Origin: Candidatus Magasanikiibacteriota bacterium
Lineage (GTDB): Bacteria > Patescibacteriota > Patescibacteriia > Magasanikbacterales > GWA2-37-8
NCBI GenBank assembly: GCA_016182085.1
Contig: JACOYB010000005.1
Location: forward strand, 1,013 to 65,012
Reading direction: 5' to 3'
Length of the DNA: 64,000 nucleotides
Part shown: positions 1 to 64,000 of the stretch, one piece after another
Numbering within the stretch: the first letter of the stretch is position 1
How the letters are laid out: each line of letters begins with the position of its first letter
Program-made: the position numbers and the translations under genes
Notes under the pieces: model-generated
Told to the model about the DNA's origin: nothing
Seen by the model: the letters and a program-made list of their open reading frames with translations, nothing else
The model's database searches: none

Positions 1-855
1 CAACTGTTTTTCAGGATTCGACTCTTTTTCAACATATTCAGAAATATCTGGAGTCACGGCATAGAGCGACTTAAACAACACCTTCTCTTCACCCATCTTT
101 CGTACCAACTTACTATAGTAACCTTTAGATACCGTGCAATCAGCATCAATAAAATCAATGATCGATTTAAGCTCGTCAGGATTAGCATTATTTTTTTGCG
201 CCTTTTTTAGCCTTTCCAAAGCAATATGCCCACCAATATTGCGTGCCTGACCTCCAGGATTATATTTATCATCTACAGCAAACATTTCGCTACTTGCATC
301 TATAGGAAAAATTTTAACACCAGACTCTACACATTCTTTAAAAATAGTTTTTTCATGCTCTGTTAACCCAAGCTGGCTAAGTTTTTCCCGCACACCGATT
401 ATAATTTCATCCAAAGCACCGCCTTCGATAAATTCTCTTTGAGCTATCTGTAATAAACGCAAACAGCGTAGGGTATTTTGATTTTCTTGAAAAGACGGCG
501 TATTACTTTTAGCATCTTCAGTTCGATTATTAATTACATAAAGCGTCTCCGATGAAATCTTAGTGTGAGCGCCTGCTTCATGACTAAGAGATTGTAATAG
601 ACGCCAAAAATTATTATTTTGCAATTCTCTATAAGCAGGGACAACTGTAACCACCTGCAGTTTATTATCTACCTCGGGTAGGTAATCTCCATACTTTGTA
701 ATGATATCATCATGGACGCGTTTAAATTCTCTTTGCCTTCTTTCCAAAAATGGTTTTCTCCAATCATAAAAATCACCTGATGAAATTGGTTCAGGTATTT
801 CTGAATTATGGCTGCCATTACTCATCGCGAAGTTTTGTTCTGGTGATCTGATCAT
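1..855 (-). CDS. Partial GT2-family glycosyltransferase. The N-terminal part is present and the C-terminus lies beyond the left edge.
   Basis: The reverse-strand ORF starts near 855 (ATG) and runs off the window. The translation contains a GT2-like N-terminal motif (LQVVTVVPAYRE) and a DxD-like IDADC. No stop codon occurs before position 1. Confidence 0.35.
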   Translation of the reverse strand, partial: MIRSPEQNFAMSNGSHNSEIPEPISSGDFYDWRKPFLERRQREFKRVHDDIITKYGDYLPEVDNKLQVVTVVPAYRELQNNNFWRLLQSLSHEAGAHTKISSETLYVINNRTEDAKSNTPSFQENQNTLRCLRLLQIAQREFIEGGALDEIIIGVREKLSQLGLTEHEKTIFKECVESGVKIFPIDASSEMFAVDDKYNPGGQARNIGGHIALERLKKAQKNNANPDELKSIIDFIDADCTVSKGYYSKLVRKMGEEKVLFKSLYAVTPDISEYVEKESNPEKQL

Positions 856-919
856 GGAATAGTGTATATCAATTCTGACAATCTCTACTCTATCACATCA
901 TTAAAATCGCTTCAATTAA

Positions 920-1100
920 CAATTTATTTACAGCGGAATACGATAAACTTGATTGGTTAGCCAAAAGGGGCTGGGGAATCCTGTCCGATTTTGGTGGATT
1001 TACGACGGTGCAGCGGGGATACGAAAAGTTACGAGGGGAATTTACGGAATAGGACGGGCGGAAGGAGGGGTTGGGGGAGGAATTCCGCCCGCCCACCGGT
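920..1100 (+). repeat. IR-A, the left inverted repeat of the defense island. It consists of a remnant of the recombinase 3' coding end (about 30 codons) followed by an 88-bp GC-rich core.
   Basis: Positions 1011-1098 are the reverse complement of 9983-10070 with 1 mismatch in 88 nt. Positions 938-1010 translate to FTAEYDKLDWLAKRGWGILSDFGGFTTVQ, which resembles the recombinase C-terminus encoded at 11555-11634. Confidence 0.8.
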
Positions 1101-1137
1101 GTGCTTTTTGACGATTTCAAGTTTTTCTTAACCTTCC

Positions 1138-1686
1138 CTATTTATAAAATAACTCATGATTACGAAGTTCTTTTTTTATATCTAAATAATTTGGAAGTGC
1201 TTCCTCAACTAAAGACCAGAATTTTCTGGAGTGATTAAATTCCTTCAAATGGCACATCTCGTGCACTATAATATAATCCTGGTGTTTTTGCGATAAAAAC
1301 ACTATTTTATAATTCAAATTTAGATTGTGCTTGCATGAACAACTACCCCAGCGAGTCTTTTGATTTTTAATAAAGATTTTATTGAACGAAAAACCATACA
1401 CCTTATTATAAAATGCAACTCGTTCATTCACAAGAGCAAATGCTTTATCTTTATTTTCTAGATAATCCTTGTTCGAAAAAGTGCGTATAGCCCTACTATC
1501 CACGCTCTTAAAAAATTGTATTTTGTCCCACACCCATTGTTTTTTATCGGTAATAAATTTTTCAATTATCGATTGCTGAACCCCAAAAGGACTCGTAATC
1601 ACAACACTTCCGTCACAATAGACCGCGAGACGCATTCGTTTTGCTCGCTTGCTTCTTTTGAGTTTATAGGGGATTTTCTTTTCCAT
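1138..1686 (-). CDS. YgjP-like (DUF45/WLM-type) zinc metallohydrolase. This family is commonly encoded next to hsdR.
   Basis: The HEMCH zinc-binding motif is present. The protein is 182 aa and lies immediately downstream of hsdR on the same strand. Confidence 0.55.
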   Translation of the reverse strand: MEKKIPYKLKRSKRAKRMRLAVYCDGSVVITSPFGVQQSIIEKFITDKKQWVWDKIQFFKSVDSRAIRTFSNKDYLENKDKAFALVNERVAFYNKVYGFSFNKIFIKNQKTRWGSCSCKHNLNLNYKIVFLSQKHQDYIIVHEMCHLKEFNHSRKFWSLVEEALPNYLDIKKELRNHELFYK

Positions 1687-1691
1687 ACGCT

Positions 1692-4607
1692 CTAGAATTT
1701 TTTAGTGATTATATCCACCAACCTATTCAAGAATTTCGGAAAATCTTTTACAACAAACCTGCCTTTATAATCTCGTAATATTATCTCCTGCAGCGTTTGT
1801 TTGATATCCTTTATAAAAACATCCCTCTTTGAGGATTCCTGCCACCCAGCATCAAGATCATCCTCTATACGAATTCGCAACTCCTTCACAAACTTTTTAA
1901 TCTCCTCATCTTTTCCACCTTCAATGAATTCCTGCGAGATTACATAGAGCGCGTACTCTTTTAAATCAAGCCCCAAATCTTTCGCTTCGCCCCCTTTTGT
2001 TCGGATATCTCTCATCAATTCTTCATACCGACGAATTCGTTCAGCAAGATCAATCTGATTCTGTTCAAACTCTTTACGAATAGCGGTAAGTCGCTCGCTG
2101 AACTTCTGGTAGGCTGGATTTTCATCTAGGTTGATTGAAATTTCTTGCTTGAGCATTTTCTCAAGATTCAATGCCTTTTCTTCCTCATCCATCCCTTTTA
2201 ATCGCTCGAGCGTATATAAATCATTCACGCGAAGTTCACGAAAATTCTTAGTGATTCCTTCATAATCAATAATATTACTTTTTTGAATTAATTCTCTAAC
2301 TTTCTCACCGTATTCTTCCAGTAAATATCTGTCGTCTTCACTTCGAAAATGTTTCAAAAATGCTAAATAAAAACTCGTTACCCACTCAAACTGGCGAATA
2401 TACTGCTTCAAGAATGGATCAGGCGATAAAAACTCAAACAAACTCTTGAGCTTCATATATTTCTCAACAAAGTATTTTTGTTTGTCTTGATTATCCATAA
2501 AAATCTTCAAGCATCGGCGAAGGTTATCCATCGACGGATCTTCGATATTCACTCCTGTAAATATCTTCATCATATCATTCAATACGTCCACAAATCTCTC
2601 TTTCACCCGTTCAATATCAATCATCGCTGAATCTATAACATCCTCATCAAAATCAAGCGCATCATACAAATTTCTTGTAATTCCATAATAATCAATAATT
2701 TTTCCCGCTTCTTTGTTTTTATACACACGATTTGTACGCGCAATCGCCTGCAAAAGGTTGTGGTCACGAAGTGGTTTATCGAGATACATCACCTGCTCTA
2801 TAGGCGCATCAAAGCCAGTAAGCAACATGTCGCACACTAAAAGAAATTTCAAAGACGATTTTGGATCTTTGAATCGTTCAATAATTTGTTCGCGTTCACG
2901 CTTGCTAGTGTTATACACTTTCAAATCATCAGCATCGCTATTTGGATCTCCTGGCGAATACACCACGGCTGACCATTCGGTAGGAATAAACTTATCAAGC
3001 AATTTCTTATAAGTCGCCACAGCTTCGCGGTCATACGCTACAATCTGCGCCTTAAAGCCATTTGGCTCAACATAGAGCTTGTAATGTTCAATAATGTCCC
3101 TTGCAACGGCTTCCATGCGTTTTGGCAATTTAACCAAAGCCGCTTTCTTACCATATTTCTTCACCAACTCGGTTTTTTGTTTATCTGGCAAATCTCCGGC
3201 AATTTCTTCAAACTTCTGATCAAGTTTTTCTTCATCAATAGAAAACTTAGAAAGTCGCGCTTCATAAGTCACCGGGATTGTCGCTCCGTCATCAATAGCT
3301 TGCTGAATGGAATAATAATCCAAATACCGTTTTCCCTCACCTTCATAATTTCGGAAAGTGTTTGTATGTGTTTTATCCACCGGAGTACCAGTGAATCCAA
3401 AGAAGAATGCTTTTTTAAACGCATTACGCATATTGATACCCGATACGCCCTCGTCGCCACGGTGTGCTTCGTCAGAAAGAATAATCACATTCTCGTCTAG
3501 ATTTTGTACTTTATCACCAAGTTCGGAAAACTTTTGAATGGTCGTGATGAAAATACCTTTCTCTGGTGATTGAATTTTTAGCTCTAAATCCTTACGAGAA
3601 GTGACACGAACAATATTTTTTCCTCCCGCATTAGTAAATGTTTCAAATATCTGATCGTCCAAATCTACGCGATCAACCAAAATAAACACCTTCGGATTAG
3701 CAAGTTGTTTATTGAAACGCAATTTCCATGCCGTAAAATACATTGTAAGCGTCTTGCCCGATCCTTGCGTATGCCAAATAAGCCCTTGTCGTTTTTCTTT
3801 ATTCACAACACGCTCCACAATTTTATTTGTTGCTCTCATTTGCTGATAGCGAGCCATTTTCTTCACCAATCTTTCTTTTTCTTTTTCAAATAAAATAAAG
3901 TTTTGAACGATATCCAAAAAGTTTGCTTTAGAGAGTAATGAAAAAAGTGTCATCTCCAGTTCTCCGCCTAGTTCTTTTTCGGCATTCTCATCACGCCACT
4001 GAAGAAAATATTGTTTTGGCGTACCGGTTGCACCGTAAACAGTTTTGAGCCCGTCACTGGCGATATTGAAACAGTTTGGAATAAATAATTTACGAGCAAC
4101 TTTTTCATATCGTTTTATTTGGTCAATACCATTCTCAAAACTAACTCCTTCGGAAGCTGTCGGACTTTTGGCTTCAATATCCACGAGCGGAAACCCGTTC
4201 ACAAAAATGATAATATCCGGACGAATATTTTCGGTGTCGCCTTCAAAATAGAACTGATTAGTAACGACAAATTGATTATTTTCCGGATTGTCAAAATCAA
4301 GCAGTTTGTAATCGTGCTTTTTTCCTGTAGATGAATTCTTAAGGTTGATCCCATCTCGTAATACTTTCAAAAAAGCTTCGTTGTTATCAATTTTTCTCAC
4401 CTCGCGAATCACATTCTTGATCTCGCTTTCGTTCGCAGTAGGATTGAGGGCAGAAAGCGCGCGTTCCAAAAGCGGAGTGGTGATGTATTCCGTCTCAAGT
4501 TCGCGATACTTCACAAACTCCTCCGGCTTTATATACTCAAAACCAAGCTTATCTTTAATAAACTTGATGATGTAATTTTCGATTGTAACTTGTTCGTTGA
4601 ATTTCAT
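1692..4607 (-). CDS. hsdR: Type I restriction enzyme R subunit (HsdR)
   Basis: The protein is 971 aa with helicase motifs (GSGKT Walker A, DEAH box in ILSDEAHRG). Its start overlaps the hsdS stop by 4 bp. Confidence 0.9.
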   Translation of the reverse strand: MKFNEQVTIENYIIKFIKDKLGFEYIKPEEFVKYRELETEYITTPLLERALSALNPTANESEIKNVIREVRKIDNNEAFLKVLRDGINLKNSSTGKKHDYKLLDFDNPENNQFVVTNQFYFEGDTENIRPDIIIFVNGFPLVDIEAKSPTASEGVSFENGIDQIKRYEKVARKLFIPNCFNIASDGLKTVYGATGTPKQYFLQWRDENAEKELGGELEMTLFSLLSKANFLDIVQNFILFEKEKERLVKKMARYQQMRATNKIVERVVNKEKRQGLIWHTQGSGKTLTMYFTAWKLRFNKQLANPKVFILVDRVDLDDQIFETFTNAGGKNIVRVTSRKDLELKIQSPEKGIFITTIQKFSELGDKVQNLDENVIILSDEAHRGDEGVSGINMRNAFKKAFFFGFTGTPVDKTHTNTFRNYEGEGKRYLDYYSIQQAIDDGATIPVTYEARLSKFSIDEEKLDQKFEEIAGDLPDKQKTELVKKYGKKAALVKLPKRMEAVARDIIEHYKLYVEPNGFKAQIVAYDREAVATYKKLLDKFIPTEWSAVVYSPGDPNSDADDLKVYNTSKREREQIIERFKDPKSSLKFLLVCDMLLTGFDAPIEQVMYLDKPLRDHNLLQAIARTNRVYKNKEAGKIIDYYGITRNLYDALDFDEDVIDSAMIDIERVKERFVDVLNDMMKIFTGVNIEDPSMDNLRRCLKIFMDNQDKQKYFVEKYMKLKSLFEFLSPDPFLKQYIRQFEWVTSFYLAFLKHFRSEDDRYLLEEYGEKVRELIQKSNIIDYEGITKNFRELRVNDLYTLERLKGMDEEEKALNLEKMLKQEISINLDENPAYQKFSERLTAIRKEFEQNQIDLAERIRRYEELMRDIRTKGGEAKDLGLDLKEYALYVISQEFIEGGKDEEIKKFVKELRIRIEDDLDAGWQESSKRDVFIKDIKQTLQEIILRDYKGRFVVKDFPKFLNRLVDIITKKF

Positions 4608-5746
4608 ATATTTGTTCGTACTACCCCACTCAACAAGTCCTGCATTAGGCCTTTCTTGAGGAGAGTAAGTTTTTCTTTTAATTTTTTATTGACCAAAATC
4701 TTTTTATCAACTGCGGAAAGAATTTCTGCAATCTCTTTTATTTCAGAGGTTTTTTTTGGCTTCGGTATTGGTATCATAAAAAGTCGATCCTTATTTAACT
4801 TCGGTTGAGTCATCCCCGTTAGATACGGCCCCAGATTAAGCATATTCAAATAATCTTGGACATATTGTTGTAAAAATTTATCTTCAAATCTTTGAATATG
4901 TGCATGATTATTCACCCAATACTTACCAGTTGCAGTAAAAGCAATAGGATAATTTCTATCTTTAAGATTCGCGCCATCTTCCGAAATTAGTAATAACGTT
5001 TCTTCAAAAATATAATCACTAACATAATCAACGATGCCTGTTGCGCCGTAGTAGGGATATTGTCCAGTGCTTCTTTTTGATTTAGTTATCGGAATGCGTT
5101 TGTTATCCAAGTTTTTAGAAATATCTTCCAAGCTCAACACATCCCACTCTTCCGGAATCTGTCCGATTTTTGTCTCCTTAAATTTTGTATGCCCAATCCC
5201 GCGAGTAAAAAGCTGTTGCATCAATCCGCGCTTGAGCTTTTCTGTCGCCTCAATCACTTCCTGCGTTTTCGCAATATCCTCATCCACCGCTCCCAAAATT
5301 TCGGCAATTTTTTGTTGTTCAGGGAACGGCGGAACCAACACTTCCAAATTCTGATATTGCGATATGTAGAATCGTTTATGACTTCCAGTAGGAAAATTAA
5401 CAGATTTCATTTTTGCATAAAAAAATCGCAAATCCACATCAGATCTTTTTTCTTTCAAAATTTTAATAGCTGATGACTTTATTTTAAACGGAAAATCAAC
5501 AAACTTACTATCAGTTGTAAAATCATCAAAGATGATTACTGGAAGATTTTTATAAACCCCAAAATCTTCATCCGTATAACCCAATACAAAAGACTTATTT
5601 GCCGTAAGTACGGGGGTCTTTGCTTTGTCGCTATAACTTGTACTTTTAACGATATAATTATCGGGACGCTCATAACCCAAAATATCGCTCAATTTTTTAA
5701 GCGACCACCCTTTTGGAATATTTTGTTGTGTGATGTTAGTTTTCAT
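4604..5746 (-). CDS. hsdS: Type I restriction-modification specificity subunit (HsdS)
   Basis: The protein is 380 aa with two target-recognition-domain halves and conserved central and C-terminal coiled regions (LKRGLMQQL / LKKGLMQDLL repeats). Confidence 0.8.
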   Translation of the reverse strand: MKTNITQQNIPKGWSLKKLSDILGYERPDNYIVKSTSYSDKAKTPVLTANKSFVLGYTDEDFGVYKNLPVIIFDDFTTDSKFVDFPFKIKSSAIKILKEKRSDVDLRFFYAKMKSVNFPTGSHKRFYISQYQNLEVLVPPFPEQQKIAEILGAVDEDIAKTQEVIEATEKLKRGLMQQLFTRGIGHTKFKETKIGQIPEEWDVLSLEDISKNLDNKRIPITKSKRSTGQYPYYGATGIVDYVSDYIFEETLLLISEDGANLKDRNYPIAFTATGKYWVNNHAHIQRFEDKFLQQYVQDYLNMLNLGPYLTGMTQPKLNKDRLFMIPIPKPKKTSEIKEIAEILSAVDKKILVNKKLKEKLTLLKKGLMQDLLSGVVRTNI

Positions 5747-5748
5747 AC

Positions 5749-6648
5749 CTAACTATCAATTCTAATAATCTTAGACGCGTGATTTGGATCTTCGGTTTTC
5801 TCCTGAATTGTAAGTTGTCTATAATACCTACAAGAATATCTTAAATAATCTTCTAACTCATCCAGATCTATATTGCCCTTCTTCAAATCAACGGGGTAGA
5901 TTGAAATAATCAATTTCTCACAGATATTAAGTGTTTTAGAAGTTTCTACATAACTTGCAATGATTTCCTTGATTGATCCTGTGCGAGATAAGTAAGAGTC
6001 CCTTCCATGTTGAGTATTAATCAGTGGAATAGTGACTGCGCTATCCTTAGCAGATTCCAATGCAACGTAAGACCACAGTCCATTCAGGGCTTGAATAAAA
6101 TCATCAATTTCAGATTTCACTCGATTATTACCATTTTTTACAGAATTCACTACGAGATAAAACTTTTTTCCATTTTGCTCAACTTCAATTGTTTTTCCAA
6201 CATCATGGTTAGTCCCAATAGACAACTTAGCGGAAATATCAGTATTTAAGTGTTCGGTTTTTCCATTGTAAAATTTCTGAATTACTTGATTCTGAATACT
6301 ATTTGCCTTTTGAACATTCCCCCCAAGAGACATATCAAATTGATCATTTACAGGGACCACAAGAGCACCTTTATTTTCAAAAGCATCGCCGACTCTGATT
6401 TCCAGAAAATTATCTTTACCGCGCAAGTGATAACCAAAGTGTGATTTCGGTTTATTTTTTACAATAGCAAATAGAAGGATAATAATAAAAACAAAGGCGA
6501 AAACATCAACTTTTTTTAGATAAACATCGGCAGAACCTGCTGTGCTATAACTGGCAATCTCTACAAATAGCCAAAAGATACCTACAAATGACACAAGGTC
6601 CACTAAAATAAATTTCCATTTTTTTATCCACCTCTTTAATAAACTCAT
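5749..6648 (-). CDS. Two-TM N-terminus plus a Macro-like domain protein. It is a candidate type II Thoeris ThsA-like effector.
   Basis: There are two N-terminal hydrophobic helices (residues ~12-32 and 45-63). The soluble domain carries a macro-like motif, GDAFENKGALVVPVNDQFDMSLGGNV. The gene overlaps the upstream TIR-like gene by 4 bp. Confidence 0.45.
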   Translation of the reverse strand: MSLLKRWIKKWKFILVDLVSFVGIFWLFVEIASYSTAGSADVYLKKVDVFAFVFIIILLFAIVKNKPKSHFGYHLRGKDNFLEIRVGDAFENKGALVVPVNDQFDMSLGGNVQKANSIQNQVIQKFYNGKTEHLNTDISAKLSIGTNHDVGKTIEVEQNGKKFYLVVNSVKNGNNRVKSEIDDFIQALNGLWSYVALESAKDSAVTIPLINTQHGRDSYLSRTGSIKEIIASYVETSKTLNICEKLIISIYPVDLKKGNIDLDELEDYLRYSCRYYRQLTIQEKTEDPNHASKIIRIDS

Positions 6649-7148
6649 AGCCCTAGATTTTTATAAGTTTCTTCATTATACCTGTAAGCTCCTGATTTTC
6701 TCTCTCCTCTATATTTTTTATCCAACATCTCCCACTCATCTAACGCTTTTGCAATAATTTTTTGGTTAAAACTAACGTGCACAGCCAACTCATCAACAAG
6801 AGTTGCCGGACAAAGACTTCCATCCTTATACCTTTTTCCATTCAGATTTATAACAATAATTGGCAAACTTCTTTTAACAGCTTGTTCGACCTCCCAGAGT
6901 ACAAACTTACGAAGCAATTTTGTTTTTTCACCGACAAGCAAGACAAAAACTTTCGTATTTTGGAGTCTTTCACGAAGCTTGGCTTTAATTGTTTCCTCGC
7001 TTGCCCATGACATTAAATTATTTAAATCATGAGCATCATAAAAGTTAAATGGTGTATTATCATTTTGCTTCCATGCTTGCATCAGCCGATAATAACGAAT
7101 GTCATTATCGGCATCAAACGCAACATAAGTTTTATTTGTGTAGGCCAT
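6645..7148 (-). CDS. TIR-like (DUF1863 / ThsB-like) protein
   Basis: The protein is 167 aa. Its N-terminal YVAFDADNDIRYYRLMQAW and central KVFVLLVGEKTKLLRKFVLWEVEQA match the TIR-like DUF1863 pattern (FSFHYE..D, VLIGS.T..S.WV..EI). Confidence 0.55.
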   Translation of the reverse strand: MAYTNKTYVAFDADNDIRYYRLMQAWKQNDNTPFNFYDAHDLNNLMSWASEETIKAKLRERLQNTKVFVLLVGEKTKLLRKFVLWEVEQAVKRSLPIIVINLNGKRYKDGSLCPATLVDELAVHVSFNQKIIAKALDEWEMLDKKYRGERKSGAYRYNEETYKNLGL

Positions 7149-7175
7149 ATATTTTTAATATTTTAATTCTAAAAA

Positions 7176-7988
7176 TTATTCCCCACTTTCAATATTCTTT
7201 ACCTTCTTAGACTTCTTTATTCTCGTATGCGCCTTTCCTATCGCGTCCGGCGTTGGCAGATGTTCCGGCATAGTGCCGCCAAGGCTAGCAATGGTGTTGC
7301 GAACTTTTTGACCAACTTCATAATGCGCCAGGCTAGCGTTAGTTTGACCTTGTATATTTTCGCGCTTTATTTTTGCATCAGTTTGAGTGGCGCGAAATAA
7401 GTTGGCTGCTAACTCTTCACTATTCATGTGGTCTAAAATCTTTTGCGACTTCTTCAATCCCTTTTTTTCATGAATATCCTGCATTGTTAGTCCGCCATAC
7501 AAACCTTTATAGCCATAATTCTGGAAAATTGCATAGTTTTCTACCCCTGCTATAGCCGCGGTTTTAGTTAATGCCGTATTGTGTTTTTTCATTTCTTCAC
7601 GCAAATAAACACGACTATGATCTTCAATCAAATTATCAGTTTTTTCTTGGCGTCGGGTCTGAATTGCAAAATAGGTTTGACCTTTAGCAACCACAACCTT
7701 GGTTGGGTCGGAATTTTGCACTATCAAATAACAGGCGTACCGAGATAAATATATGGTATCTATCGGCCTTTCTGCTCCAGAGCCAATCTGGACCATTTCG
7801 TCCATATGGACAAAATGGTTGTGGATAACTTCCCCGCTATTTTCACAAGCAATTTGCGCTTTATCAATAACATTCTGAAATTTACGATAGTCTGGATACT
7901 CTAAAGCCTTGGCCAAATCACGTGAAGACCAATATTCCGCACCATTATTATCTATTCTTTTTATTGATTCAAAGGTATTGTCTGCCAT
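7176..7988 (-). CDS. dinD: DinD-like (DNA-damage-inducible protein D / Bro-N-like) protein
   Basis: The N-terminal FESIKRIDNNGAEYWSSRDLAKALEYPDYRKFQNVIDKAQIAC and the following YLSRYACYLIVQNSDP resemble the DinD family. Confidence 0.5.
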   Translation of the reverse strand: MADNTFESIKRIDNNGAEYWSSRDLAKALEYPDYRKFQNVIDKAQIACENSGEVIHNHFVHMDEMVQIGSGAERPIDTIYLSRYACYLIVQNSDPTKVVVAKGQTYFAIQTRRQEKTDNLIEDHSRVYLREEMKKHNTALTKTAAIAGVENYAIFQNYGYKGLYGGLTMQDIHEKKGLKKSQKILDHMNSEELAANLFRATQTDAKIKRENIQGQTNASLAHYEVGQKVRNTIASLGGTMPEHLPTPDAIGKAHTRIKKSKKVKNIESGE

Positions 7989-7993
7989 ATTAT

Positions 7994-9679
7994 TTAGTAG
8001 TTTAATTCTTTTAAATAGCCTGCAACTTTTTTGTCGGCTGCTTCACGCTCTTTTTCAATCTCCTTCACCTCGCTCCACACTGTTTTCACATCCACCACTT
8101 CCTCATCCTCGCCGTTTTCTACATAGCGTCGCACATTGAGATTAAACTCGTTTTCCTTTAGCTCTTTGATATCCACAACTCGAGCGTATTTTTCAATATC
8201 TCGGTAGCCCTCAAACGCCAACACCATTTTTTCTATATCTTTTTTTCGTAAGCGGTTCTGGTTTTTTCCTTCCTCAAAATCTTGTTCGGCATCAATGATG
8301 AGAATTTTGTTCTTGTGACCCTCTGGTTTATTTTTGTTAAATATCACAATTGCTGCCGGAATACCCGTACCATAAAAAAGTTTTGCAGGAAGAGCAATGA
8401 TGGCTTCGATTAAATCGTTTTTGATAAGATTTTCGCGGATACGACCTTCTGCGCCACCACGGAAAAGCACACCGTGTGGAAGCACGATTCCGGCACGGCC
8501 ATTTTCGTTCATTGATTTCACCATGTGAAGCACGAAAGCATAATCGGCTTTTTTGGCTGGAGGCATTTCGTAGCCGGCAACTCGGCCGTATTTATCATGT
8601 TTAAATATTTCGTATTCCCATTCACTTATAGAATACGGAGGATTAGCAACGCAGATGTCGAACGTCTTCAGCGAACCGTCTGGGTTTAGAAACTTCGGAT
8701 CAGCGAGCGTGTCTCCACGCTGAATGTCGGCACTATCAAGCCCGTGTAGGAACATGTTAATCTTTGCGATTGCATATGTCCCGATATTAATTTCCTGTCC
8801 ATAAAGATAAAGCGAACGGGCTTTTTTGTCTCCCTCTTGGTCTTTTAGATGATGATACGCCTCCAAAAGGAAGCCTCCAGAGCCAACAGCCATGTCATAT
8901 ATATGATCCTTCTCGTGCGGCTTTAAGATGCTAATAATCACACGCTCAACTTCGCGTGGAGTGTAGAATTCTCCACCTTTTTTACCGGCATCCGCCGCAA
9001 ATTGCTCGATTAGATATTCGTACGCATCGCCAAGAAGATCAGAACTGATATAATTGTCTCCAAAATTAAATTGTGAGAAGTGATTTATAAGGCGCTGGAT
9101 TGTTTCATTTGGAAATTTATCTTTATTTGCAAAATCTAGATCATCAAAAATCTTGTCGAGCTTTGGACTATTTGCATTTGTGAGCTTATCAAAAATCCCG
9201 TTTAGTTTATGGCCGATTCCTTCGGCTTGTTTTTGAATTACTTCCCATCGGCAATCTTTTGGAACTTGAAAACGGTGATTGTGGTCTGCGCGCGCAATTT
9301 CTTCATCGTGATATTCTTCTAAAACTTTTTTATACTCTTCATCCCATGAGTCACTAATGCGTTTGTAAAAAAGAAGCCCAAAAATATATTTTTTATAATC
9401 CGAACTATCTATCTTCCCGCGCAAAATATCGGCGCTTCTCCAAAGAAATTGCTTGAGTTGAGTTAGATTCATCTTTCCTTCATCATCTGCGCTAGGAACA
9501 CCGAGCTCTTTTATAATGCTTTTATCGTTTGCGATACGCTCAATATCTTCGGGTTTATATTTTCGATCTTTTCGAGGGCCAACTCGCAAAGGAGTAATGA
9601 GGCCCCTTTTTTCCCAGTTACGAAGAGTGTCTTGATGAATTCCAAATATTTTCGAAACTTCGCTGATTGAGAGTAACAT
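7994..9679 (-). CDS. hsdM: Type I RM DNA methyltransferase (HsdM), with an N-terminal MerR/excisionase-like HTH extension
   Basis: The NPPY catalytic motif (VANPPYSISEW) and the HsdM N-terminal domain (MNLTQLKQFLWRSADILRG) are present. The first ~65 aa (SISEVSKIFGIHQDTLRNWEKRGLI) look like a MerR-type HTH fused in-frame. Confidence 0.85.
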   Translation of the reverse strand: MLLSISEVSKIFGIHQDTLRNWEKRGLITPLRVGPRKDRKYKPEDIERIANDKSIIKELGVPSADDEGKMNLTQLKQFLWRSADILRGKIDSSDYKKYIFGLLFYKRISDSWDEEYKKVLEEYHDEEIARADHNHRFQVPKDCRWEVIQKQAEGIGHKLNGIFDKLTNANSPKLDKIFDDLDFANKDKFPNETIQRLINHFSQFNFGDNYISSDLLGDAYEYLIEQFAADAGKKGGEFYTPREVERVIISILKPHEKDHIYDMAVGSGGFLLEAYHHLKDQEGDKKARSLYLYGQEINIGTYAIAKINMFLHGLDSADIQRGDTLADPKFLNPDGSLKTFDICVANPPYSISEWEYEIFKHDKYGRVAGYEMPPAKKADYAFVLHMVKSMNENGRAGIVLPHGVLFRGGAEGRIRENLIKNDLIEAIIALPAKLFYGTGIPAAIVIFNKNKPEGHKNKILIIDAEQDFEEGKNQNRLRKKDIEKMVLAFEGYRDIEKYARVVDIKELKENEFNLNVRRYVENGEDEEVVDVKTVWSEVKEIEKEREAADKKVAGYLKELNY

Positions 9680-9711
9680 ATTAATTTTTGACTATTTTTT
9701 TAATTTTTCTT

Positions 9712-9741
9712 ATGATATCATAGGTCTGTATGAATTGTCAA
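9712..9741 (-). promoter_or_regulatory. Candidate sigma70-like promoter for the hsdM operon
   Basis: On the minus strand, TTGACA is followed by an 18-nt spacer and TATCAT, about 35 nt upstream of the hsdM ATG. Confidence 0.35.
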
Positions 9742-9859
9742 GGAATAATCAAAAATTCATATATTTTCATAGGTTTGATAGGGAGTTCCTACCTCCTCCG
9801 AGCGCGCACGGGTGGGCGGGGCAAGCGCGGAGAAAAGAAAAGTTTGCTTTTGGCCACCG

Positions 9860-9940
9860 TAAAGTTCGAGCCTATAATCGAAATGAGTGAGTGAAATATT
9901 TTGCTTGCAAAATTGTTTCCGAGCGAATGAGTTTATATCT
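9860..9940 (+). repeat. Dispersed intergenic repeat family, copy a
   Basis: CGAAATGAGTGAG, a hairpin, then CGAGCGAATGAGTTTATAT. Confidence 0.6.
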
Positions 9941-9982
9941 TAATATTTTTTTACAGGTTGTTTGGCAGTTTTTAAAAAGCGC

Positions 9983-10145
9983 ACTCGCCTAGGCGAGGCG
10001 GGCGGAATTCCTCCCCCAACCCCTCCTTCCGCCCGTCCTATTCCGTAAATTCCCCTCGTAATTTTTCGTATCCCCGCTGCGAAAACCGAAATGGGGTTAA
10101 AATTGGTAAAATCCCCCAACCTTTTTTGGCTAACCAATCAAATTT
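9983..10145 (-). repeat. IR-B, the right inverted repeat of the defense island (inverted copy of IR-A)
   Basis: The 88-bp core matches IR-A with 1 mismatch. The outer part begins GATTGGTTAGCCAAAA, as IR-A does, and then diverges (~70% identity). Small palindromes sit at the inner ends (CACCGGTG in A, CTCGCCTAGGCGAG in B). Confidence 0.8.
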
Positions 10146-10206
10146 TTTGCCTTTGTCCGCTCGGCGGACGCCAAAAGCAAACTTTTCTAATATAATGTAA
10201 TTTTAT

Positions 10207-11694
10207 ATGGCCAAATACTTTTTGTACGCTCGCAAGTCTAGCGAATCGGAAGAGCGTCAGGTTATGTCGATTGACGCTCAAATCGACGAGTTAAAAGAAT
10301 TTGCCGTCAAAGAAAAACTTGAAATCGTCGCCTCGCTTTGCGAGGCAAAAACTGCCAAACAACCTGGCCGAACTTTGTTCGGCGAAATGTTATCGCGAAT
10401 TGATGCCGGCGAGGCCGACGGCATTTTGGCTTGGCACCCCGACCGCCTAGCCCGCAACAGCGTGGATGGCGGTCGGATAATATATATGTTGGACACTGGT
10501 AAAATAAATTCCCTCAAATTTCCAACGTTTTGGTTTGACAACACACCGCAAGGAAAGTTTATGCTTAATATTTCTTTCGGCCAAAGCAAATATTATGTAG
10601 ATAATCTAAGTGAAAATGTGAAACGTGGAATAAGGCAAAAACTCCGCAAAGGAATTTGGCCGGGGAAAGCTCCGTTTGGATATAATAATGACCTGCGCCA
10701 TCACACCATACTCCCCGACCCCGAAAAGCATAAACTTGTAAAAAGGATTTTTGAATTATATGCGACCGGCGAATATACTTTTGAACAACTAATACAAAAA
10801 TTTGATATTCGTACTAAGACGAACAAAATAATGATGCCGGGCGACATGCAACATATTCTCAAAAATCCTTTTTACAGCGGCGTGTTTCGTTTCAACAACG
10901 AACTCCACCAGGGTACGCATAAACCGATAATAACAAAGAAACTTTTTGACGATGCCCAAGCGGTAATGGCAGCCAGAGGAAAACGCCGCAAGAAAAGCAG
11001 TCATGGATATATTTTTACCGACCTAATGAGTTGCGGGAATTGTGGCCGAGCCATTACCGCCGAAAAGCAAAAAGGTCATGTTTATTATCGCTGTACAAAG
11101 AAACGAACTAACTGCGATGAAAAATATATCCGCGAGGAAGAACTGCTAAGCCAGTTTAGAGACACATTACAAAAAGTTTCTTTGTCAGACGACTGGACCA
11201 AAAATTTGCTTGCTAAACTGGACGAGGAGCAAGCATCCGCAATCCAGTCGTCTAGCGTCCTTGTTCAGGCCGTAGAAGGACAAATAATGCCCATTAAGAC
11301 TAAGATGGACAAACTCCTTGATTCCCATTTAGACGGCATTATTGATAAACAAGATTACGTAAACAAAAAAGAAAAACTCCTAAATGAAAAACTTGATCTG
11401 GAAGCCAAAATTAAAGAAGTGAGGAACAAGGGCAACGATTGGCTCGAACCGATGAGGGAATTTATTTTAGACAGTTGCCAAGCCAAAAAAATCGCCGCGA
11501 ACGGCGATTCTCTTCAAATTCGAACATTTCTTAAAAAAATAGGCTCGAACTTTACGGTGAAAGGCAAAAAATTTGATTGGTTAGCGAAAAGGGGCTGGAA
11601 AATTATGCCCGATTTTGGCCGGTTTCCGACTGTGCAGGCCCGCTCGGATTCGAACCGAGAACCTCGGTTTTGGAGACCGATGTTTTACCATTGA
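10207..11694 (+). CDS. Large serine recombinase (resolvase catalytic domain, recombinase domain and zinc ribbon)
   Basis: The N-terminal YARKSS..SIDAQ contains the catalytic Ser region. Cys-rich CGNCG...YYRC and coiled-coil segments are present. The protein is 495 aa. The 3' end overlaps tRNA-Trp on the opposite strand, so the true stop may lie earlier. Confidence 0.85.
   Translation: MAKYFLYARKSSESEERQVMSIDAQIDELKEFAVKEKLEIVASLCEAKTAKQPGRTLFGEMLSRIDAGEADGILAWHPDRLARNSVDGGRIIYMLDTGKINSLKFPTFWFDNTPQGKFMLNISFGQSKYYVDNLSENVKRGIRQKLRKGIWPGKAPFGYNNDLRHHTILPDPEKHKLVKRIFELYATGEYTFEQLIQKFDIRTKTNKIMMPGDMQHILKNPFYSGVFRFNNELHQGTHKPIITKKLFDDAQAVMAARGKRRKKSSHGYIFTDLMSCGNCGRAITAEKQKGHVYYRCTKKRTNCDEKYIREEELLSQFRDTLQKVSLSDDWTKNLLAKLDEEQASAIQSSSVLVQAVEGQIMPIKTKMDKLLDSHLDGIIDKQDYVNKKEKLLNEKLDLEAKIKEVRNKGNDWLEPMREFILDSCQAKKIAANGDSLQIRTFLKKIGSNFTVKGKKFDWLAKRGWKIMPDFGRFPTVQARSDSNREPRFWRPMFYH
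11573..11634 (+). repeat. Copy C of the island repeat. It is the intact recombinase 3' end, abutting the tRNA-Trp 3' terminus.
   Basis: The 62 nt are ~80% identical to 950-1011 (direct orientation). Similarity stops exactly at the tRNA-Trp discriminator base. Confidence 0.7.
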
Positions 11695-11706
11695 AACTAC
11701 AGGCCT
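11635..11706 (-). tRNA. tRNA-Trp (anticodon CCA)
   Basis: The sequence folds as a cloverleaf: acceptor AGGCCTG/CGGGCCT, anticodon loop CTCCAAA, T-loop TTCGAAT. It closely resembles E. coli tRNA-Trp. Confidence 0.85.
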
Positions 11707-11716
11707 AAGGAACAAA

Positions 11717-11755
11717 CCCCGCCCGAAAATTATCAGAGCGGGGTTTATTTTTTTA
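11717..11755. terminator. Hairpin terminator (CCCCGC..GCGGGG followed by a T-run) between tRNA-Trp/recombinase and rpmG
   Basis: A 6-bp GC stem is followed by TTTATTTTTTT on the plus strand. A weaker T-run follows on the minus strand. Confidence 0.5.
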
Positions 11756-11908
11756 CTTGGTCTCTTTATGAGTGGTGTGCTTCTTGCAAAACTTGCAGAA
11801 CTTTTCCAACTCCAAACGATTCTTCAAAACTTTTTTATTTTTGTTTGGAAAATAGTTCATACGTTTGCATTCCGTACACTCCATTTTCACCCTATTATCT
11901 TGGGACAT
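11753..11908 (-). CDS. rpmG: Ribosomal protein L33 (absent from the ORF track because it is shorter than 60 aa)
   Basis: Translation gives [51 protein letters not shown]. This is the classic L33 signature (ECTECK...LEL.K.C..C.KHT.HKETK). Confidence 0.85.
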
Positions 11909-11947
11909 ATTTTTAAATAAATTATTAATTTTTTAAAACTCGACTCG

Positions 11948-12020
11948 AGCCGTTGTCGGGAATTGAACCCGAGACCTTTTCCTTACCATGGAAATGCTCT
12001 ACCATCTGAGCTACAACGGC
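11948..12020 (-). tRNA. tRNA-Thr (anticodon GGT)
   Basis: Cloverleaf: acceptor GCCGTTG/CAACGGC, anticodon stem TTTCC/GGAAA, loop ATGGTAA. Confidence 0.8.
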
Positions 12021-12091
12021 ATTGATAGTTATAAAGTTAAAAGTTATAAAGTCCAACCAAACTTTCAACTTACGCCGCTCGCGCGGCGTTG

Positions 12092-12173
12092 TGGGTGGAG
12101 TAGGATTCGAACCTACGAAGGCGGAGCCAACAGATTTACAGTCTGCTCCCTTTGACCGCTCGGGAATCCACCC
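12092..12173 (-). tRNA. tRNA-Tyr (anticodon GTA, long variable arm)
   Basis: GGGTGGATTCCCGAGCGGTCAAAGGGAGCAGACTGTAAATCTG...GGTTCGAATCC closely resembles E. coli tRNA-Tyr. Confidence 0.85.
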
Positions 12174-12194
12174 ATTTGACTTTAATTTAAAGTC

Positions 12195-12270
12195 TGGAGC
12201 CGTCTCGGGGGCTCGAACCCCGGACCCACAGTTTACAAAACTGTTGCTCTACCAGCTGAGCTAAGACGGC
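12195..12270 (-). tRNA. tRNA-Thr (anticodon TGT), with CCA encoded
   Basis: GCCGTCTTAGCTCAGCTGGTAGAGCAACAGTTTTGTAAACTGTGGGTCCGGGGTTCGAGCCCCCGAGACGGCTCCA. Confidence 0.85.
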
Positions 12271-12287
12271 GATTTACTAGATTATTA

Positions 12288-12420
12288 TACTACCACAGTT
12301 TATGCCGCCTCGAGGCGGCACCCCGCTGTGACGGTGGCAAAACTGTTGCTCCCCGCCCGCAACGCCTGAGCAAGCTCAAGCTTGTGATGGCGGGCAGGTA
12401 CCAGCTGAGCTAAGACGGCA
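12288..12420 (-). pseudogene. Disrupted 5' copy of tRNA-Thr(TGT), interrupted by two hairpin-containing insertions. It lacks the T-arm and acceptor 3' half.
   Basis: Three segments are identical to the adjacent tRNA-Thr: its first 21 nt, GAGCAACAGTTTTG, and TAAACTGTGG. They are separated by a 48-nt and a 35-nt insert. The second insert contains the perfect palindrome GCCGCCTCGAGGCGGC. Confidence 0.6.
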
Positions 12421-12446
12421 CTTCACTGGCCTCGTCATGCCAGTCT

Positions 12447-13355
12447 TTATATTTTATAAATTCTATCTTTAAGGTTATGTAATTTCTGATTTTCGGGATT
12501 GACTAACCGCAAATCGCCATACGCCTTAATAGCCAATGGCTTATCGCCGCATATTATAGCAATTTCAATCAGGAAGTCAAGGTACTTTGGATTTTGAGGT
12601 TCTAGCTCTACAGCCTGCAATATGGACTCTTTAGCCACCTGGGGCTGGCCTACCTTTAACAGCAGTTCGGAAAGGTGGTAAAATCGAGGTGAAAACGAAT
12701 CATTGACCAAAACCGCCCGTTGGTAATACTCTATCGCCTCTTCCAAATCACCCTGACTTTCGGCAATTTCTGCTAGTTTTACGAGGACATTGTCATCATC
12801 CGGTTCCATTTTGATAAGGAACTGATACGTTTGCCTGGCTTCTTCTACGGAATTTTTAGCTAGATATGTATCGCCTAATCCTCTATACGCGCTCGTGGAT
12901 TTAGGGTCATTTTTTATGGCTGTAATAAATCGTTCCTCGGCTTGATCGTAATTTCCCTCATTTAAATGCTGTTCGCCCTCAATTATTAATTGTGATAATT
13001 TTTCTTCTTGGTTTTCCACCGGCAGAGCTTCATTCTTTAATTTTGTTTTTAATGCCTGCTCGTGATGCAGCATGCGTTCAATTTTACCGACATAAATTCT
13101 AAATTGCAGCTGCAGTTTGCCCCACAACGCTTTGCGCAGCGGCCCAAAGATTTTCATGATCTTTTTTTTGAGCAAACTTGTATTTTCTTCAATGCGTTTG
13201 TTTATAATCTCTTTTTTCTTGCGATATATTTTTTCTTCCTGCAAATTTTTAATATCTAAATTGGCGAGCTGCGGAAATTTATGAATAACAACAAACACGA
13301 CTACTCCCAAGGCAATGGCACCGATTATTAAAAATATCGCGGACAACATATACAT
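12447..13355 (-). CDS. Membrane-anchored TPR-repeat protein
   Basis: An N-terminal TM helix is followed by several TPR-like repeats (AYRGLGDTYLAKNSVEEA, AIEYYQRAVLVN). Confidence 0.6.
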   Translation of the reverse strand: MYMLSAIFLIIGAIALGVVVFVVIHKFPQLANLDIKNLQEEKIYRKKKEIINKRIEENTSLLKKKIMKIFGPLRKALWGKLQLQFRIYVGKIERMLHHEQALKTKLKNEALPVENQEEKLSQLIIEGEQHLNEGNYDQAEERFITAIKNDPKSTSAYRGLGDTYLAKNSVEEARQTYQFLIKMEPDDDNVLVKLAEIAESQGDLEEAIEYYQRAVLVNDSFSPRFYHLSELLLKVGQPQVAKESILQAVELEPQNPKYLDFLIEIAIICGDKPLAIKAYGDLRLVNPENQKLHNLKDRIYKI

Positions 13356-14102
13356 TTATCTAAAAGAATCTACAATCGCTTCCCAGCTTTCAATGTTTGC
13401 CGAGGCTGCGCCGACAAGCACGCCGCTAATATTTGGATTATTTAAATACTGTTGCACGTTTTCCGGACGCACGCTGCCGCCATAGAGAATCACAGGCGTA
13501 ACACCGGTTAAGGCTATGACTTGTTTTTTGATCAGTTCATGCATGCGTTCGGCTTCTACCGGATCACAGGCCTGGCCAGTGCCGATTGCCCAAACAGGTT
13601 CGTAAGCCACAATAAGTTCCTTGTTTTCCGGCCAGGCAATATTATGGAATGCGGATCTGATTTGAGTTTCAATTGTCTCTTCAGTTTTATTACTCTGTCT
13701 TTCATGTTCTGTCTCACCCACACAAATTACGGGCACAAGACTCGCGGCCAGCGCAGCTTCCACTTTTTGTCTGACCTCGTGATTGGTCTCATTAAATATA
13801 TGACGCCGTTCAGAATGACCCACCAGCGCGTAGGTACAACCCGCGGCTTTATACATATGGGCTGAAATTTCGCCGGTATAACCGCCTTTATCTATCCAAT
13901 AAATATTTTGCGCGCCGGTACTAATTGGCGTATCTTTTAAAGTTTTAGATACATCGGACAGCGCCAGAGCGCTTGGAAAAACCGCCATAACAATATGTTC
14001 CGGCAGCGTTAACTTTTTCGCGAGCGCCAAAGCCAAGGCCTCACTTTCACTGTGATCCAAGTACATTTTCCAATTGGCGAATAAATATTTTTTGTCGCTC
14101 AT
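13356..14102 (-). CDS. tpiA: Triosephosphate isomerase
   Basis: FANWKMY, GHSERR and AYEPVWAIGTG motifs are present. Confidence 0.9.
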   Translation of the reverse strand: MSDKKYLFANWKMYLDHSESEALALALAKKLTLPEHIVMAVFPSALALSDVSKTLKDTPISTGAQNIYWIDKGGYTGEISAHMYKAAGCTYALVGHSERRHIFNETNHEVRQKVEAALAASLVPVICVGETEHERQSNKTEETIETQIRSAFHNIAWPENKELIVAYEPVWAIGTGQACDPVEAERMHELIKKQVIALTGVTPVILYGGSVRPENVQQYLNNPNISGVLVGAASANIESWEAIVDSFR

Positions 14103-14160
14103 ATATTTTGACAGAGATCCTTCGGTTTTAACCTCAGGATGACAGTTATTAAAACAACTG

Positions 14161-15444
14161 TCACTTTAATAAACTAAGAACTTTGGCTTTGTTCATTGGA
14201 CTGATAACGGCAAAACGAGCTTGGCTCATATTAAATATTTTATTAGCCATTCGTTTTACATCCGCGGCTGTAACCTTATTTATTTTTTTCACCACTTGTT
14301 CGTATGTTTGAATTGAATCGGCAAACCAAAACTGCTTGGAAAACCATTGGGCCTGGGCGCTGGAATTTTCCATTGATAATTCCATGCGTCCGGCAATATT
14401 GCTTTTCGCATCCGCCAGTTCTTTAGCCGAAACTGTTTCTTTTTGAATTTTTTCTAACTCGGTTTTTATCACTTTCACGGCATCCCCCAGTCTGGATGGA
14501 TCAAGACCGGCTTGAATACTGGCAATACCGACATCTTTAAAAGATCCGGAATCAGTACGAACCACATACGCTAAACCTCGCTTTTCGCGCACTTCCACAA
14601 ACAGCCGCGAACTCATGCCGCCGCCTAAAATATTTAAGAGCACCGAAAGCGCGTATCTGTCTTTATCATTATAATGAAGACCGGGAAAACCCATAATCAT
14701 CTGCGCTTGATCCAATTTTCTTTCGGAAATCATGACTCTGTCAGCCAAAGGCAGCGCTTTATTGCTCCAGACAAATTTTTTAAATTTATTTTTTAATTCT
14801 TTTTCCCCGGCGCCGGCAGGAGCATTAAAATAGTTGAGCGCTTTTTTTAATTTTGAATTATTTATGTTACCGGCTACCACAAGCACCATATTGCCCGGGA
14901 AATAATAATTCTTATAGTATTTCCATAACTGCTCACGACTTACACCGCGTACGGTATCGGGCGTACCGCCGATATCCCATCCGAGCGGATGATCATCGCC
15001 AAACATTACGCGTTCGGACAAATTCTCCACGGCCATTACGGGATTATCTTCATACATACGAACCTCCTCCACGATCACGCCTTTTTCCTTTTCTACTTCT
15101 TGCGTGTCAAATTTAGAATTAAAAATTATATCTGCCAGCCAATCAAAGGCTTTTTCCATATTTACTTCACCGGTTTTTACGTAATAACCGGTGTAATCTT
15201 TGGAAGTAAACGCGTTATACTCCGCTCCAAACGCGTCCAATTCACGGGTAATTTCCAAATGAGTCGGGCGTTTTTTCGTGCCTTTAAACATCATGTGTTC
15301 CACGAAATGGGACGAGCCTGACATTTGCTTTTGTTCATAACGCGAACCAACCGGAAACATAGCCATGATAGTGAGGGCTTTGGTGCCACTAACGGGAACC
15401 TTGATAAGTGTAATGCCGTTTTTTAATTTGGAAATTTTGTACAT
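14161..15444 (-). CDS. M16-family zinc peptidase (insulinase-like)
   Basis: The HxxEH inverted zinc motif (HFVEHMMFKGT) is present. The protein is 427 aa. Confidence 0.8.
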   Translation of the reverse strand: MYKISKLKNGITLIKVPVSGTKALTIMAMFPVGSRYEQKQMSGSSHFVEHMMFKGTKKRPTHLEITRELDAFGAEYNAFTSKDYTGYYVKTGEVNMEKAFDWLADIIFNSKFDTQEVEKEKGVIVEEVRMYEDNPVMAVENLSERVMFGDDHPLGWDIGGTPDTVRGVSREQLWKYYKNYYFPGNMVLVVAGNINNSKLKKALNYFNAPAGAGEKELKNKFKKFVWSNKALPLADRVMISERKLDQAQMIMGFPGLHYNDKDRYALSVLLNILGGGMSSRLFVEVREKRGLAYVVRTDSGSFKDVGIASIQAGLDPSRLGDAVKVIKTELEKIQKETVSAKELADAKSNIAGRMELSMENSSAQAQWFSKQFWFADSIQTYEQVVKKINKVTAADVKRMANKIFNMSQARFAVISPMNKAKVLSLLK

Positions 15445-15533
15445 ATTCTTTATTATTTGTCATTCCGACCAGGGTGGAGGAATCCCTTATACCCGACGAG
15501 AGGGATCCTTCGGCAAGCTCAGGATGACGGTGA

Positions 15534-16913
15534 TTAGGCAAATTTTTCCTTTAAATAATCCCGCAACTCATTCATAGGCACTCTATCTTGTTGCATGCTA
15601 TCTCTATCCCTCACCGTCACTTTTTTGTCTTCCAGTGAATCAAAATCCAAAGTCACGCAATATGGCGTGCCGATTTCATCCTGGCGGCGATAGCGTTTGC
15701 CGATACTTTGGGTTTCATCATATTCCACGGAAAAATCTTTGCGCAAATTTGCCGCCAACTCTTTGGCTACGCTAGATAATTCTTCTTTTTTGGAAAGCGG
15801 TAAAACTGCAACTTGCACCGGCGCCAAATGTTTGGGGAATTTCATAACTACTCGCGTTTCAGTCTCTCCGGCTTCGGATGTTGGCGCCGCTTCTTCGTGA
15901 TACGCTTCAAGCAAACACACCAGCAACATACGGTCTATACCGAATGTCGGCTCAATCACATGCGGAACAAACTTTTCATTTGTTTCCGGATCAGTATAGT
16001 GCAAATCTTGTCCGCTTACAGTTTCATGTCTGCTCAAATCAAAATCCGTGCGGTAAGCAATTCCGTGGAGTTCTTTGACGCCAAACGGATATTTATATTC
16101 AATATCTACCGTGCGTTTACTGTAAAAAGCTCTGTCTTTGTCAGGAATTTCATGCCAGACCAAATTATCCATATTTATTTGCATAATATCCTTCCACCAG
16201 CGCTTTATTTCTCCCAACCACATTTCAAAAACTGTTTCCCAATCTTTTGGGCTGATAAAATACTCAAATTCACCGATCTCAAATTCACGAGTGCGGAAAA
16301 TAAAATTGCCCGGCGTGATTTCGTTGCGGAAATTTTTGCCAATTTGAGCAATACCAAACGGCAATCGGCGGCGAGTTACATTTAAAATATTTTTGAAATT
16401 TACAAACATACCGGCAGCGCACTCACCACGTAAATAAGCTACAGCAGCACTATCTTCAGTAGGACCCAAATATGTTTTCATGAGTAAATTAAAATTCTTT
16501 GCAGGTGTTAATTTTCCACCGCAATTAGGACATGGGATTTCTGTAACGCTTATTGGCAGCTCTTTATCATAACCCGGCTCAGCACCGCGCGCTTCCAGCA
16601 AATGATCCTCACGAAAACGATGATGACAACTTTTACATTCTACCAGTGGATCGGTAAAATTTTTCAAATGCCCCGAAGCTTCCCAAACCTTGGGGTTCAT
16701 AATAATTGCCGTATCAAGCGGTACCATATCGCCTCTTTCCTGCACAAAGAATTTCCACCAAGCCTTTTTGATGTTTTGTTTTAGTAAATGACCTAATGGG
16801 CCATAGTCCCAGCTATTGGCCAAACCGCCATAAATCTCGCTGCCAGGGAACACAAAACCGCGCCGTTTGGCCAGAGACACTATTTTATCCATTAAATCGT
16901 TTTGTTCTGACAT
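15534..16913 (-). CDS. glyQS: Glycine--tRNA ligase (class II, alpha2 type)
   Basis: FVFPGSEIYGGLANSWDYGPLG and class II aaRS motifs are present. The likely start is MSEQNDLM (internal Met). The ORF track extends the start to 17024. Confidence 0.85.
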   Translation of the reverse strand: MSEQNDLMDKIVSLAKRRGFVFPGSEIYGGLANSWDYGPLGHLLKQNIKKAWWKFFVQERGDMVPLDTAIIMNPKVWEASGHLKNFTDPLVECKSCHHRFREDHLLEARGAEPGYDKELPISVTEIPCPNCGGKLTPAKNFNLLMKTYLGPTEDSAAVAYLRGECAAGMFVNFKNILNVTRRRLPFGIAQIGKNFRNEITPGNFIFRTREFEIGEFEYFISPKDWETVFEMWLGEIKRWWKDIMQINMDNLVWHEIPDKDRAFYSKRTVDIEYKYPFGVKELHGIAYRTDFDLSRHETVSGQDLHYTDPETNEKFVPHVIEPTFGIDRMLLVCLLEAYHEEAAPTSEAGETETRVVMKFPKHLAPVQVAVLPLSKKEELSSVAKELAANLRKDFSVEYDETQSIGKRYRRQDEIGTPYCVTLDFDSLEDKKVTVRDRDSMQQDRVPMNELRDYLKEKFA

Positions 16914-17097
16914 ATACCTATTGACAGTTGTTAAAATTATGTTTATACTATTGGCTCCGGCATTGTAGTAAGTCAACGGGCGTTTACCTAGCGGCCACGG
17001 GAATTTCCCCCCTTCCCAAGGCAAGCTTGCCCTGACGACACTCTACTTTGCCGGACTTTTTTTTAAATTATTATACCAAAGTTTTACTAAACAAAAA

Positions 17098-17122
17098 AGG
17101 CCTCTGTAGGCCTTGGGGTCCC
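17098..17122 (-). terminator. Hairpin terminator downstream of the 17269..17889 gene
   Basis: The stem AGGCCTCTGTAGGCCT is followed by a T-run on the minus strand. Confidence 0.45.
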
Positions 17123-17268
17123 GATTTTATCGGGATGGTTCCACCCAAGTTTTTTTCGCTATTCTCAGCGAAAAACACTCTTTTGAATTACGGCTTACTC
17201 CAAAGGCGCCAACCTTCTTCATCGCTTGCCGAACTCTGTATAAACTATACCTAAATTGTGCAGAATAG

Positions 17269-17889
17269 TCAATTTATATATTTAGTGGATTCAGCAGCCA
17301 CATCAATTAGATCGGCAAATTCTTTTACCGACAATCCAAGCTCTTCGGCCGTAAACTTGAAATCTCTTTGCATATCAAGAAATTTATTATAAAAAGCCTT
17401 TCTCATCCCAGCCTCTTCCCAAGGAACTTCTCTTAAGGCTAACTTCAAAAAACCGCAGGTCACTTTACGGTTAAGGCTATCCAATTCGTTTGAGGAAAGT
17501 CCTAAATCTCTCAGCTCAATACCCTGTTCTCTGAGTACACCGATAGATGTTTTGACAAAAGTTGTTAGATTATCTCCGGCTACATACCCCGGAGCGATGA
17601 TTTCCCTAAACCGCGCGGCGTAATATGCTTTAAGCAATTCTTTTGCCTTATACTCTAAGTTTTCCAACATATCCGCATACATACCTGCTGCCGGATCTTT
17701 TTTCTGGGTTTTGCAGAACTCAAAGGACTTTACCGCTAAAGTTATCACCTCCTTAAAACCATCTAAAACACTGACTTTTTCTAAGTAACCGGGAAGTTTA
17801 CCAAGAATGTCTTCTACCTCTTTGATCCTGTTTTGAATGTCTTGCTCCCGCTCCGCATCTTGTTTCAAAAAGTCGCTTTTTTCTGACAT
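17269..17889 (-). CDS. Hypothetical protein (206 aa). No family was recognised.
   Basis: The ORF is clean and tightly packed between frr and glyQS. Confidence 0.4.
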   Translation of the reverse strand: MSEKSDFLKQDAEREQDIQNRIKEVEDILGKLPGYLEKVSVLDGFKEVITLAVKSFEFCKTQKKDPAAGMYADMLENLEYKAKELLKAYYAARFREIIAPGYVAGDNLTTFVKTSIGVLREQGIELRDLGLSSNELDSLNRKVTCGFLKLALREVPWEEAGMRKAFYNKFLDMQRDFKFTAEELGLSVKEFADLIDVAAESTKYIN

Positions 17890-17892
17890 ATA

Positions 17893-18441
17893 TTAAATTG
17901 TATTTATCTCCGCTTCTTTCTTTTCGGTAATTTCTTTTACTTTGTCATTGTATTCTTTAACTGTTTTATCTAGTTCTTCTTCCAAGCGATACTTTTCATC
18001 TTCGGTAATTTCATCTCCATCTTCGGCGGCTTTTACCATTTCTTTTATTTCTTCACGCACTTTACGAACAGCAATTCTGGCGCCTTCTTCTTTTTGGTGC
18101 AAAACTTTTATTAGCTCGCCTCTGCGCTCGCTGGTAAGTTCAGGTAAAAAAATGCGAATCTGGCTGCCGGTATTTACCGGGCTGATACCTAAACCGGAAT
18201 CCCGAACGGCTTTTTCTATAGCAGATAAAATACTTTTGTCCCAGGGATCAATATTTACGGTTTTTGGATCTGGAATAGAAATAGAGGCCAGAGATTTGAG
18301 GGATTGATAAGTACCGTAAGCTTCTACGGAAATATCTTCAACAATCGCCGAGTTGGCGCGGCCCGTGCGAAGACCGGAAATATCTTCCTTAAAAAATTCA
18401 ACGGCCTTATCAAAATCACCCTTAAAATCTGAGATTTGCAT
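17893..18441 (-). CDS. frr: Ribosome recycling factor
   Basis: The protein is 182 aa. The RRF signature LRTGRANSAIVEDISVEAYG..IPDPKTVNIDPWDKS is present. Confidence 0.9.
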   Translation of the reverse strand: MQISDFKGDFDKAVEFFKEDISGLRTGRANSAIVEDISVEAYGTYQSLKSLASISIPDPKTVNIDPWDKSILSAIEKAVRDSGLGISPVNTGSQIRIFLPELTSERRGELIKVLHQKEEGARIAVRKVREEIKEMVKAAEDGDEITEDEKYRLEEELDKTVKEYNDKVKEITEKKEAEINTI

Positions 18442-18452
18442 ACGACTAAGTA

Positions 18453-19532
18453 TTATAATGTTGTAAATCCTAAAAATATCGTTTTACCATTTTCTTTATT
18501 TATGAGCAGTTCTACCGGAATGGAATTAGTTGGTAGTTTTTTGGTTACCCAGTTTGCGCCGCCATCGCTCGTTTTATATAATGTAGACCGAACATTTTGA
18601 TTGTTGTCTCCCAAAATCGTACCCGTATAATACATTTCCGAAAGATTTTTTGGATTCTGGGCAAAACCGTAAATGTTTACGCTGCCCGGAGGCGTAAGCA
18701 GTTTAATGTCGCTCCAACTGGCGCCGGCATCTGCCGAGCGCAAGATACCATACTTGGAAATCCAAAACAAGTTATCTTTTTGGGTCGGACTAAAGACAAA
18801 CCTATAAAAACTCATACTGCCGTTAAAATTTTCAAAACCGTTGCTGGCGCTTGTCCAAGTTACGGCTTCGTCTTCGGAACGATACAATCCGGTTTCATAG
18901 GCTGCGACATACAATCGTCCGGGATTAAACGGGTCAACTGCCAAATGCCGCAATTGAAAATTAAAACTATGTACCAAACGCCAACTGGCTCCGCCGTCTT
19001 TACTCCTAAAAATATCACCGCCCGACTGAGCCGCATAAATTATTCTTGGATCGGTATAATCAACCGCAATCGCGGCCATGCGCTGTGTGGGCCGCTCTTC
19101 AGAAAAAACGAGTTTCCAACTTCTCTGGCAATCGGTAGTTTTATAAATATGAGTGCCATCACTTGCGTAAATTGTACATTTATCGGCTGGGTCAACCGCT
19201 AAGGCATAAATATATTTACCCGTCATAAAAGGACTTGCTTCCCAAGTATCGCCATTGTCATAGCTATAATACAAACCCTGTCCTCGCGTACCCATATACA
19301 ATGCTTTTGGATCGCTTGGGTCGGTAAACATTTTATATACCTTGGCACCCGACAAATTCTTTATGCCTTGGGCGGTAACCAAAGTATTTTTTTGCTGCCA
19401 GGTTTCACCGCCATCATTTGATGTAAACGCTCCCATCGGCCCTTGCGCGCTACCGGTAAATTGGATACAACCGGCACCGGTAAGCACTACGGCCATAACG
19501 AGCGCCGATAAGACGTATATTTTTTTAGACAT
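18453..19532 (-). CDS. BNR/Asp-box repeat lipoprotein (Ycf48-like beta-propeller)
   Basis: A lipoprotein signal (LTGAGC) is followed by at least 6 Asp-box motifs (GGETW, DNGDTW, DGGASW, DAGASW, DGGANW). Confidence 0.65.
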   Translation of the reverse strand: MSKKIYVLSALVMAVVLTGAGCIQFTGSAQGPMGAFTSNDGGETWQQKNTLVTAQGIKNLSGAKVYKMFTDPSDPKALYMGTRGQGLYYSYDNGDTWEASPFMTGKYIYALAVDPADKCTIYASDGTHIYKTTDCQRSWKLVFSEERPTQRMAAIAVDYTDPRIIYAAQSGGDIFRSKDGGASWRLVHSFNFQLRHLAVDPFNPGRLYVAAYETGLYRSEDEAVTWTSASNGFENFNGSMSFYRFVFSPTQKDNLFWISKYGILRSADAGASWSDIKLLTPPGSVNIYGFAQNPKNLSEMYYTGTILGDNNQNVRSTLYKTSDGGANWVTKKLPTNSIPVELLINKENGKTIFLGFTTL

Positions 19533-19538
19533 AACCCA

Positions 19539-20477
19539 TCAACTTAATGATAATAATATTTGTTCTATAACTAATTTTGGATTTATATTTTGCGCGAGCA
19601 GCGCTTGTGATTTTTTAAAATTATCTATAAGCCCCACCATTTGCGATAAAGACAATTTGCTTTTAGAAATGATTTTATTATCCCTGTTTGCCAGTTTGTC
19701 TAACATAACATCGCGCCATAGTACTGTCCAGGTTTCCAGTACACCCTGTAATTTCTCACCGGTGCGCGTACTTTCGTCTTTATCATTAAATAAATTATCC
19801 ACGCCTTTAATTTTTTTAAAAAACGGCTGATCAACTATTTGTTCCCACCGCTCTACTTCACCCTTAAACTGCCCGTGCAACGCCGGATCAGCGCATAAAT
19901 CAATAGCTCGCCCCGGTCTGCCCCATGATAATTTGGCGGCTTCGCTCGCGATCTTTTTATCATTTCCCAATTTTATTAAATCCTGCTCAATCTCGGATTC
20001 GCTTACCAGTGGAAAATATATTATCTGACAGCGCGAGCGAATTGTAGAGAGCAGCTTGCTATCATCGGCCACAAGTAAAAAAAACACTCTATCGTTTCCC
20101 GCTTCTTCCAAAATTTTTAAAAGCGCGTTTCCGGATTCTTCGTTGAGCAGTTCGGCTTCATCTATGATTACCGATTGATGGCCGCCAAACCAAGACTTGC
20201 GTCCCAGACGCTCTTTAATGCTGCGCGCCTGGGCAATAGAAATTTCTTTTTTTAATTTTCCCGTTTTCTCATCAGCTTGACGGGATAAATAATAAAAATC
20301 AGGATGGGTGTCTAATTTGGCTTCGTCTACTTTTAACAATTTAGCTGAAAAATATCTAGCCACGGTTTTTTTTCCAACTTGTTCCTTGCCCACGAAACAA
20401 TATGCCTGCGACAAAGAATTTTTGGCAATAAGGTTTTCAAAAAAAGAAGTGATTCTGTCGTGACCGATAATAGACAT
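19539..20477 (-). CDS. holB: DNA polymerase III delta-prime subunit
   Basis: A Walker-A-like GKEQVGKKT is present and the AAA+ clamp-loader layout is recognisable. The protein is 312 aa. Confidence 0.7.
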   Translation of the reverse strand: MSIIGHDRITSFFENLIAKNSLSQAYCFVGKEQVGKKTVARYFSAKLLKVDEAKLDTHPDFYYLSRQADEKTGKLKKEISIAQARSIKERLGRKSWFGGHQSVIIDEAELLNEESGNALLKILEEAGNDRVFFLLVADDSKLLSTIRSRCQIIYFPLVSESEIEQDLIKLGNDKKIASEAAKLSWGRPGRAIDLCADPALHGQFKGEVERWEQIVDQPFFKKIKGVDNLFNDKDESTRTGEKLQGVLETWTVLWRDVMLDKLANRDNKIISKSKLSLSQMVGLIDNFKKSQALLAQNINPKLVIEQILLSLS

Positions 20478-20574
20478 AACCTAAAATTGCCGGGAATTTA
20501 ATAACTTTAGTATATCAAAAATTTTGTAAAACAAAAAGACCCTGCTCGGACTTTAGCCAATAACGGACATGGGA

Positions 20575-20955
20575 CTACTGCTTAAGCTTGGATTTAACTT
20601 TTTTTACGAGATCGTCTATATTCCAATCGGATTTTATAAAATAGTCATAACACCCTTCCTTGGCTGCCTCTGCTTCTTTTTTTTCATCGCTTAAGTTGGT
20701 AAGCATAATTATTGGCACGGATTTTCCCCAAGGATCTTGGCGCAATTTATTTAGCATAGTCATACCGTCCATAATAGGCATCAATATATCCAATAAAATA
20801 ATATCCGGGTGATGCTGAAAGGCCTGTTCCAAACCAATCTGACCATTAGGGGCTTCAAATACCTTAAACTTTTCTATAGTAAATTTTTTAGCTAACACAG
20901 CCAAAAGGGCTTGTTCGTCTTCCACGATAAGAACTTTGTCTAATACTTTTGGCAT
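20575..20955 (-). CDS. Stand-alone response-regulator receiver (CheY-like, no output domain)
   Basis: The protein is 126 aa. The motif DIILLDILMPIMDG contains the phospho-Asp. Confidence 0.8.
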   Translation of the reverse strand: MPKVLDKVLIVEDEQALLAVLAKKFTIEKFKVFEAPNGQIGLEQAFQHHPDIILLDILMPIMDGMTMLNKLRQDPWGKSVPIIMLTNLSDEKKEAEAAKEGCYDYFIKSDWNIDDLVKKVKSKLKQ

Positions 20956-20970
20956 AAAAATTAGATTATA

Positions 20971-23900
20971 TTATATGGATAATTCTTTGTCGCCAACTAC
21001 TCTTTTCATTCCGCTTGTAGGTATGGCTACATGAAACACGCTTCCCTTTCCTTCAGTTGATTCAAACCATACTTTTCCACCGCCTGTTTCTATAATCAAC
21101 TTTACAATATACAGACCCAAACCGATTCCTTCGGTACTAACCTTAACCGCATTATCGGCGCGAAAGAACTTGCTAAAAACCTTATCTTGATCTTTAGAAG
21201 GAATACCTATGCCTTCGTCCTTAACGTCAATCTGACAGTGCCCTTCAACTTCTTTAAAACCAATTTCTATCTTGCATTTTCTTGATTTAGAATAATGTAT
21301 GGCATTGTTTAATAAATTTAAAATAACTTGTTTGAGCAACACAGGATCCGCATCAATAAGAGACGCCGGCTGATCCGATTCATTGAATATAATAGCACAG
21401 TTTCTAGCATTTGCAACGGAATTAACTTCGGAAATAACACTGGAAATAAGAGAGGCTATATCCGTTGGCTTTGGCTCAATCTTGATTTTTTGGGCTTCCA
21501 AACGAGAAATGTTAAGCAGAGATTTAATTAAATCGGCCATGCGTTTTTCTCCATTCTCTATTTCATTAAGATACCTTTTTTGTTCAACGGTTAATTCTCC
21601 CGATTTCACATCCCTTAGCATTTCCGTATTCCATTTTATCGCCGTAAGAGGGGTGCGCAACTGATGGGAGGCAAAAGAAATAAAATCCGTTTTCATTTGT
21701 TCCGCTTCTTTTAATTTGGTAATATCTCTCTCTACACCGACAAAAAACTGCACCTGATTATTCTTGTCTAAAACCGGAGCAATTCTAACTTCAGCAGTAT
21801 AGGGCTGGCCGTTTTTTCTATGATTTATTATTTCACCGACAAAAGGCTGTTTTTGGATATCATCAATGACAGTCCACAATTTCTCATAATATTCTTTTGA
21901 CATGTTTCCACCCCAAAGATCCCCGGCATTTTTTCCAATAACTTCTGCCGACATGTAGCCGGTAATTTCTTCTCCGGCTTTATTAACATACAAAATAGCG
22001 CCGTCTTTATCGGTAATCATTACATGATCGGACTCGTTATCTACGGCTAATTTAAATTTCTCCAAATCTTTGGCCAGCAGATCGACTTTTTCTTTTTCTT
22101 TTTTTATATCTTCTTCCGCTTTTTTGATTTTGGAAATATCCATGCCCCAAACAACTATATACAGCTCTTTATTTAATTCAATGCGCGCGGCATTAAAAAA
22201 ATAAATAGCGTGGCTGCGGCCTCTATTAAGCAAATGCTCTACTTCAAGCTGAGCCGAACCTTCACGAAAAGTTTTCTCCATTGCCTCTATGATTTTAACC
22301 CTGTTTTCCTTTGTATAAAACCACTCCAACGCCTGTTCATTTGACATTGTAGAAATCTCTTCACTGGTACGACCGGTAACGATTTCTAAGTTTTTATTCC
22401 AACGCGGAGTACCACCTCTTTGACTTATCATCGCAAATGTACCGGGAAAAGTTTCCATTATAGCATCGGAAATAACTCGCTCGTTTTTAAGCTCCAAAAC
22501 TAGCTGCTTTTGCTTGGTTATATCGCGCGCGGTGGCATAAGTAATTCCTTTGTCTTTATCGTAAGTGGCAATCCATGAAAGCCATAACACCCTGCCGTCT
22601 TTACATATAAAACGATTCTCAAAATTTAGCGAGGAACCTACTTTAATTTGCCGCGCCATTTCATCTAGCGTGGCCTGCTTGTCTTCGGGATAGACAAAAT
22701 CAATAAATGGTTTCGTCAAAAGATCCGCTTCGGAATATCCTAGAATTTTCAAACAAGCCAGGTTCACCTTCTTAAAGGCGCCGTTTGGATCCGCAATAAC
22801 CATGATGTCGGAAGATAAATTAAAAAAATTAAAAAATTGCTCGCGCTCAAACTCGGCTTTTTTACGCTCGGTAATATCTGTAAAGACGGCCATGCTCCCG
22901 GCAAAATCTCCTTTTTCATCAAAAAGCGGAGTGGGCGAAACTATCGCATTTATTTTTAACCCGTCCTTACGCAACCCCACAATTTCATAGCTCGCGCGCT
23001 CCCCTTTGCGTCTTTTTACCATCTGCTCTCTATAAATTTTTTGATTTTCTTCATCAAATAAAATAGTGGCTGATTTACCTATTAACTCTTCCGGTTTATA
23101 ACCAAGAACTGCACTGCCTCGATTATTAATAAAACTAATAATCCCCTTTTCATCCTGAACCGCTATCCCTTCGTCCATTATATCAACCAAGTTATGAAAC
23201 CGCCCTTCTTTTCTTAGTAAGTCTACATCTACTTTCGTTTTATACTCTTCCTGTTTCTTCAATAAACCAATGCCGGCTGTGACTACCGCGGACAAAGTAA
23301 AAATATTTAAAATGGTTTCCAAACCCACATTAAAACCAAGCGTGTACAACCCGATATATTTACCATATTCCACCAACCAACCGATGATTGGAGGGATAAT
23401 AAACATTGTAGGAAGAAAAATACGTGACATTTTCCCGGCAAAACTACGCATAACTAACACTCTGGTAAAACCGCGATCCGGATGCGCAAATAAAATACCA
23501 AGATGAAATATAAAAAAAACTATTACCGTATATAATGGCACGGCGGGAGAAACTGCGACACCCTGAACAAAAGATGGTACATTGTGAATATAGCCCACAA
23601 GCGCAACCAAAGAAATAAACCCGCCCATAATAGCCATGACTTGCGCCGGACGCACACCGCGCTTGGTCTCAAAATCTAAAAACAAAAGAGCTAACCCAAA
23701 AAAAATAAAAACAATAGCGCCGCCTAAGGACATTTTTCCTAGATTTACGACCCAATTAGATGTAGCTACCAATCGAAAAAATAATTCACCCGCAAAAAAA
23801 TTGTTACCAAGCACATACCCTGCAAAAGATATGATACCCAAAATAAATACAAATAACGCGCAGCCCCTGCCTAAATTTCTCACCCACCTTTTTGATCTTT

Positions 23901-24156
23901 TTTCCTGCTGCAGCCATAAAGCTAACCCGAGAAACATGGCGCCTAGCGCAGAGTGAGGCGCCATGAGCGAAAAATTATGAAAGATGCTTGTTAAAATAGC
24001 TATTTTTAAATTCCAACTAACTAAAACCAAAGCCCCAACAACAAAAATCAAAATGCTCGAGGCCTCTGAAAAAACCTTCATACTTGAAACGATCCGAGAG
24101 TCAATGGGCATGTACGGTGAATATTTTGTCCCCTCCATAAATTGTTTAGTTAGCAA
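20971..24156 (-). CDS. Multi-TM, multi-PAS sensor histidine kinase
   Basis: The protein is 1061 aa. An N-terminal polytopic membrane region is followed by repeated PAS/PAC segments, an H-box (HQLRTPLTAIKW) and a HATPase_c domain. Confidence 0.85.
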   Translation of the reverse strand: MLTKQFMEGTKYSPYMPIDSRIVSSMKVFSEASSILIFVVGALVLVSWNLKIAILTSIFHNFSLMAPHSALGAMFLGLALWLQQEKRSKRWVRNLGRGCALFVFILGIISFAGYVLGNNFFAGELFFRLVATSNWVVNLGKMSLGGAIVFIFFGLALLFLDFETKRGVRPAQVMAIMGGFISLVALVGYIHNVPSFVQGVAVSPAVPLYTVIVFFIFHLGILFAHPDRGFTRVLVMRSFAGKMSRIFLPTMFIIPPIIGWLVEYGKYIGLYTLGFNVGLETILNIFTLSAVVTAGIGLLKKQEEYKTKVDVDLLRKEGRFHNLVDIMDEGIAVQDEKGIISFINNRGSAVLGYKPEELIGKSATILFDEENQKIYREQMVKRRKGERASYEIVGLRKDGLKINAIVSPTPLFDEKGDFAGSMAVFTDITERKKAEFEREQFFNFFNLSSDIMVIADPNGAFKKVNLACLKILGYSEADLLTKPFIDFVYPEDKQATLDEMARQIKVGSSLNFENRFICKDGRVLWLSWIATYDKDKGITYATARDITKQKQLVLELKNERVISDAIMETFPGTFAMISQRGGTPRWNKNLEIVTGRTSEEISTMSNEQALEWFYTKENRVKIIEAMEKTFREGSAQLEVEHLLNRGRSHAIYFFNAARIELNKELYIVVWGMDISKIKKAEEDIKKEKEKVDLLAKDLEKFKLAVDNESDHVMITDKDGAILYVNKAGEEITGYMSAEVIGKNAGDLWGGNMSKEYYEKLWTVIDDIQKQPFVGEIINHRKNGQPYTAEVRIAPVLDKNNQVQFFVGVERDITKLKEAEQMKTDFISFASHQLRTPLTAIKWNTEMLRDVKSGELTVEQKRYLNEIENGEKRMADLIKSLLNISRLEAQKIKIEPKPTDIASLISSVISEVNSVANARNCAIIFNESDQPASLIDADPVLLKQVILNLLNNAIHYSKSRKCKIEIGFKEVEGHCQIDVKDEGIGIPSKDQDKVFSKFFRADNAVKVSTEGIGLGLYIVKLIIETGGGKVWFESTEGKGSVFHVAIPTSGMKRVVGDKELSI

Positions 24157-24196
24157 CTAATATTACCTTGATACAAATTTAAAAAAACACCCGCAC

Positions 24197-25933
24197 CTAC
24201 TTTAAACGTCTTACTTCCTGGCCGATATATTTTTTTATTTTAGCAACCGTATCTTTCATTTTATTTATGAGCGCGGCCGCTTTGGTGGAACGAAAGGAGT
24301 TATGTTGTTCTTGCACCCCTTCAAGCTCCTTCAAACAACCGGATAAAATATCAGATAGCTTATCAATGTCACGACCGACAATAACTCTATACACCTCTCG
24401 CGTCTTTTTTGTAGAAATGTAGTACCAGCCGCCAATGCCCGTTACCGACATTCCCACGAGTATAACGATGATGAGTATCTCTAGCCACCCCAAATCAATG
24501 ACGCCAAAGGAAATTATAACTTTTGGTTTTACTTGGAATACGGGCGAATCAACCGGAAAACTCACGGCTCCGCGCTCATCCCGTGCGGTAATGATAAAAG
24601 TGTATTTCCCGACTGGCAAAGTTACACCAATGGATGTTTCCCAGCCTCCAACACCATCACTCGCTATCTTACCGGTTAATTTCTCCTGATTCTTGCTGTC
24701 AACTATGCGGAAATCAACAAATGCGTTGGGTATGGTTTTACCGGAGACAAACAGGGGTTCGCCTTGCGAAACGGTTTTGGTAATAAAATCAACGGTTGGA
24801 GCGGGTAGCGGCAATACTTCAAACGCAAGATCATCTTCAGCGCTGTTACCGGCTTTATCAAGGACGCGGACTAACACAGTGTGCTTGCCCGGAGATTGCG
24901 GAGGCGGAGTAAATTCCATACCAGATACTTCAACAAGGTTTTGATCGTCAATAAATATAACGGCATGCGATATGCCCGATAGACTATCTTGTGTTTCAAA
25001 GCGTAATTGGGGTGAAGGGTTGTCGCTTGCTACCGTATCCATTCCTATTTCAAAAGGAAGCGGCGCGGTGGTGTCAATCAAAATTTTATAATGTGTTACC
25101 GATCCCCAACCAATATTATTCTTAAACCGCACATGAATATACCACACCCCCTCTTCCAGAGTTCCGAATTTCTTGCCGGTGAACAGTTCTTTTTCTATAT
25201 TTTTAGGATCAGTGTTAGGGCTATGATCAAGAACAGTTGCTACTTGGGTAATGTCGGCAGGAACTTCCCAGAGGGCGACTATTTCGCCCAAATGGTTGTA
25301 CCAATGCGTTTCATCCGGATATAAGGGAACTTGAACAACGGGCTTCTGCGGAAGTTTCGTGGAAACAATCGGCTTTCTTTCTACTCGCACCGGCTGCGGC
25401 ACCGGTTTGGCGGATTCTATGGTAGCCGGTTTGGGAACTGCAGGCTGAGCCGTCGTCGCGCCAATCGTATAGCTTGCCTCTTTTATTTTAGAAAGTATAT
25501 TGGTTCCCTTGCCATCACTTGCGGTAACCGCCGCATCGGTTATGAAAATACTAGCCGCACCCGCGCCAAGCGCTTTAAACTTCACTTTCAAAATCTGAAG
25601 CGCGCCACCGGAAATCCCCTTGGCTGTCCCGCCAATAAAACTGAGAGAGTTTTTGGTGTCTGATAAAACAGGGTCTGTTACCCAAAAATTGAAAGCCGAT
25701 CCGGCTTTGCTAACTTCAACAAATTCTAAAATATCAACCGGCCAATTTATTGTTGCTTGGGAGGCGTTGATGCTTTCCGCTTCTGAGTCAATTTTAATAT
25801 CAACAGAGAACTCTGCGCCGATATTAAAGCCGCCGGTTTCGGGAACCGTATAAATAACCGCTGCGTTAACCGACTGCGCAAAGACAAAAAAGAATAGAGA
25901 TGCGACAATTGCTTTAAATACTTTTTTAAACAT
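24197..25933 (-). CDS. Cohesin-domain surface protein with a C-terminal TM anchor (scaffoldin-like)
   Basis: A signal peptide is followed by a ~140-aa cohesin-like beta-sandwich (VIYTVPETGGFNIGAEFSVDIKID...ILEFVEVSKAGSAF) and a Pro-rich linker. A C-terminal TM helix and a cytoplasmic tail end the protein. Confidence 0.5.
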   Translation of the reverse strand: MFKKVFKAIVASLFFFVFAQSVNAAVIYTVPETGGFNIGAEFSVDIKIDSEAESINASQATINWPVDILEFVEVSKAGSAFNFWVTDPVLSDTKNSLSFIGGTAKGISGGALQILKVKFKALGAGAASIFITDAAVTASDGKGTNILSKIKEASYTIGATTAQPAVPKPATIESAKPVPQPVRVERKPIVSTKLPQKPVVQVPLYPDETHWYNHLGEIVALWEVPADITQVATVLDHSPNTDPKNIEKELFTGKKFGTLEEGVWYIHVRFKNNIGWGSVTHYKILIDTTAPLPFEIGMDTVASDNPSPQLRFETQDSLSGISHAVIFIDDQNLVEVSGMEFTPPPQSPGKHTVLVRVLDKAGNSAEDDLAFEVLPLPAPTVDFITKTVSQGEPLFVSGKTIPNAFVDFRIVDSKNQEKLTGKIASDGVGGWETSIGVTLPVGKYTFIITARDERGAVSFPVDSPVFQVKPKVIISFGVIDLGWLEILIIVILVGMSVTGIGGWYYISTKKTREVYRVIVGRDIDKLSDILSGCLKELEGVQEQHNSFRSTKAAALINKMKDTVAKIKKYIGQEVRRLK

Positions 25934-25944
25934 ACGGGTTTTGT

Positions 25945-28296
25945 CTAAATATTCATCGCTCTTAAAAATATGCTAAAATCAAAAATGTTCACTTTGCCAT
26001 CTCCGCTTAAATCGTTTTTCAGCCTAGATTCATCGTTGTCGCTCCCCCACTGAAAAAGAAAAATACTCCAGTCGTTAATATTCACTTTGCCGTCGTTATT
26101 AAAGTCGGTCTTTAGAGTGGGTTGTTTTGACAATTTAAAAACACGCGATGTAGAGAACCCGCTTTTTTTACCATCTAATGTAGTTTGCCGTACTTGCGCC
26201 CGGTGTTCACCGTAAGCAAGAACAGTCGCATCCACATTAAAATTGTAAAATCCGGATTGAGTTGCTTTGGTATCCTGAAACTTTTCTCCATCTACCTCTA
26301 ATTCTACCACATTATCCGGTAAAGCGTAACCATCAATTTTCAAAACATCATTTTTTGTAATTAACGCTTTTTCAAAAACCATTGTCGGAGGAATCAAAAT
26401 GTCTTTAACTTCAAACAGATCGCCCGGCAGATTTACGTAAAAAGGAACGCTAAATGCCAATGCCCCCGAGTTTATCCCGTTTTTATCGTACGCTCGCAAA
26501 GCAAATAAATAATCCGCGCGGATTAGCCCGGTAACAATAATAACAAAAGAACCGTCTTCATTTATCACCGAACTTTCCGAAGGGGCGACGATATATGTTT
26601 CGTCTTCAACAAGTTTTCTTAGCACCTCAATTTTACTTTGCGGATATGCTTGTCCGGAAAAAATAACTCGCCGCGGCTGCGCGCTACCGCCGCTGGCAGA
26701 CGGGCTTGACGCCGCGCTAGGCGAAGGACCGCCATTAGCCAATGTCGTCTTGCTCGGCACATTGGAAATACCGGAAGTATTGGGCACTTCATCGGAAGTT
26801 TTGATTGCAAAATAATAAACCGTGCTGGTGGATAAACCGGTAACCATCATTGAATTACTGGAACCAGCCGCGGATGGAGTTGGTTCACCGGCTACTTGAG
26901 TTGCTGAAGCAAAATTACCTTCTGTAATAGCAGAGGTGGAATAACGTAAATCATATGAGGTGGCAGTACCGGTAGTTCCGTCATCACCGGGCGCTGTCCA
27001 AGAAAGATCCATAGACGAGCCGGTCGGGTTTGATGCGGCCAAATCGGAAACTACCCCCGGAGCGGTGGTGTCGGAAGATATAATATCTACGATTGTGTCC
27101 CCCATCAGATCATCAGTTGAAGCCAAATCCCAAGTCACATATATGCGCTCATTGGACATGGCATTAACTCGCGCCCCATAAAGATCGCCGGCAGTAACAT
27201 TTACCGGGCCCTGCTCGGCCCCCCATGTAGCCATACCATCGGTAGATTTTTTCCAATATACATTTCCGCTAGCGGCCGTACCGGGCGTAGAGCGCGCGGT
27301 ATAAACCGCGTAAATCTCACCCGCGCTTTCATCAAAACTAATTTTTACACCGGTAATGCCTTTTGAATCATTGGTTAGGACATCTGTTTTTGCAGTCCAT
27401 GCGCCGCCGGAATATACCGCTGTCCGTATATCATCATCGGTGCCAAAGGTGGCAACATCAGTAGCATACGCCAAATAAATATCGCCGGTTGATTTTTTAA
27501 GTGTGGCGCCAAAATGAGCATCGTAAGTACCGTCCTCTATGGCGTTGGCATCAATAGTGGCCCAAGAAGAATCCCAAGAATTTGCCGAGTCATTATAGAC
27601 TTTTGACAGAACATCATCAGCCGACATATCCCAACTAATTGCCAAAATATTTCCACTTGAAAGCGGCATCAAAATTAACCAGTCCGTTGCCAAGTCAAAA
27701 GGAATGGCACCGGCTTCTGTCCAGTTGGCAGCAGATGCGCAGTTAGCTCCGGAAACGCATTTGATAACAAAAGAATCTCCGGCATCTTGCACACCCATAT
27801 AAACATCGCCGTCTGTTCCTTTGGTAATAGAAGGAATATTTGACCCCACCGCAAATCCGCCGCCTTGATTGGCGCCACTGGCATTTACAACGGTGGTTAA
27901 CGTATCGTCAGAAGTATTCAGTCTCGCATACCAAATATCGGCAGCGTCCATGGTCGTAATATGTATATATGTGCCAGACGTGTCGCCGGGGGTCCAACGG
28001 TCATACCAAACAGCAATTTTAAAACAGTCGGTCTGAGAATCAACCGTCACGGACGCACCCCAAGAAGTACCGCCATCGGTGGTTTTGCTATAAGCGCAGG
28101 TACCGGCAGAATCACGAAAGAAAGCGTAACCAACTTGATCTGAAATAAATACCACGGTTGGCGAACTGCCATTGTGGGAAGTAAGGGTAGTATGAATAGA
28201 ACTATCAATGGCTACGTCTGCCGCAAAAATAATCACGGGTACGGCAACCAAAATCAGCAGTAAAATTAACAATAAAAATGTTTGTTTCATTTTCAT
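25945..28296 (-). CDS. Secreted BNR/sialidase-like beta-propeller, FN3 and C-terminal type-I dockerin protein
   Basis: A signal peptide is followed by Asp-boxes (TDGGTSWGA, STDGMATWGA) and an FN3-like segment. The C-terminus carries duplicated dockerin Ca-binding segments, DFNNDGKVNINDWSIFL and DLSGDGKVNIFDFSIFL. Confidence 0.65.
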   Translation of the reverse strand: MKMKQTFLLLILLLILVAVPVIIFAADVAIDSSIHTTLTSHNGSSPTVVFISDQVGYAFFRDSAGTCAYSKTTDGGTSWGASVTVDSQTDCFKIAVWYDRWTPGDTSGTYIHITTMDAADIWYARLNTSDDTLTTVVNASGANQGGGFAVGSNIPSITKGTDGDVYMGVQDAGDSFVIKCVSGANCASAANWTEAGAIPFDLATDWLILMPLSSGNILAISWDMSADDVLSKVYNDSANSWDSSWATIDANAIEDGTYDAHFGATLKKSTGDIYLAYATDVATFGTDDDIRTAVYSGGAWTAKTDVLTNDSKGITGVKISFDESAGEIYAVYTARSTPGTAASGNVYWKKSTDGMATWGAEQGPVNVTAGDLYGARVNAMSNERIYVTWDLASTDDLMGDTIVDIISSDTTAPGVVSDLAASNPTGSSMDLSWTAPGDDGTTGTATSYDLRYSTSAITEGNFASATQVAGEPTPSAAGSSNSMMVTGLSTSTVYYFAIKTSDEVPNTSGISNVPSKTTLANGGPSPSAASSPSASGGSAQPRRVIFSGQAYPQSKIEVLRKLVEDETYIVAPSESSVINEDGSFVIIVTGLIRADYLFALRAYDKNGINSGALAFSVPFYVNLPGDLFEVKDILIPPTMVFEKALITKNDVLKIDGYALPDNVVELEVDGEKFQDTKATQSGFYNFNVDATVLAYGEHRAQVRQTTLDGKKSGFSTSRVFKLSKQPTLKTDFNNDGKVNINDWSIFLFQWGSDNDESRLKNDLSGDGKVNIFDFSIFLRAMNI

Positions 28297-28692
28297 TTAT
28301 TTTGCCTGCGGATGAGATTCTTTTGCAAAAAAGTGCTGCACTTTTTCTATAATCTCACCTACGGGATGATCTGATTTTACGATATAATCATCTGCTCCGA
28401 GCCTGAGACCTTTTTTAATGTCATCATCTTCGCCAAGCATAGTAAGAACTATCACGGGGATGGCTTTGGTACCCGGGAATTTTTTAAGTTCTTCTAAAAC
28501 CTCGAAGCCGTGCTTTTTAGGCAACACTAAATCCAGCAGCACCAGGTCTGGGTGTTTGGATTTCACCATTTCCAAACCCGATTCGCCGTCAAATGCCTGC
28601 AAAGCATCAAACCCGGCATCAAAAAGTTCGGTATAGAGCACTTTGGCAAGCACTTCGTCGTCTTCTACTATTACAATTTTAATTTTCTCCAT
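28297..28692 (-). CDS. Stand-alone response-regulator receiver
   Basis: The protein is 131 aa. The motif DLVLLDLVLPKKHG is present. Its stop abuts the dockerin gene start. Confidence 0.8.
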   Translation of the reverse strand: MEKIKIVIVEDDEVLAKVLYTELFDAGFDALQAFDGESGLEMVKSKHPDLVLLDLVLPKKHGFEVLEELKKFPGTKAIPVIVLTMLGEDDDIKKGLRLGADDYIVKSDHPVGEIIEKVQHFFAKESHPQAK

Positions 28693-28826
28693 ATGCGAAA
28701 TGAGTGAGGGAAATAATCAAATGTTTTTGATTATTTCTGAACGAATGAGTATATACCTTAGTATATGCGAAATGAGTGAATATAAAATTAAATGTATTTA
28801 ACTTTATACGAGCGAGTGAATGTATA
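28691..28826 (+). repeat. Dispersed repeat family, copy b (two tandem ~66-nt units)
   Basis: The unit GCGAAATGAGTGAG, hairpin, GAACGAATGAGTATATA occurs twice. The first unit abuts the response-regulator start codon. Confidence 0.7.
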
Positions 28827-28867
28827 ATTACTTATGCGCTATCTATTAATTCATTATACACCGCTCA

Positions 28868-29998
28868 TTATTTATCCTGCAAGTACACGGGAACAAATCC
28901 TTTTTCTCCTTTTTGCGCTTTTGCCACCAAGGGAATTTCTATATAAAAAGTAGAACCGCTTTCTGCATCTCCGCCCGCCGTAGTTTTTTTAACTAAATTA
29001 GGAGATTTAAACCAAATTTTGCCGCCAATGAGCCCGGCCGCTTGGGAAGCAATATATAGCCCCAGACCGCTGCCATCAGTCTTAACGGCAGCCGCATTTG
29101 ACGCGCGAAAAAATTTCTCAAAAATATGAACCTGCTCCTGTTTTGGTATTCCTATACCCGTGTCCCGAATCATAAAAAACGCGGCGTTGTTTTTCTTTTC
29201 TATGCCCACCTCTACCTTTCCTCCTTGAGGAGTATATTCAATGGCGTTTCTAATAATATCTTGCAAAATATAATCCAACGCGTTTCTGTCGGTAGTGGCG
29301 GCAAGTTTTTTGAGGTGGTTAGTAAATATAAGTTTTAAATCTTTTTTTTCAGAGAGTGTCTGAAGCCTGCTTATAAGTTCTTTTGTAAACTTTACCAGGT
29401 CTAAATCTTCCGGCGCTACCATTATGCGCCCCGACTCAATCCGCGATATATTCAACATGAGTTTTATCAGCGTATTAAGACGCGAAGCTGAGTAAATAAT
29501 ATCGCGAAGATATTTCTTTCCACTCTCCGTTAATTTTTCTTTTTCTAAAAAAAGTTCGGCTGTCCACCTAATCCCGGTCAAAGGGGTACGAAGCTGATGC
29601 GAGGCAAGAGAAACAAACTCGGTTTTTGAACGATCAAGCTCTTTTAAACGAGTAACGTCGTGGAGAATTATGATTCCCCCGATAGATCCTCTTTGCTCGT
29701 GCAGGGCGGGCGTAATGGATATCTCAAAAAAAAAGTTTGCCAAAGAAATTTCTTCTGTGCGGATGACCTTATCTTTTTTTATCGCCTCGCCAACTTTATT
29801 TTCCAAGTCCAGAGCGGGAAATAATTTGTAAAATTTTGAAAGGCCATACCCTTCCCGAGGCAGTCCGGTAAAACTCATGGCCGCCGGGTTTGCCAGAATA
29901 ACTTTTTTCTTTGCGTCAAATATAATTACCCCGTCTGTAAGGCTTGAAAGAATAGTGGTAATAACATCTTGCGGCAAGATCTTGGTCGTTTCCGCCAT
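28868..29998 (-). CDS. PAS sensor histidine kinase (cytoplasmic)
   Basis: A PAS domain, an H-box (HQLRTPLTGIRW) and a HATPase_c domain are present. The protein is 376 aa. Confidence 0.85.
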   Translation of the reverse strand: MAETTKILPQDVITTILSSLTDGVIIFDAKKKVILANPAAMSFTGLPREGYGLSKFYKLFPALDLENKVGEAIKKDKVIRTEEISLANFFFEISITPALHEQRGSIGGIIILHDVTRLKELDRSKTEFVSLASHQLRTPLTGIRWTAELFLEKEKLTESGKKYLRDIIYSASRLNTLIKLMLNISRIESGRIMVAPEDLDLVKFTKELISRLQTLSEKKDLKLIFTNHLKKLAATTDRNALDYILQDIIRNAIEYTPQGGKVEVGIEKKNNAAFFMIRDTGIGIPKQEQVHIFEKFFRASNAAAVKTDGSGLGLYIASQAAGLIGGKIWFKSPNLVKKTTAGGDAESGSTFYIEIPLVAKAQKGEKGFVPVYLQDK

Positions 29999-30039
29999 AC
30001 AGGACTATTTTAATTATCCGCTAACAAAGTTTCTTATTC

Positions 30040-30165
30040 ACTCATCTCTAGTAATTATAAGCGGAGCTTGAAATTACGTCGAGCTTCGGAATAAGAAAAT
30101 ACTAAGGTATTTTCTTATTCACTCATCTCTAGTAATTATAACAAACTTTTTTTAAAACAAAAATA
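30040..30165 (-). repeat. Dispersed repeat family, copy c (inverted orientation). It has two 30-nt direct repeats and a 14-bp perfect-stem hairpin.
   Basis: TTCTTATTCACTCATCTCTAGTAATTATAA occurs twice. It is the reverse complement of the GAGATGAGTGAATAA core. Between the copies lies GAATAAGAAAATAC-TAAG-GTATTTTCTTATTC. Confidence 0.6.
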
Positions 30166-30191
30166 CCCTACTATGAACTATATAATAAATT

Positions 30192-31199
30192 TTATTTTGT
30201 CGCTAGTATGCTGCGTTTATAGTTTTCTAAATTGTCTAGAGCAATACCGGTGCCTTTGGCCACACAAAGCAATGGCTCTTCGGCCACATAGGTAGCCACG
30301 CCCGTTGCTTGAGCGATAAGTTCGTTTAAATTTCGCAGCATGGCCGAACCGCCGGATAAAATTATGCCTTTGTCTATTACATCTGCCGAAAGTTCAGGCG
30401 GGGTTTTGTACAAAACTGCTTTTACCGCCTCAGTTAAATTACCCAACTCATGCTGCAAGGCTTCGGTCGTATCATCGGAACTTACCATAATAGTTTTTGG
30501 CAAACCGGTAATCATATCGCGGCCTTTTACTTCCATAGTCAGAGGTTTTTCCATATACATGGCCGAACCAACTTTAATTTTTATATCTTCGGCTGACCGC
30601 TCGCCGATCGCCAAATTATATTTATGGCGAACATATTCCATGATAGCTTGGTCAAATTTATTGCCGCCCACGCGAGCCGAACCCCAAGAAACTATTCCGC
30701 CCAGAGAAATCACGGCAATTTCGGCTGTGCCGCCGCCAATATCTATAATCATATGTCCCGAAGCCGCGCCAATCGGAATATCAGCGCCAATTGCGGCCAC
30801 CACCGGTTCTTTAATGATATATGCCGCGCGCGCGCCGGCAGCGATGGTGGCGTCAATTACAGCTCGGCGTTCGGTGGAAGTAATGCCAGCCGGCACGGCC
30901 ACCATAACTTCCGGACGAAACAAACGCACACCGCCTAAAGCTTTATTTATAAAATACCTAAGCATGGCTTCGGTGGTATGGTAGTTGGCAATCACGCCAT
31001 CTTTAAGCGGGCGTTCGGCCAAGATCGCGTCCGGAGCGCGCCCAATCATATCTTTAGCCTCAACTCCTACGGCGAGCACTTTGCCATCGGCTTTAGATAC
31101 GGCCACAACACTGGGTTCATTAATAACAATTCCTTTTTTTGGAACATATACAAGCACGTTAGTCGTACCCAGATCAATGCCGATTTTTTTGATAAACAT
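30192..31199 (-). CDS. mreB: Rod-shape determining actin homolog MreB
   Basis: The N-terminal GIDLGTTNVLVY and the actin fold match MreB. The protein is 335 aa. Confidence 0.9.
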   Translation of the reverse strand: MFIKKIGIDLGTTNVLVYVPKKGIVINEPSVVAVSKADGKVLAVGVEAKDMIGRAPDAILAERPLKDGVIANYHTTEAMLRYFINKALGGVRLFRPEVMVAVPAGITSTERRAVIDATIAAGARAAYIIKEPVVAAIGADIPIGAASGHMIIDIGGGTAEIAVISLGGIVSWGSARVGGNKFDQAIMEYVRHKYNLAIGERSAEDIKIKVGSAMYMEKPLTMEVKGRDMITGLPKTIMVSSDDTTEALQHELGNLTEAVKAVLYKTPPELSADVIDKGIILSGGSAMLRNLNELIAQATGVATYVAEEPLLCVAKGTGIALDNLENYKRSILATK

Positions 31200-31288
31200 A
31201 GTGAATGAGAGAAATAGACGAGCTTGCTCGGATATTTCCGAGTGAGCTGTGTTTATATGTGGCTTTAGCCCATATAAACATAATTGTA
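31200..31288 (+). repeat. Dispersed repeat family, copy d (abuts the mreB start)
   Basis: CATAGTGAATGAGAG, a hairpin, then CGAGTGAGCTGTGTTTATATGTGGCTTTAGCCCATATAA. Confidence 0.65.
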
Positions 31289-32722
31289 TTAATTAGCCAA
31301 GCCTACTTCTATACTACGATCAACTGTCAAATCCGTTTTATAATTATATTTTTGATCGCCGATATTTTCTTGAGCTTCACTTGGGCTTGCTGATACGATA
31401 TTTTTACCAAAATTAAGGTTGAGCGTCAATTTATCCGCGATTGTTCCTAATTGTTTTTGCACAAGCAGATTATACGAATTATTTTTTATTTGCCCAGCTA
31501 CTTGCGGCGCCACATAAAACTGCCAGGCGAGCTCACCGGTTTTGCCCGGTTCAATGGAAATAAATGCGCCAAACCACTGTCGGCCGTTTTCCATTCCTTG
31601 ATCTACAGCTCCGGGTTCGATTGATCTGTCTGTTTTCATACTGCCGGAAACCGAAATAAATTTACTGCCTTCAGGCAAGAAAACCCTGGCATACGTTCTG
31701 TATCTCGTTGTAAATTTCGTAAAGCTGCCATTGTTTTTATATTTCATTTTTACCGTGCCAACATATTTATCCGTGCCGCTTGGCGCAACCGAATACGACA
31801 ATTCTTTATCCATGACCTTATCGGTTTTAAGCGCGGCCATATTGGCATCCGCCCATAATATATAATCTTTTTTATCCTGTTTCATTTCTCCGCTCCAACC
31901 TCGGGCTACCAAAATTTTTTGTATTTCCGAATCCGTGGAATACGCCAAAATATGTTTCTCCAGCAACATGCGCTGGCTTAAAGCAAAATAACTGGACCAG
32001 TGTTTAAATAAATCGCCGCGGATGCGAGCTAAAAGCGCATGGCTTAAATCGGCTAAAATTTTCTTGCGCTCGTCAAAATGCAAACCATCTTCGGCAAAAC
32101 CAAACTCCACTTCATATTCCAATTTTTCCGTAAAGTTGTCCGCGTTAAATTCTTCGCCATTTACGGTAATCGACCCGCTGATGCGCAAAATTTCTTCAAG
32201 CAGAGTGGGTGTAATTCCAATCACGCCCGTAATTTCATCCGCCGAAACGCCGCGTTCTTTTTTAAACAAGTCCAGTGATTTCATGGAAGAGGCTGCAAAA
32301 TCCGGCGACCAGTTGCTGTCCCTAAAACCCCATCTTTTGACGAGCACATATTTTTGCAGCGGTTCGGGCGGCACAGACTCAAAATCTTGCGGCGCCTGGT
32401 TATCTAAAATTTCAGTTCCTTCCACTTTTAAAATATGGGGTATGCCTTTATCAACTCGCACCACGCTATAGGCGCCGATAAATCCCCCGCCCGGACGAAT
32501 TTCAGTATTGTTTAAAAACAACACCAAATAGGTCTGTGGTTTTTCAAAACCCAATACTTTCGGAACCAGGATATTTTCCGCCGGATCAGAAACAACCGTT
32601 TCGGCAACTTTTTTTATTACAGCCGATTGCAATCCGCCTTGGGAACGAGACCAGCGCCACAGCCCCAAAGCGCCGATAACAACTAGCGCAAAAAGTAAAA
32701 TAAAAATTATTTTTTTTATCAT
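31289..32722 (-). CDS. Membrane-anchored hypothetical protein (N-terminal TM, large extracytoplasmic domain)
   Basis: The protein is 477 aa with a single N-terminal TM. It lies next to the processive GT2 synthase. Confidence 0.4.
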   Translation of the reverse strand: MIKKIIFILLFALVVIGALGLWRWSRSQGGLQSAVIKKVAETVVSDPAENILVPKVLGFEKPQTYLVLFLNNTEIRPGGGFIGAYSVVRVDKGIPHILKVEGTEILDNQAPQDFESVPPEPLQKYVLVKRWGFRDSNWSPDFAASSMKSLDLFKKERGVSADEITGVIGITPTLLEEILRISGSITVNGEEFNADNFTEKLEYEVEFGFAEDGLHFDERKKILADLSHALLARIRGDLFKHWSSYFALSQRMLLEKHILAYSTDSEIQKILVARGWSGEMKQDKKDYILWADANMAALKTDKVMDKELSYSVAPSGTDKYVGTVKMKYKNNGSFTKFTTRYRTYARVFLPEGSKFISVSGSMKTDRSIEPGAVDQGMENGRQWFGAFISIEPGKTGELAWQFYVAPQVAGQIKNNSYNLLVQKQLGTIADKLTLNLNFGKNIVSASPSEAQENIGDQKYNYKTDLTVDRSIEVGLAN

Positions 32723-32745
32723 ATGTTTAGTCCATATAAACGAAA

Positions 32746-34230
32746 CTAACTTCTCTTTTTTACGGAAACGTTAAAACCAAGGTATTTGCCAAACATGAGA
32801 TGAGAAACCGCGTCCAGACAAGGCAGCGACGAAAAGAAAATAAGCGATATCGGCAAAAGAAACCATTGCAGAATCATAAATAAATATCCATGACGCGGGT
32901 GATTTTCCGGACGTGCCGGTAAAATCAACATGCTCATTACGGCTGAAACGAGCAGCCCGAGCATAGCCAGGGTCATCAGAATTTCTAAAATATTGGGGGC
33001 ATTAAAAAATAACGCGCTCTGCCGAACTTCGTTTCCCGCCACCCACAGAGGCAATCGGCCAATGAGGGTGATAAGAATTGCCACCACCGCCCAACTCCAC
33101 TTGCCTTCCCATTCATGAAACAGCACTGATATTTTTTTAAACCAGGGAATTTTTTTATTCTGGCGGAACTGCCATAATAAATACGGAATATGTTCCGTGC
33201 CCCAGGCCCAACGGCGCTGCTGCAAATATAAATTTTTCAAACTGCGCCACCACGAGTCGTCGCGCACCGTATCCATGGATACGGGGATATACATTGGCGT
33301 GACTTCATAATCTCCATTATACCGCAACCAGCATTGATAAAAAATACGCGAATCTTCGCTGACAATGTCCTTGCTATGCCCCCCGCAATCCATAATCGCT
33401 TTAAAACTCATGCTGTGCGAAGAAAATGTAACCAGGCTGTCTAACCTGGCCAAGCTAAACAACATCCAAAAACTGGTACCGAAGGCCATGATACGGATAA
33501 TGGCCGGCGACTCCCACAAATTATTATTATACAAGGTGAGCGGCTGGAACGAACTGTGATCTGGCCGCGGATGATTATTATACAAATACGCCAGATGCGC
33601 AAAGTATTCGCTATGCACAATCGTGTCAATATCAAAAACCGAAGTAATAATATCTATGTACTCCCAGCCGCGCTGGTCGGCATATTTCTTAAATTCCCAT
33701 TCGGCATAGTGAATATTGGAACCTTTCCCCGGAATTTCATCGGGCAAATTTTCCGGATGCGTATAAAAAATTATATCCGCGAATTTTCCCGAATAATTCT
33801 CAACAACTAATTTTTGTATGCCTTGCAAGTGTTCCGGTTTTCTAGCTTCGCCGGAAATTACCAGATAGGTTTTGCCGGCTGGAAAGCTGGATTTTAAAAA
33901 ACTATCCAATGTCGGCGCCACCACATCCCAACTTTCATTATATAGAGGCAGAAAAACGACATTCTTTCTTTTTTCCCAATCTGGAAATTCGGCTTTAAGT
34001 TTTTCAAACCAATTTATTTTTACGGCCTTGCGGAAACGCCTCCAAGACAAAAACAAATAAAAAGAAAAATATGATACGCGGATAACCCAATACACATCAA
34101 AGACCAAGATAAAATAAATCATCCATAACGGCTTGGCAAAGGATAAGATAATGGTCAAAAAAATCGTAAGCCAAATACTTAAGCCCGGTAACATTTCGTA
34201 CAGACGATACCTGTGATAATTCGAGATCAT
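32746..34230 (-). CDS. Processive GT2 glycosyltransferase (cellulose/chitin/hyaluronan-synthase-like) with flanking TM helices
   Basis: N- and C-terminal TM helices flank a GT2 core. The QxxRW motif (QQRRWAWG) and D,D,D-type motifs are present. Confidence 0.65.
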   Translation of the reverse strand: MISNYHRYRLYEMLPGLSIWLTIFLTIILSFAKPLWMIYFILVFDVYWVIRVSYFSFYLFLSWRRFRKAVKINWFEKLKAEFPDWEKRKNVVFLPLYNESWDVVAPTLDSFLKSSFPAGKTYLVISGEARKPEHLQGIQKLVVENYSGKFADIIFYTHPENLPDEIPGKGSNIHYAEWEFKKYADQRGWEYIDIITSVFDIDTIVHSEYFAHLAYLYNNHPRPDHSSFQPLTLYNNNLWESPAIIRIMAFGTSFWMLFSLARLDSLVTFSSHSMSFKAIMDCGGHSKDIVSEDSRIFYQCWLRYNGDYEVTPMYIPVSMDTVRDDSWWRSLKNLYLQQRRWAWGTEHIPYLLWQFRQNKKIPWFKKISVLFHEWEGKWSWAVVAILITLIGRLPLWVAGNEVRQSALFFNAPNILEILMTLAMLGLLVSAVMSMLILPARPENHPRHGYLFMILQWFLLPISLIFFSSLPCLDAVSHLMFGKYLGFNVSVKKRS

Positions 34231-34679
34231 ACCTGGTTATTTTTTCCTTGTATATGAGCCTCCGCGCTATATTCGGGCATCACATACTGTCCGGCCTTAG
34301 CCTCTTTGGCCTTAGCTGAAGCCGCCCGCCGGTCAAAATTCTTTTCTAATTTTATAACCGGAATACGCAAGCCATAAGCTAAGGTGTTAGCCAGAGTTAC
34401 GGCCAGCCTAGTACCCGTAAACCTTCCCACACCCATCACCACGCCCACGCATGTAATATCTTTTACAGATAGGTTAAGTTCGGATAAAAACTTGTCCAAA
34501 CAAACTAGCAAATCATCACTCTGTTTCGTTTTAAAAGCCTTTGATCTAATATTGTGTCCGGAAGTTTTTTGTTTTGACGAAGCCGCGGTTCTTTTCAAAA
34601 CACCTTGAACAAATTTATTATCCATTTCAGCGTAGAACACACCCCTATCGTCTTCGGTATTGTCAATAACAAGCAGCAT
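34227..34679 (-). CDS. tsaB: TsaB (YeaZ)-like N-terminal domain protein (t6A biosynthesis partner), short form
   Basis: ITCVGVVMGVGRFTGTRLAVTLANTLAYGLRIPV matches the TsaB GPGSFTGLRIG signature. The protein is only 150 aa. Confidence 0.5.
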   Translation of the reverse strand: MLLVIDNTEDDRGVFYAEMDNKFVQGVLKRTAASSKQKTSGHNIRSKAFKTKQSDDLLVCLDKFLSELNLSVKDITCVGVVMGVGRFTGTRLAVTLANTLAYGLRIPVIKLEKNFDRRAASAKAKEAKAGQYVMPEYSAEAHIQGKNNQV

Positions 34680-34685
34680 AACCGA

Positions 34686-35285
34686 TTACATTTTATTTAT
34701 TTCGTCAACCACCTTTACATACTTGCCTTCAAAGATGCTATATAAGAATTTATCGCCAATTTCACGACGATCATTTAATTCTTTTTCACTCATGATTGTA
34801 TAGCGGAGCGACTTGCCCAGCTTTTTCTCAAAATCAGCCACCAGCTTTGAAACCAAAACCGGTTTTATTTCTCCCACGAGTAAAATATCGGTTTCCGCGT
34901 TTTTAGCATCCGTAAAGCAACCGGTAAACAACAGTAATTTCAGCTTGCCGGCTTTGTTCTTTAAGAGTTCAATCAGCTCACGCTCGTACAGTATTTGCGC
35001 CTTAAACAGCAGGGCTTTAAGTTCCGCATACAGCAAACAAGCGGTGTCTAATTTATAATATTTTGAACGGCCGGTACCGGATTGTTCGGCAGAGTCGGTA
35101 ATTTCGGCAACCGTAGGCATAATAATACCTACTTTTTCCAAATTACTGAGTTCGCGCCTGACCGCGTTAAGCTGGGATTCAGTCAGTCTTGCCAGTTCGC
35201 GCACATAAAATGGCCGATCCGGAGAGTGGAAAAAAATATGCAAAAGTTTTATCCTAGTCTTTGAACCAAAAAGTTGTTCAAGCAT
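34686..35285 (-). CDS. Putative winged-helix transcriptional regulator
   Basis: The N-terminal FYVRELARLTESQLNAVRRELSNLEKVGII is wHTH-like. Confidence 0.35.
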   Translation of the reverse strand: MLEQLFGSKTRIKLLHIFFHSPDRPFYVRELARLTESQLNAVRRELSNLEKVGIIMPTVAEITDSAEQSGTGRSKYYKLDTACLLYAELKALLFKAQILYERELIELLKNKAGKLKLLLFTGCFTDAKNAETDILLVGEIKPVLVSKLVADFEKKLGKSLRYTIMSEKELNDRREIGDKFLYSIFEGKYVKVVDEINKM

Positions 35286-35384
35286 ATCGCTAAGGTTGCA
35301 CTAAATAAGAAAATCGTAATAAATAGCTTTACTATTTTACGCCGTTTATAGTATAATTATTAAAGAAGAAAAAGTCAAAATACC

Positions 35385-37673
35385 ATGGATAAAACACTAC
35401 ACCTGCATGAATTTTTCGTGGAAGGAAACAATCCCGAAGAATCCCATGTCTTATTAAATATCACTGAACCCTCTACTTCAGCCGAAAGAAGCAAGGGCTA
35501 TTTTTTCGTAATCTGCGAAATAAACAACGGCGATACCAAATATATCGCCAAGATGCAAAATATCATAGATGAGATAGAAAATAGTTACTACGAAATTCCA
35601 GATCAAGAATACCAAACTGCCTTAGAAATTGTCTTAAACAAGATCAATCAAGAAAACATGTCCATGATCCAGCCAGAGATTGGCTTGCATTGCATTGTGG
35701 GCGCGATTCGCGAAAATGATATTATCTTTAGCTTTTACGGGCATCCGCAAATGGTGCTTTTCTATAAAATCAAGGATGGTCTATTATATAAAAAAATGGA
35801 TTTGGTAGAAGAAAATAAATCTACCGAAAACTCGGAAAACAACCAGCTGTTTTCTCAAATTGTTCAGGGAAAAATCGGCCCCAACGATTTTTTCTTTGCC
35901 GGTACGCCAAATATTATAAACTACTTCAATCATGACCGCCTGCAAAAAATTATTACTACCCGCCCTCCGCGCCAAAGTTCCGAACACTTGCAGCGAGTAT
36001 TGTCCGAACTTCAAAACAATATTTCATTTGGCGGCATCATAATTAACCTGCAAAAAAGTACGGAGCCTATTCCAACTCCAAGAATCTCTCCTGTTAAAAA
36101 AGGAGAATCCGCCCGCTCATTAAAGAGCTTGTTTAGCACTGAACAAAATACAGCGAGCATTCTCTCTCCGTCTTTACTGCCAAAATTTCAAGACAAAGTA
36201 AATAATGCCTTTACCGATCAAGAAGAGCCGGAAATGATGCAGCCAAATCCAACCGGCTTGCGCGCCAATACCGAAATTACTTCTTCACACTTACGCGCCA
36301 GACAAGACCGGATACGACCAGCGGCGAGACCTAACACCCAGGAAATAATTAAAAAAATAATATTTATTATCTGGCAAATCCTAAAATACACGGGCCGAGC
36401 AATCATGATTCTCTTGCTTTTTATTGGCGCTGTGTTTTCCACGCTTGGCAGAAACGCGATGTTATTATTTTTCGTGGCTACCAATTACCAAAACAGACGC
36501 CGCAATATTTTGACTCAGTGGGGCAACTGGTGGCGCAATCTAAAGAATAACCTTAAGCAACTGCCGCTCATTACCAAAGCTTTGCTTATTGTCTCCATAA
36601 TTTTAGTGCTCGTATTTACCGTTGGAATCGTGTATGTAAAAAATAAACAGAAAAAAGAAGTTCGTGTAAAACAATCCATGCAAATCGCTCAGATGATACA
36701 AAATAAACAAGATGAAGCCGAGAGCTCTTTGGTATACGGCGATACGGATACGGCTATAACCAAACTACAAGAGGCCGAAGAAATTCTCACCACTCTCCCT
36801 TGCGAAACAAACGCTGAAAAAGCAACGTGCCAAAACCTGCAGATCCAACTAGCTGCCTTACAATTAAGGGCTCGCCATATTACTCTGGTCACCCCGCAGC
36901 TTCTGGCGGATTGGAATACGCTCGCTCCCAACAACCAAATGGAAAATATCTTCTTGCTTAACAATAAAATTTACGGATTTGGCAAAACCAACTCCGATAT
37001 CTTGGCCTATGACATGCTGACCAAAGAGTCACAGCTCACGAGTCCAAACTTATCTGTAAACAACTTTATTACAGTTTCCGTACCAAAAGAAAATGATTAC
37101 GCGGTACTGCTTTATGACAACCAACACGTGGCACAGTTCCAACCAACGGACAATTCCTGGAAAAAGGTAGATATCTCCTACCCTGCTCAAAATGCTAGCA
37201 TTTCTAGTTTGGCCGTATATAATCGCAGACTCTACACCCTGGACGCTCAAAATAATAAAATCTATCGCCATGATTCAATTAAAACCGGCTTCTCCACAGG
37301 CAAAGAATGGACCCAAAATAACACGACCGATATTAAATCCGGCATTGATATGTCTATAGACGGCGATGTCTTTATCTTAGGCAAGAACGGCAGCATTTAT
37401 AAATTTACCAAAGGCCAGACACAAAACTTTAATCTTTCCAAAATTGACCCACCGCTCACTTCGGCTGATAAAATTTGGACATATAATGATCTTAACTATC
37501 TTTATATTTTAGACAGTGCTGGCAAAAGAATTATCATTGCGGATAAAACCGGTGAATTCAAATCTCAGATTACAGCCAGTGAATTTGTCCATCCTACGGG
37601 CATGATCGTAGATGAACAAAAGAAAGCCGCCTTTATCTTGGATAATAACAAGTTGTACCAGATTGAGCTGTAA
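35385..37673 (+). CDS. Large multi-domain membrane protein (N-terminal soluble domain, central TM helices, C-terminal beta-propeller-like repeats)
   Basis: The protein is 762 aa with central hydrophobic helices. The C-terminus has NHL/propeller-like repeats (NKIYRHD, KRIIIADKTGEF). It is the only long plus-strand gene in the window. Confidence 0.4.
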   Translation: MDKTLHLHEFFVEGNNPEESHVLLNITEPSTSAERSKGYFFVICEINNGDTKYIAKMQNIIDEIENSYYEIPDQEYQTALEIVLNKINQENMSMIQPEIGLHCIVGAIRENDIIFSFYGHPQMVLFYKIKDGLLYKKMDLVEENKSTENSENNQLFSQIVQGKIGPNDFFFAGTPNIINYFNHDRLQKIITTRPPRQSSEHLQRVLSELQNNISFGGIIINLQKSTEPIPTPRISPVKKGESARSLKSLFSTEQNTASILSPSLLPKFQDKVNNAFTDQEEPEMMQPNPTGLRANTEITSSHLRARQDRIRPAARPNTQEIIKKIIFIIWQILKYTGRAIMILLLFIGAVFSTLGRNAMLLFFVATNYQNRRRNILTQWGNWWRNLKNNLKQLPLITKALLIVSIILVLVFTVGIVYVKNKQKKEVRVKQSMQIAQMIQNKQDEAESSLVYGDTDTAITKLQEAEEILTTLPCETNAEKATCQNLQIQLAALQLRARHITLVTPQLLADWNTLAPNNQMENIFLLNNKIYGFGKTNSDILAYDMLTKESQLTSPNLSVNNFITVSVPKENDYAVLLYDNQHVAQFQPTDNSWKKVDISYPAQNASISSLAVYNRRLYTLDAQNNKIYRHDSIKTGFSTGKEWTQNNTTDIKSGIDMSIDGDVFILGKNGSIYKFTKGQTQNFNLSKIDPPLTSADKIWTYNDLNYLYILDSAGKRIIIADKTGEFKSQITASEFVHPTGMIVDEQKKAAFILDNNKLYQIEL

Positions 37674-37683
37674 CACCTAAAAC

Positions 37684-37712
37684 AAAAAGACTCCGATTAT
37701 GGAGCCTTTTTG
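37684..37712. terminator. Bidirectional hairpin terminator between the 35385..37673 gene and rplL
   Basis: AAAAAGACTCCGATTATGGAGCCTTTTTG. Confidence 0.5.
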
Positions 37713-37729
37713 TTTATATCAAGCTCTGC

Positions 37730-38137
37730 TTATTTTAATGTGACCTTACCGCCAGCTTCTTCAATTTTCTTCTTCATAGCTTCGGCTTCCTCTTTCTTTA
37801 CCGCTTCCTTAATTACCTTAGGAGCGCCATCAACCATAGCTTTGGCATCAGCCAGTCCAAGACCGGTAATTTCCTTAACTGCCTTGATAACATTGATTTT
37901 GCTAGCACCAGCGTCTGTGAGTTCAACATTGAACTCAGTCTTTTCTTCAGCGGCAGCAGCGCCTCCGGCAGCTGGAGTGGCAGCCATCATCATGGCTGGA
38001 GCAGCAGCGGATACGCCGAATTTCTCTTCCAAAACTTTTACAAGTTCGGAAAGATCGAGCACTGACATTTTTTCAATTTCAGCCACCAAATCCTTGAATT
38101 TGGCAGGCACTTCTACAACTTTATTTTCTTCTGACAT
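37730..38137 (-). CDS. rplL: Ribosomal protein L7/L12
   Basis: A C-terminal domain [36 protein letters not shown] and an Ala-rich hinge are present. Confidence 0.9.
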
Positions 38138-38158
38138 AGGATTAATTAAATATGTAAA

Positions 38159-38683
38159 TTATGATTTTGCTTTGGCGATATTATTAAGTACTCCGACAAG
38201 CCCGCGTAAATTTCCAGCCATGACGTTTACAAATCCGGAAACCGGAGCGTTGAGAGAACCAACCAATTTTGCCAAGAGTTCCTGCTTGCTTGGCAAGCTG
38301 GCCAAACTCTTTACCATGGAAACATCTATAAATTTGCCTTCCAGCACACCACCAAATAGTTTAACTATTTCGTGATCTTTGGAGAACGTATGCACTATTT
38401 TTGCGGCGGAAACCTCGTCTCCCAAAGCCATAAAAGTAGCCACACCGCCGGAGAAAACCTTAGGATCAATATCTTTGAGTCCCAATTCTTCACACGCGCG
38501 CTTTACCAAGGTTTTCTTGGCAGCCACAACTTTGACGTTGTTTTTTCGGCACTCTCGGCGCAATTCTTCTGCTTCCGAAACCTTCAATCCTTGAAAATTG
38601 GCAAAAACCACGGCCTTAGCCGCTTTAAGGCCATCTTCCAAAGATTTAACGGTATCTTGTTTTTGTAGTTTTGTTTTTGGCAT
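38159..38683 (-). CDS. rplJ: Ribosomal protein L10
   Basis: The MPKTKLQKQDTVKSLEDGLKAAKAVVFANFQGLKV start was chosen. The ORF track extends 12 codons further upstream. Confidence 0.85.
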   Translation of the reverse strand: MPKTKLQKQDTVKSLEDGLKAAKAVVFANFQGLKVSEAEELRRECRKNNVKVVAAKKTLVKRACEELGLKDIDPKVFSGGVATFMALGDEVSAAKIVHTFSKDHEIVKLFGGVLEGKFIDVSMVKSLASLPSKQELLAKLVGSLNAPVSGFVNVMAGNLRGLVGVLNNIAKAKS

Positions 38684-38699
38684 AATTATTGCTTTTAAC

Positions 38700-38900
38700 A
38701 AAAAATCTGTGTTCTCCACAGACCTCTAGCACAAATCGACCGAATCTAGCCTTACTCAGCACGAGGCTGATCCGCCTTGGGCGGAAGCTATTATTTGTAC
38801 CTCGGCAGGCCTACCCGCAAAACGGGCAAATTAGATCCTTTCGGACACCTACTGTCTATGGTTAGACCAAGTATATATATACTGATAAAAAAAGTCAAGG
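38700..38900 (-). promoter_or_regulatory. Possible L10 (rplJ) leader / autoregulatory 5'UTR
   Basis: A long structured, GC-richer untranslated region lies between the upstream gene and rplJ. It is assigned by position only. Confidence 0.25.
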
Positions 38901-38903
38901 GCT

Positions 38904-39308
38904 CTATTTCTTATGTCTCCCGATACCGGGGTTGGTATCCTCAAGTCCCACTTCCCAAGTTTTAGGTACGCCAACACTAGCAAAATCTTTGATCTTTCGC
39001 ATGTCGTTAATCCCCAATTTTGCGAGCTCCTGTATGAGCGCGGCTTTGTTAACTTTTTCATCACCTGAAACAACCTTAATACATATCTCTCTTATTCTTA
39101 ACCTTTCATAGCCCGGATCTTGTTTGGCGAGAGCCAGCATTTCCGCATCCTTAACCACATCAAAGCTATGCTTTAGACTGCTTCTGGCCGCAGCCCGATC
39201 TTCTTCACTTTTACCAAAAACAGCTGTAATAGCTAATTCAATTTTCACCCTTTGTCTTCCAATTTCTCTTGATCCTACTCCCATTCCTCCTTCAGATGAT
39301 TTTGCCAT
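38904..39308 (-). CDS. Hypothetical protein (134 aa) occupying the position where rplK-rplA is normally found
   Basis: It does not resemble L11 or L1. Its start codon abuts a copy of the dispersed repeat. Confidence 0.35.
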   Translation of the reverse strand: MAKSSEGGMGVGSREIGRQRVKIELAITAVFGKSEEDRAAARSSLKHSFDVVKDAEMLALAKQDPGYERLRIREICIKVVSGDEKVNKAALIQELAKLGINDMRKIKDFASVGVPKTWEVGLEDTNPGIGRHKK

Positions 39309-39400
39309 ATACGAAATGAGTGAGGTAAAAGTTAAATGTGTTTAACTTTTACCGAACGAATGAGTATATATGCGGCTTTAGCCCCTATACATTAAAATTC
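39301..39400 (+). repeat. Dispersed repeat family, copy e (abuts the start of the 38904..39308 gene)
   Basis: ATACGAAATGAGTGAG, a perfect hairpin GTAAAAGTTAAA/TTTAACTTTTAC, then CGAACGAATGAGTATATATGCGGCTTTAGCCCCTATAC. Confidence 0.7.
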
Positions 39401-39492
39401 TAGTTATTTTTTATATTTCCTAGTGAGGTCATGCGAAAATTTATTTTCGTGATGGCCGAGCGACGGAAATTCAAGAAATGCCATAGCATTTC

Positions 39493-40176
39493 TTATTTTA
39501 TAATCGTACCATTAAACGGCTCACCGCTCAAGGCTTGGTTTAATAAATTTAAATTTGTGCCTTTTACAAACTTTACTGTTAACCCCAGTTTCTGCGCGGT
39601 TTTGGCTGCCACCGGATCAAACGGAAAATTTGCCCCCGGGCTCCATTTGTCGCCTATAATACCTCTCATTTCCTTCCAACTTAACTCTGACAGTGCCTTG
39701 GCGCCTGGATATTTTTTTGGATCAGCCGTATAGACATAATCAATATTAGACGCGTTAATCACTTCTTTAGCTCCATATGTTTTTGCCAGAAGCACAGCGT
39801 CGTGGTCGGTAGAACAGCCTGGCTTCCAACCCGCGGCCATAAGTATTGGCTTGGTGCTTTTAATTTTTTTTGTTGGGTTGGTAATGATTTCACTATGCGC
39901 GTAATCTTTAAATAAAAATCTTACAAATTCCGCGTTAAATATAGTGGATTTTATCCCCAACCAATCCAAATCCGCACTTGTCATAGACACAACTTGTCCG
40001 ACCGCATTTTGATAATTACGGCATGTCGCTCCCCCGCCGATTACCAGAATAAACTTCTCACCTTTTTTAACTCGTTCCACAATTAAATCACGCAGTTTTT
40101 TAAGAAATTCAATATCAAAACCGGTGGGAGGAATAATGATAGAACCGCCAATGGAAATAACTCTAAATTTGTTCAT
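39493..40176 (-). CDS. pyrH: Amino-acid-kinase family protein, UMP kinase-like (archaeal-type PyrH)
   Basis: The protein is 227 aa. ILVIGGGATCRNY and the carbamate/UMP kinase fold pattern are present. Confidence 0.5.
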   Translation of the reverse strand: MNKFRVISIGGSIIIPPTGFDIEFLKKLRDLIVERVKKGEKFILVIGGGATCRNYQNAVGQVVSMTSADLDWLGIKSTIFNAEFVRFLFKDYAHSEIITNPTKKIKSTKPILMAAGWKPGCSTDHDAVLLAKTYGAKEVINASNIDYVYTADPKKYPGAKALSELSWKEMRGIIGDKWSPGANFPFDPVAAKTAQKLGLTVKFVKGTNLNLLNQALSGEPFNGTIIK

Positions 40177-40330
40177 AAAAATTTTTCTTAATCTTGGGGT
40201 TATCTATCCTCGCTTTTTTATTAGCTACAAAAATCGCTTTATTTGCCTTAAACAAACTCGGCGTGCGATACGCGATTTTGCCTTTTTGCGCTCGATTGGA
40301 AGAATAATTTTTCATGCAGAGCTTTACTAC

Positions 40331-40684
40331 TTAACTATTGGTACTATTACTACTCTTAATTAACGAACTTACAGCCCAGCCCACCAACCACATAATTATT
40401 GCTCCCCAGAGCGCGGCCCAGAAACCTGACACATAAAAACCCTTAACAATAGTTGAGGCAAGTAAAAACATGGCTGCATTTATTACAAACGTAAAAAGCC
40501 CCAGGGTTAGAATATTTATTGGCAGTGTTAAGACAATAAGAAGCGGACGAATGAGGGCGTTAATAAGCCCCAAAATTAATGCTGCCACCAGCGCCGCGTA
40601 TACGCTCTCTACCACAATACCCGGCACCAGATAGGCCACGAACATTAGGGTTGCTGCACTCACCAACCATCTAAGAACTAACAT
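40331..40684 (-). CDS. DUF360/holin-4-like small polytopic membrane protein
   Basis: The protein is 117 aa with four predicted TM helices. Confidence 0.35.
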   Translation of the reverse strand: MLVLRWLVSAATLMFVAYLVPGIVVESVYAALVAALILGLINALIRPLLIVLTLPINILTLGLFTFVINAAMFLLASTIVKGFYVSGFWAALWGAIIMWLVGWAVSSLIKSSNSTNS

Positions 40685-40709
40685 ACAATTGCGATATTAA
40701 AAATTAAAT

Positions 40710-41324
40710 TTAACCTACTAATAATCTAAATAAGCCATTTATCAGCGGTGCAATAAGCTCAAACAAAAAGAAAACAAAAAATAATAAAATAATAAACCCA
40801 TATCGGTCTAGAAAATTCTTAATTTCATTCGCCGAGTTTGGCAATACGGCATACAAAACTTTTGATCCATCCAGCGGCGGGATCGGCACTAAATTAAATA
40901 TCATTAACATAATATTGGCATACACAATAATTGCTAAAATCTCAGCCAGACCCAGCGGCAGAGGCAAAAAGCGTATAAGCAAGGCAAATGCTACAGCCAA
41001 AAGAAGGTTGGCGGCTGGTCCGGCCAGCGCCACCATAACCGGCCCCCATTTCTGATTTTTTAAATTATACGGGTTATACGGCACGGGTTTGGCATACGCA
41101 AATAAAAATCTACCGCCCGTGAGAATTGAAAGCATTATTGGCATTAAAATCGTACCCCAGGGGTCTATGTGGGCCATGGGGTTTACAGTCAGTCTTCCGG
41201 CATGACGGGCGGTAGGGTCGCCAAGCATATCTGCCACCCAGCCATGAGCATATTCATGGATAATCGCCGAAGGCACAATGACCAAAAAATAAAAGATAAA
41301 GTCCATACGTAACAGAGTTGACAA
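40710..41324 (-). CDS. Site-2 protease family (M50) zinc metalloprotease
   Basis: HEYAHGWVA (HExxH) lies within a TM segment. The protein is polytopic and 204 aa. Confidence 0.7.
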   Translation of the reverse strand: MSTLLRMDFIFYFLVIVPSAIIHEYAHGWVADMLGDPTARHAGRLTVNPMAHIDPWGTILMPIMLSILTGGRFLFAYAKPVPYNPYNLKNQKWGPVMVALAGPAANLLLAVAFALLIRFLPLPLGLAEILAIIVYANIMLMIFNLVPIPPLDGSKVLYAVLPNSANEIKNFLDRYGFIILLFFVFFLFELIAPLINGLFRLLVG

Positions 41325-41394
41325 AACTTAAGTAGTAGCGTATACTGTAACCATTGTATTTAAGTATACTTAAAAAATCTTAAAGTTTCAACAT

Positions 41395-41571
41395 ATGTCC
41401 CGAGCTTGCTCTATTTGTGAAAAATCGGCTGTTCGCGCCAACCACGTGAGCCATTCCAATCGCAAAGTACCGCGCAGACAAAATCCAAACTTACAGTTGG
41501 TTAGAGTAGACGGCAAAAGTATCAAAGCCTGCTCCACCTGCCGCCGTACGATGGTAAAAAAGTTGGCCTAA
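41395..41571 (+). CDS. rpmB: Ribosomal protein L28 (shorter than 60 aa, absent from the ORF track)
   Basis: Translation gives MSRACSICEKSAVRANHVSHSNRKVPRRQNPNLQLVRVDGKSIKACSTCRRTMVKKLA. A hairpin terminator follows at 41588-41620. Confidence 0.85.
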   Translation: MSRACSICEKSAVRANHVSHSNRKVPRRQNPNLQLVRVDGKSIKACSTCRRTMVKKLA

Positions 41572-41740
41572 AATCTTCATAAAAATAAAAACCGCTTGAA
41601 TTATCAGGCGGTTTTTATTTTCTATCAAAAAACTAATTGACAGTATTTAAAAAATACTATTACATACATAATATCTTTCGGTTGAACTAGTCCGCACCAA
41701 CAACGCGGGTTGGTTTCAACCCGAGAAACGGAGACAGGTT

Positions 41741-41926
41741 ATGGACAAGAAAAAGACTTCTCACCAAGTGACTTTACTCTTCTGCCTTACCTACGCGACC
41801 GCAACTGTTGCTATGCTGGTAAAAAAACAGTTCGTCTGGTCTGCCGTATTCGCTTCAGTAGGCGTTCTTCATTTTCTAGCCGCTATTACAGTGATCGCTC
41901 TTACTTCTAAAAAGAAAGGGCGGTAG
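41741..41926 (+). CDS. Small hydrophobic protein (61 aa, 2 TM), putative
   Basis: A GGAG sequence sits 8 nt upstream and a hairpin (CGGGTTG..CAACCCG) lies just 5' of it. Confidence 0.25.
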   Translation: MDKKKTSHQVTLLFCLTYATATVAMLVKKQFVWSAVFASVGVLHFLAAITVIALTSKKKGR

Positions 41927-42009
41927 AATTCCTGTTTCCGCAACCCGCCGGCACCTATAAATGCCGGCGTTGATTTTTTACCAAACACAAGATATAATGC
42001 CCAATAATT

Positions 42010-42084
<75 letters not shown>

Positions 42085-42086
42085 AA

Positions 42087-42674
42087 TTATCTAAAACTTA
42101 TTTCTACCTCTCTATTTCCCGCGATAAGTTTTACCAATCTCTCAATTTCTTTTTTGGTATTTTCTTTGGCTTCATTTTGAACCACATCGCTTTTGGCCGC
42201 AGCCAGGGCCGCCTCTTTTAATTTAGCATAAGCGGCATTATAGCCATCATCGTTATTAAAAATCTTTTTGAAGATCCCTTGTTTGTTTTGGAGGGTGATA
42301 TCGCCGATTAGCTCTACTCCGTGATCCTCAAGGGATGGCAAGCTAGCCGTAACGGTGCGAGCATCAACCGTAATATCTTCAGGTGAAATTTTGTTTAGAT
42401 CTACCCCCAAACTCGCTTTCATCGTACCCATAGCCACGATATCTTGACCCCAAAAAAAGTCTTTAAACGCGCTGCCCGTGGAGCGGTCTATGGTAATCTG
42501 CTGGGTAATAATATATGTTTCGGTAACCAAAAATCCTTCATGCTTTAACGCTTGCACGATAGATTGTGAACTTACCTGCTCACCCGGTTGATTTGGTTTG
42601 CCAAGACGGTAGCCGACAAAAAGACTTGCAGCTACGATTACTAAGACACCGATAGTTATTAATTTGTTTTTCAT
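42087..42674 (-). CDS. Membrane-anchored hypothetical protein (N-terminal TM)
   Basis: The protein is 195 aa with a single N-terminal helix. Confidence 0.4.
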   Translation of the reverse strand: MKNKLITIGVLVIVAASLFVGYRLGKPNQPGEQVSSQSIVQALKHEGFLVTETYIITQQITIDRSTGSAFKDFFWGQDIVAMGTMKASLGVDLNKISPEDITVDARTVTASLPSLEDHGVELIGDITLQNKQGIFKKIFNNDDGYNAAYAKLKEAALAAAKSDVVQNEAKENTKKEIERLVKLIAGNREVEISFR

Positions 42675-42938
42675 ACAACTTAGTTTAGTTCATCCGGATG
42701 AACCATCTTGCTTCGCATAAATAAAGAAACCGTAATCATTATTAATATTATCTAAAATTGATATTTAATGTAACACAGACCATTATCTTTGCCAAGTTAT
42801 TTTATAAAAACAAAAAACCGCCTGCTCACTAGTTTCCACATCGGTGAAAAATAATGAGCATAGCGGCGGTCTTGTGTTGACCTCCGCCATGCTTACTCCC
42901 AAAGAGTCAAGCGAAGCGAAGGTCTGATTGCGACCGGT

Positions 42939-43383
42939 TCAGTTTGCGGTAGCCTGCTGGTACCGGACCGCAGACGGACGACGACGGCCTGAAGAAAACA
43001 GCATCGTCTTCACCACAGGTGGAGTCGGAGGCTGAGCCACCAGCTCGGGCATCGTGAACGAGCAACGCATCAGAATGACCCAGACCGGATCAGGCTTCAC
43101 CCCTCCCTGCAACTTCAGGGCCGCGGCGGTAGCATGACGATCTGTCACCACCTCGCCTGTCGTGGCAGTGACGAGCTGCACGTCGCGCATCACCCTCATC
43201 AAGAGGTAAGCGTGACGCTGCTGCTGAGCGCGAGAGTCAGCGCGATGATTGGGAATATCGCCGTAGCGCACCTTCCCAACATGGAACTGACGGGCGCCTT
43301 TCCCACCCTCTGAGTCACGTGACATCACGACGCAGACCACTTCTACGTCGTCCTGCGAACGCTTGGTTGACCGTTTCTTCATG
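42939..43383 (-). CDS. Hypothetical protein (148 aa) encoded in a high-GC foreign-looking island
   Basis: The ATG is preceded by a strong Shine-Dalgarno sequence (AAGGGGGGAA). GC3 is very high, unlike host genes. The ORF track gives a 214-aa extension that is probably read-through. Confidence 0.4.
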
Positions 43384-43407
43384 GTTCCCCCCTTGTGAAG
43401 ATTGGGC

Positions 43408-43596
43408 CTACCGACGACCCGAGCGGGAACCGCCCGGCATGGTTCCCCGACGACCATAGTCGCCCGGGGGACGGTTGTGGAAGGCATCCTTCTGACGCCG
43501 GATTCCAGCCTCGGTGTCATCGCCGGACGGATCATCCGTCTCGTTGCGCGCTTCCTCGATCGAGATGTTGGAAGAGTGACCATTCCATCGATTCAT
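43408..43596 (-). CDS. Small hypothetical protein (62 aa) in the high-GC island, upstream of the 148-aa gene
   Basis: A Shine-Dalgarno sequence (GAGGGG) sits 8 nt upstream. Its stop lies 24 nt before the next start. Confidence 0.3.
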   Translation of the reverse strand: MNRWNGHSSNISIEEARNETDDPSGDDTEAGIRRQKDAFHNRPPGDYGRRGTMPGGSRSGRR

Positions 43597-43880
43597 GTGG
43601 AGTTTCCCCTCAGCCTTAACCGGTGAAAATCAAGCAAAGAAATTCCAAATGGAATGCCTTAAGCGGCCTGCAAAACCGCACTCGCGACTCTGCACTTCCA
43701 TACTTGCACCGATCTGCGTACTGCATACCTGGATTTCAGATATAAAATACGCAGACCGGTAAAAAATTTAAAAATATTTTATCTGTAAAAGAGCTTGCAA
43801 CAGTATACGTTAAAAAACAAATTTTGTCAATAAAAATAAGAATCGCTCCTTCTACGGCCGAGCGACCCTCCTCACGAGCT

Positions 43881-44963
43881 CTAAAGTTCCACTAGTGTAT
43901 TTTCTCCCAAAATCATTTTTTGATGCCCCGATTCATTTTTTGTCACCAGTACATCCGAACCAATAATACTTTCTCTAAGTTTAATATCACAATCAATGGT
44001 GCATTTATTTAAGATGATTGAATCTTTAATTTCTGCTTTGCGAATCTTAGTGCCCGCGCCAAGTGTAGTATTGGGACTAATTATACAATCTTCCAGGGTG
44101 CAGTTTTCACCAATAAGCACCGGGCCGGTAATTGTAACGTTTTTATTTACGGTCGTACCTACGCCAATTCTCACGTTACCGCTTATGCGCGCTCCAGATT
44201 CAACAGTCCCTTCAATTTTAAAATTTTCGGCTGGGATTTCTTTAAGCAACAATTCGCTGGCCAGAATTAGATCTTCCGGTTTACCGGTATCCTTCCACCA
44301 GCCGGTAATTTCTTTATATCCGACTTTAAAATTATTTTTTAATAAATCCGAGTGAATGCTGGAAATTTCATATTCTCCCCTCTCGCTTTTCTCAATATTA
44401 TTGAAAGCTTTAAAAAATACGCCCGGACCATATAAATAAATACCGGTAACCGCAAAATTATTAGGAGGAGTTGCGGGTTTTTCTAAAACATCCGTTAACT
44501 TGCCGCTGGCATCTAACACCGGCACGCCAAATCGTTCCGGATCCGGCACTTGCGACAGAGCCAGCATGCAATCGTAGTTGCCTTCTATAAATTCATCTAC
44601 AAAATCTTTGAGACTGCCTAAAATAACATTATCCGATAGATAAAATAAAAACGGATCATTGCCGATAAACTTTTCGGCCTGTTTTACTACATGGGCAACC
44701 CCTTGCGGCCCACCCTCCTGCTCAAAGAATATAATCTTTATCCCCCAATGACCGCCATCACCGATATATTTTTGCAATTCCGTTTCCCCAGGATTGGTAT
44801 TGATAAAGATCTCTTCCACACCGGCATTTACCGCCTTTTCAATCGCATGAAAAATCATCGGCTTGTTGGCCAGCGGAATTAAATGTTTGTTCATGGTGGA
44901 GGTTACGGGCCTCAGTCGTGTCGCCCTACCGCCTCCGGTTAATATCGCTTTTTTAATTTTCAT
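43881..44963 (-). CDS. Sugar-1-phosphate nucleotidyltransferase (RmlA/GlmU-like N-terminus with a C-terminal left-handed beta-helix)
   Basis: ILTGGGRATRLRPVT is the NTP-transferase G-loop. The C-terminus has hexapeptide repeats. The protein is 360 aa. Confidence 0.7.
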   Translation of the reverse strand: MKIKKAILTGGGRATRLRPVTSTMNKHLIPLANKPMIFHAIEKAVNAGVEEIFINTNPGETELQKYIGDGGHWGIKIIFFEQEGGPQGVAHVVKQAEKFIGNDPFLFYLSDNVILGSLKDFVDEFIEGNYDCMLALSQVPDPERFGVPVLDASGKLTDVLEKPATPPNNFAVTGIYLYGPGVFFKAFNNIEKSERGEYEISSIHSDLLKNNFKVGYKEITGWWKDTGKPEDLILASELLLKEIPAENFKIEGTVESGARISGNVRIGVGTTVNKNVTITGPVLIGENCTLEDCIISPNTTLGAGTKIRKAEIKDSIILNKCTIDCDIKLRESIIGSDVLVTKNESGHQKMILGENTLVEL

Positions 44964-44975
44964 ATGATTGAAACC

Positions 44976-46067
44976 CTACCAAAAAATTATCCGTTTGGCA
45001 ATAAACCAATAGGCCGTCATAAGCGGATTGGCAATATACTTAAGCAAAGGATTGTTAATATCTTTTTCCTCAAAAATTACTTTGCTCGCGGCCATTTTCA
45101 AAATTTCCTTGTCTGTGACTTTACGAATAGATTGGATATGTTTACGCTTTTCCAGCCATAAATCCCAATGTTTCGGATCAAGCCAGTAAGCATAAATACT
45201 CATCCGCACTTTAAACCAACCGGTCATGATGGAAAAAAGAATCAATCCAAATTCCATAATTATGGCCATGGGCAAAAGCAGAATTAAAGTCGTCCATTTA
45301 AAATACATAAGCATTACGCCGTAACGGTTTCTTTCCATATAATAAAACTTGTCCTGGTTGCGGCTAAATTGATATTTATGATAAAAAATCGCGTCCCGGA
45401 CGATACAGACTTTATAACCCACCGCTCTCATACGCAATGAATATTCCAAATCTTCATGATACAAAAAAAAGTCTTTATCCCAGACGCCATACTCTTTAAG
45501 TAATTTAGCACGCATTAAAATTGATGCGCCGCTGGCATAGCCTACTTCTTCTATTTCCCTTAATTTTAAATCGCTTTTTTTGCGCCTGAAGCTGCCGCAA
45601 TAACCAAAGCCTAGGTAATGAAACGAATTGCCGGCGGTATTTACCAATTCTGTTTCCGGGTATAGCAGAAGCAAAGACTGGGCGGCACCAATTTTCTGAT
45701 CGTTTTCCAAAGCCGCCACCAATTTTTCTATACAATTGGCGGCCATAAAGCCATCATTATTATGGAAATAAATATATTCAAAACCGTGTTCCAAAGCCCA
45801 GGCAATGCCTACATTATTACCACCGGCGAATCCGAGATTTTCTTTTTGCGGCAGAAGCGTAACATGCGGGATACTTTGTCCGGAAATAGGCAGTAGTTTT
45901 TCTTCTAAGTTTCTCATTGAACTTCCGAACTTCGGATGCGGGTTATCTACAACCACAAACTCTACCATATCTTTGGGATAGGTAATTTTTTCTAAAGACG
46001 AAACCACATCGTCCAAATAGATGTCCGAGTTAAACGAAAGGTAAATAATTGCCACTTTTGGACTCAT
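44976..46067 (-). CDS. GT2 glycosyltransferase with C-terminal TM helices
   Basis: VAIIYLSFNS...VVVDN and LGFAGGNN motifs are present. Confidence 0.7.
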   Translation of the reverse strand: MSPKVAIIYLSFNSDIYLDDVVSSLEKITYPKDMVEFVVVDNPHPKFGSSMRNLEEKLLPISGQSIPHVTLLPQKENLGFAGGNNVGIAWALEHGFEYIYFHNNDGFMAANCIEKLVAALENDQKIGAAQSLLLLYPETELVNTAGNSFHYLGFGYCGSFRRKKSDLKLREIEEVGYASGASILMRAKLLKEYGVWDKDFFLYHEDLEYSLRMRAVGYKVCIVRDAIFYHKYQFSRNQDKFYYMERNRYGVMLMYFKWTTLILLLPMAIIMEFGLILFSIMTGWFKVRMSIYAYWLDPKHWDLWLEKRKHIQSIRKVTDKEILKMAASKVIFEEKDINNPLLKYIANPLMTAYWFIAKRIIFW

Positions 46068-46069
46068 AT

Positions 46070-46918
46070 TTAGTGAGGAAAATGTTTAAAATTATGACGC
46101 CATTTCCACATATATTGCAGCCAGCTCTGCAAATGAATGCGGGCCAGCTTGTTTTTTATAAGCGCCTTAAAAATACCGGGTACCTTAGCTGAATCACGAT
46201 TATATTTATGCGTAATTATAATATCATGCACGTAATATATTGGCCAACCATTATTCCACATCGTGCGGCACCAGTCGCTGTCTTCCAGGTACATAAAATA
46301 CTGCTCATCAAACCAGCCAACTTGATCTATGGCTTCCTTGCGCACGACCATGGCCGCCCCAAGCACCCAATCTACCGGTCGAGTGGAATTATGATCAAAA
46401 TCTTTCATGAGCAGCCAGTCGGAAAACTTTCTTACCCAGCTGTATTTTTTATCAAAATTTATTTGTTTAAGCGGCTTGATAAGCATTGACTGCAAATCAA
46501 ATCTATAACAAGAATACTGCAGCGTACCGTCAATATTTAACAGCTTGGTGCCAATACAGCCAATCTTTGGGTGCTCGTCCATGAATTTTATTACTCGCTC
46601 TATAACATGAGAATTTTCGGGAATAACCGTATCCGGATTTAAGGCAAAGTAATATCGAGCCGGGATGGATTTAAAACCCATCGTGTTGCCTTTGCCAAAA
46701 CCTACATTACCGCCACAGTCCACATAGTTTACCAAAGGAAATTGCCCGTCCAAGGCTTCTTTTATGCCATCCTGATTTTGTGAGTTGTCAGCTACGGTAA
46801 CTTGAACGGCATACGGACAATTAGATATATCATTAAAAACTGAAGCCACGGCATGCAAAATGTCGTCTTTCATCAAATAGTTTACAAAAACTATATTTAT
46901 GTCCTTTAATTCCACCAT
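46070..46918 (-). CDS. GT2 glycosyltransferase
   Basis: GT2 fold motifs (VTVADNSQ, GGNVGFGKGNT) are present. Confidence 0.65.
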   Translation of the reverse strand: MVELKDINIVFVNYLMKDDILHAVASVFNDISNCPYAVQVTVADNSQNQDGIKEALDGQFPLVNYVDCGGNVGFGKGNTMGFKSIPARYYFALNPDTVIPENSHVIERVIKFMDEHPKIGCIGTKLLNIDGTLQYSCYRFDLQSMLIKPLKQINFDKKYSWVRKFSDWLLMKDFDHNSTRPVDWVLGAAMVVRKEAIDQVGWFDEQYFMYLEDSDWCRTMWNNGWPIYYVHDIIITHKYNRDSAKVPGIFKALIKNKLARIHLQSWLQYMWKWRHNFKHFPH

Positions 46919-47943
46919 ACACGCACTTGTTTCCAGTCTACTTTTCTTAACTGTTTAATATATTTCCTTTTTCCAACTAAATTATAGGCAAAAACTTCCT
47001 TTAAACCGGCCAAAACCTGCCTATCAAATAACAAAAAATATACGAACTTCTTTAGTTCATACCATAAAATCCACGGAAGATCAAGAATAAAGTTCTGCCA
47101 GTATTCATTTTTATAGAGGGACGCTATATGGTTTTTATAGCTATGATACTTGACGAGTTCTGATTGAGACTGTTTATTTATAAGTGCCGCAACATCGCCA
47201 GCTTGTTTAGAACCAGCTGCGGAACGATCGTGAAATGCCAGGGCATCAAGCAGCACACAGGCCATATTACCCGAAGCGATTAACCGGTACGCCAAATCCA
47301 CATCTTCTTTATACGAATGGTAACTTTCATCAAAAATAGTTCCATCTTCATACAAAATACCTTTAATTATAGACCTCCTAAACACGGGCAACGCCCCAGA
47401 AATACCAAATACCTGAAATACGTTCCCTTGCCCCAAGAGTTCATCCGAAATTTCCAGCCAGTCCGCTTGAGCATACTGCTCAACCACGCGACGATTCCGA
47501 TATACTTTGAGCCCTAAACTATCTACTTGATCGGTAAAACTGTTTTGCAAACCATGTTGAATATTGTTGAAATTCCATTTCATCAGACGCGGCGAAACTG
47601 CGGCAACATCGGCATGAGAATCTAAAAATTTTATAATCCGCTCTAAACAATCCGGCATCAAATACATATCCTGATTTAACATCAAAAAATATTCTGTATC
47701 TGTTTTTTTAAAGGCCAGATTTTGTCCGCCGGCAAATCCCAAATTTTCTTTATTCTCAATAATTTGATATGTAACTGGAAAGTTTTCGAGCTCTTTTTTT
47801 ATTAATTCTAGGGTATTATCTGTGGAATTATTATCAATTACCAAAAGCTGCCAATCCAAAAAGGTTTGCTTTCGCAACGAATCAAACAAATGCGGCACAT
47901 ACTTGGCGCCATTCCAAACAACTAGGTGTATTGATAAACGCAT
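46906..47943 (-). CDS. GT2 glycosyltransferase
   Basis: LLVIDNNSTDNT and NLGFAGGQN are present. The stop overlaps the upstream gene start. Confidence 0.7.
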   Translation of the reverse strand: MRLSIHLVVWNGAKYVPHLFDSLRKQTFLDWQLLVIDNNSTDNTLELIKKELENFPVTYQIIENKENLGFAGGQNLAFKKTDTEYFLMLNQDMYLMPDCLERIIKFLDSHADVAAVSPRLMKWNFNNIQHGLQNSFTDQVDSLGLKVYRNRRVVEQYAQADWLEISDELLGQGNVFQVFGISGALPVFRRSIIKGILYEDGTIFDESYHSYKEDVDLAYRLIASGNMACVLLDALAFHDRSAAGSKQAGDVAALINKQSQSELVKYHSYKNHIASLYKNEYWQNFILDLPWILWYELKKFVYFLLFDRQVLAGLKEVFAYNLVGKRKYIKQLRKVDWKQVRVWWN

Positions 47944-47949
47944 AATAGA

Positions 47950-48723
47950 TCAAAAACCCCACTTCTTAAAATACCGATACATGCTTTTTATAAATTGCTT
48001 CTGCTTCCAGAAAGTGCTTCTTTCTTTAAAACTCTGCCCAACGTAATCTACGCAGGAAATAATCGGGGTATGCATTACCTTAAACCCTAATCTTTTTACT
48101 TCTTTGCAAAGATCCACATCTTCAAACCAAATATAATACCTGGGGTCAAACGCCCAGCCTAATCTTTCGTAAATTTCTCGGCGCATCATCATAAATGATC
48201 CGCGAACCGAATCTACTTCCTGTTCTACATCCGGATTAAAATCCTTAAACAAATACCTGTCATTTATATGAGGAAAAATATGAGGTAATTTTAAAACAAC
48301 TGCCAGCTGATCCCACAGCCCCGGGAAACGCCTCGGTTGGGCATCTTGGTTTATATAACCATGTTCGTCTACCAATTTACAACTGGCCAAGCCAACATCT
48401 GGATGATTTTTCATCCAGTCTAGCATGATATTCAAAGACCCTTCCGCCGCACGCATATCTGGATTCAAAAAAAGCAAAAATTCGCCCCGCGCGAGTTTGG
48501 CAGCCATATTATTTGCCGCGGCAAAACCGACATTTTTAAAATTTTTTAACAATTTAATTTCGGGAAAATTTTTTGATACAACTTCCGTCGTGTTATCCGT
48601 GGAAGCATTGTCTACAATAAACTGTTCAAAACTAATATTCTTGCAGCTGGCTTTAACGGATTTTATCTGATCCGCAATTAAATTCGCGCTATTCCAAGTT
48701 ACGGTGATCACGCTTAGCTGCAT
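47950..48723 (-). CDS. GT2 glycosyltransferase
   Basis: SVITVTWNS, IVDNASTDNT and NVGFAAANN are present. Confidence 0.7.
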   Translation of the reverse strand: MQLSVITVTWNSANLIADQIKSVKASCKNISFEQFIVDNASTDNTTEVVSKNFPEIKLLKNFKNVGFAAANNMAAKLARGEFLLFLNPDMRAAEGSLNIMLDWMKNHPDVGLASCKLVDEHGYINQDAQPRRFPGLWDQLAVVLKLPHIFPHINDRYLFKDFNPDVEQEVDSVRGSFMMMRREIYERLGWAFDPRYYIWFEDVDLCKEVKRLGFKVMHTPIISCVDYVGQSFKERSTFWKQKQFIKSMYRYFKKWGF

Positions 48724-48741
48724 ACGCTATTTTATAAAAAA

Positions 48742-49797
48742 TTATCTTTTGAGTTCGGCTTTAAAAAAATCCACAAATGGGATGGCGGTTGGGTCTATGC
48801 CTTGCAGCATAGCGGAATAAAAACTGATATAGCTGCCAAGCATCAATACTTCGCAGACCTGTAATGATTTTGTTTTTTCTTGGCACTTGTACGAAACATA
48901 TTCTATACCGTTTTTATCCAAAATAGTTTTAGTAATTTCATATCTTTTTTGTACTCGGCTATCATACAAACCTGACTCTAATAAAACAAATTTAATGTTA
49001 TTTTTATTAGTCTCCGGAAATAACATCCCTTCCATTAAATGATGGTTGAGTTCTGGTATTAAAAAATATCCGCCGAAACGTTTGGCATTTTCATTCATCT
49101 GGTTTGCCGCGATATGCGCATTACCGGATAAATGTTCGGAAGCCGCATACCAGACGCTTTTGCCAAATAATGCGCCCGCCATTTGCTTGGCTGTATTTTT
49201 TTCTTCTGCATTATTAACTCCAAACAAAGAATTATACTTGGCAATATTTTGTAAAACGCTTTTTACTTCGGCCGGTGAAAATTTTAATATGCCCGCGTTA
49301 GCCAGCATAGCCGCCTGCCCAAAAATAGAATAACCCAGCCCCATGCGCGGCGAACCGCACGGGTTATTATTAACGGTAAAAACTAAGACAGGAATTTTAT
49401 TTTTTCTGGCCCACTGGGCCAATTGCCCCCCGGAACAAATAACCATTACTTTTGCCTGTTTCTTTTTTGCCTCTTTTACGGCCTGCAATACTTCTTCGGT
49501 CGAACCGGAATAACTGGAAGCGATAACAAGTGATTTCGATGATACAAAAGCGGGCGCTTGGTAGCCATTTATTATTTCTAGGGGAATCTTTAAGGAAACG
49601 GATTTTAATACATGCGCGCCTAGCGCCGAACCGCCCATGCCTAGTACCACTATATTATTTACTTTTTTATAACTTGCCGGAATTTTTACCTGTTTAGCCT
49701 GAGCCAAAACTTCTTCTACCTGGCTGCCCAAAAGCTCTATGCTCCCAAGCATGTTTTTTGAATCTAACTGAGAAATTTTTGCTTTGTCGTCTAGCAT
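48742..49797 (-). CDS. SIS-domain bifunctional phosphoglucose/phosphomannose isomerase-like protein
   Basis: VVLGMGGSALGAHV and a second SIS-like segment are present. The protein is 351 aa. Confidence 0.55.
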   Translation of the reverse strand: MLDDKAKISQLDSKNMLGSIELLGSQVEEVLAQAKQVKIPASYKKVNNIVVLGMGGSALGAHVLKSVSLKIPLEIINGYQAPAFVSSKSLVIASSYSGSTEEVLQAVKEAKKKQAKVMVICSGGQLAQWARKNKIPVLVFTVNNNPCGSPRMGLGYSIFGQAAMLANAGILKFSPAEVKSVLQNIAKYNSLFGVNNAEEKNTAKQMAGALFGKSVWYAASEHLSGNAHIAANQMNENAKRFGGYFLIPELNHHLMEGMLFPETNKNNIKFVLLESGLYDSRVQKRYEITKTILDKNGIEYVSYKCQEKTKSLQVCEVLMLGSYISFYSAMLQGIDPTAIPFVDFFKAELKR

Positions 49798-50001
49798 ACC
49801 TTTATTTTAAAATTTGAAAAGTTAAGTTATTTTAGCAATTTTATACGTCCTTGTAAAGCAATAATTTAAAACAAAAACAGCCTTCGTTTGAAGACTGTTT
49901 TTGTGCTTGGCCCGAGAATTTCTTCTCAAGGCCAGTCTCTTGTTGGCGGCCTTTACGAGCCGCCGTCCGCCTTGTGGGCAGACTACCCCAGTCGGGGGCG
50001 G

Positions 50002-50463
50002 CTATTGAAACAGGTTCAGGTCACCGAGCTCCAGAACCCGGACCTGCGCGGGCTGCTGGCGGACGAGGTACGCGTCGTAGTTCACGACACGATTCTTATC
50101 CTTGGAGAAGAGGGTGACCAGATGCCACACCTCATTGCCGATCTGGATCGAGCCGTCATCGCTCACCACCACCGTAATACCCTTGTTCTTGGCGTTGGTG
50201 AGCGAGAAGCGGGGTCCATCCTGGCAGATGATGCCGGCGATCTTCTCGCTGGGCGTCACCGTCTCGCCCTTGGCGTTGACGTAGGTGAGGTTGGAGGGCG
50301 CGTCGAACGCGAGATCGGGTTCCGCCGTGATGATGGGCTGGCCGTACTGGCCCGGGCTCACCATGTAGAACTGGCGTTCGCCGTTCGGACCAAGGTTGGT
50401 GACGTTGTAGTCGCCCGTCGTTTCATCCACCTTGATAGTCCACTGCTTATTCATGACCTGCAT
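50002..50463 (-). CDS. Hypothetical beta-rich protein (153 aa) in a second high-GC island
   Basis: A Shine-Dalgarno sequence (GGAGCGGAG) precedes ATGCAGGTCATG. GC3 is very high. The antisense 202-aa ORF (49888..50496) is an Arg/Gly/Leu-rich GC artefact. Confidence 0.4.
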   Translation of the reverse strand: MQVMNKQWTIKVDETTGDYNVTNLGPNGERQFYMVSPGQYGQPIITAEPDLAFDAPSNLTYVNAKGETVTPSEKIAGIICQDGPRFSLTNAKNKGITVVVSDDGSIQIGNEVWHLVTLFSKDKNRVVNYDAYLVRQQPAQVRVLELGDLNLFQ

Positions 50464-50606
50464 TTTCTATCTCCGCTCCCAGGGCCTATTGCCTGAGATT
50501 GAAGTTGGGTGCTGGCAGTAAGTGCAGCACTCATACACCCGCCTGTGCAATTTACACACGCGCGATTAAGCTTTCTCAATCGCCCGAGTACAAAATACTT
50601 CAACTA

Positions 50607-50634
50607 TAAAACCCGTTACTAGAACGGGTTATAA
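50607..50634 (-). terminator. Hairpin terminator after the 50670..51566 gene
   Basis: AACCCGTTCTAGTAACGGGTTTT on the minus strand. Confidence 0.5.
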
Positions 50635-50669
50635 TAGCACAAAAATGACTTCCTGTCAATACCCCAAGA

Positions 50670-51566
50670 TTAACCTTTTTGTCTTAATTCACGTAAAAAT
50701 TCTTCTGCTTGCGCAGCTCCGCTCCAGTACCCTATACCATCCATAGCATTTCTTGCATCTTCAGCATAACGCTTGGCCATTTTTTTCTTTTTAAGGGCTA
50801 GGAAAGCTTTGGCAACATCTAAGTTAACCCTGCCTATGTTAAACGTATCTCCCAGCTCCTGGCGCTGACGTTGCAAGGCAAATAATTGTTGAATACCAGA
50901 TTCAATCTTATCCGGCTCAGCCTGAAGGGTCATTTTAGAAATTTGAGCTCCATATCTTAATTTACTGACCTGCCACCGCACATTTAAATCGCTGGCCTGC
51001 TCTTTTTTAAGTAAAAGGTCTAACCCTGCCTTATGCATGTCTTTAGACAGTTCAACCTCTCCTTGGCGCAAATAGATACATCCGAGCGTATTATACGCAT
51101 TAGCTTGGGAGACCGCATCAACCACGAAACTTTCAACTCTAGTTAGTAATTTTGCCAGCCGCTCAGACGCGCCATCTCTCTTTTCATGATATAGCGCGCC
51201 AGCTAGCTCTGCGGCTGCAAACGCAGATAATTTGGCAGACTGAAGCACACGTTCCAACTCCGCGACATCTGAAATATCGGTTATACTTTTACCGATTGAT
51301 TCTTGGACTATAGAATTTATTGACCGTTCAAGAAGGCCTAACCATTCTGTATCTTTGTCGCCCTTTCTAACAACAACGTTCTCAACAAATTTATTTCTAT
51401 CTAGCAATTCTCTTACAACATCTAGTTCATTTGCATTACAAGCCTCTTCTAAACTTCCTATACGCTCATTAAAACCTTTATCAAGGCCAAAAATTATATC
51501 GGGTGAATTTTTATCAACTTCTTTCTTTTCTATTTTTTCTTTCCAGCCGCTCTCCGACTCGGTCAT
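50670..51566 (-). CDS. Hypothetical helical (TPR-like) protein
   Basis: The protein is 298 aa and helical-repeat rich. Confidence 0.35.
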   Translation of the reverse strand: MTESESGWKEKIEKKEVDKNSPDIIFGLDKGFNERIGSLEEACNANELDVVRELLDRNKFVENVVVRKGDKDTEWLGLLERSINSIVQESIGKSITDISDVAELERVLQSAKLSAFAAAELAGALYHEKRDGASERLAKLLTRVESFVVDAVSQANAYNTLGCIYLRQGEVELSKDMHKAGLDLLLKKEQASDLNVRWQVSKLRYGAQISKMTLQAEPDKIESGIQQLFALQRQRQELGDTFNIGRVNLDVAKAFLALKKKKMAKRYAEDARNAMDGIGYWSGAAQAEEFLRELRQKG

Positions 51567-51589
51567 ACTGATGGATAATTTTATTTTAA

Positions 51590-52207
51590 CTATAATGCCA
51601 CCGGCTCAATTTTTTCCTTTAACCATTTCTTAAAATATTTTTCTACTGGTTCAAGCATGTTTTTTTCTTGCACGATCTTTTTAGCCTGGCGACTGCGTAA
51701 ATTATACAGAGTGTGATACCGCAAGCGAAGATCCACTTCTATTTTTCCCTCATCGCCTTCAAAAAAATCCAAGCTTCTTTTTAAACCCAGCTTGCCAAAA
51801 CCGTCCAGTTTATCGGCATCACGCAAAATCCAAGCTACAGCGTAATCATTTGCCATATCATTCCAGTGGTAGCGAAGCGCGTATAAAATTTGCAGTTTTT
51901 CTTCCTTTGACAGCGCATCAAATCTCTTGTCCTCCCTAAACCACTCCCGGCACATTTCATACGAAAGCTCGTGATGTCTTTTTTTATGACCAAAAAATTC
52001 TTCCCTGACTCTGCCAATATCATGAAGCCAGGCGGAAATTTCCGATAAAAATATATTGGCATGTTCGGCTGTAGCGATTAGCACCGCCCACTTGGCTACC
52101 CGCTTAGCATGATCAAAACCATGCGCTTTGGCCGGATACTGGTTCATCAATTCTTTTACTCTCACTCGAACATAGCTAACTAACTTTTTTTGTTCCTTGG
52201 TGTACAT
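51590..52207 (-). CDS. HD-domain phosphohydrolase
   Basis: HGFDHAKRV...WLHDIGR gives the H..HD..D pattern. Confidence 0.65.
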   Translation of the reverse strand: MYTKEQKKLVSYVRVRVKELMNQYPAKAHGFDHAKRVAKWAVLIATAEHANIFLSEISAWLHDIGRVREEFFGHKKRHHELSYEMCREWFREDKRFDALSKEEKLQILYALRYHWNDMANDYAVAWILRDADKLDGFGKLGLKRSLDFFEGDEGKIEVDLRLRYHTLYNLRSRQAKKIVQEKNMLEPVEKYFKKWLKEKIEPVAL

Positions 52208-52213
52208 AAACCA

Positions 52214-53062
52214 CTAAACCTTCCTTAGCTCCGCGTATTTTTTAAGTGTTTCTCGCACCGCTTCATGCACAGGTCGCATTTGTATACCTAGTTTTTCTAA
52301 GTTACCGGATTGCAAAATAGTATTTGATCTGGTTTTTTTGGCCAGGCCGCTAGCCACCAATTCTTGGGCAGATATCCATTCTTCTACTTTGTGATTTGGA
52401 TCTACAATTTCCTCGTACATTGCCACAATTTCTTTATGTTTGATCGCGCCCGGATTGGTAACGTGAAAAATTCCGGCAGCTTGTTTTTCTAAAAGCTGTT
52501 TAAAAACATTTATCATATCCTCTACCACCGTGATGCTGTTTATCACATCAATTACGCGTGGAAATGACATGAGCTTGTCTATTAAATTTGCCGGTGACGG
52601 CTCATAATCAACCGGCATTCTGATTCTGGCAATCCCGATGTTTGGCATTGTTGATAATACCAAGTCTGCAGCGTATTTACTGCGCGTATAAACAGCCAAG
52701 GGGTTAGGATGATCATCTTCTTTCCAACCCTTCGGGTCTGCGGAATAGCCATAAAAAATACAGCCTGTGCCCATATGCAATAAATATACGCCTTTTTTCT
52801 GACACGCCTCGGCAATCATGATCGGCAAGGTCGTGTTACCCGCAATTGTTTCAAGCTGATGAGTTTCGCACCAATCTACGTTTGGCTTACCCACAATACC
52901 CGCGGCATTTAATACCGAATCCGGTTTGTGTTCATCTATGAGTTCTTCAACATCTTGCGCGGAATGAATTATTTTATCCGATAAAACTGCCTCGGGCCAA
53001 GCTGCTGCGCACCGCTTACCCAAAAAGCCATTGCCAATGATTAAAATTTTTTTTGCTTGCAT
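52214..53062 (-). CDS. rmlD: dTDP-4-dehydrorhamnose reductase-like (RmlD family) NAD(P)-dependent reductase
   Basis: The N-terminal ILIIGNGFLGKR is a Rossmann motif. The protein is 282 aa and lies adjacent to rmlB. Confidence 0.55.
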   Translation of the reverse strand: MQAKKILIIGNGFLGKRCAAAWPEAVLSDKIIHSAQDVEELIDEHKPDSVLNAAGIVGKPNVDWCETHQLETIAGNTTLPIMIAEACQKKGVYLLHMGTGCIFYGYSADPKGWKEDDHPNPLAVYTRSKYAADLVLSTMPNIGIARIRMPVDYEPSPANLIDKLMSFPRVIDVINSITVVEDMINVFKQLLEKQAAGIFHVTNPGAIKHKEIVAMYEEIVDPNHKVEEWISAQELVASGLAKKTRSNTILQSGNLEKLGIQMRPVHEAVRETLKKYAELRKV

Positions 53063-53066
53063 ATAA

Positions 53067-54077
53067 TTAAGCTTTTTCCGTATATTGTTTTTTAAAATAC
53101 TCTCTATGCTCTCCGCTCTTAAGCGGCTGCCACCAATTTGGATTATTTTTATACCATTTGATGGTTTCTCTTAAACCCGCCTTAAAGTCTTTTTCCGGAT
53201 GCCAGCCAAAATCTTTTTTTAATTTGCTCCAATCTATGGAATACCGCCTATCATGTCCCGGTCTATCACGCACCGGCTCAATCATATCCCCGCCAAACCC
53301 CATTTCGGATAGTATCATGTTGGTTAACTCTATATTTTCTAACTCCTGACCAGAACCAATATTATATACCTCTCCCGGCGCAGCCTTATGCAATAGCACA
53401 TCAACAGCTTTGCAATGGTCGCTGGTATGAATCCACTCTCTCACATTTTTTCCATCACCATACAAGGGCACTTTTTTACCTTCAATTAGATTCGTGATGA
53501 AAAATGGTATTAATTTTTCCGGATACTGATTGGTACCATAAAAATTACAGCTGTGGGTGACTACCACCGGCGTTTTATAGGTAACAAAATAAGCCCGGCA
53601 TAAATGATCGCCGCCGGCTTTGGCTGCCGAATAGGGGCTATTGGGAGAAAACGGCGACTCTTCCGTAAAACTGCCGGCTTCAATACTGCCGTATACTTCA
53701 TCCGTAGAAATCTGCACCATTTTAGTTAAATTGAAATTTTTGGTCGCTTCCAGCAAATTAAAGGTGCCCAAAATATCGGTTCGCAAAAACGCGTCCGGGT
53801 CCATAATAGATCTGTCTACATGGGTTTCGGCTGCGTAGTTAACTATTGCCTCAATATTATTTTCCCTAATCACATCCTCAACCGCAGCCTTATCACAGAT
53901 ATCTCCGCGAACAAATGTATACCGAGGATTATTTTCAACTTCGCGTAAATTTTCCAAATTACCGGCATAGGTCAGCTTATCAAAATTTACCACCTCGTAA
54001 TCCGGGTATGTTGCTAAAATATATTTTATGAAATGGGAGCCCATAAACCCGGCCCCGCCGCAAACAAGTAACTTCAT
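53067..54077 (-). CDS. rmlB: dTDP-glucose 4,6-dehydratase
   Basis: LLVCGGAGFMGSH, YxxxK and the TDEVYG pattern are present. The protein is 336 aa. Confidence 0.8.
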   Translation of the reverse strand: MKLLVCGGAGFMGSHFIKYILATYPDYEVVNFDKLTYAGNLENLREVENNPRYTFVRGDICDKAAVEDVIRENNIEAIVNYAAETHVDRSIMDPDAFLRTDILGTFNLLEATKNFNLTKMVQISTDEVYGSIEAGSFTEESPFSPNSPYSAAKAGGDHLCRAYFVTYKTPVVVTHSCNFYGTNQYPEKLIPFFITNLIEGKKVPLYGDGKNVREWIHTSDHCKAVDVLLHKAAPGEVYNIGSGQELENIELTNMILSEMGFGGDMIEPVRDRPGHDRRYSIDWSKLKKDFGWHPEKDFKAGLRETIKWYKNNPNWWQPLKSGEHREYFKKQYTEKA

Positions 54078-54088
54078 AAGCGTATCAT

Positions 54089-55204
54089 TTAAATTTTACC
54101 GTACTTACTTATATTGGCAACAATGCCCATGCTGGCAAGCCCGATGAGCAGAGCTGATCCGCCATGGCTAATAAACGGCAGGGGTACGCCCGTAAGGGGC
54201 AATAACCCGATAATTGTGCCAATATTTAAGAAAGATTGCCAGATAAACCATATCATAATCCCCGCGGCAAGTAAACGGCCAAAGGGGTCTGGGGCGCCTT
54301 TGGCAATCTTGAAGCCTCGGAGCGCCAAAAAACTGATTAAAAAAACCAAAATTGAGGTAACTAAAAAACCCATCTCTTCGGCAATAATGGCAAATATTGA
54401 ATCGGCTTGCGCTTCGGGCAAATATTGAAATTTTTGTCTGGAGTGTCCAAGTCCCAACCCCCATACCCCGCCAGAGCCAACCGCGAGATATGCCTGATTT
54501 ATTTGATAACCAATACCTTGCGGATCAAGTTCGGGATGCAAAAAGGTCGTAAGCCGCTGCACGCGGTATGGCGCTACCAAGAGCAATATGGCAAATGATA
54601 CCGCTGTCAGCAAGCCAAGAATCACCAAATACACCCGAGGAATACCCGCCAAATACAGCATGGCAAAAATTATAACTACCAAAATTGACAGAGTTCCCAC
54701 ATCGGGCTGGGCGGCGACAAGCAAAACTACCGGCAATAGCATGGCAAAAATTGGCATCAAGCCATTTTTCCAATCACGCAAATCCCTGCCTTCAGACAAA
54801 AGTTTAGCAAGTATTATTATCGTGGTGAGCTTTACAAATTCTGAAGGCTGAAAACTGAGCCCAAACAACTGTACCCAGCTTCGCGAACCATTGATGGTGA
54901 GTCCGATGCCCGGTATAAAAACCAAACAGAGAATTACAAGCGATAATAGATATATAATACCGCCAAATTTTTGCAGCAGCTCATATTTGGTATTGCCAAA
55001 AACTAAAAATAAAAAGAGTCCGGGGAGCAAGCCAAACAATAATTGTTTTTTAATAAAAAAATACGTATCGCCGAATTTGGCATAGCCTATAGGGGCGCTC
55101 GCCGAAGCAAGCATTACCAGCCCAAAAACTACCAGGATAGCAAAAAATAATAAAAACAATCTATCAGCCGATTTTTTTGATCTTTCCATAAACTTATTTT
55201 TCAA
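54089..55204 (-). CDS. SEDS-family peptidoglycan polymerase (RodA/FtsW)
   Basis: The protein has 10 TM helices and is 371 aa. SEDS motifs (GSxxWI...QPSEFxK) are present. Confidence 0.8.
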   Translation of the reverse strand: MKNKFMERSKKSADRLFLLFFAILVVFGLVMLASASAPIGYAKFGDTYFFIKKQLLFGLLPGLFLFLVFGNTKYELLQKFGGIIYLLSLVILCLVFIPGIGLTINGSRSWVQLFGLSFQPSEFVKLTTIIILAKLLSEGRDLRDWKNGLMPIFAMLLPVVLLVAAQPDVGTLSILVVIIFAMLYLAGIPRVYLVILGLLTAVSFAILLLVAPYRVQRLTTFLHPELDPQGIGYQINQAYLAVGSGGVWGLGLGHSRQKFQYLPEAQADSIFAIIAEEMGFLVTSILVFLISFLALRGFKIAKGAPDPFGRLLAAGIMIWFIWQSFLNIGTIIGLLPLTGVPLPFISHGGSALLIGLASMGIVANISKYGKI

Positions 55205-55207
55205 AGA

Positions 55208-55564
55208 CTAGGAATTCAATCTCACAAGCAATGCGATGCCAATGGCTAAAAACAAGTGAAAGAATAAAATCCAAGCATTCAATAGTCTTGCCAAAAACTT
55301 ATCGTAAAAGTAAACTGCGAGCGAACACAGACAATTAAATAAAATAACCAGCACGCCAATAAGGGGCGGGAAATAAATCTGCCACCACTCTCCGACTGAA
55401 TCAACTCCAAAAATAATATTATAATGTAAAAAAATAACAGGCGTATCCGGACTAACATTCATAACTAAAATTACCCACAAAAAAATTTGTATTAAAATTG
55501 ACCCTGCCAAGGGTATGGAAATCCACGGATCACGAAGGTAGAGTTTGGGCGAATAAAAAAGCAT
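55208..55564 (-). CDS. Small polytopic membrane protein, hypothetical
   Basis: The protein is 118 aa with four TM helices. Confidence 0.35.
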   Translation of the reverse strand: MLFYSPKLYLRDPWISIPLAGSILIQIFLWVILVMNVSPDTPVIFLHYNIIFGVDSVGEWWQIYFPPLIGVLVILFNCLCSLAVYFYDKFLARLLNAWILFFHLFLAIGIALLVRLNS

Positions 55565-55652
55565 GCTGTATTTAGGCTAAATTGAAGAAAAAACCCTGAA
55601 CTTATCTATATTTAGAGCAAATCCACTGGTATAATAACAAATTTTAACCCCC

Positions 55653-55688
55653 TTGACAATAATGGGATTTTGTATTATATTTATCAGG
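55653..55688 (+). promoter_or_regulatory. Candidate sigma70 promoter for rpmA
   Basis: TTGACA is followed by a 17-nt spacer and TATATT, about 40 nt upstream of the rpmA ATG. Confidence 0.4.
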
Positions 55689-55720
55689 TAAAACTTCATT
55701 TCTCTAACTTATAAACCCGT

Positions 55721-55996
55721 ATGTCTCATAAAAAAGCAGGTGGTTCTACCCGGCTCGGACGTGATTCTACCTCTCAACGGCTTGGCGTTAAATTGCATGA
55801 TGGACAGGCTGTGCAAAAAGGCATGATAATCATACGTCAACGCGGTACTAAATTTCACCCAGGAAAAAACGTAAAACGAGCTGGCGATGACACAATTTTT
55901 GCCATGGCTGACGGCAAAGTTAAATTTTCCCAGCATAAACGACGCCGCTTTGATGGCAGTATGAAAATGGCAAAATTCGTAAACGTGGTAGCCTAA
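55721..55996 (+). CDS. rpmA: Ribosomal protein L27
   Basis: [24 protein letters not shown] is the L27 N-terminus. There is no rplU upstream. Confidence 0.9.
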
Positions 55997-56004
55997 TATT
56001 ATAA

Positions 56005-56045
56005 CCTATAAAACAAAAACCCTCCTAAGTTAGGAGGGTTTTTGT
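56005..56045. terminator. Bidirectional hairpin terminator between rpmA (+) and the epimerase gene (-)
   Basis: AAACCCTCCTAAGTTAGGAGGGTTT is flanked by T-runs on both strands. Confidence 0.65.
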
Positions 56046-56046
56046 T

Positions 56047-56961
56047 TTATAGGCCCCACTGTTTTTTTAGTTCAGCAACACCATCTTTTAACTGTATGGT
56101 CGGCTCCCAACCAAGAAGTTTTTTTGCTTTGGAATAATCGGCTTCGGTTTTTTGCATCTCTCCCGGCAGAGCTGGAACATATTCCACCGGACCGCCTATC
56201 AATTCTGCGAGCTCATTTACTGATACGGAATGGCCATTGCCAACATTTAACACTTCGCCGTGGCCTACCGTATCTTTAGTCATAGCCAACATATTGGCAT
56301 GCACCACATCATCCACGTGAGTATAGTCCCTTCTCATTTCCCCATCGCCTCTAATTGTCAGCGGTTTTCCTTCTTTTCGCAATTTTAGAAACCTGCCGAT
56401 AACAAGCGCGTAGGCTCCTTCCGGATCCAAATACGGACCGTAGACATTATAATAACACAAACTAACCGTCTCTACGCCATAGAGTTCCCAAAATAAACGG
56501 CAATACTCTTCGCCAATAAACTTATGCAACGCATATGGACTGAGCGGCTTCTTTACCACGCCATCTTCTACAAAAGGAATGGTGGGTTGATTACCATAGG
56601 CTGAAGACGAAGTTGCAAACACTACTCTTTTTATTTTATGGTTTCGAGCAGCCAGAAGCACATTTAACGTACCGTTGACGTTTGTGTCATGAGTTTCCAG
56701 CGGATTTTCTACGGAAAATAAAACCCTGGGCAGGGCTGCTAAATGAAATATGCCATCAAAACCCTGGGCGCAGACTTTGTCCAGATCTTCCATCTTTCGT
56801 ATATCTCCTTCAAAATATGTTGCGCCTTCCTGCATGCGATCTTCTTTTTTCCCCGCCGCATAATTATCTACAACAGTTACGATATGGCCTAGAGCCAAAA
56901 GTTTTTTTACGATATTTGTGCCAATAAAACCAGCTCCGCCGGTAACAAGATATTTTGACAT
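56047..56961 (-). CDS. NAD-dependent sugar epimerase/dehydratase (GalE-like)
   Basis: [12 protein letters not shown] and YxxxK are present. The MSKYLVTGG start was chosen. Confidence 0.7.
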   Translation of the reverse strand: MSKYLVTGGAGFIGTNIVKKLLALGHIVTVVDNYAAGKKEDRMQEGATYFEGDIRKMEDLDKVCAQGFDGIFHLAALPRVLFSVENPLETHDTNVNGTLNVLLAARNHKIKRVVFATSSSAYGNQPTIPFVEDGVVKKPLSPYALHKFIGEEYCRLFWELYGVETVSLCYYNVYGPYLDPEGAYALVIGRFLKLRKEGKPLTIRGDGEMRRDYTHVDDVVHANMLAMTKDTVGHGEVLNVGNGHSVSVNELAELIGGPVEYVPALPGEMQKTEADYSKAKKLLGWEPTIQLKDGVAELKKQWGL

Positions 56962-56965
56962 ATAT

Positions 56966-58369
56966 TTAAATACTTCCTTTAAAAAATGGGGAACCAACCG
57001 CGATTATACTATAGCCCTTTTTTGCCAGGTCCACAAACTGATCCTGAACCATGCGGCGACCATCCATGATTAAATACGGTGCCGGACAAATCTTCGCTAC
57101 TTTTTCCCCGACCAACCGGAATTGAGGCCAGTCTGTTAAAATTAAACATGCTTGACTCGACTCGAGCGCGTCTTCTTCGCTTTCGTGATAACTTATTCTT
57201 TCATACCTGGAATCGGCTGGCGGCAAAAATGCTTTAAACATGGGCGCAGCTACCGGATCATAAATTTTAATCTGAGCCACCCCGTCATCAATAAGATGGT
57301 TAACAATATCAAAGGCCGGAGAATTTCTCACATCGTTAGTGTTTTGTTTAAAAGCCACACCGAGCACGGCCACGGTTTTTCCTGCCCAAGAAAACCCGGC
57401 TTCTTTTTGCGCGCGGCTATAGAAATGATCGCGCTGAAACCTGTTTTCTTCTAGTGTTAAACGAACTTGATGAGCTGTGCCTCCAACTTCTTCTATCTGG
57501 TGAGCTAGTGAAGCCGCGTCTTTAATAAAACAACTGCCGCCCGCGTACACGCTGTCATAAAATCCCCAGCCGCCTATCCTCTCATCGCTCATCAGTATTT
57601 TACGAACATTTTCAAATTTAATATTATCAAATATTTCACAGACCCTGCCCACCACGCTAAACGTGTTAGCCAGCCTGGAAAACAGTAAGTAGTTTGCCAA
57701 AAGTTTGCTAGCTGCGGCCTCGTATGGATTGACTTCAATATATTTGACGCCCGTAGAATTATAAAAACGAGCGTATACCATGCGCATGACTTTAAAGTCA
57801 TCCTCTTTTTCCGCTCCGATAACAACTCTATCCGGACGAGCCGATCCTTCTACCGCCTTACCTTCTACCAAAAATTCCGGATTAGAAACCACGCCGAAAT
57901 TTATGACTCCATGTGATTTCATAATTGTTTCAGTTTCATTCATCATACGTATTGGCACGGTACTCTTATTTACAATGACTACGTATTTCGTTTGCCCACC
58001 ACCATTTCTCTTTGCCAAATTTTCGGCCAGAGTTTGCGCGGCCTGATAATAATAAGAGAGATCAGAACTTCCTTCGGCACCCATCTTTTCCGGAGTCGGC
58101 AAACACATAAAAATCGCGTCTGCTTCGTCAAGCGCGCCAATAACCTTGGCGTAATCATGAGTAAATTCAATTCTATTTTTATTTTTTACCAAAAGATCCC
58201 CTAGGCTGGGTTCAAACAAACAGGATTCAACTGTCTGCGCATTTGCCGAACCAAGCATCTCAATTTTTTTCTGATCAACATCGTATAATAAAACATCATG
58301 GCCGGCTTCCGCCATCACTCCTCCCGAACAAGCACCCACAAAACCAGCGCCAATATATATTAATTTCAT
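56966..58369 (-). CDS. ugd: UDP-glucose 6-dehydrogenase
   Basis: The N-terminal IGAGFVGACSG, the catalytic Cys region (GGSCFIKD) and the three-domain UDPGDH layout are present. Confidence 0.8.
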   Translation of the reverse strand: MKLIYIGAGFVGACSGGVMAEAGHDVLLYDVDQKKIEMLGSANAQTVESCLFEPSLGDLLVKNKNRIEFTHDYAKVIGALDEADAIFMCLPTPEKMGAEGSSDLSYYYQAAQTLAENLAKRNGGGQTKYVVIVNKSTVPIRMMNETETIMKSHGVINFGVVSNPEFLVEGKAVEGSARPDRVVIGAEKEDDFKVMRMVYARFYNSTGVKYIEVNPYEAAASKLLANYLLFSRLANTFSVVGRVCEIFDNIKFENVRKILMSDERIGGWGFYDSVYAGGSCFIKDAASLAHQIEEVGGTAHQVRLTLEENRFQRDHFYSRAQKEAGFSWAGKTVAVLGVAFKQNTNDVRNSPAFDIVNHLIDDGVAQIKIYDPVAAPMFKAFLPPADSRYERISYHESEEDALESSQACLILTDWPQFRLVGEKVAKICPAPYLIMDGRRMVQDQFVDLAKKGYSIIAVGSPFFKGSI

Positions 58370-58382
58370 AATTCATCAATAA

Positions 58383-59321
58383 CTAAATTTTTGATTTAAA
58401 ATACTCTATGGTTTTTAACAATCCCGTTTCCAAATTTATTTTCGGCTCCCAACCGAGCGCTTGTTTTGCCATACGTATATCCGGACAGCGTCGAGTTGGA
58501 TCATCAGTTGGCAGTTCTTTATATACCACTCTGCTGCTTGAGCCGGTTAACTTTAAAATTAACTCCGCAATTTCTTTAATAGAAACCTCATTTGGATTTC
58601 CTAAATTTACGGGGCCGGTAAAATCGTTCGACGTTGCCATAGTTTGCATCATACCGTCAACCAGATCATCTACATAACAAAAACTTCTGGTCTGGCTGCC
58701 ATCCCCCTGGATGGTAATATCCTGGTTAGTTAAAGCTTGGACAATAAAATTTGATATTACCCGACCGTCGTCTTTAGACATGTGCGTGCCATATGTATTA
58801 AAAATTCTGACTACTTTTATATTTAATCCATGCGAACGGCGGTATTCAAAAAATAACGCTTCCGCGCAACGCTTCCCTTCATCGTAACAAGCTCTGGGCC
58901 CAATACTGCTTACATTGCCGCGATACTGTTCCGTTTGCGGATGTTCCAGCGGTTCACCGTAAATTTCAGAAGTAGAGGCTTGCAATACTTTTGCTTTAAT
59001 GGCCTTGGCAAAACCGAGCGTGTTAATTACACCCAGCGTATTAACTTTAATTGTTCTAATGGCATTTTTTTGATAATGAATGGGCGATGCCGGACAGGCA
59101 AGATTATATATCTCATCAACCGGTTCGTTAATAGTAATTGGATCAATAATATCGTGTTCAACAAAAATAAAAAGTGGATTGTCAAACAAACGCTCAATAT
59201 TATCCTTAGAACCCGTCAAAAAATTATCCAGACAAATTACTTTATTTCCCTCATTCAAAAGACGCTGGCATAAATGCGAGCCGATAAACCCTGCCCCGCC
59301 GGTAACTAAGATTCTTTTCAT
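58383..59321 (-). CDS. uxs: UDP-glucuronate decarboxylase (UDP-xylose synthase)
   Basis: [34 protein letters not shown] matches the UXS N-terminal signature. The protein is 312 aa and lies immediately downstream of ugd. Confidence 0.7.
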
Positions 59322-59326
59322 ACCGG

Positions 59327-60184
59327 TTATTTTAGATAGTTGATTAGTAGCGCAATCGCCATTCTCACTTTTATTCCCATCCAGATTATTAGATTTAAAA
59401 TAATATTGTGTTGGTTATAAAAATGTTTTCTATAATACAGCCACATGGCTTCATAAAAATTGATAAGGGATTTTACCCAGCGTTTCCCGCTACTTTGGCC
59501 GCCAAAATGAATTATTTTTGCTTCACTAACATACACTGTTTTCCACCCTTTATCAAGTACCCGTTTGCAAAAATCGAGATCTTCCCCGTACATAAAGAAT
59601 GTCTCATCAAACCCGCCTATTTGCTCATACACAGCCTTGCGAAACATCATCGCCGCTCCTGATAGGGCCTGTGCCGGACCGGTAACTTCCGGATCAGCTA
59701 AATACTGTTTATAGTCGGTTACAAATTTACTATTTTTAAAAATTTTAGTCAGCCCAAATAAGTGAAAAAATGAGTTTGTCGGGTTGGGCAGCATGCGGCG
59801 GCAGACGTGTTGAAAAGTTAAATCCCTATTTAACAGCCTTGGGCCAACCATCATCACGTCCGCATGGGTATCTAAGTAATTCACTAATTTTTCTATGGCA
59901 TGATCCAGCACAACTACATCCGTATTTAAAAACATCAAATAATCGCCTTTGGCGATTTTCAACCCCTGATTATTGGCTTTGCCAAAACCGCGATTATCCG
60001 AATTTTCAATCAAAATAACTTGCGGAAATTCTTTTTTAATCATTTCCACGCTGCCATCTTGAGAGTTATTATCTACCACGATCACTTCAAATTCTATATT
60101 CCTAGTTTCTTTATAAATAGAAACAAGCGCATCCCTGGTTATATCCCGTGTTTTCCAATTCACCAAAATAACGGAGAGTTTCAT
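59327..60184 (-). CDS. GT2 glycosyltransferase
   Basis: [21 protein letters not shown] and GFGKANNQG are present. The start codon is directly preceded by a dispersed-repeat copy. Confidence 0.7.
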
Positions 60185-60310
60185 ATACGAAATGAGTGAG
60201 AGAAATAGCCGGTGAGATATTTATAACTCGCAAGCGGTTATAAATATTGAACCCGGATATTTCCGAGTGAATGAGTATATATGGGCTTTAGCCCATATAA
60301 TCGAAATGAA
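60181..60310 (+). repeat. Dispersed repeat family, copy f (abuts the GT2 start)
   Basis: CATATACGAAATGAGTGAG, a hairpin (ATATTTATAAC..GTTATAAATAT), then CGAGTGAATGAGTATATATGGGCTTTAGCCCATATAATCG. Confidence 0.7.
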
Positions 60311-60319
60311 TAAATAAAA

Positions 60320-61288
60320 CTAGCATGGTTTAAATGTGATTTTGCCTGTTTTCCGCTCATAAACACCGACCGGCCAGCCAGACATTTTAGCAATATCACC
60401 AAAGGCCACAATGAAAGGCAATAAAATAAATCCAATAATTTTACCGGGCAAAGAAAATTTTTCGGAAAACACCAGCCATCTTTTGCCAAACTTTCTCATA
60501 TAATCAACTTGGCCAAGCAAAATTATTACCGCAAACCACCAGCTTACCGTGAGTGTTAAATACAAAAAAATCAAATTCAGGGAATAAAAAATATATCTGA
60601 CCATCTGACGATAAAACCACAGCTTGCCATGGCCATCGCTTCGGGTATAGCCAAACAACTGTTTAAAATACGCTTTTAAATTTGTGCGCGGACGCCAGAA
60701 AACCAAGGCTTCGCGCACATATTCGGGCTTTATTCCGGATTTAAAAATCTTAAGATCAAAAACCACGTCTTCGCAGAGCGGAATCCACTGCGGATAGCCG
60801 CCGACTTTCTGCCACACATCTTTTTTAAAAGCTACAGATCGGCTAGAAGGCAGCCAATCACGCTTAAACTCAATGGGGGCTGGAATTGTGGCCGCCGCTA
60901 TTAGTCGTGTTAATAAATTGTCGTGTTCTTTAAACCACGGGCCAAAGCCGGTTGCCGCAAACATACTCCGACCTGACAGGAGCGGTTCGGTAATTTTTTT
61001 AAACCAGTCTTTATCGTAATTGCACCCGGCATCAGTCACTACAATTATATCACCCGCTGCCTTGGAGATCGCAAAGTTTCTTCCCATTGATATATTACCG
61101 GGGTGTTGCCATACGTTAATTATGGCATGTTCTTTGCTTTTTTTCTGAAGCATTTCCCACGTACCATCGGTGGAACCGCCATCAACAATAATTACCTCGT
61201 CCGGCAAAACATTTTGAGATAAAATACCATCCAGCCAATCCGGCAAATTGTGCTGTTCGTTCAAAACAGTGGCTACTAATGAAACCAT
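60320..61288 (-). CDS. GT2 glycosyltransferase with C-terminal TM helices
   Basis: VIIVDGGSTDGT and DAGC are present, with C-terminal hydrophobic helices. Confidence 0.65.
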   Translation of the reverse strand: MVSLVATVLNEQHNLPDWLDGILSQNVLPDEVIIVDGGSTDGTWEMLQKKSKEHAIINVWQHPGNISMGRNFAISKAAGDIIVVTDAGCNYDKDWFKKITEPLLSGRSMFAATGFGPWFKEHDNLLTRLIAAATIPAPIEFKRDWLPSSRSVAFKKDVWQKVGGYPQWIPLCEDVVFDLKIFKSGIKPEYVREALVFWRPRTNLKAYFKQLFGYTRSDGHGKLWFYRQMVRYIFYSLNLIFLYLTLTVSWWFAVIILLGQVDYMRKFGKRWLVFSEKFSLPGKIIGFILLPFIVAFGDIAKMSGWPVGVYERKTGKITFKPC

Positions 61289-61292
61289 ACAA

Positions 61293-62168
61293 TTATAATT
61301 TTTCTTTAAATTTTTTTACAAAGATGCTGATACTCCCGAATAAAAACACTTCCGCCATAATCGCAAAACGTCGCCAGCCAGTATAATTTTTTTTCACAAA
61401 TTTAATCAGGCTTTCTTGAAATAATTGCAATCTTCTAGGATCGTATTTTGTCTTGAAACTGCCGCCATACACATGCATTACCGGTTCGCAATTAATCGCC
61501 TGTATTTTCCAACCGGCCTTTTTCATGCGATAGCACATGTCCGTCTCCTCAAAATACATAAAGTAATCCTCCGGCATAAGACCCACTTCATCCAGCGCTT
61601 TTCTGCGAAGCAAAGACGCGGCCCCAGTGACATAATCCAAATCAAGAGCTTTGTCAGGTAGAGGCCGCGGAAAAACAGCTATGGATTTTAATTGGCGGCG
61701 CCATGATTTGGGAATAAAAAATACAAATGGCAATAAGTAATAAAACACATTCGCAATCGATGGAAAATAACCGCCTACGGACTGAAATTCTCTCGTAGGA
61801 TAGACCATCTGCGGGCCGAGCGCGCCTACTTCCGGGTGTTGTTCCATATATTCTAACAACTGTTGCAGGCTGTGTTTGCCGGTTTCCGTATCGCTATTTA
61901 ACAGCCAAACATATGGCTGATTGACATACGTTTTAATACCCAAATTATTGCCTTTGGCAAAACCCAAGTTTTCTTTACTTTCAATAAGCAGAACGTGCGG
62001 AAATTCTTCCTTTATCATTTGGGCGCTGCCGTCTTGGGAATTATTATCTACCACAATAACTTGTTCCGGCAGTCTACTCGAATTATACAAGGCCTGAAGC
62101 GCCTTGCGAGTAAGATCTTTTGTGTTAAAGCTCACGATAATTACTGAAACGGGGAGTTTATTTTCCAT
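61293..62168 (-). CDS. GT2 glycosyltransferase
   Basis: [22 protein letters not shown] and NLGFAKGNN are present. Confidence 0.7.
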   Translation of the reverse strand: MENKLPVSVIIVSFNTKDLTRKALQALYNSSRLPEQVIVVDNNSQDGSAQMIKEEFPHVLLIESKENLGFAKGNNLGIKTYVNQPYVWLLNSDTETGKHSLQQLLEYMEQHPEVGALGPQMVYPTREFQSVGGYFPSIANVFYYLLPFVFFIPKSWRRQLKSIAVFPRPLPDKALDLDYVTGAASLLRRKALDEVGLMPEDYFMYFEETDMCYRMKKAGWKIQAINCEPVMHVYGGSFKTKYDPRRLQLFQESLIKFVKKNYTGWRRFAIMAEVFLFGSISIFVKKFKEKL

Positions 62169-62214
62169 AACTTCTAAAACTTAGAAGATTTAGTGTTTTA
62201 AGTTTGGCATCTTT

Positions 62215-64000
62215 TTACTCCTTAGTCAACAAATAAACCTCATATTTATACTCATAGCTTTGTCTACCGGTAATCCTTTGCTTTAATTGTAGCAGGGTTT
62301 TATCTATAGGTACGGACTTAAACTGGCTGCTCATAACAAACCCTTCGGGAATTTTATCTTCGGCAGTTGCAGATGGATAGGCGCTATCGCCATCAGACCC
62401 GGTCGCAAAAAACCAAAATCGTTCGCCTGTATCAAATTTTACGGGTGGCAAATTATATATGAAAACTGGTTTTAAATTTTTAAAATAACTATTTTTATAA
62501 AAATTATATACGCCAATATTTGCATCGCCATTAATAATCAAATAATCGCCCGCTCTGGAATTGCTTTCCACGAACTCAAAAGATTTAAAACTATTAAAGT
62601 AGCTGCCATTTAGATAATTTGTTGATCCGTAGAAATTTTGCAGTCCGTACATTGATATTCCGGTTATAGCCGCTACTACCAGCCATTTGATTTTAAAATT
62701 TTCTATTTGCCAAATAAGGGCGCTTATTAAAATAATAAACAACGGAAAAGCCGCGAAAGCGTATTTTGGGAAAACTATAAAATTATATCTTGGATCAGCG
62801 TAATTGAGGAAGGTGGTATTTAAAATAACTAACGAAAAAAATAAATATAATAACAGGTTGAAGTTGGGCGATAATTTTTTCTTATAAACGCCTCTGATCA
62901 AAACAAACAAAAGCCCCCCAGCCGCTAAAACGCCGGCTGCAAAAGGCGCCACATTCCACGGAAAAATATTTTCACCGAAAAAATAGGCATAAAAATGCAT
63001 GGAAAAATCGGCCAGCCTGTCCGTAAGCGATCCGCCAAGCAGCCCTTCTTTTTCAAACCCCTTATCATTTTGATGAAAAACTCGCAGATAAAATAAATAA
63101 ACTATCGGCAAAAATAGAGCCGCGACCGCCAGCTGGCCGCTCACCCATTTTTTAATCCCAAAAACATCAAACTTTTTTATTAATTTTTTATAAAAATAAA
63201 ATAAGTTAGTAATGACTGTCAAATAAATAAAGTGCGGTAAATCCGTATACGCCACCAGCAGCGCCAAGACTAAAAATTTTATAAAATATTTTTTATTATA
63301 GCCTTCTATAAAAATTTTAGAGAAATAATATAAACTTGCCAAAGTCAAAAACGCGGCTAAACTATGATACCTGGCCATCTGTGAAATCAAAATAAAGTAA
63401 GAAGAAATTATTGTTAAAAACATGGCTAATCGGGCCACAGACTTATTTTTAAACAATAAAATTGAAAAGCTATAAACCAGAGCTGTTATCCCCAAACCTG
63501 ATAATACCGAAACCAGCCGAATTCCAAATTCGCCCCATGGCGCTATTTTATATAAAGCAATCACTAAAAAATAATATAAAGGAGGGTGGTTGTCCGGAGT
63601 GCGAAAATACTGAACTATAAAATCAAACGGATTTGGAGTTAGATACATATACTCTAAGACCGCCGTTTCATCCATCCAGAACGTTCTCGCCCCTACTCTA
63701 TACAAAAGTAAACCCGCGGCAAAAATAAACAGCAATAGAAAATAAAGCCTATCTTTAGAAGTTGTAAAATATTGATATAGCCTATAGCAAGCGTATTTAA
63801 CTAATTGCCCAAAAAATAACAGGTACTCTGCATAATTTAACTTGGAAGCGCTGAATTTACGCATTCTAAAGACAAATGGAACTTCTTTTACCTTAGAAAA
63901 TTTACCTTTGACCAATATTTCCAATAAAATTTTATAGCCTTTGGTCTTTAAATCAACACCTTCAATCACTTTTTTATTAAGGAAAAAGTATCCGCTGAGC
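62215..64000 (-). CDS. GT2 (DPM-synthase-like) C-terminus fused to a GT39/GT83 (PMT/ArnT-like) polytopic glycosyltransferase. The 5' end lies beyond the window.
   Basis: No in-frame stop occurs up to 64000. The translated 5' part (...GYKILLEIL..KVKEVPFVFRMRKFSASKL) is the typical C-terminus of polyprenol-phosphate glycosyltransferases. It is followed by ~12 TM helices carrying a DE-type motif (WMDETAV). Confidence 0.55.
   Translation of the reverse strand, partial: LSGYFFLNKKVIEGVDLKTKGYKILLEILVKGKFSKVKEVPFVFRMRKFSASKLNYAEYLLFFGQLVKYACYRLYQYFTTSKDRLYFLLLFIFAAGLLLYRVGARTFWMDETAVLEYMYLTPNPFDFIVQYFRTPDNHPPLYYFLVIALYKIAPWGEFGIRLVSVLSGLGITALVYSFSILLFKNKSVARLAMFLTIISSYFILISQMARYHSLAAFLTLASLYYFSKIFIEGYNKKYFIKFLVLALLVAYTDLPHFIYLTVITNLFYFYKKLIKKFDVFGIKKWVSGQLAVAALFLPIVYLFYLRVFHQNDKGFEKEGLLGGSLTDRLADFSMHFYAYFFGENIFPWNVAPFAAGVLAAGGLLFVLIRGVYKKKLSPNFNLLLYLFFSLVILNTTFLNYADPRYNFIVFPKYAFAAFPLFIILISALIWQIENFKIKWLVVAAITGISMYGLQNFYGSTNYLNGSYFNSFKSFEFVESNSRAGDYLIINGDANIGVYNFYKNSYFKNLKPVFIYNLPPVKFDTGERFWFFATGSDGDSAYPSATAEDKIPEGFVMSSQFKSVPIDKTLLQLKQRITGRQSYEYKYEVYLLTKE

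Follow-up and report, generated by a model that had tools for sequence, protein, structure and literature searches.

Serine integrases are commonly portrayed as enzymes of phages that aim at protein genes, and islands at tRNA genes are credited to tyrosine integrases. A large serine integrase acts alone in integration and requires a directionality factor for excision; a coiled coil set into its zinc ribbon domain governs directionality. Tyrosine-integrase islands of the Islander/TIGER type hit the 3' part of a tRNA gene, carry defence cargo, generate a direct repeat from a duplicated part of the tRNA and are known to build tandem arrays. The SSV1-type integrases of archaeal viruses, which are tyrosine recombinases, have attP within the integrase gene, and this gene is split in two. 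The phage-type large serine integrases (Listeria A118/LI, phiC31, Bxb1, SPbeta SprA) have a three-domain architecture and recombine at short, asymmetric sites that share a tiny core and leave no long duplication, and the recognition motif of their zinc ribbon lies 5 bp nearer the crossover in attB than in attP (PMC3783163). Small, cargo-bearing elements that insert site-specifically at tRNA genes are represented by the Prochlorococcus tycheposons; 27 of 937 of these have a large serine recombinase and tyrosine recombinases predominate (bioRxiv 10.1101/2020.12.28.424599).

We analyzed a 64,000-nt stretch of contig JACOYB010000005.1 from a Candidatus Magasanikiibacteriota bacterium (the window). 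The region from about 1010 to 11637 is probably an integrated mobile element of roughly 10.6 kb that a large serine integrase placed directly at the tRNA-Trp 3' end, preceded at 906-1013 by the likely relic of an earlier family member (Table 1). The enzyme and its relatives share with the phage-type integrases the three domains and the short asymmetric sites with a tiny core, and most of the related loci examined also show the 5-bp displacement of the motif. Unlike them, the family is remote in sequence, is directed at the 3' end of a tRNA rather than a protein gene, apparently has its attP within the 3' coding end of its own recombinase, retains a second, inverted attP, consists of tiny islands that are not phages, and seems to leave the left half of its target unconstrained. 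In contrast to the tyrosine-integrase islands, the tRNA is unduplicated and the crossover would sit at its very end. As in the SSV1 type, integration alters the 3' end of the integrase, but the change is confined to the last ~12 codons, which give way to codons antisense to the tRNA, and an inverted spare native 3' end is kept. The tycheposons differ in their hosts, and a word search of the preprint returned neither a recombinase gene reading into a tRNA nor inverted att copies (bioRxiv 10.1101/2020.12.28.424599). No published account of the family, or explanation for the inverted attP, was found in open-access papers.

Table 1. Features of the element and its borders in the window.
Feature	Position	Strand	Basis or remark
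T_A, in-frame tail relic (~36 last codons) of an older recombinase	906-1013	+	tblastn, DNA identity
Left-junction core GCAG	1010-1013	+	left junction compared with internal site and right junction; identity passes here from the tail arm to X
X1, element-side arm P'	1010-1093	+	inverted match to 9997-10080 at 99% identity
a', exact 20-nt copy of recombinase nt 104-123, inverted, far end of X1	1110-1129	-	
YgjP-like peptidase	1138-1686	-	Pfam
HsdR	1692-4607	-	Pfam, PADLOC
HsdS	4604-5746	-	Pfam, PADLOC
ThsA-like Macro protein	5749-6648	-	PADLOC ThsA1 (Macro), E = 1.2e-38; Pfam ThsA_Macro
ThsB TIR protein	6645-7148	-	PADLOC ThsB1, E = 4e-72; Pfam ThsB_TIR
Bro-N/DinD-like PDC-S13 protein	7176-7988	-	Pfam
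HsdM with MerR HTH	7994-9679	-	Pfam, PADLOC
up', copy of recombinase upstream -36..-18	9836-9854	-	exact match
c', copy of recombinase nt 1333-1353	9855-9875	-	exact match
b', exact copy of recombinase nt 141-160, far end of X2	9954-9973	-	
Internal inverted attP-like site, T_B (10159-10077) + X2 (10080-9997)	9997-10159	-	
Large serine recombinase, 495 aa	10207-11694	+	Pfam PF00239, PF07508, PF13408
T_C, the recombinase's own 3' tail, P arm	11551-11637	+	
Right-junction core GCAG	11634-11637		
tRNA-Trp(cca), intact	11634/11635-11706	-	ARAGORN; Rfam 61.5 bits, full length

The recombinase consists of a Resolvase domain (PF00239, E = 1.3e-19, residues 5-150), a C-terminal recombinase domain (PF07508, E = 7.9e-13) and a Zn_ribbon_recom domain (PF13408, E = 6.6e-10). 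This combination of Resolvase-type N-terminus, recombinase domain and zinc ribbon is that of the large serine integrases. Residues Y7, R9, K10 and S11 of the catalytic region are invariant in an alignment of 26 homologues. More than 7,900 homologues were found at E < 1e-20, and the closest solved structure is that of the SPbeta integrase, a remote match (E = 3e-4). No tyrosine recombinase was detected by Pfam between positions 1 and 12000. As an earlier reading made from the sequence alone had proposed (the sequence-only reading), the recombinase is the terminal gene of the element; its 3' end runs antisense through the 3' half of the tRNA, the last 19-20 codons before the stop being ARSDSNREPRFWRPMFYH. 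Four tRNAs are the only RNA families in 1-13000 (Rfam, E ≤ 0.1). A hairpin within the 5' region of the recombinase gene has a folding z-score of -1.95, which is not decisive.

The proposed cargo of restriction-modification, Thoeris-like and DinD genes was confirmed as a type I system, a ThsA/ThsB pair and a Bro-N/DinD-like gene (Pfam, PADLOC), with the entire cargo (1138-9679) on the minus strand. By gene content, the predicted ThsA and ThsB fit Thoeris. A sequence that matches a promoter well and would serve hsdM lies at 9741-9712, inside the cargo segment. The GC content of the island is 35-39%, compared to 41-46% in the right flank. The left-flank gene (4-825) matches no Pfam family and has no homologue among 5.8 billion proteins, and is therefore useless as a synteny anchor.

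At the tRNA-Trp site, relatives hold different cargo or none, in agreement with the suggestion of an integrative element at the 3' flank of this tRNA. In L001 (contig k141_449041), the recombinase arc is 90% identical to that of the window at the DNA level and the right flank is syntenic, while the cargo and the left flank are unrelated to the window's. L107 matches L001 at 100% over 9,372 nt up to ..GGGCCTGC, where a terminator and a LytR gene follow and the element is absent; the tRNA-Trp flank is likewise unoccupied in L112-L115. The gene order secE-nusG-rplK-rplA, which had been expected beside tRNA-Trp, is absent both from the window and from relatives with an unoccupied site. A two-sided empty site was not recovered, since the sequence of L107 beyond the tRNA is unlike the left flank of L001 (5.9 kb compared), and a reconstructed attB of L001 had no match in metagenome contigs. 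The nine matches to a reconstructed attB of L015 were discarded; none is syntenic, and seven flank bases plus the tRNA-Ser end account for them by chance.

Among 68 informative loci, defined as relatives whose sequence extends past the end of the recombinase ORF, a minus-strand tRNA overlaps the recombinase 3' end in about 57. Ten isotypes are targeted (Trp, Gln, Ser, Asn, Arg, Pro, Gly, Leu, Glu and Ala), and 66 of the 120 best homologues have D/E-S-N C-terminal peptides, which are the antisense translation of the tRNA T-arm. In 23 loci, arms are exchanged among the left junction (arbitrary sequence B joined to X), the internal site (tail T joined to X) and the right junction (T joined to the tRNA), at the discriminator/CCA end of the tRNA. 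The shared core measures 2-9 nt in 19 of these 23 and 18 nt in L045; our script resolved none in the window, L071 or L074, and the GCAG of the window was read by eye. In 20 of 21 loci, X has a YCGAAC motif whose distance from the core exceeds that of the tRNA's TCGAAC by exactly 5 bp, an offset that is the attP/attB signature of serine integrases (PMC3783163). The window's own X has only a weak T-arm mimic (5/9) at the +5 offset and a better copy, 8/9, at -5, as read directly off the sequence.

The catalysis and its direction can be reconstructed from this anatomy as follows. attP would comprise X and the terminal ~80 nt of the recombinase gene (T), and attB an arbitrary downstream sequence and the 3' half of tRNA-Trp (B' arm), the recombinase recognizing the tRNA T-arm and the motif copy in X that is 5 bp farther from the crossover. 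The crossover would fall within GCAG at the discriminator, and tRNA-Trp would stay intact for that reason. Integration would split attP, with X passing to the left junction as X1 and the recombinase keeping T; loss of its native last 12 codons and terminator would explain why it now reads antisense into the tRNA. X1 encodes the native tail of the recombinase (..Q, then RGYEKLRGEFTE and a stop codon), contains a GC-rich hairpin, and is 88-91% identical to L001 5903-6011. The hairpin is kept at 89-95% across loci whose recombinases are only ~57% identical; its folding z-scores are near 0 and not decisive. Excision would produce a circle with the T_C/X1 junction ...CCGACTGTGCAG/CGGGGATACGAAAAG and a restored T_A/tRNA target ...ACGACGGTGCAG/GCCCGCTCGGATTCG.

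No circular junction was seen, and no candidate directionality factor is conserved across relatives. A small HTH gene of the XRE family often lies nearby, with the up' motif upstream of it in L007, L017 and L020. Its product (L007 4465-4680, L017 9019-9231) is possibly a repressor acting at the GCCAAAAGCAAACTTTTCT motif, and also a candidate directionality factor.

The recombinase tail recurs in direct orientation to the left of the element. This repeat had been described as 950-1011 versus 11573-11634; the similarity is real (51/62, 82%), with the register one base off on the left (949-1010 is correct). In full it covers 949-1013 versus 11573-11637 (83% identical), or, in a longer register, 927-1013 versus 11551-11637 (78%), and past 1013 and 11637 the identity of the flanks drops to 21%. 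The junctions fall at about 1010-1013 and 11634-11637, where they had been anticipated (near 1010 and 11634). Because the right-hand GCAG takes in the base just 3' of the tRNA, the discriminator itself and two bases of the acceptor stem, the similarity ends at the discriminator, as claimed, only to within 2-3 nt. T_A, now the chromosome-side arm of the left junction, is still in frame (IASINNLFTAEYDKLDWLAKRGWGILSDFGGFTTVQ versus LKKIGSNFTVKGKKFDWLAKRGWKIMPDFGRFPTVQ), with 20 of 36 residues identical by tblastn (E = 1.4e-7 within the window), well beyond chance.

Direct repeats of 62-87 nt that bracket an element and end at a tRNA, a pattern seen equally in L045, could be taken for the attL/attR duplication of a classical tRNA island. 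This reading is highly improbable. The enzyme is a serine recombinase, and the repeat lies outside the tRNA, whereas a tyrosine-integrase island would have a displaced 3' fragment of the tRNA as its repeat. The left copy is an in-frame yet diverged coding relic. Furthermore, no such repeat exists in 20 of 23 related loci, in which only a core of 2-9 nt is shared, as a serine integrase would lead one to expect, and what precedes the left junction bears no relation to the tail (22-43% identity), so the tail repeat does not serve as the signature of integration that the sequence-only reading saw in it. A tail-like left arm is limited to loci with an older recombinase gene upstream (L045 and L061), and there it belongs to this second recombinase gene.

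Judging from the tandem arrays in related loci, the direct repeat most likely represents what remains of the 3' end of an earlier recombinase gene that was displaced. In L045, an older, frameshifted recombinase copy (83-91% amino acid identity) leads into the left junction. L061 contains two full recombinase genes that are 52% identical, with the X that follows the first matching the X2 of the second at 100%. In L009, L036, L042 and L065, X-like sequence follows the recombinase tail and occurs only once in the locus, representing either a tandem array or another state. In the window, the order of events would be that an incoming element recombined with the right junction of a resident (old tail joined to tRNA), and that most of the older recombinase gene was deleted afterwards, leaving T_A. 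For the serine integrases that have been studied, attP and a right junction are not a permitted pair of substrates (PMC3783163).

That attP x attR is not a canonical reaction (PMC3783163) speaks for another route to the relic, namely homologous recombination or unequal crossing-over between related elements with no integration into a resident right junction. T_A and T_C are 78-83% identical, and the recombinase copies of L045 are similar enough for exchange. However, the junction in L061 is precise at the core despite recombinases of such low identity, and the similarity between T_A/X1 and T_C/tRNA stops exactly at GCAG, as in a site-specific event; we regard homologous exchange as an unlikely origin. 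In close relatives such as L045, homologous recombination in the tail would yield the same product.

About 20 related contigs end at or just past the repeated X, which might raise the suspicion that the repeats are an assembly artefact or a chimera of a metagenome-assembled genome. This is scarcely credible, as assemblers break contigs at an exact repeat of 200 nt when the repeat is real, and the architecture recurs across dozens of assemblies made independently by different projects, among them a record titled complete genome, CP174360.1 (L075). We also set these breaks aside as evidence of inversion, the 200-nt exact repeat being a sufficient cause.

The direct pair of repeats had been noticed earlier; the inverted repeats, which are the real hallmark of the element, had been missed. 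A third copy of the tail, T_B, lies inverted at 10077-10159 and adjoins X2, which forms an 84-nt inverted repeat with X1; the two are set apart by one A/G difference 15 nt into X. The element carries, between cargo and recombinase, a second complete attP-like site in inverted orientation. An inverted tail copy is present in about 46 related loci, mostly 98-100% identical to the recombinase tail. T_B and T_C of the window are 97% identical over the outer 31 nt only and 71% identical overall, differing near the core, and the internal site of the window may no longer be a recombination substrate.

Serine recombinases include invertases, and the cargo is bracketed by a 167-nt inverted repeat (927-1093 and 9997-10159; 99% in the X part). 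A resident switch that flips the 8.9-kb RM/Thoeris cassette to vary defence expression is nonetheless very improbable. With the promoter inside the cargo segment, a flip would alter nothing obvious. Both orientations and switching of expression would mark a serine-invertase switch, whereas a' lies by the left junction and b' by the internal site, giving a single orientation of the cargo arc, in about 14 readable loci. The recombinase arc is reversed in one locus, L007. The cargo is wholly different between close relatives, and the target tRNAs vary.

Short copies of the recombinase gene accompany these sites. About 14 related loci have an a'-type fragment that stops at the same boundary (nt 123), and the order of up' and c' is conserved. 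Nested self-insertion at the hairpin (recombinase nt 124-140), inversions and RNA pairing were each considered for the origin of a', b' and c', and none explains both the conserved boundaries and the 100% identity. The inverted attP is 98-100% conserved in most loci, as are the exact short copies.

The left half of the target seems to matter little to the enzyme, so a right junction could still act as an attB. As a tentative and rather doubtful role for the internal site, the recombinase might recombine the right junction with this inverted attP and flip its own gene, acting as a self-inverting integrase switch. The flipped arc would have the T_B/tRNA junction ...CATTTCGGTTTTCGCAG/GCCCGCTCGG, with T_C/X2 as the partner junction. 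If so, the recombinase in the antisense state would read against the tRNA operon with a tRNA-encoded C-terminus. In the co-directional state it would have its native C-terminus and terminator and read with the tRNA operon, possibly driven by read-through, and self-inversion could stand in for a directionality factor. Another possibility is that a folded single strand, with X1 paired to X2 and T_B to T_C, restores attP as a duplex when these competence-dependent bacteria take up single-stranded DNA.

Members of the family number in the thousands and are found mostly in Patescibacteria, as well as in genomes labelled Nitrospira, Brocadia, Marinimicrobia, Ignavibacteriota and others; a search of 2.9 million viral contigs (IMG/VR) returned only 2 relatives. 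Minimal relatives carry a single unrelated cargo gene. On this evidence, the predicted tRNA-targeting serine-integrase islands are a very large family in uncultivated bacteria, in which a T-arm-reading integrase would insert islets of 1-10 kb with defence or other cargo at tRNA genes of at least ten isotypes, some members forming tandem arrays. Integrases for a universally conserved motif with a loose second half-site could be useful engineering tools. Such islets would account for the shuffling of defence genes in small-genome uncultivated bacteria.

The recombinase gene of the window is unbroken, and its 3' end overlaps an intact tRNA-Trp gene on the opposite strand. Its C-terminal codons (ARSDSNREPRFWRPMFYH, then a stop) are the antisense of tRNA-Trp, the W codon being the complement of the tRNA CCA anticodon. 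Upstream of tRNA-Trp lie tRNA-Thr, tRNA-Tyr, tRNA-Thr and rpmG. The sequence-only reading had described a direct repeat of the recombinase tail flanking an integrative element. This repeat is present, with its left coordinate shifted by one base (949–1010 versus 11573–11634, 82% identity). Identity is 83% between 949–1013 and 11573–11637 and 78% for the wider pair, 927–1013 and 11551–11637, and falls at once to 21% past 1013/11637. The final bases common to both repeats are GCAG (11634–11637), which spans the tRNA discriminator. The left copy (T_A) is in frame and protein-like, sharing 20 of 36 residues with the recombinase tail (tblastn, E = 1.4e-7); judged by its translation, it is a diverged coding relic, a chance match being excluded.

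What that reading overlooked is a set of inverted repeats. The 84-nt segment following the left tail copy (X1) recurs as X2, inverted and 99% identical according to a repeat finder. Fused to X2 is one more tail copy (T_B), the third in the window and likewise inverted; its end lies ~50 nt ahead of the recombinase start. Tail and X translate as ...DWLAKRGWGILSDFGGFTTVQ running directly into RGYEKLRGEFTE and a stop, followed by a GC-rich hairpin, and together resemble the native terminus of the recombinase gene. The three resulting sites have arms in common pairwise. Around the cargo there are, in addition, short exact copies of parts of the recombinase gene and its upstream region.

Features of the window, with the composition of the three attachment-site copies
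Feature	Position	Strand or orientation	Remarks
Partial ORF, at least 274 aa	4–825	minus	window left edge; GC 37%, island-like
Left site			T_A joined to X1
X1	1010–1093		84 nt
Copy a'	1110–1129	inverted	exact copy of recombinase nt 104–123
Copy up'	9836–9854		exact copy of recombinase upstream −36 to −18
Copy c'	9855–9875		exact copy of recombinase nt 1333–1353
Copy b'	9954–9973		exact copy of recombinase nt 141–160
Internal site		inverted	T_B joined to X2
X2	9997–10080	inverted
T_B	10077–10159	inverted
Large serine recombinase, 495 aa	10207–11694	plus	Pfam Resolvase, Recombinase, Zn_ribbon_recom
Hairpin GCCTCGC-TTT-GCGAGGC	10330–10346		perfect, 7 bp; recombinase 5' coding region, codons for ASLCEA
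Right site			recombinase's own tail (T_C) joined to tRNA
tRNA-Trp(cca)	11634/11635–11706	minus	intact; ARAGORN and Rfam

In an alignment of 23 loci, the left junction, internal site and right junction swap arms cleanly at a short common core (for example GCGG, GCTG or TGGTGG; GCAG in the window), which coincides with the tRNA discriminator/CCA end. In 20 of the 23, the sequence flanking the left junction on its left bears no relation to the tail (22–43% identity). The inner X has a YCGAAC motif, a mimic of the tRNA T-loop TCGAAC. Compared with the tRNA motif, its distance from the core is greater by exactly 5 bp in 20 of 21 loci. This shift matches the rule of Rutherford et al. that the attB zinc ribbon domain motif is 5 bp nearer the centre than in attP (PMC3783163), and at the level of sequence it identifies X as the P' arm and the tRNA as the B' arm. 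On this evidence, the element acts as an attP x attB system of the serine-integrase type. The motif evidence is weaker for the window X and its clade: the match at the +5 offset is 5 of 9 (GTTACGAGG versus GATTCGAAC), and a better T-loop copy, GGATACGAA, is found at −5. T_B and T_C are 71% identical overall; they reach 97% over the outer 31 nt only and diverge in the ~50 nt adjacent to the core. The window recombinase probably does not use the internal site as a substrate. Since the left and right junctions are unbroken, excision would be formally possible.

More than 7,900 homologues of the recombinase were found at E<1e-20, mostly from Patescibacteria MAGs, with others labelled Nitrospira, Brocadia, Saganbacteria, Marinimicrobia and Ignavibacteriota; the family is almost absent from viral contigs. 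C-terminal D/E-S-N peptides, the antisense translation of the tRNA T-arm, occur in 66 of the 120 best homologues. The locus counts that follow are hand tallies from tables of 82 fetched loci. A minus-strand tRNA (Trp, Gln, Ser, Asn, Arg, Pro, Gly, Leu, Glu or Ala) overlaps the recombinase 3' end in about 57 of the 68 loci that reach past the ORF end. About 46 of these have an inverted tail copy (42–133+ nt, mostly 98–100% identical), which terminates exactly at the tRNA junction and ends 50–290 nt upstream of the recombinase start. Of 31 loci tested whose upstream sequence was long enough, 26 have a further copy of the segment beyond this inverted tail; it is located farther upstream (71–144+ nt, 93–100% identical) and marks the left junction. 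Cargo between the X copies ranges from about 1 kb (one unrelated gene) to about 9 kb. Some MAGs contain two elements at different tRNAs (L067 and L078 in one MAG, L038 and L049 in another).

Both orientations of the recombinase arc occur in nature, the tRNA-convergent one outnumbering the opposite by roughly 57 to 1. The exception, L007, has the order tRNA-Trp, decayed inverted tail, and a recombinase reading away from the tRNA; its native tail (NWRCAFEKIRTEFAKN, then a stop) is followed by X, b', c', an operator-like motif and an XRE gene. That the cargo arc keeps a single orientation in about 14 loci speaks against a switch that inverts the cargo. A few family members without an inverted tail copy have the tRNA 3' end duplicated in short direct repeats close to the recombinase tail (L054, 2807–2828 and 2967–2988; L058, 2533–2570 and 2899–2936) and may represent a different or decayed site arrangement. 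In four others (L009, L036, L042 and L065), the tail is joined to X-like sequence with an AGAAC-type motif. This sequence occurs once per locus and has no tRNA close by; such loci may be tandem arrays, free forms or some other state.

Across a whole clade, the far end of X1 and that of X2 have exact copies of the a' and b' type (16–38 nt, from recombinase nt ~90–123 and 141–160), whose limits at nt 123 and 141 are conserved. The hairpin in the recombinase gene lies between their 20–38 nt source pieces. X also contains a ~39-nt GC-rich element, GGGCGGAAGGAGGGGTTGGGGGAGGAATTCCGCCC (window 1055–1093 and 9997–10035), which is 89–95% conserved though the recombinases are only ~57% identical (also L005, L008, L014, L015, L017, L020, L035 and L096). 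Its loop is G-rich or C-rich on the recombinase-sense strand, depending on lineage, and its predicted folding energy is ordinary (z about 0). An operator-like motif with an internal palindrome, GCCAAAAGCAAACTTTTCT, is located upstream of the recombinase (10165–10188), with a second copy at 9836–9859; L007 has it at 2705–2735 and 4348–4368. At the cargo-side copy, relatives have a ~70-aa XRE-family HTH gene, which adjoins the up'/c' fragments in L007, L017, L020, L094 and L096 and is absent from the window. One homologue, P0099, is a recombinase-XRE fusion.

Comparisons with relatives give evidence that the element has been mobile at this same site. In L001, and also in L003 (Candidatus Magasanikbacteria RIFOXYD1_FULL_40_23), the recombinase arc and tRNA share 90% DNA identity with the window. 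X of L001 matches at 91%, and synteny extends through the right flank, with a TPR protein, triose-phosphate isomerase and an M16 peptidase. No relationship to the window is seen in the L001 cargo, with its small HTH proteins and NucS-like gene, or in the left arm and left flank. With the right-flank TPR protein as anchor for unoccupied tRNA-Trp sites, we found L107, which shows 100% identity with L001 for 9,372 nt, as far as ...GGGCCTGC. It departs exactly at the crossover; what comes next is a rho-independent terminator and then a LytR-family gene in convergent orientation, without a recombinase. The more distant L112/L113 and L114/L115 likewise have a terminator or other genes after tRNA-Trp; secE-nusG, previously expected beside tRNA-Trp, is found in none of these loci. 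The far flank of L107 does not match the L001 left flank over the 5.9 kb available, and direct scans with reconstructed attB sequences failed to recover a two-sided empty site. A rho-independent terminator lies within ~15 nt of the crossover at the unoccupied sites of L107 (9488–9520) and L114 (8560–8600), and likewise in the left arm of the L001 left junction (5855–5895). Because terminators adjoin the crossover, the element appears to insert between the tRNA and the operon terminator.

A tail-like left arm is uncommon, being seen among the 23 aligned loci in the window (82%) and L045 (83%). In L045, a second recombinase gene, frameshifted and 83–91% identical, runs into the left junction, and its end forms the arm. 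L061 has two full recombinase genes in tandem, 52% identical to each other, and X after the first is 100% identical to X2 of the second. The simplest reading of the window direct repeat is serial insertion. A newcomer would recombine with the right junction of a resident (old tail and tRNA), a reaction that the loose specification of the target's left half would permit, and would displace the older element from the tRNA; the older recombinase gene would later have been deleted to 108 nt (906–1013). Homologous recombination inside the tail is a rival to this site-specific route, and between near-identical elements it would give the same product. The ORF at the window left edge may be cargo of an older element. 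It matches no Pfam family, and a search of 5.8 billion proteins gave no homologue at E≤1e-5; given this and its island-like GC, the accessory region probably extends past the window.

Within the cargo, a Thoeris-like ThsB (TIR)/ThsA (Macro) pair and a Bro-N/DinD-like PDC-S13 gene (5749–7988) are embedded in a type I RM operon, where they separate hsdS from hsdM. HsdM has an N-terminal MerR-type HTH, and the N-terminus of the ThsA-like protein looks hydrophobic.

By enzyme and site logic, the element classes as a large-serine-integrase element; its recombinase is only remotely related to the solved integrases. Full-text searches of open-access papers gave no description of a serine-integrase family targeting tRNA 3' ends, of an attP within the integrase's own 3' end or of an internal inverted attP, a silence that is weak evidence in each case. 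Tycheposons include a few serine recombinases, for which neither a serine-integrase family targeting tRNA 3' ends nor an embedded or inverted attP is mentioned, and a survey of Patescibacteria islands nowhere mentions recombinases or tRNAs. As far as the open-access literature goes, this unusual family of recombinase elements is apparently hitherto undescribed; the window element is one of its ordinary members and is somewhat decayed.

Follow-up and report, generated by a model that had tools for sequence, protein, structure and literature searches.

Anchoring scaffoldins such as SdbA, OlpB, Orf2p and ScaE are bound to the cell and use their cohesin to capture a partner with a dockerin at the cell surface. 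SLH modules or sortase fix them to the wall, and they bind the type II or type III dockerins of scaffoldins. Cohesin-dockerin tethers are also found outside cellulose degradation, with the cohesin of Archaeoglobus fulgidus (2xdh) and the toxin and glycoside hydrolase (GH) modules of Clostridium perfringens (2jh2, 2vo8, 2w1n, 2ozn) as examples. Among Patescibacteria, the Saccharibacterium Southlakia epibionticum has an essential envelope protein, SEML1_0315, that contains a dockerin domain (Wang et al., 2023; PMC10633639).

Here we analysed a 64-kb stretch of DNA (the window) in which a gene for a 783-aa dockerin protein (DOC) lies next to one for a 578-aa membrane protein with a cohesin (COH). 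The window belongs to a metagenome-assembled genome (MAG) of Candidatus Magasanikbacteria; DOC is identical to P0121 of Candidatus Magasanikbacteria and COH to P0001. The name carried by these identical proteins agrees with the small-genome, possibly episymbiotic origin suggested by a preliminary description of this DNA.

Gene order and domain architecture

Both open reading frames, DOC at 25945..28296 and COH at 24197..25933, are exactly those given in the preliminary description, co-oriented and adjacent on the minus strand, on which all features named below also lie. Its placing of the 578-aa gene upstream holds in plus-strand coordinates only; read in the sense of transcription, the 783-aa gene precedes the 578-aa one. 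Junction sequences showed that the TAA stop codon of a 131-aa receiver-only response regulator (28297..28692; Pfam Response_reg only) abuts the ATG of the DOC gene, and that 11 nt separate the DOC stop codon from the COH start. Another 40 nt lie between COH and the start of a 1061-aa membrane histidine kinase (20971..24156), for which Pfam and hydropathy gave about six transmembrane segments, three to four PAS domains, HisKA and HATPase_c. The co-oriented block opens with the gene for a 376-aa soluble histidine kinase (28868..29998; Pfam PAS, HisKA and HATPase_c), in which a hydropathy scan found no hydrophobic segment, and the block is closed by a 126-aa receiver-only regulator (20575..20955; Response_reg only). 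Flanking by two histidine kinases and two receiver-only regulators had been described before, and all four were matched by Pfam.

DOC begins with a hydrophobic helix (residues 1-26; 28219..28296; model helix 3-22) that, judged by hydropathy, would be a signal peptide cleaved between VIIFA and ADVA. In the AF2 model of DOC (pLDDT 80.9), a beta-propeller head of about 27 strands in six to seven blades occupies residues ~28-405 (27082..28215), as seen from model secondary structure and Foldseek. A fibronectin type III domain follows at residues 416-501 (26794..27051; Pfam fn3, 32.9 bits versus a cut-off of 25). The protein had been called a BNR/FN3 protein; while the FN3 part holds, the BNR part comes down to a BNR_2 match of 26.5 bits, below the 31.4-bit Pfam cut-off, and one strict Asp-box in a motif scan. 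After a disordered Ser/Pro linker (residues 520-539) come two Ig-like beta-sandwich domains (residues ~541-722; 26131..26676), delimited by model strands, pLDDT and alignment, with a weak Big_6 match and kept in orthologues (alignment A4).

The C-terminus of DOC is a genuine dockerin (residues 728-783; 25948..26115). Both of the duplicated Ca-binding segments noted earlier are present, DFNNDGKVNINDWSIFL at residues 730-746 and DLSGDGKVNIFDFSIFL at 761-777, with two Ca-binding loops, DFNNDGKVNIND and DLSGDGKVNIFD, each followed by a D[WF]SIFL helix; the model places helices at 740-750, 755-759 and 771-782. Pfam Dockerin_1 (PF00404) matched residues 730-779 at 24.3 bits (curated cut-off, 22.9 bits). 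A family profile built from 28 orthologous DOC C-termini matched solved dockerins over the full length (2y3n_B, 9e-10; 4fl4_A, 9e-9; 2vn6_B, 1.7e-7). The label "canonical type I" found no support, and we assign no type. No second dockerin was found within the window.

COH has the layout of a type I membrane protein. Its putative signal peptide (residues 1-24; 25862..25933; hydropathy, and an A-x-A-A conserved in alignment A1) would be cleaved between AQSVNA and AVIY. The domain that follows (residues 25-160; 25454..25861), previously described as a cohesin-like beta-sandwich, clearly adopts a cohesin fold as modelled: residues 24-165 form a nine-strand, all-beta structure in the AF2 model (pLDDT 92.2), and the 42 PDB structures that match it best are cohesins without exception (lowest E 1.7e-9), with TM scores of 0.73-0.79 against type I and archaeal cohesins. 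The domain is only 10-18% identical in sequence to solved cohesins. A search of the pair for both Pfam families had been suggested. While the dockerin family was found above its cut-off, the cohesin family PF00963 gave no match at E<=1 on the N-terminal domain of the window's own COH; it was matched by 15 of 37 full-length COH homologues (best E 3.5e-8). No second cohesin was found within the window.

The cohesin is followed by a Pro-rich linker (residues 161-200; 25334..25453; sequence and alignment A1) and by an Ig-like stalk conserved in the same alignment (residues ~201-470; 24524..25333). The stalk was matched by Pfam Big_13 (40 bits) and weakly by the NCBIfam OmpL47-type and Ca_tandemer families, and its repeated motifs suggest three Ig-like domains. 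Consistent with the membrane anchor and cytoplasmic tail proposed earlier, hydropathy gave one C-terminal hydrophobic segment (471-506), with a single transmembrane helix at residues ~478-503 (24425..24502), followed by a basic tail of 75 aa (residues 504-578; 24200..24424). By the positive-inside rule, the STKKTRE after the helix would place this tail in the cytoplasm. W503, Y515, R521, D522 and Y569 are conserved (alignment A1), and the tail matched no family in Pfam or NCBIfam.

Conservation of the pair and its two-component neighbours

COH is encoded in 481 species-level genomes, and its family comprises 2,392 clusters at 50% identity (E<=1e-30); the best 150 clusters are nearly all 560-610 aa long and match end to end. 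Of 80 fetched loci, 75 encoded exactly one dockerin, which in every case formed the very C-terminal end of the product of the gene next upstream of COH, and 74 had exactly one cohesin. One locus (L060) carries COH without an adjacent DOC, and no additional cohesin or dockerin was found across 1.1 Mb of related loci. The lineages sharing the adjacency are only 32-56% identical. DOC itself ranges from 141 to 2,336 aa among complete genes (more than 2,646 aa for one truncated gene), and the heads of 16 sampled orthologues matched FN3, Ig-like, YDG, InlB-B-repeat, Kelch, Sortilin/BNR and DUF4215 families in Pfam, with a catalytic Pfam domain in none of the 16.

Within their respective proteins, the cohesin and the dockerin show the strongest conservation (mean pairwise identity of 44% and 46%, versus 40% for the COH stalk, 25% for the COH tail and 30% for the pre-dockerin Ig region). 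Since the one-to-one adjacency is kept in distant Patescibacteria while the remainder of DOC varies freely, there is strong indirect evidence that the COH cohesin and the DOC dockerin are partners. A mirror-tree comparison gave a partial r of 0.34 for cohesin and dockerin versus 0.41 for cohesin and the neighbouring Ig region; the former is not above the latter and thus shows shared history only.

Two-component genes accompany the pair at most loci. In 38 of 44 loci such a gene, in the same orientation, was the immediate neighbour of the pair on one side or both. Position and number differed among loci, with genes upstream, downstream or both. A response regulator lay directly upstream of the DOC gene in 34 of 51 loci, and a histidine kinase directly upstream of the regulator or regulators in 30 of these 34; two-component genes also lay directly downstream of COH (37 of 69 loci). 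Among 41 upstream kinases, 27 had at least one predicted transmembrane segment and 19 had the classic two-segment sensor layout.

A proposed surface tether and its alternatives

We consider it likely that a non-cellulosomal cohesin-dockerin tether is standard equipment of many Patescibacteria; the pair recurs beside two-component genes in hundreds of genomes and is therefore probably a standard means of surface display. COH would be exported and kept anchored by its single C-terminal transmembrane helix, with the Pro-rich linker and the Ig-like stalk holding one cohesin off the membrane. Secreted DOC would be captured non-covalently by docking of its Ca2+-loaded C-terminal dockerin on this cohesin. 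The cell would then display a large DOC head that can be swapped over evolution: a beta-propeller, FN3 and two Ig domains here, and FN3 arrays, Ig arrays, YDG, InlB-type repeats or Kelch elsewhere. Because the head is built of binding-type modules, its likely role is to attach to or recognise a surface, be it a host cell or a glycan, and not to catalyse a reaction. DOC and COH are probably co-transcribed with the histidine kinase and receiver-only regulator genes, which most likely either are expressed together with the pair or govern its expression. In this way these bacteria probably present a variable binding protein at the cell surface.

Alternatively, the pair could be an outside-in sensor and not a tether alone: the DOC head would bind a ligand or a host surface, and the signal would pass through the dockerin-cohesin joint to the COH helix and tail and on to the neighbouring kinase or to the receiver-only regulators. 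Receiver-only regulators work via protein contacts rather than DNA binding, which would suit such a role, as would the co-oriented kinase and regulator genes, the soluble upstream kinase of the window with a PAS domain as its sole input, and the five (near-)invariant tail residues in distant lineages, although the tail is the least conserved part overall. We regard this reading as unlikely. Most upstream kinases have predicted transmembrane segments of their own, so COH is not needed as an input; the two-component genes vary from locus to locus; the tail has no match among known signalling domains; and co-regulation explains the adjacency equally well.

It is similarly improbable that the two are independent surface proteins, with the dockerin a Ca2+-stabilised module or a binder of some other cohesin or of carbohydrate, and with adjacency reflecting shared regulation of envelope genes. 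Genomes contain many non-cellulosomal dockerins for which no partner is known (compare the dockerin-type giant proteins of Omnitrophota). The Southlakia protein lacks an adjacent cohesin gene, and the mirror-tree gave no co-evolution signal specific to cohesin and dockerin. Yet this leaves the strict adjacency across diverged lineages with freely replaced DOC remainders, the conservation of just these two segments, and the lack of any second cohesin or dockerin in the window or related loci to be accounted for. We think it very unlikely that the pair is the minimal cellulosome-like display proposed in the preliminary description, with a sialidase or glycoside hydrolase docked at the cell surface to forage for glycans. 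The Asp-box and weak BNR_2 match point that way, Foldseek matches of the propeller include sialidase-fold hydrolases (5mvh, 5mum, 4irt, 2w20) and PL24/25 lyases, and C. perfringens carries cohesin-dockerin pairs on GH33 and GH84 (PDB titles 2vo8, 2w1n; 2jnk/2ozn). However, the FRIP motif was scanned for and is absent from DOC, and the TM scores were 0.64-0.73 for non-catalytic propeller lectins (PLL5, 0.69-0.73) versus ~0.40 for the hydrolases. As modelled, the propeller is no less similar to lectins (PLL5) than to sialidase-fold hydrolases, and it may be glycan-active. Orthologous DOCs, moreover, exchange the propeller for FN3, Ig, YDG or Kelch, and the locus has one cohesin, no carbohydrate-binding module (CBM) and no other dockerin. 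The sialidase assignment was thus not upheld, nor was "cellulosome-style", given also the missing GH and an anchor that is neither SLH nor sortase.

Comparison with known cohesin-dockerin systems

COH shares its cohesin fold with the cellulosomal type I pairs (TM 0.70-0.79; examples are C. thermocellum OlpC/OlpA-dockerin 4dh2/3ul4, C. cellulolyticum 2vn5/2vn6 and C. acetobutylicum CaCohA2 6kge), while differing from type I cohesins in its low identity and in failing PF00963. DOC resembles their dockerins in its two duplicated Ca-binding loop-helix segments, its PF00404 and profile matches and its C-terminal placement on a secreted modular protein. Cellulosomes, in contrast, have a multi-cohesin scaffoldin and an SLH or sortase anchor; COH has a single cohesin, a transmembrane helix with a cytoplasmic tail and a single dockerin protein per locus, with adhesin-like cargo, no CBM or GH, and a Patescibacterium as host. 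The A. fulgidus cohesin 2xdh is the second-best structural match of the COH cohesin (E 2e-9, TM 0.74-0.76), and both it and the C. perfringens modules belong, like COH/DOC, to small systems of one or few pairs that tether outside cellulose degradation. Their proteins are not transmembrane-anchored stalks, however, and form no conserved adjacent pair with two-component genes, and the C. perfringens cargo is enzymatic.

By description and gene order, SEML1_0315 resembles DOC in being a large, Ig/FN3-rich protein of the envelope that carries a dockerin in a Patescibacterium host, and in having same-strand genes for a PAS histidine kinase and a response regulator (SEML1_0318 and SEML1_0317) ahead of its own; unlike DOC, it neighbours a convergent alpha/beta hydrolase gene (SEML1_0314) instead of a cohesin gene. 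The anchoring scaffoldins have the same role as that proposed for COH, which differs from them by its membrane helix and conserved cytoplasmic tail.

Gene organization and domain architecture of the pair

The interval 24197-28296 contains two open reading frames, both on the minus strand: a 783-aa secreted dockerin protein (DOC; 28296..25945), which is transcribed first, and a 578-aa cohesin anchor (COH; 25933..24197), which is transcribed second, with a gap of 11 nt between the DOC stop codon and the COH start. The pair lies within a minus-strand block that opens with a soluble PAS histidine kinase (HK; 376 aa) and a receiver-only response regulator (RR; 131 aa), the TAA stop of which directly adjoins the DOC ATG, and that continues after COH with a polytopic multi-PAS HK (1061 aa) and another receiver-only RR (126 aa). 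All four genes flanking the pair carry the Pfam domains of two-component systems (TCS), namely HisKA plus HATPase_c in the kinases and receiver domains in their partners. Scanned for promoters and terminators, the block gave no more hits than shuffled sequence did.

COH begins with a signal peptide (..SVNA|A) and continues with the cohesin (residues 25-160), a Pro-rich linker, an Ig-like stalk of ~270 residues (Big_13, 40 bits), a single hydrophobic helix (residues ~471-506) and a basic tail of 75 aa that has a few invariant residues. DOC likewise starts with a signal peptide, followed by a beta-propeller (residues ~28-405), an FN3 domain (416-501), a disordered Ser/Pro linker, two Ig-like domains and, at its C-terminal end, the dockerin. 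When the COH profile was searched against a representative library, the stalk region alone (profile positions ~260-470) matched giant proteins 18-47 times each (P0241, 4269 aa; P0244, 5620 aa; P0246, 2468 aa; P0338, 4044 aa), from which it follows that very large proteins also use the COH stalk domain, repeated in tandem.

Elsewhere in the window, MreB (30192-31199) and a DUF4012 protein (31289-32722) separate the cassette from a 494-aa ORF (32746-34230, minus strand) that, judging from its sequence, looks like a polytopic membrane protein. This is one of three large ORFs for which Pfam gave nothing at thresholds of 1e-5 or 1e-3, the others being 35385-37673 (plus strand, 762 aa) and 62215-63969 (minus strand, 584 aa). 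A long co-oriented envelope and polysaccharide block on the minus strand (43881-61288) encodes a nucleotidyl transferase, several GT2 glycosyltransferases, a bifunctional-type PGI/SIS protein, an NDP-sugar 4,6-dehydratase/epimerase, a UDP-glucose/GDP-mannose dehydrogenase and FtsW/RodA (54089-55204). The interval 1692-11694, whose G+C content (0.36-0.38) is below that elsewhere in the window, resembles an island of defence or mobile genes. It encodes a type I restriction-modification system (HsdR, 1692-4607; HsdS, 4604-5746; HsdM with an N-terminal MerR HTH, 7994-9679), with genes for a ThsA-Macro (Thoeris-like) protein (5749-6648) and a Bro-N protein (7176-7988) lying between HsdS and HsdM, and after it a large serine recombinase on the opposite strand (10207-11694).

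Identification of the dockerin and the cohesin

Dockerins consist of two segments of ~22 residues, each a 12-residue Ca-binding loop and then a helix, with acidic or amide residues at loop positions 1, 3, 5, 9 and 12. The C-terminus of DOC has this duplicated loop-helix arrangement. Its loops read D-F-N-N-D-G-K-V-N-I-N-D and D-L-S-G-D-G-K-V-N-I-F-D and stand 31 residues apart, with Ser at position 3 of loop 2, and the AF2 model of the region contains helices at 740-750, 755-759 and 771-782, of which the first and last come after the loops. PF00404 (Dockerin_1) matched residues 730-779 at 24.3 bits (curated cut-off, 22.9) and scored 23.7-40 bits in 12 of 16 sampled DOC orthologues. Both the domain and the two loops claimed in the preliminary description are borne out. 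When 28 orthologous C-termini were aligned, D1, D5 and D12 were invariant in both loops, and a helix start of the form D-[WFL]-S-[IV]-F-L was common to both halves; internal symmetry of this kind is typical of dockerins and may permit dual binding. A profile of the same 28 C-termini matched solved dockerins over their full length (2y3n_B, 9e-10; 4fl4_A, 9e-9; 2vn6_B, 1.7e-7); in the same search, the highest-scoring generic EF-hand proteins (from 2.4e-7) were interspersed among these hits. These best dockerin matches mix a complex titled type II (2y3n_B) with type I complexes (4fl4_A, 2vn6_B), and the earlier label of a "canonical type I" dockerin is unproven. Across all six frames of the window, the two loops of DOC were the only dockerin loop motifs found.

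Direct sequence searches of COH and DOC against solved structures returned nothing significant for either protein, and we turned to profiles and fold comparison. On COH itself, Pfam and NCBIfam reported Ig-like domains only, and PF00963 did not match even at E<=1, let alone at its curated threshold. The same family matched 15 of 37 aligned full-length homologues (42-72% identical; best E 3.5e-8), thus cohesin homology is supported transitively and not by the COH sequence alone. The best PDB sequence matches of the cohesin-family profile were again cohesins (E 0.03-0.16). Full-length homologues of COH number in the hundreds (43-80% identity, all 560-610 aa), and some have already been named "cohesin domain-containing protein" by the NCBI pipeline.

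An AF2 model of COH residues 24-165, computed from an alignment of 25 sequences, contained nine beta-strand elements (pLDDT 92.2, pTM 0.84), in keeping with the nine-stranded flattened beta-sandwich (jelly-roll) of ~140 residues that characterizes cohesins. Using Foldseek, we found that the top 42 PDB matches of this model were all cohesins (E 1.7e-9 to 1.5e-5, TM up to 0.79), including C. acetobutylicum CohA2 (1.7e-9), the non-cellulosomal Archaeoglobus cohesin 2xdh (2e-9) and the type I cohesin of OlpC (TM 0.79). TM-scores were 0.68-0.79 to type I, type III and archaeal cohesins, versus 0.58-0.66 to type II. The dockerin-binding face of cohesins is the 8-3-6-5 sheet; residues that are invariant in COH map to strands 3, 5, 6 and 8 of the model and to the loop between strands 8 and 9, a placement that is counted by strand order and only suggestive. 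Together, the predicted fold and the family relationships identify the N-terminal domain of COH as a cohesin that is visible only by these two routes. The preliminary assignment thus holds, and a non-cohesin fold is contradicted by the model and its structural matches.

A probable constant tether and an exchanged head

Scanning one genome per species, we detected COH relatives in 481 genomes, and an exhaustive search with the COH profile recovered 17,264 related cluster representatives, 2,392 of them at E<=1e-30. Locus counts, and the locus HMMs built for them, are based on the best 80 of these 481 genomes. By title, the 80 loci come from Patescibacteria-type MAGs of many candidate phyla, apart from several with generic or other labels, which we suspect to be mislabelled. 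Many cassette-bearing 'binchicken' MAG records (L005, L006, L037, L073, L074, L078 and others) have odd titles ('uncultured Candidatus Saccharibacteria', even 'uncultured Gammaproteobacteria') that look generic or wrong, so that a lineage spread read from titles is provisional. Exactly one dockerin was present in 75 of these best 80 loci and exactly one cohesin in 74, and in every such locus the dockerin lay at the very C-terminal end of the product of the gene that immediately precedes COH, on the same strand. Other arrangements were a single DOC followed by two full-length COH genes in tandem (L053, Harrisonbacteria; 7566-11110), COH split into two ORFs by a frameshift or an assembly error (L036 and L043; around 7850-9780), and an RR directly upstream of COH without DOC (L060; ~7550-9740).

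The best conserved segments of the two proteins were the cohesin in COH and the dockerin in DOC, and complete DOC genes ranged from 141 to 2,336 aa (one truncated gene exceeded 2,646 aa). A tether and its cargo would be expected to show just this combination of a constant plug and socket with a head that is exchanged freely, and this sequence pattern is our main argument for cohesin-dockerin binding. In a mirror-tree analysis with partial Mantel tests (63 pairs), cohesin and dockerin were correlated (partial r 0.34, p 0.001), but a control region beside the dockerin correlated as well (0.41). The signal therefore reflects shared phylogeny and not specific co-evolution, and we rejected it as evidence of partnership.

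The head of DOC had been described as a docked sialidase- or propeller-like enzyme. Its AF2 model has a predicted propeller fold, with the best TM-scores to Photorhabdus PLL lectins (0.64-0.73, rmsd 4.4-8.0), versus 0.36-0.53 to sialidase-fold hydrolases and ulvan lyases (~0.40 for sialidase-fold GHs). GH33 sialidases are six-bladed propellers with a catalytic Arg triad, Tyr/Glu and Asp. In DOC, BNR_2 stayed below threshold (26.5 bits; cut-off, 31.4), the [FYWLIV]R[IVLA]P (FRIP) motif was not found and the strict Asp-box occurred once, at residue 72, while neither COH nor DOC had a threshold Pfam match to a GH, PL, CE or CBM family. Among the 16 sampled DOC orthologues, which differ in size, FN3 matched as many as six stretches and was accompanied across the set by Ig-like families, YDG, InlB-type repeats, Kelch, Sortilin/BNR and DUF4215, and Pfam revealed a catalytic domain in none of them; CBM96 was seen in one Lloydbacteria orthologue. 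Since the motif, Pfam and fold evidence for a sialidase is weak and the head is swapped among orthologues, we set that reading aside and favour a binding role, with catalysis a possible but less favoured function. Three genes further downstream than the cassette lies a second propeller protein (18453-19532, minus strand, 359 aa), which has no dockerin and scores above threshold for the Pfam families Sortilin-Vps10, BNR_2 and PSII_BNR; paralogy with the DOC propeller was rejected, as no significant similarity extended beyond the Asp-boxes.

Linkage to signalling genes and relation to known systems

The flanking kinases and regulators, already remarked on for this locus, point to a conserved feature. 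Of the 51 loci with sufficient flanking sequence, 34 had a receiver-only RR immediately before DOC, and in 30 of those 34 an HK directly preceded the RR; an RR or HK directly followed COH in 37 of 69 loci. Among the 44 loci in which both flanks were visible, 38 had a TCS gene on at least one side of the pair. This linkage might mean that COH provides a transmembrane input for soluble kinases, such as the one that opens the block here. Only 14 of 41 upstream kinases were without TM segments, so this would be a minority mechanism at best and we downgraded it; co-regulation is the simpler reading.

The "cellulosome-style" label was not retained. Cellulosome scaffoldin systems combine several cohesins with several dockerin enzymes, and bring catalytic modules and CBMs; here, 64 kb contain one cohesin and one dockerin, no such modules reached Pfam thresholds in COH or DOC, and the anchor is a TM helix. 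What stands of the earlier interpretation is a membrane-anchored cohesin next to a dockerin protein, and what falls away is the enzyme, the cellulosome and the type I label. On sequence comparison and predicted structure, DOC and COH would form a display cassette of Patescibacteria that is conserved, membrane-anchored and built on a single cohesin-dockerin pair, with variable, adhesin-like cargo and a linkage to TCS genes. Its mechanism would be that of a cohesin-dockerin tether, for which we infer binding, Ca2+ dependence, surface exposure and co-transcription.

Patescibacteria (CPR) account for a large share of bacterial diversity, and the majority are considered to live attached to other cells, by molecules that to our knowledge remain largely unknown. 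The pair is notable because it is widespread (481 species-level genomes, ~2,400 clusters), joins a constant tether to a hypervariable head and is linked to signalling genes, which together make it a concrete and testable candidate for host or substrate recognition. In the literature searched, we found no paper linking a cohesin-dockerin pair to Patescibacteria, Parcubacteria or CPR. The cassette would extend the cohesin-dockerin principle to single-pair, membrane-anchored, non-enzymatic display in a new phylum-level group. Its conserved dockerin offers a handle for finding surface-exposed, fast-evolving proteins of Patescibacteria, and the DOC-COH pair could be put to use as an orthogonal part for tethering proteins.

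In the Saccharibacterium Southlakia epibionticum, SEML1_0315 (927 aa) is an essential dockerin-domain envelope protein (Wang et al., 2023, PMC10633639). According to the supplementary gene table of that study (SEML1_0315-0318), it lies downstream of a PAS HK, an RR and tRNA-Glu on the same strand. Compared by gene order only, this HK-RR-dockerin arrangement resembles the 5' half of our cassette, but the table has no adjacent cohesin gene, and ECOD cohesin identifiers were not found in the supplement. An essential dockerin protein behind an HK-RR pair hints that HK-RR-DOC-COH could constitute a signalling-coupled organelle for attachment, found lineage-wide in Patescibacteria and required for episymbiosis, a proposal we consider unlikely. 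Under that proposal, a variable adhesin would be plugged via its dockerin into the conserved cohesin stalk, and the cytoplasmic tail of COH, together with the kinase and the CheY-like regulators, would report or control host contact. For the display cassette that we favour, the nearest precedents are the non-cellulosomal cohesin-dockerin pairs found in archaea and in Clostridium perfringens and, in terms of function, the anchoring scaffoldins.

Follow-up and report, generated by a model that had tools for sequence, protein, structure and literature searches.

Several families of short intergenic repeats are known from bacterial genomes. The REP/BIME sequences of enterobacteria consist of palindromic units and conserved linkers, present in tens to hundreds of copies with a variable tandem number; they often lie inside operons, where they are co-transcribed with their neighbours and affect mRNA stability and translation. 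BIMEs are found mostly 3' of genes, with no fixed register relative to the start codon, and their Y and Z units alternate in orientation. The Correia elements of Neisseria (CREE or NEMIS) are abundant, MITE-like intergenic repeats with 26 bp TIRs, a TA duplication and an IHF site; their TATA-rich ends create -10 boxes, they are co-transcribed with adjacent genes and contain processable hairpins, and their insertions are polymorphic from strain to strain. The BOX elements of Streptococcus pneumoniae have the composition boxA-boxB(n)-boxC, the number of middle modules being variable. Stable RNA structures are predicted for them, and they often lie close to the 5' ends of genes, at a variable distance from the start codon.

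The repeat described here, from Candidatus Magasanikbacteria, resembles each of these in part. Like REP/BIME sequences, it is a mosaic of palindromic units and conserved linkers with a variable number of units, but it alternates two types of hairpin in a single orientation, is A/T-rich and has no GTAG head; we know of no RAYT transposase for it. Like Correia elements, it is abundant, MITE-like, intergenic and insertion-polymorphic, with TATA-rich ends yielding -10 boxes, is probably co-transcribed with its neighbours and has hairpins that may be processed; however, it has only 5 nt A/T inverse-complementary flanks and no clear target-site duplication, whilst direct repeats lie within it and it joins an ATG precisely. 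With BOX it shares a modular design, a predicted stable RNA structure and a position near gene 5' ends, although the sequences are unrelated and its distance to the start codon is fixed. As with MITEs in general, the repeat is short, non-coding, multi-copy and insertion-polymorphic between related genomes. The surviving copies of this apparently mobile repeat sit at gene starts with single-base precision, which to our knowledge is the case for none of the mosaic repeats or MITEs compared (REP/BIME, Correia and BOX).

Identification and distribution of the repeat

The window, meaning the whole 64,000 nt stretch of DNA analysed, comes from a Candidatus Magasanikbacteria MAG (Patescibacteria/CPR), representing ultra-small groundwater bacteria. 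An earlier note on this DNA had described a dispersed repeat family, listing six copies. A covariance model built from the copies of relatives, and applied to the window and 462 kb of relatives, bears this out: six significant units were found at five loci of the window, each of them on the minus strand, which is the coding strand here, alongside 82 copies in the relatives. Five of the listed copies proved significant, the one at 28691 being a doublet of two units, whilst the 'inverted variant' at 30040-30165, with 17.9 bits, is no more than a weak relative. The core CGAAATGAGTGAG has five matches on the plus strand of the window (at 9879, 28696, 28768 with one mismatch, 39312 and 60188) against 1.24 expected, at least five being present in none of 100 shuffles; GGGCTAAAGCC occurs three times in the window, on the minus strand only.

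The repeat is lineage-specific to Candidatus Magasanikbacteria. With a strict pattern, 57 loci were detected, and the 26 assemblies that contain them are all of Magasanikbacteria type; the repeat is absent from 79 rRNA-containing loci (~0.73 Mb) of bacteria sharing the 16S signature, L104 being the only one with any, and from 0.5 Mb of viral contigs. The window had no match in Rfam 15 at the gathering score, nor had positions 28600-31400 any at E <= 1, and no description of the repeat was found in Rfam or in the literature searched.

Modular structure of the units

The repeat measures roughly 90 nt, individual units being 65-100 nt long, and is non-coding, with the order hp1, DR1, hp2, DR2, 3 nt, ATG. 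The first hairpin, hp1, has the form TATATGGGC-TAAA-GCCCATATA, whilst hp2 is a nearly perfect 12 bp hairpin of variable sequence. DR1 (ACTCATTCGYTCG) and DR2 (CTCACTCATTTCG) are direct, not inverted, repeats around 45 nt apart; their core, ACTCATT(T)CG, is G-poor and C/T-rich, with one invariant G. In most of 81 copies examined hp1 adjoins DR1 directly, and its mean dG in these copies is -7.5, as against -2.9 in shuffles.

Such conserved flanks around a variable hairpin agree with the REP/MITE-like architecture originally proposed, as does covariation in hp2, where compensatory changes affect 10 of the 12 pairs and pairing holds in 95% of cells, none of 500 shuffles being as good. On the sense strand, hp2 contains nine G.U and 19 A.C combinations beside 868 Watson-Crick pairs. 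This lack of a G.U excess is atypical of selection on a hairpin in the sense RNA, and a palindrome acting at the DNA level, or copied recently, fits equally well. The five A/T nucleotides before DR1 and those after DR2 (+2 to +6) are inverse-complementary and covary, with 95.5% paired; one of the pairs is AU in 28 copies and UA in 27.

Copies in the window

The archetype is copy E (39309..39390, minus strand), matching the covariance model at 39306-39371 with 83 bits (82.6). It comprises hp1 at 39366-39390, DR1 at 39353-39365, hp2 at 39325-39352 and DR2 at 39312-39324, followed by TAT and the ATG (39306-39308) of a 134 aa orphan gene (38904-39308, minus strand). In its predicted RNA fold both hairpins are formed and the DRs are single-stranded (z = -4.3).

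Copies B1 and B2 are a tandem doublet on the minus strand. B2 (28693..28767; match at 28690-28756, 89 bits) has a short hp1 at 28750-28767 (CATATAC-TAAG-GTATATA), DR1 at 28738-28750, hp2 at 28710-28737 and DR2 at 28696-28709, then CAT and the ATG (28690-28692) of a receiver-only response regulator gene (28297-28692). The upstream unit, B1 (28768..28827; match at 28762-28827, 62 bits [61.8]), has a DR1-like sequence at 28809-28822, hp2 at 28781-28808 and DR2 at 28768-28780, and runs into the hp1 of B2 rather than into an ATG.

Copy F (60185..60313, minus strand; match at 60182-60282, 68 bits [67.6]) contains a DR0 relic at 60302-60313, hp1 at 60277-60301, DR1 at 60264-60276, a long nested hp2 at 60202-60263 and DR2 at 60188-60201, which is followed by TAT and the ATG (60182-60184) of a GT2 gene (59327-60184); it takes up the entire spacer behind the upstream GT2 gene. 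The long-hairpin subfamily to which it belongs is also found at loci L045, L056 and L003. Copy D is degenerate (31200..31278, minus strand; match at 31191-31258, 46 bits), with hp1 at 31252-31278, a DR1-like sequence at 31239-31251, a hairpin region at 31212-31242 and a truncated DR2, CTCTCATTCACT, at 31200-31211, its register being 6 nt off the consensus. It abuts the ATG (31197-31199) of mreB (30192-31199) and fills the DUF4012-mreB spacer completely; in six relatives this spacer measures 2-15 nt.

The remaining unit, copy A (9873..9946, minus strand; match at 9873-9938, 67 bits [67.1]), is an orphan lying inside an island bounded by IRs, approximately 190 nt upstream of an HsdM gene. It has a short hp1 at 9935-9946, DR1 at 9920-9932, hp2 at 9893-9919 and DR2 at 9879-9892, then ATTATA with no ATG.

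The four units reported to end at an ATG, those before the response regulator, the 134 aa gene, the GT2 gene and mreB, do abut true start codons of real ORFs; the gene identities are backed by Pfam and, for MreB, also by separate evidence. No GGAGG-type motif lies between element and ATG in the window, as expected from the claim that no Shine-Dalgarno sequence intervenes there.

Register relative to start codons

Among the 82 covariance-model copies, 62 end in ATG at an identical position, and in 59 of these the ATG opens an ORF of 40 codons or more; none of the 82 ends in GTG or TTG. Similarly, 50 of 71 occurrences of CTCATTTCG have an ATG at +3 that opens an ORF of 50 codons or more. L11, S14, L31, SSB, RRF, DnaN and MreB have their N-termini at the element's ATG. 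The downstream genes are functionally unrelated, encoding L11, S14, L31, L18, SSB, DnaN, RRF, SecE, TrmD, MreB, FtsW and GTs.

Genes of the lineage have few Shine-Dalgarno sequences: an SD-like 4-mer precedes 31 of 267 (12%), compared with 16 (6%) in a control window. In 82% of genes the nucleotide at -1 is T, and positions -15 to -5 are depleted of G. DR2 is akin to a Shine-Dalgarno sequence in being a conserved 13 nt segment at about -16 to -4 before the AUG, but it is pyrimidine-rich and not complementary to 16S rRNA, RNAduplex giving -12.8 kcal/mol where shuffles average -13.95. It instead resembles the 16S tail in sense, without pairing (UCACUCAUUUC versus UCACCUCCUUUC); the only 16S on a contig that bears the element, that of L104, has retained the canonical GGATCACCTCCTTTCT tail. 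Part of the Parcubacteria is without the anti-SD motif (PMC9297842).

In Deinococcus, Actinobacteria and archaea, promoters of leaderless genes have a -10 TANNNT 6-7 nt upstream of the ATG (PMC4007540, PMC3898074). Such promoters likewise combine a conserved upstream motif at a fixed distance from the start with a strong preference for AUG, whereas DR2 has no -10 hexamer and the Magasanikbacteria element adds hairpins and a second DR. At -12 to -7, DR2 reads CTCATT or TCATTT rather than TANNNT. Boxes resembling a -10 that end at -6/-7 are mildly enriched in the lineage, and in L242 there is a leaderless-type promoter, TGGTATAAT standing 7 nt before the ATG, although the signal is weak genome-wide.

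Strong canonical sigma-70 promoters closely precede hp1 in many copies, for instance TTGACA-17-TATAAT at L025 and TGaTATACT at L029, with others at L038, L006, L050, L049, L039 and B1 of the window. In nearly all gene-linked copies there is also a -10-like TA(T/A)ACT (TANNNT) at the hp1/DR1 junction, which keeps an internal promoter among the candidates. Neither a -35 nor a TG extension accompanies this junction box consistently: the sequence at the -35 position varies, agreeing with TTGACA at 2-4 of 6 bases, and is most often (T/A)TTATA, which agrees at 3-4 of 6; TGn is absent.

Gain and loss of copies

At frr, rplK, ftsW, tdk and mreB, some genomes have the element at the orthologous site whereas others lack it, and across nine syntenic regions the element is found at different genes or not at all. 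As positions are not conserved among close relatives, no single copy can be required. Arrays contain one to four units (two to four in L007, L027, L029 and L036, and the B1/B2 doublet of the window), always in the same orientation within an array and without a GTAG motif; the hexamer after DR2 forms the left arm of hp1 of the next unit. Orphan and antisense copies occur, and some copies lie within large terminator-like palindromes (L040 and L023). Subfamilies such as the long-hairpin type are common to several genomes at non-orthologous genes, whilst orthologous GT2 genes have different subfamilies. The differing positions, tandem numbers, and orphan and antisense copies together indicate turnover like that of a mobile mosaic repeat of the BIME, BOX or Correia kind.

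Comparison of filled and empty sites at frr and mreB revealed no clear target-site duplication, for which a search had been suggested; the ATGTTTAT repeat at mreB arises because the standard TTTAT left arm is joined by 3 nt. In the orthologous copies of L030/L037 and L005/L007, where the proteins are ~72-78% identical, DR1 and DR2 are identical and hp2 has been altered by compensatory pairs.

Possible roles of the repeat

The explanation we favour, with a probability of about 0.5, is that this is a mobile, lineage-specific mosaic repeat, kept in the sense orientation as a standard leader or intercistronic cassette without a Shine-Dalgarno sequence. Palindromic units hp1 and hp2 alternate, spaced by the conserved G-poor direct repeat; copies are gained and lost, yet retained almost only in sense, with the last DR 3 nt before the native AUG. 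The mRNA probably includes the cassette, which would be transcribed from a canonical promoter shortly before hp1 or, between two cistrons, as their spacer. In the RNA, hp1 may cap the upstream transcript, hp2 may form a stable stem beside the 5' side of the downstream cistron, and the stretch contributed by DR2, 13-16 nt composed of C, U and A, would be unstructured and reach with its last base, U(-1), right up to the AUG. The simplest interpretation of the two identical single-stranded DRs, with their invariant G, is as sites for one putative sequence-specific factor, an endonuclease or RNA-binding protein; if DR2 were cut behind its G, a leader of 3 nt would remain, which would explain the rigid spacing and the use of AUG alone. 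If it works in cis, the cassette would be a natural 'insulated 5' UTR'. A bolder proposal, which seems rather unlikely, is that (A)CUCAUU(U)CG is itself a lineage-specific start-site signal replacing the Shine-Dalgarno sequence, on a mobile cassette docking at any start codon. It might act as an endonuclease recognition site through which mRNAs are trimmed to a 3 nt leader before the AUG, or might be bound by the 30S platform or a dedicated protein, given its likeness to the 16S 3' tail in sense; docking could then split or re-wire operons in a reduced genome.

Alternatively, the element could be a portable promoter and leader, an explanation with some merit that we nonetheless consider unlikely. 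The -10 would be the junction box, formed by the end of hp1 together with ACT from DR1, with hp1 serving as spacer and also as terminator or insulator against upstream transcription; transcripts would start near the CG of DR1, beginning with hp2 and having DR2 as leader. TANNNT is kept even though DR1 varies (TATACT, TAAACT, TATTCT, CATACT and TAATGT), whilst a gene-less 'TAAATA' subtype has TTTACT in its place; L051 uses the junction box in TTGAAG-17-TAAACT, copies D and F leave no space for another promoter, an array at tdk substitutes for a canonical terminator and TGnTATAAT promoter, and antisense ends yield perfect TATAAT boxes (window 30054-30082 and L244). However, the hp1 stem also accounts for T1 and A2 of the hexamer, and the DR motif for T6; in DR2, where no TA precedes it, this motif is conserved to the same extent. 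The inconsistent -35 and TG extension, the better canonical promoters upstream of hp1 in several copies, and covariation inside hp1, which suggests that it is itself used as a hairpin, also count against this. A leaderless or 3 nt-leader mRNA might instead be produced with DR2 as the core of a dedicated promoter or processing site, selection of the start or cleavage site fixing the distance to the ATG. The invariant CG-N3-ATG spacing, ATG being used in 62 of 62 copies, the leaderless-type promoters of the lineage and the first base of hp2, which follows DR1 at the same offset, would fit; yet the absence of TANNNT from DR2, the weakness of the leaderless signal genome-wide and the fact that we know of no alternative sigma factor or RNase for it make this improbable.

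A purely selfish MITE- or BIME-type mosaic, whose position at start codons reflects where insertion or recombination survives rather than function, is similarly unlikely to be the whole explanation, despite much of the turnover described above being as it would predict: positions shift among the nine syntenic genomes, orthologous sites are both filled and empty, subfamilies are scattered over non-orthologous genes and differ between orthologous GT2 genes, tandem number varies, and there are orphan and antisense copies as well as those in terminator-like palindromes. The near-perfect Watson-Crick palindromes without G.U bias, the TIR-like covarying flanks and the sharing of the hexamer between successive units in arrays point the same way. 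The target would be an A/T-rich WTATG start context, like the left arm of hp1, in intergenic spacers few bases long. Nevertheless, the invariant 3 nt spacing means that a role as landing pad alone is insufficient, and the extreme orientation bias with single-nucleotide register (62 of 82 copies at an ATG, in each case a true N-terminus), along with DRs that stay identical in orthologous copies whilst hp2 changes by compensatory pairs, argues further against it; there is no clear target-site duplication or known transposase, and the 5 nt A/T flanks are the sole TIR candidates. The suggestions in the earlier note of a shared regulon operator and 5' UTR, or of a family of small structured RNAs, are very improbable; the former would imply control by one DNA- or RNA-binding regulator. 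Two conserved direct repeats ~45 nt apart, and one copy before a response regulator gene, might be so interpreted, but the downstream functions are unrelated, sites are not conserved in close relatives, the palindrome sequence is variable and Rfam has no matching family; units also enter ORFs directly without terminators of their own, 62 of 82 running straight into one, which is not as expected of free-standing RNAs.

The CPR/Patescibacteria are uncultured, and their transcription and translation initiation are almost uncharted. In this SD-poor lineage the repeat is a concrete, abundant and easily recognised signal linked to start codons. It could hence be used in annotating Magasanikbacteria MAGs, as a mark of true start codons and of unit boundaries, and opens a testable route into SD-independent initiation and mRNA processing in CPR.

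A weakly related inverted sequence

The remaining sequence listed in the earlier note lies at 30030..30141 on the minus strand, upstream of a histidine kinase gene; the covariance model matches it on the plus strand, with 17.9 bits (E = 0.16). It consists of a 31 nt sequence, TTATAATTACTAGAGATGAGTGAATAAGAAA, present twice as a direct repeat (minus strand, 30030-30060 and 30111-30141); each copy comprises a TATAAT box and then a reverse-complement DR-like core, and the pair flanks a 14 bp hairpin. A promoter-like TCGACG-17-TATAAT (10 of 12 positions) is present there, and an analogous antisense copy is found upstream of the L10 gene in L244.

Composition and distribution of the repeat

The family of dispersed repeats proposed by the earlier note is represented in the window by six units, all on the minus strand: A (9873-9946), B2 (28693-28767), B1 (28768-28827), D (31200-31278), E (39309-39390) and F (60185-60313). 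Exactly these six were found by R1, a covariance model of the element trained on related genomes only, with the window excluded. There are four exact matches to the 13-mer CGAAATGAGTGAG and a fifth with a single mismatch (1.24 expected at up to two mismatches), a count of five that was reached in none of 100 shuffles, and the motifs of the family are confined to one strand. On the minus strand, which is the coding strand, the modules follow one order in every copy: a hairpin, hp1, usually of the form TATATGGGC-TAAA-GCCCATATA and in some copies a short A/T form; a direct repeat, DR1 (ACTCATTCGYTCG); a second hairpin, hp2, a nearly perfect palindrome of around 28 nt with a variable sequence; a second direct repeat, DR2 ((C)CTCACTCATTTCG); and three bases, N-W-T, preceding an ATG. 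Four copies had been described as ending at an ATG, and these do reach true start codons, belonging to a receiver-only response regulator (B2), mreB (D), a 134-aa orphan (E) and a GT2 glycosyltransferase (F); the other two are B1, the upstream member of a tandem pair, and the orphan copy A.

The window is A/T-rich (35-47% GC) with a negative GC skew throughout, and nearly all of its genes are carried by the minus strand. Hypothetical protein HYT15_02460 of Candidatus Magasanikbacteria bacterium is identical in sequence to the 134-aa protein, and the best 120 MreB homologues (84-93% identity) come from metagenome and MAG records whose sources, where named, are all Magasanikbacteria or Patescibacteria; hence the source organism is a CPR bacterium. 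A cassette explanation for the 134-aa gene was set aside, the protein being an orphan for which the homologue search returned only itself.

A genome-wide motif search, suggested by the earlier note, detected the pattern ACTCATTC-N25-55-CTCACTCATTTCG at 57 loci in 26 assemblies among 185,579 species-representative genomes. The titles of these assemblies are Magasanikbacteria or Patescibacteria, along with some TPA bins labelled as Gammaproteobacteria and one Udaeobacter. Proteins of the Udaeobacter bin (DATION01) and of one TPA bin (CAZXML01) are 84-87% identical to Magasanikbacteria or window orthologues, hence we read both labels as erroneous. R1 found 82 copies in the 462 kb of the window and pattern-matched loci. 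In 79 loci containing rRNA genes (around 0.73 Mb), grouped solely by a shared lineage-type 5' signature of the 16S gene, there were no copies except in L104, the sole element-bearing contig among them, which has two. No R1 copy was present in 0.5 Mb of viral contigs selected by a short pattern of DR2 plus ATG; the idea that phage copies point to an expression signal was dropped, the 59 viral matches to the 15-base pattern being attributable to chance. No Rfam family matched the element, even, over 28600-31400, at E values up to 1, and a link to tRNA, rRNA or other non-coding RNA genes was rejected when Rfam searches of 19 loci with non-ATG copies revealed no adjacent RNA gene. Literature searches with the element motifs matched only unrelated primers, and found no paper joining CPR bacteria, an intergenic repeat and the start codon.

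Register to the start codon

In 50 of its 71 occurrences the 9-mer CTCATTTCG has, at exactly +3, an ATG that opens a reading frame of at least 50 codons. Sixty-two of the 82 R1 matches end in ATG, which opens a frame of at least 40 codons in 59 cases, and none uses a GTG or TTG start. The remaining 20, sorted by eye, comprise six internal units of tandem arrays, two with an ATG 9 or 18 nt downstream, copy D, which abuts its ATG in a shifted register, and approximately 11 orphan or 3'-type copies. The downstream proteins are functionally unrelated, including L11, S14, L31, L18, SSB, DnaN, RRF and SecE, as well as TrmD, EngA, MreB, FtsW, RNR, glycosyltransferases and membrane proteins; for well-known families, the ATG adjoining the element corresponds to the canonical N-terminus.

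A total of 267 ORFs that start at an ATG and are at least 150 aa long were taken from the window and related loci; a Shine-Dalgarno (SD)-like 4-mer at -20 to -4 was present upstream of only 31, compared with 16 in a control window (12% against 6% of gene starts in the window and loci L002-L058); position -1 is a T in 82% of these genes, and G is depleted upstream. According to a published survey (PMC9297842), some of the Parcubacteria have no anti-SD motif. The only 16S gene tied to the element, that of L104, keeps GGATCACCTCCTTTCT, a canonical anti-SD tail. As DR2 pairs with this 16S sequence no better than do shuffled sequences, the element was rejected as an alternative SD. The T(-1), SD-poor start context is a lineage-wide feature that merits separate study.

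Among the 16S genes retrieved by the 5' signature, several have altered 3' tails lacking CCTCC, such as GGATCACCTCATTTAG, GGAATACTCATTTTTAG and GGAAGATACCTCAT (L059, L114, L131, L150, L158, L175, L176; L065, L146, L076, L167, L117); the repeat is absent from all of these loci. In the closest relative, L242, the histidine kinase and response regulator genes have -10 boxes (at 1540-1572 and 3290-3316) ending only 6-7 nt before the ATG, for example TGGTATAAT followed by 7 nt and the ATG, and the positions of these boxes suggest that leaderless transcripts exist in the lineage.

Structure and covariation

The covariation test proposed for the hairpin module was positive: in a subset of 23 copies aligned without gaps, both partners have changed in 10 of the 12 hp2 pairs, with 95% of cells paired, a level approached neither by shuffles nor by alignments with slid partner columns. 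Explicit pair counting was used because RNAalifold returned no structure from a MAFFT alignment in which the hairpin arms were misaligned. The other hairpin, hp1, directly adjoins DR1 in most of 81 copies, with a mean folding energy of -7.5 kcal/mol compared with -2.9 kcal/mol for shuffles, and its inner stem also varies pairwise (GGGC/GCCC, AAAC/GTTT, CAGCTAT/ATAGCTG, GGGG/CCCC). In the predicted RNA fold of copy E, both hairpins form and both direct repeats are single-stranded (z = -4.3).

Selection at the RNA level might be expected to leave an excess of G.U pairs on the sense strand of hp2; none was seen (9 G.U against 19 A.C, with 868 Watson-Crick pairs). Furthermore, the 5 nt before DR1 are inverse-complementary to positions +2 to +6 after DR2 (a stretch that takes in the ATG) and covary with them, being 95.5% paired, with one position having 28 A-U and 27 U-A combinations. 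A long-range helix sequestering the AUG ("P0") was considered and rejected: the covariation is real, but 5-6 A-U or G.U pairs closing around 60 nt are thermodynamically too weak to matter. Two explanations suit the covariation better: homology between the hexamer following DR2 and the left arm of hp1, or ends resembling terminal inverted repeats (TIRs). In arrays (L027, L029 and L036), the hexamer is the left arm of the following hp1, whilst in gene-less copies (L040 and L023) the complementarity exists without an hp1 arm and extends into large flanking palindromes; hence the flanks also look like short TIRs. Both the missing G.U preference and the flank covariation complicate a simple reading as a structured RNA.

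Turnover of insertions

The element precedes some orthologues and is absent from others: frr (present in L020 and L241; absent from the window, L239 and L240), rplK (L031; L057), ftsW (L045; the window) and tdk, which has four units in L029 and, in L008, a canonical terminator, a TGnTATAAT promoter and a 41-nt leader instead. Nine copies of the pyrH-L10-L12...DUF4012-mreB-...-frr region were compared: the element lies before mreB, the 134-aa gene and the response regulator gene in the window, before frr in L241, in partial form before DUF4012 in L238, antisense before L10 in L244, and nowhere in L239, L240, L243 or L245. The DUF4012-mreB spacer is 2-15 nt long in six relatives; in the window copy D occupies it, and in L242 and L244 unrelated sequences do. 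Subfamilies are shared between genomes at non-orthologous genes, the long nested hp2 of copy F recurring at L045, L056 and L003, whilst in the window and L045 the GT2 orthologues have different subfamilies. Gains are more parsimonious than many independent losses. A check for target-site duplications revealed no clean duplication, nor a long TIR, at the copies compared.

The sequence at 30040-30165, previously listed as an inverted variant, scores just 17.9 bits with R1. It consists of two 31-nt repeats, each having, on the histidine kinase coding strand, a TATAAT box and, after it, a DR-like core in reverse complement. As the unambiguous antisense copy upstream of L10 in L244 has the same arrangement, TATAAT then reverse DR2, we accept this sequence as a degenerate inverted relative.

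A ribosomal protein L10 leader is found between the 134-aa orphan and rplJ (38691-38879, minus strand; 40 bits against an Rfam gathering score of 44, E = 2.6e-5) and is kept in L244; compared with related genomes, this leader is separated from pyrH by an insertion comprising the element and the 134-aa gene. Another dispersed repeat, unrelated to the element, is composed of GC-richer palindromes, TGTCATYCYG...CGGGAATGACA, found in the window (14109-14144, minus strand), in L242 (430-520), where a palindrome of this type fills the DUF4012-mreB spacer, and in L057, L052, L239 and L244.

Transcription and possible function

The element is a lineage-restricted, evolutionarily mobile mosaic repeat, the surviving copies of which are overwhelmingly in sense orientation and joined to a native AUG with single-base precision in SD-poor genomes. 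Our preferred reading, to which we give a probability of about one half, is that the cassette and its gene share a transcript, in which the cassette serves as a standard SD-free leader or as an intercistronic module. Strong canonical promoters are found just 5' of hp1 in many copies (TTGACA-17-TATAAT in L025, TGaTATACT in L029, and others in L038, L006, L050, L049, L039 and window copy B1), so that a transcript spanning the whole element would begin at hp1 or close to it. In co-directional contexts the element often occupies the entire spacer after the upstream stop codon, and there would be intercistronic. In such a transcript hp1 would end the RNA from upstream and hp2 would stand as a stable stem on the 5' side of the cistron that follows, whilst DR2, being poor in G, would hold -16 to -1 unstructured, ending in U(-1). 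As the two single-stranded direct repeats are identical, each with one invariant G, they may share a single sequence-specific partner, either an RNase or a binding protein; cleavage of DR2 after the invariant G would, speculatively, generate a 3-nt leader, accounting for both the rigid spacing and the AUG-only starts.

Initiation of transcription within the element itself, one of the two main rival readings, seems unlikely. Nearly every gene-linked copy has a TANNNT hexamer, TA(T/A)ACT, across the hp1/DR1 junction, replaced by TTTACT in the gene-less subtype, as might be expected of an internal promoter; however, it has no consistent -35, its conserved bases are also accounted for by the hp1 stem and DR motif, and the promoters 5' of hp1 argue against it. 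It is similarly improbable that the repeat is purely selfish, its placement reflecting insertion or microhomology at WTATG start contexts and survivorship in very compact genomes. The lack of G.U bias in hp2 and of conserved positions are the strongest points for such an origin; the strongest against it are the bias towards one orientation, the precise start-codon register and the retention of the direct repeats between orthologous copies.

Amongst known systems, the element most resembles BIME, BOX and Correia sequences, mosaic or MITE-type intergenic repeats that influence neighbouring genes. The likeness to REP/MITE architecture drawn by the earlier note holds to this extent, and for the variable hp2, but not for the defining features of each family: its units do not alternate in orientation as those of BIMEs do, it has no GTAG head and no known RAYT link, and it shows neither long TIRs nor a clear TA duplication such as Correia elements have. 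Hence we file it as a member of no named family. To our knowledge, a fixed start-codon junction occurs in none of these three.

Other features of the window

Canonical TTGACA/TATAAT promoters precede tRNA genes and many protein genes. One canonical promoter layout (minus strand, TTTTTGTTTTAnAAAA...TTTGnTATAAT) recurs three times, at 17072-17107, 20511-20546 and 30137-30172, and marks the housekeeping type as conventional. A near-consensus promoter at 41318-41348 on the plus strand (TTGACA-17-TATACT) is followed by around 650 nt without a convincing gene until tRNA-Pro (to 42010); Rfam returned only sub-threshold noise for 41318-42010, and this stretch is a candidate for an unannotated RNA. tRNA-Thr(tgt) is directly preceded by an incomplete second copy of its 5' half that contains inserted sequence (12290-12420, minus strand), with a TGGTAGTATAAT promoter between the two.

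An 84-nt inverted repeat (1010-1093 and 9997-10080, 99% identical) brackets a low-GC region of around 8.9 kb with type I restriction-modification genes, namely HsdM at 7994-9679 and a 971-aa ORF at 1692-4607. A large serine recombinase gene (10207-11694), overlapping tRNA-Trp, adjoins this region, and related 85-nt repeats are found at 927-1013, 10077-10159 and 11551-11637. The bracketed region looks like an integrated or invertible island.
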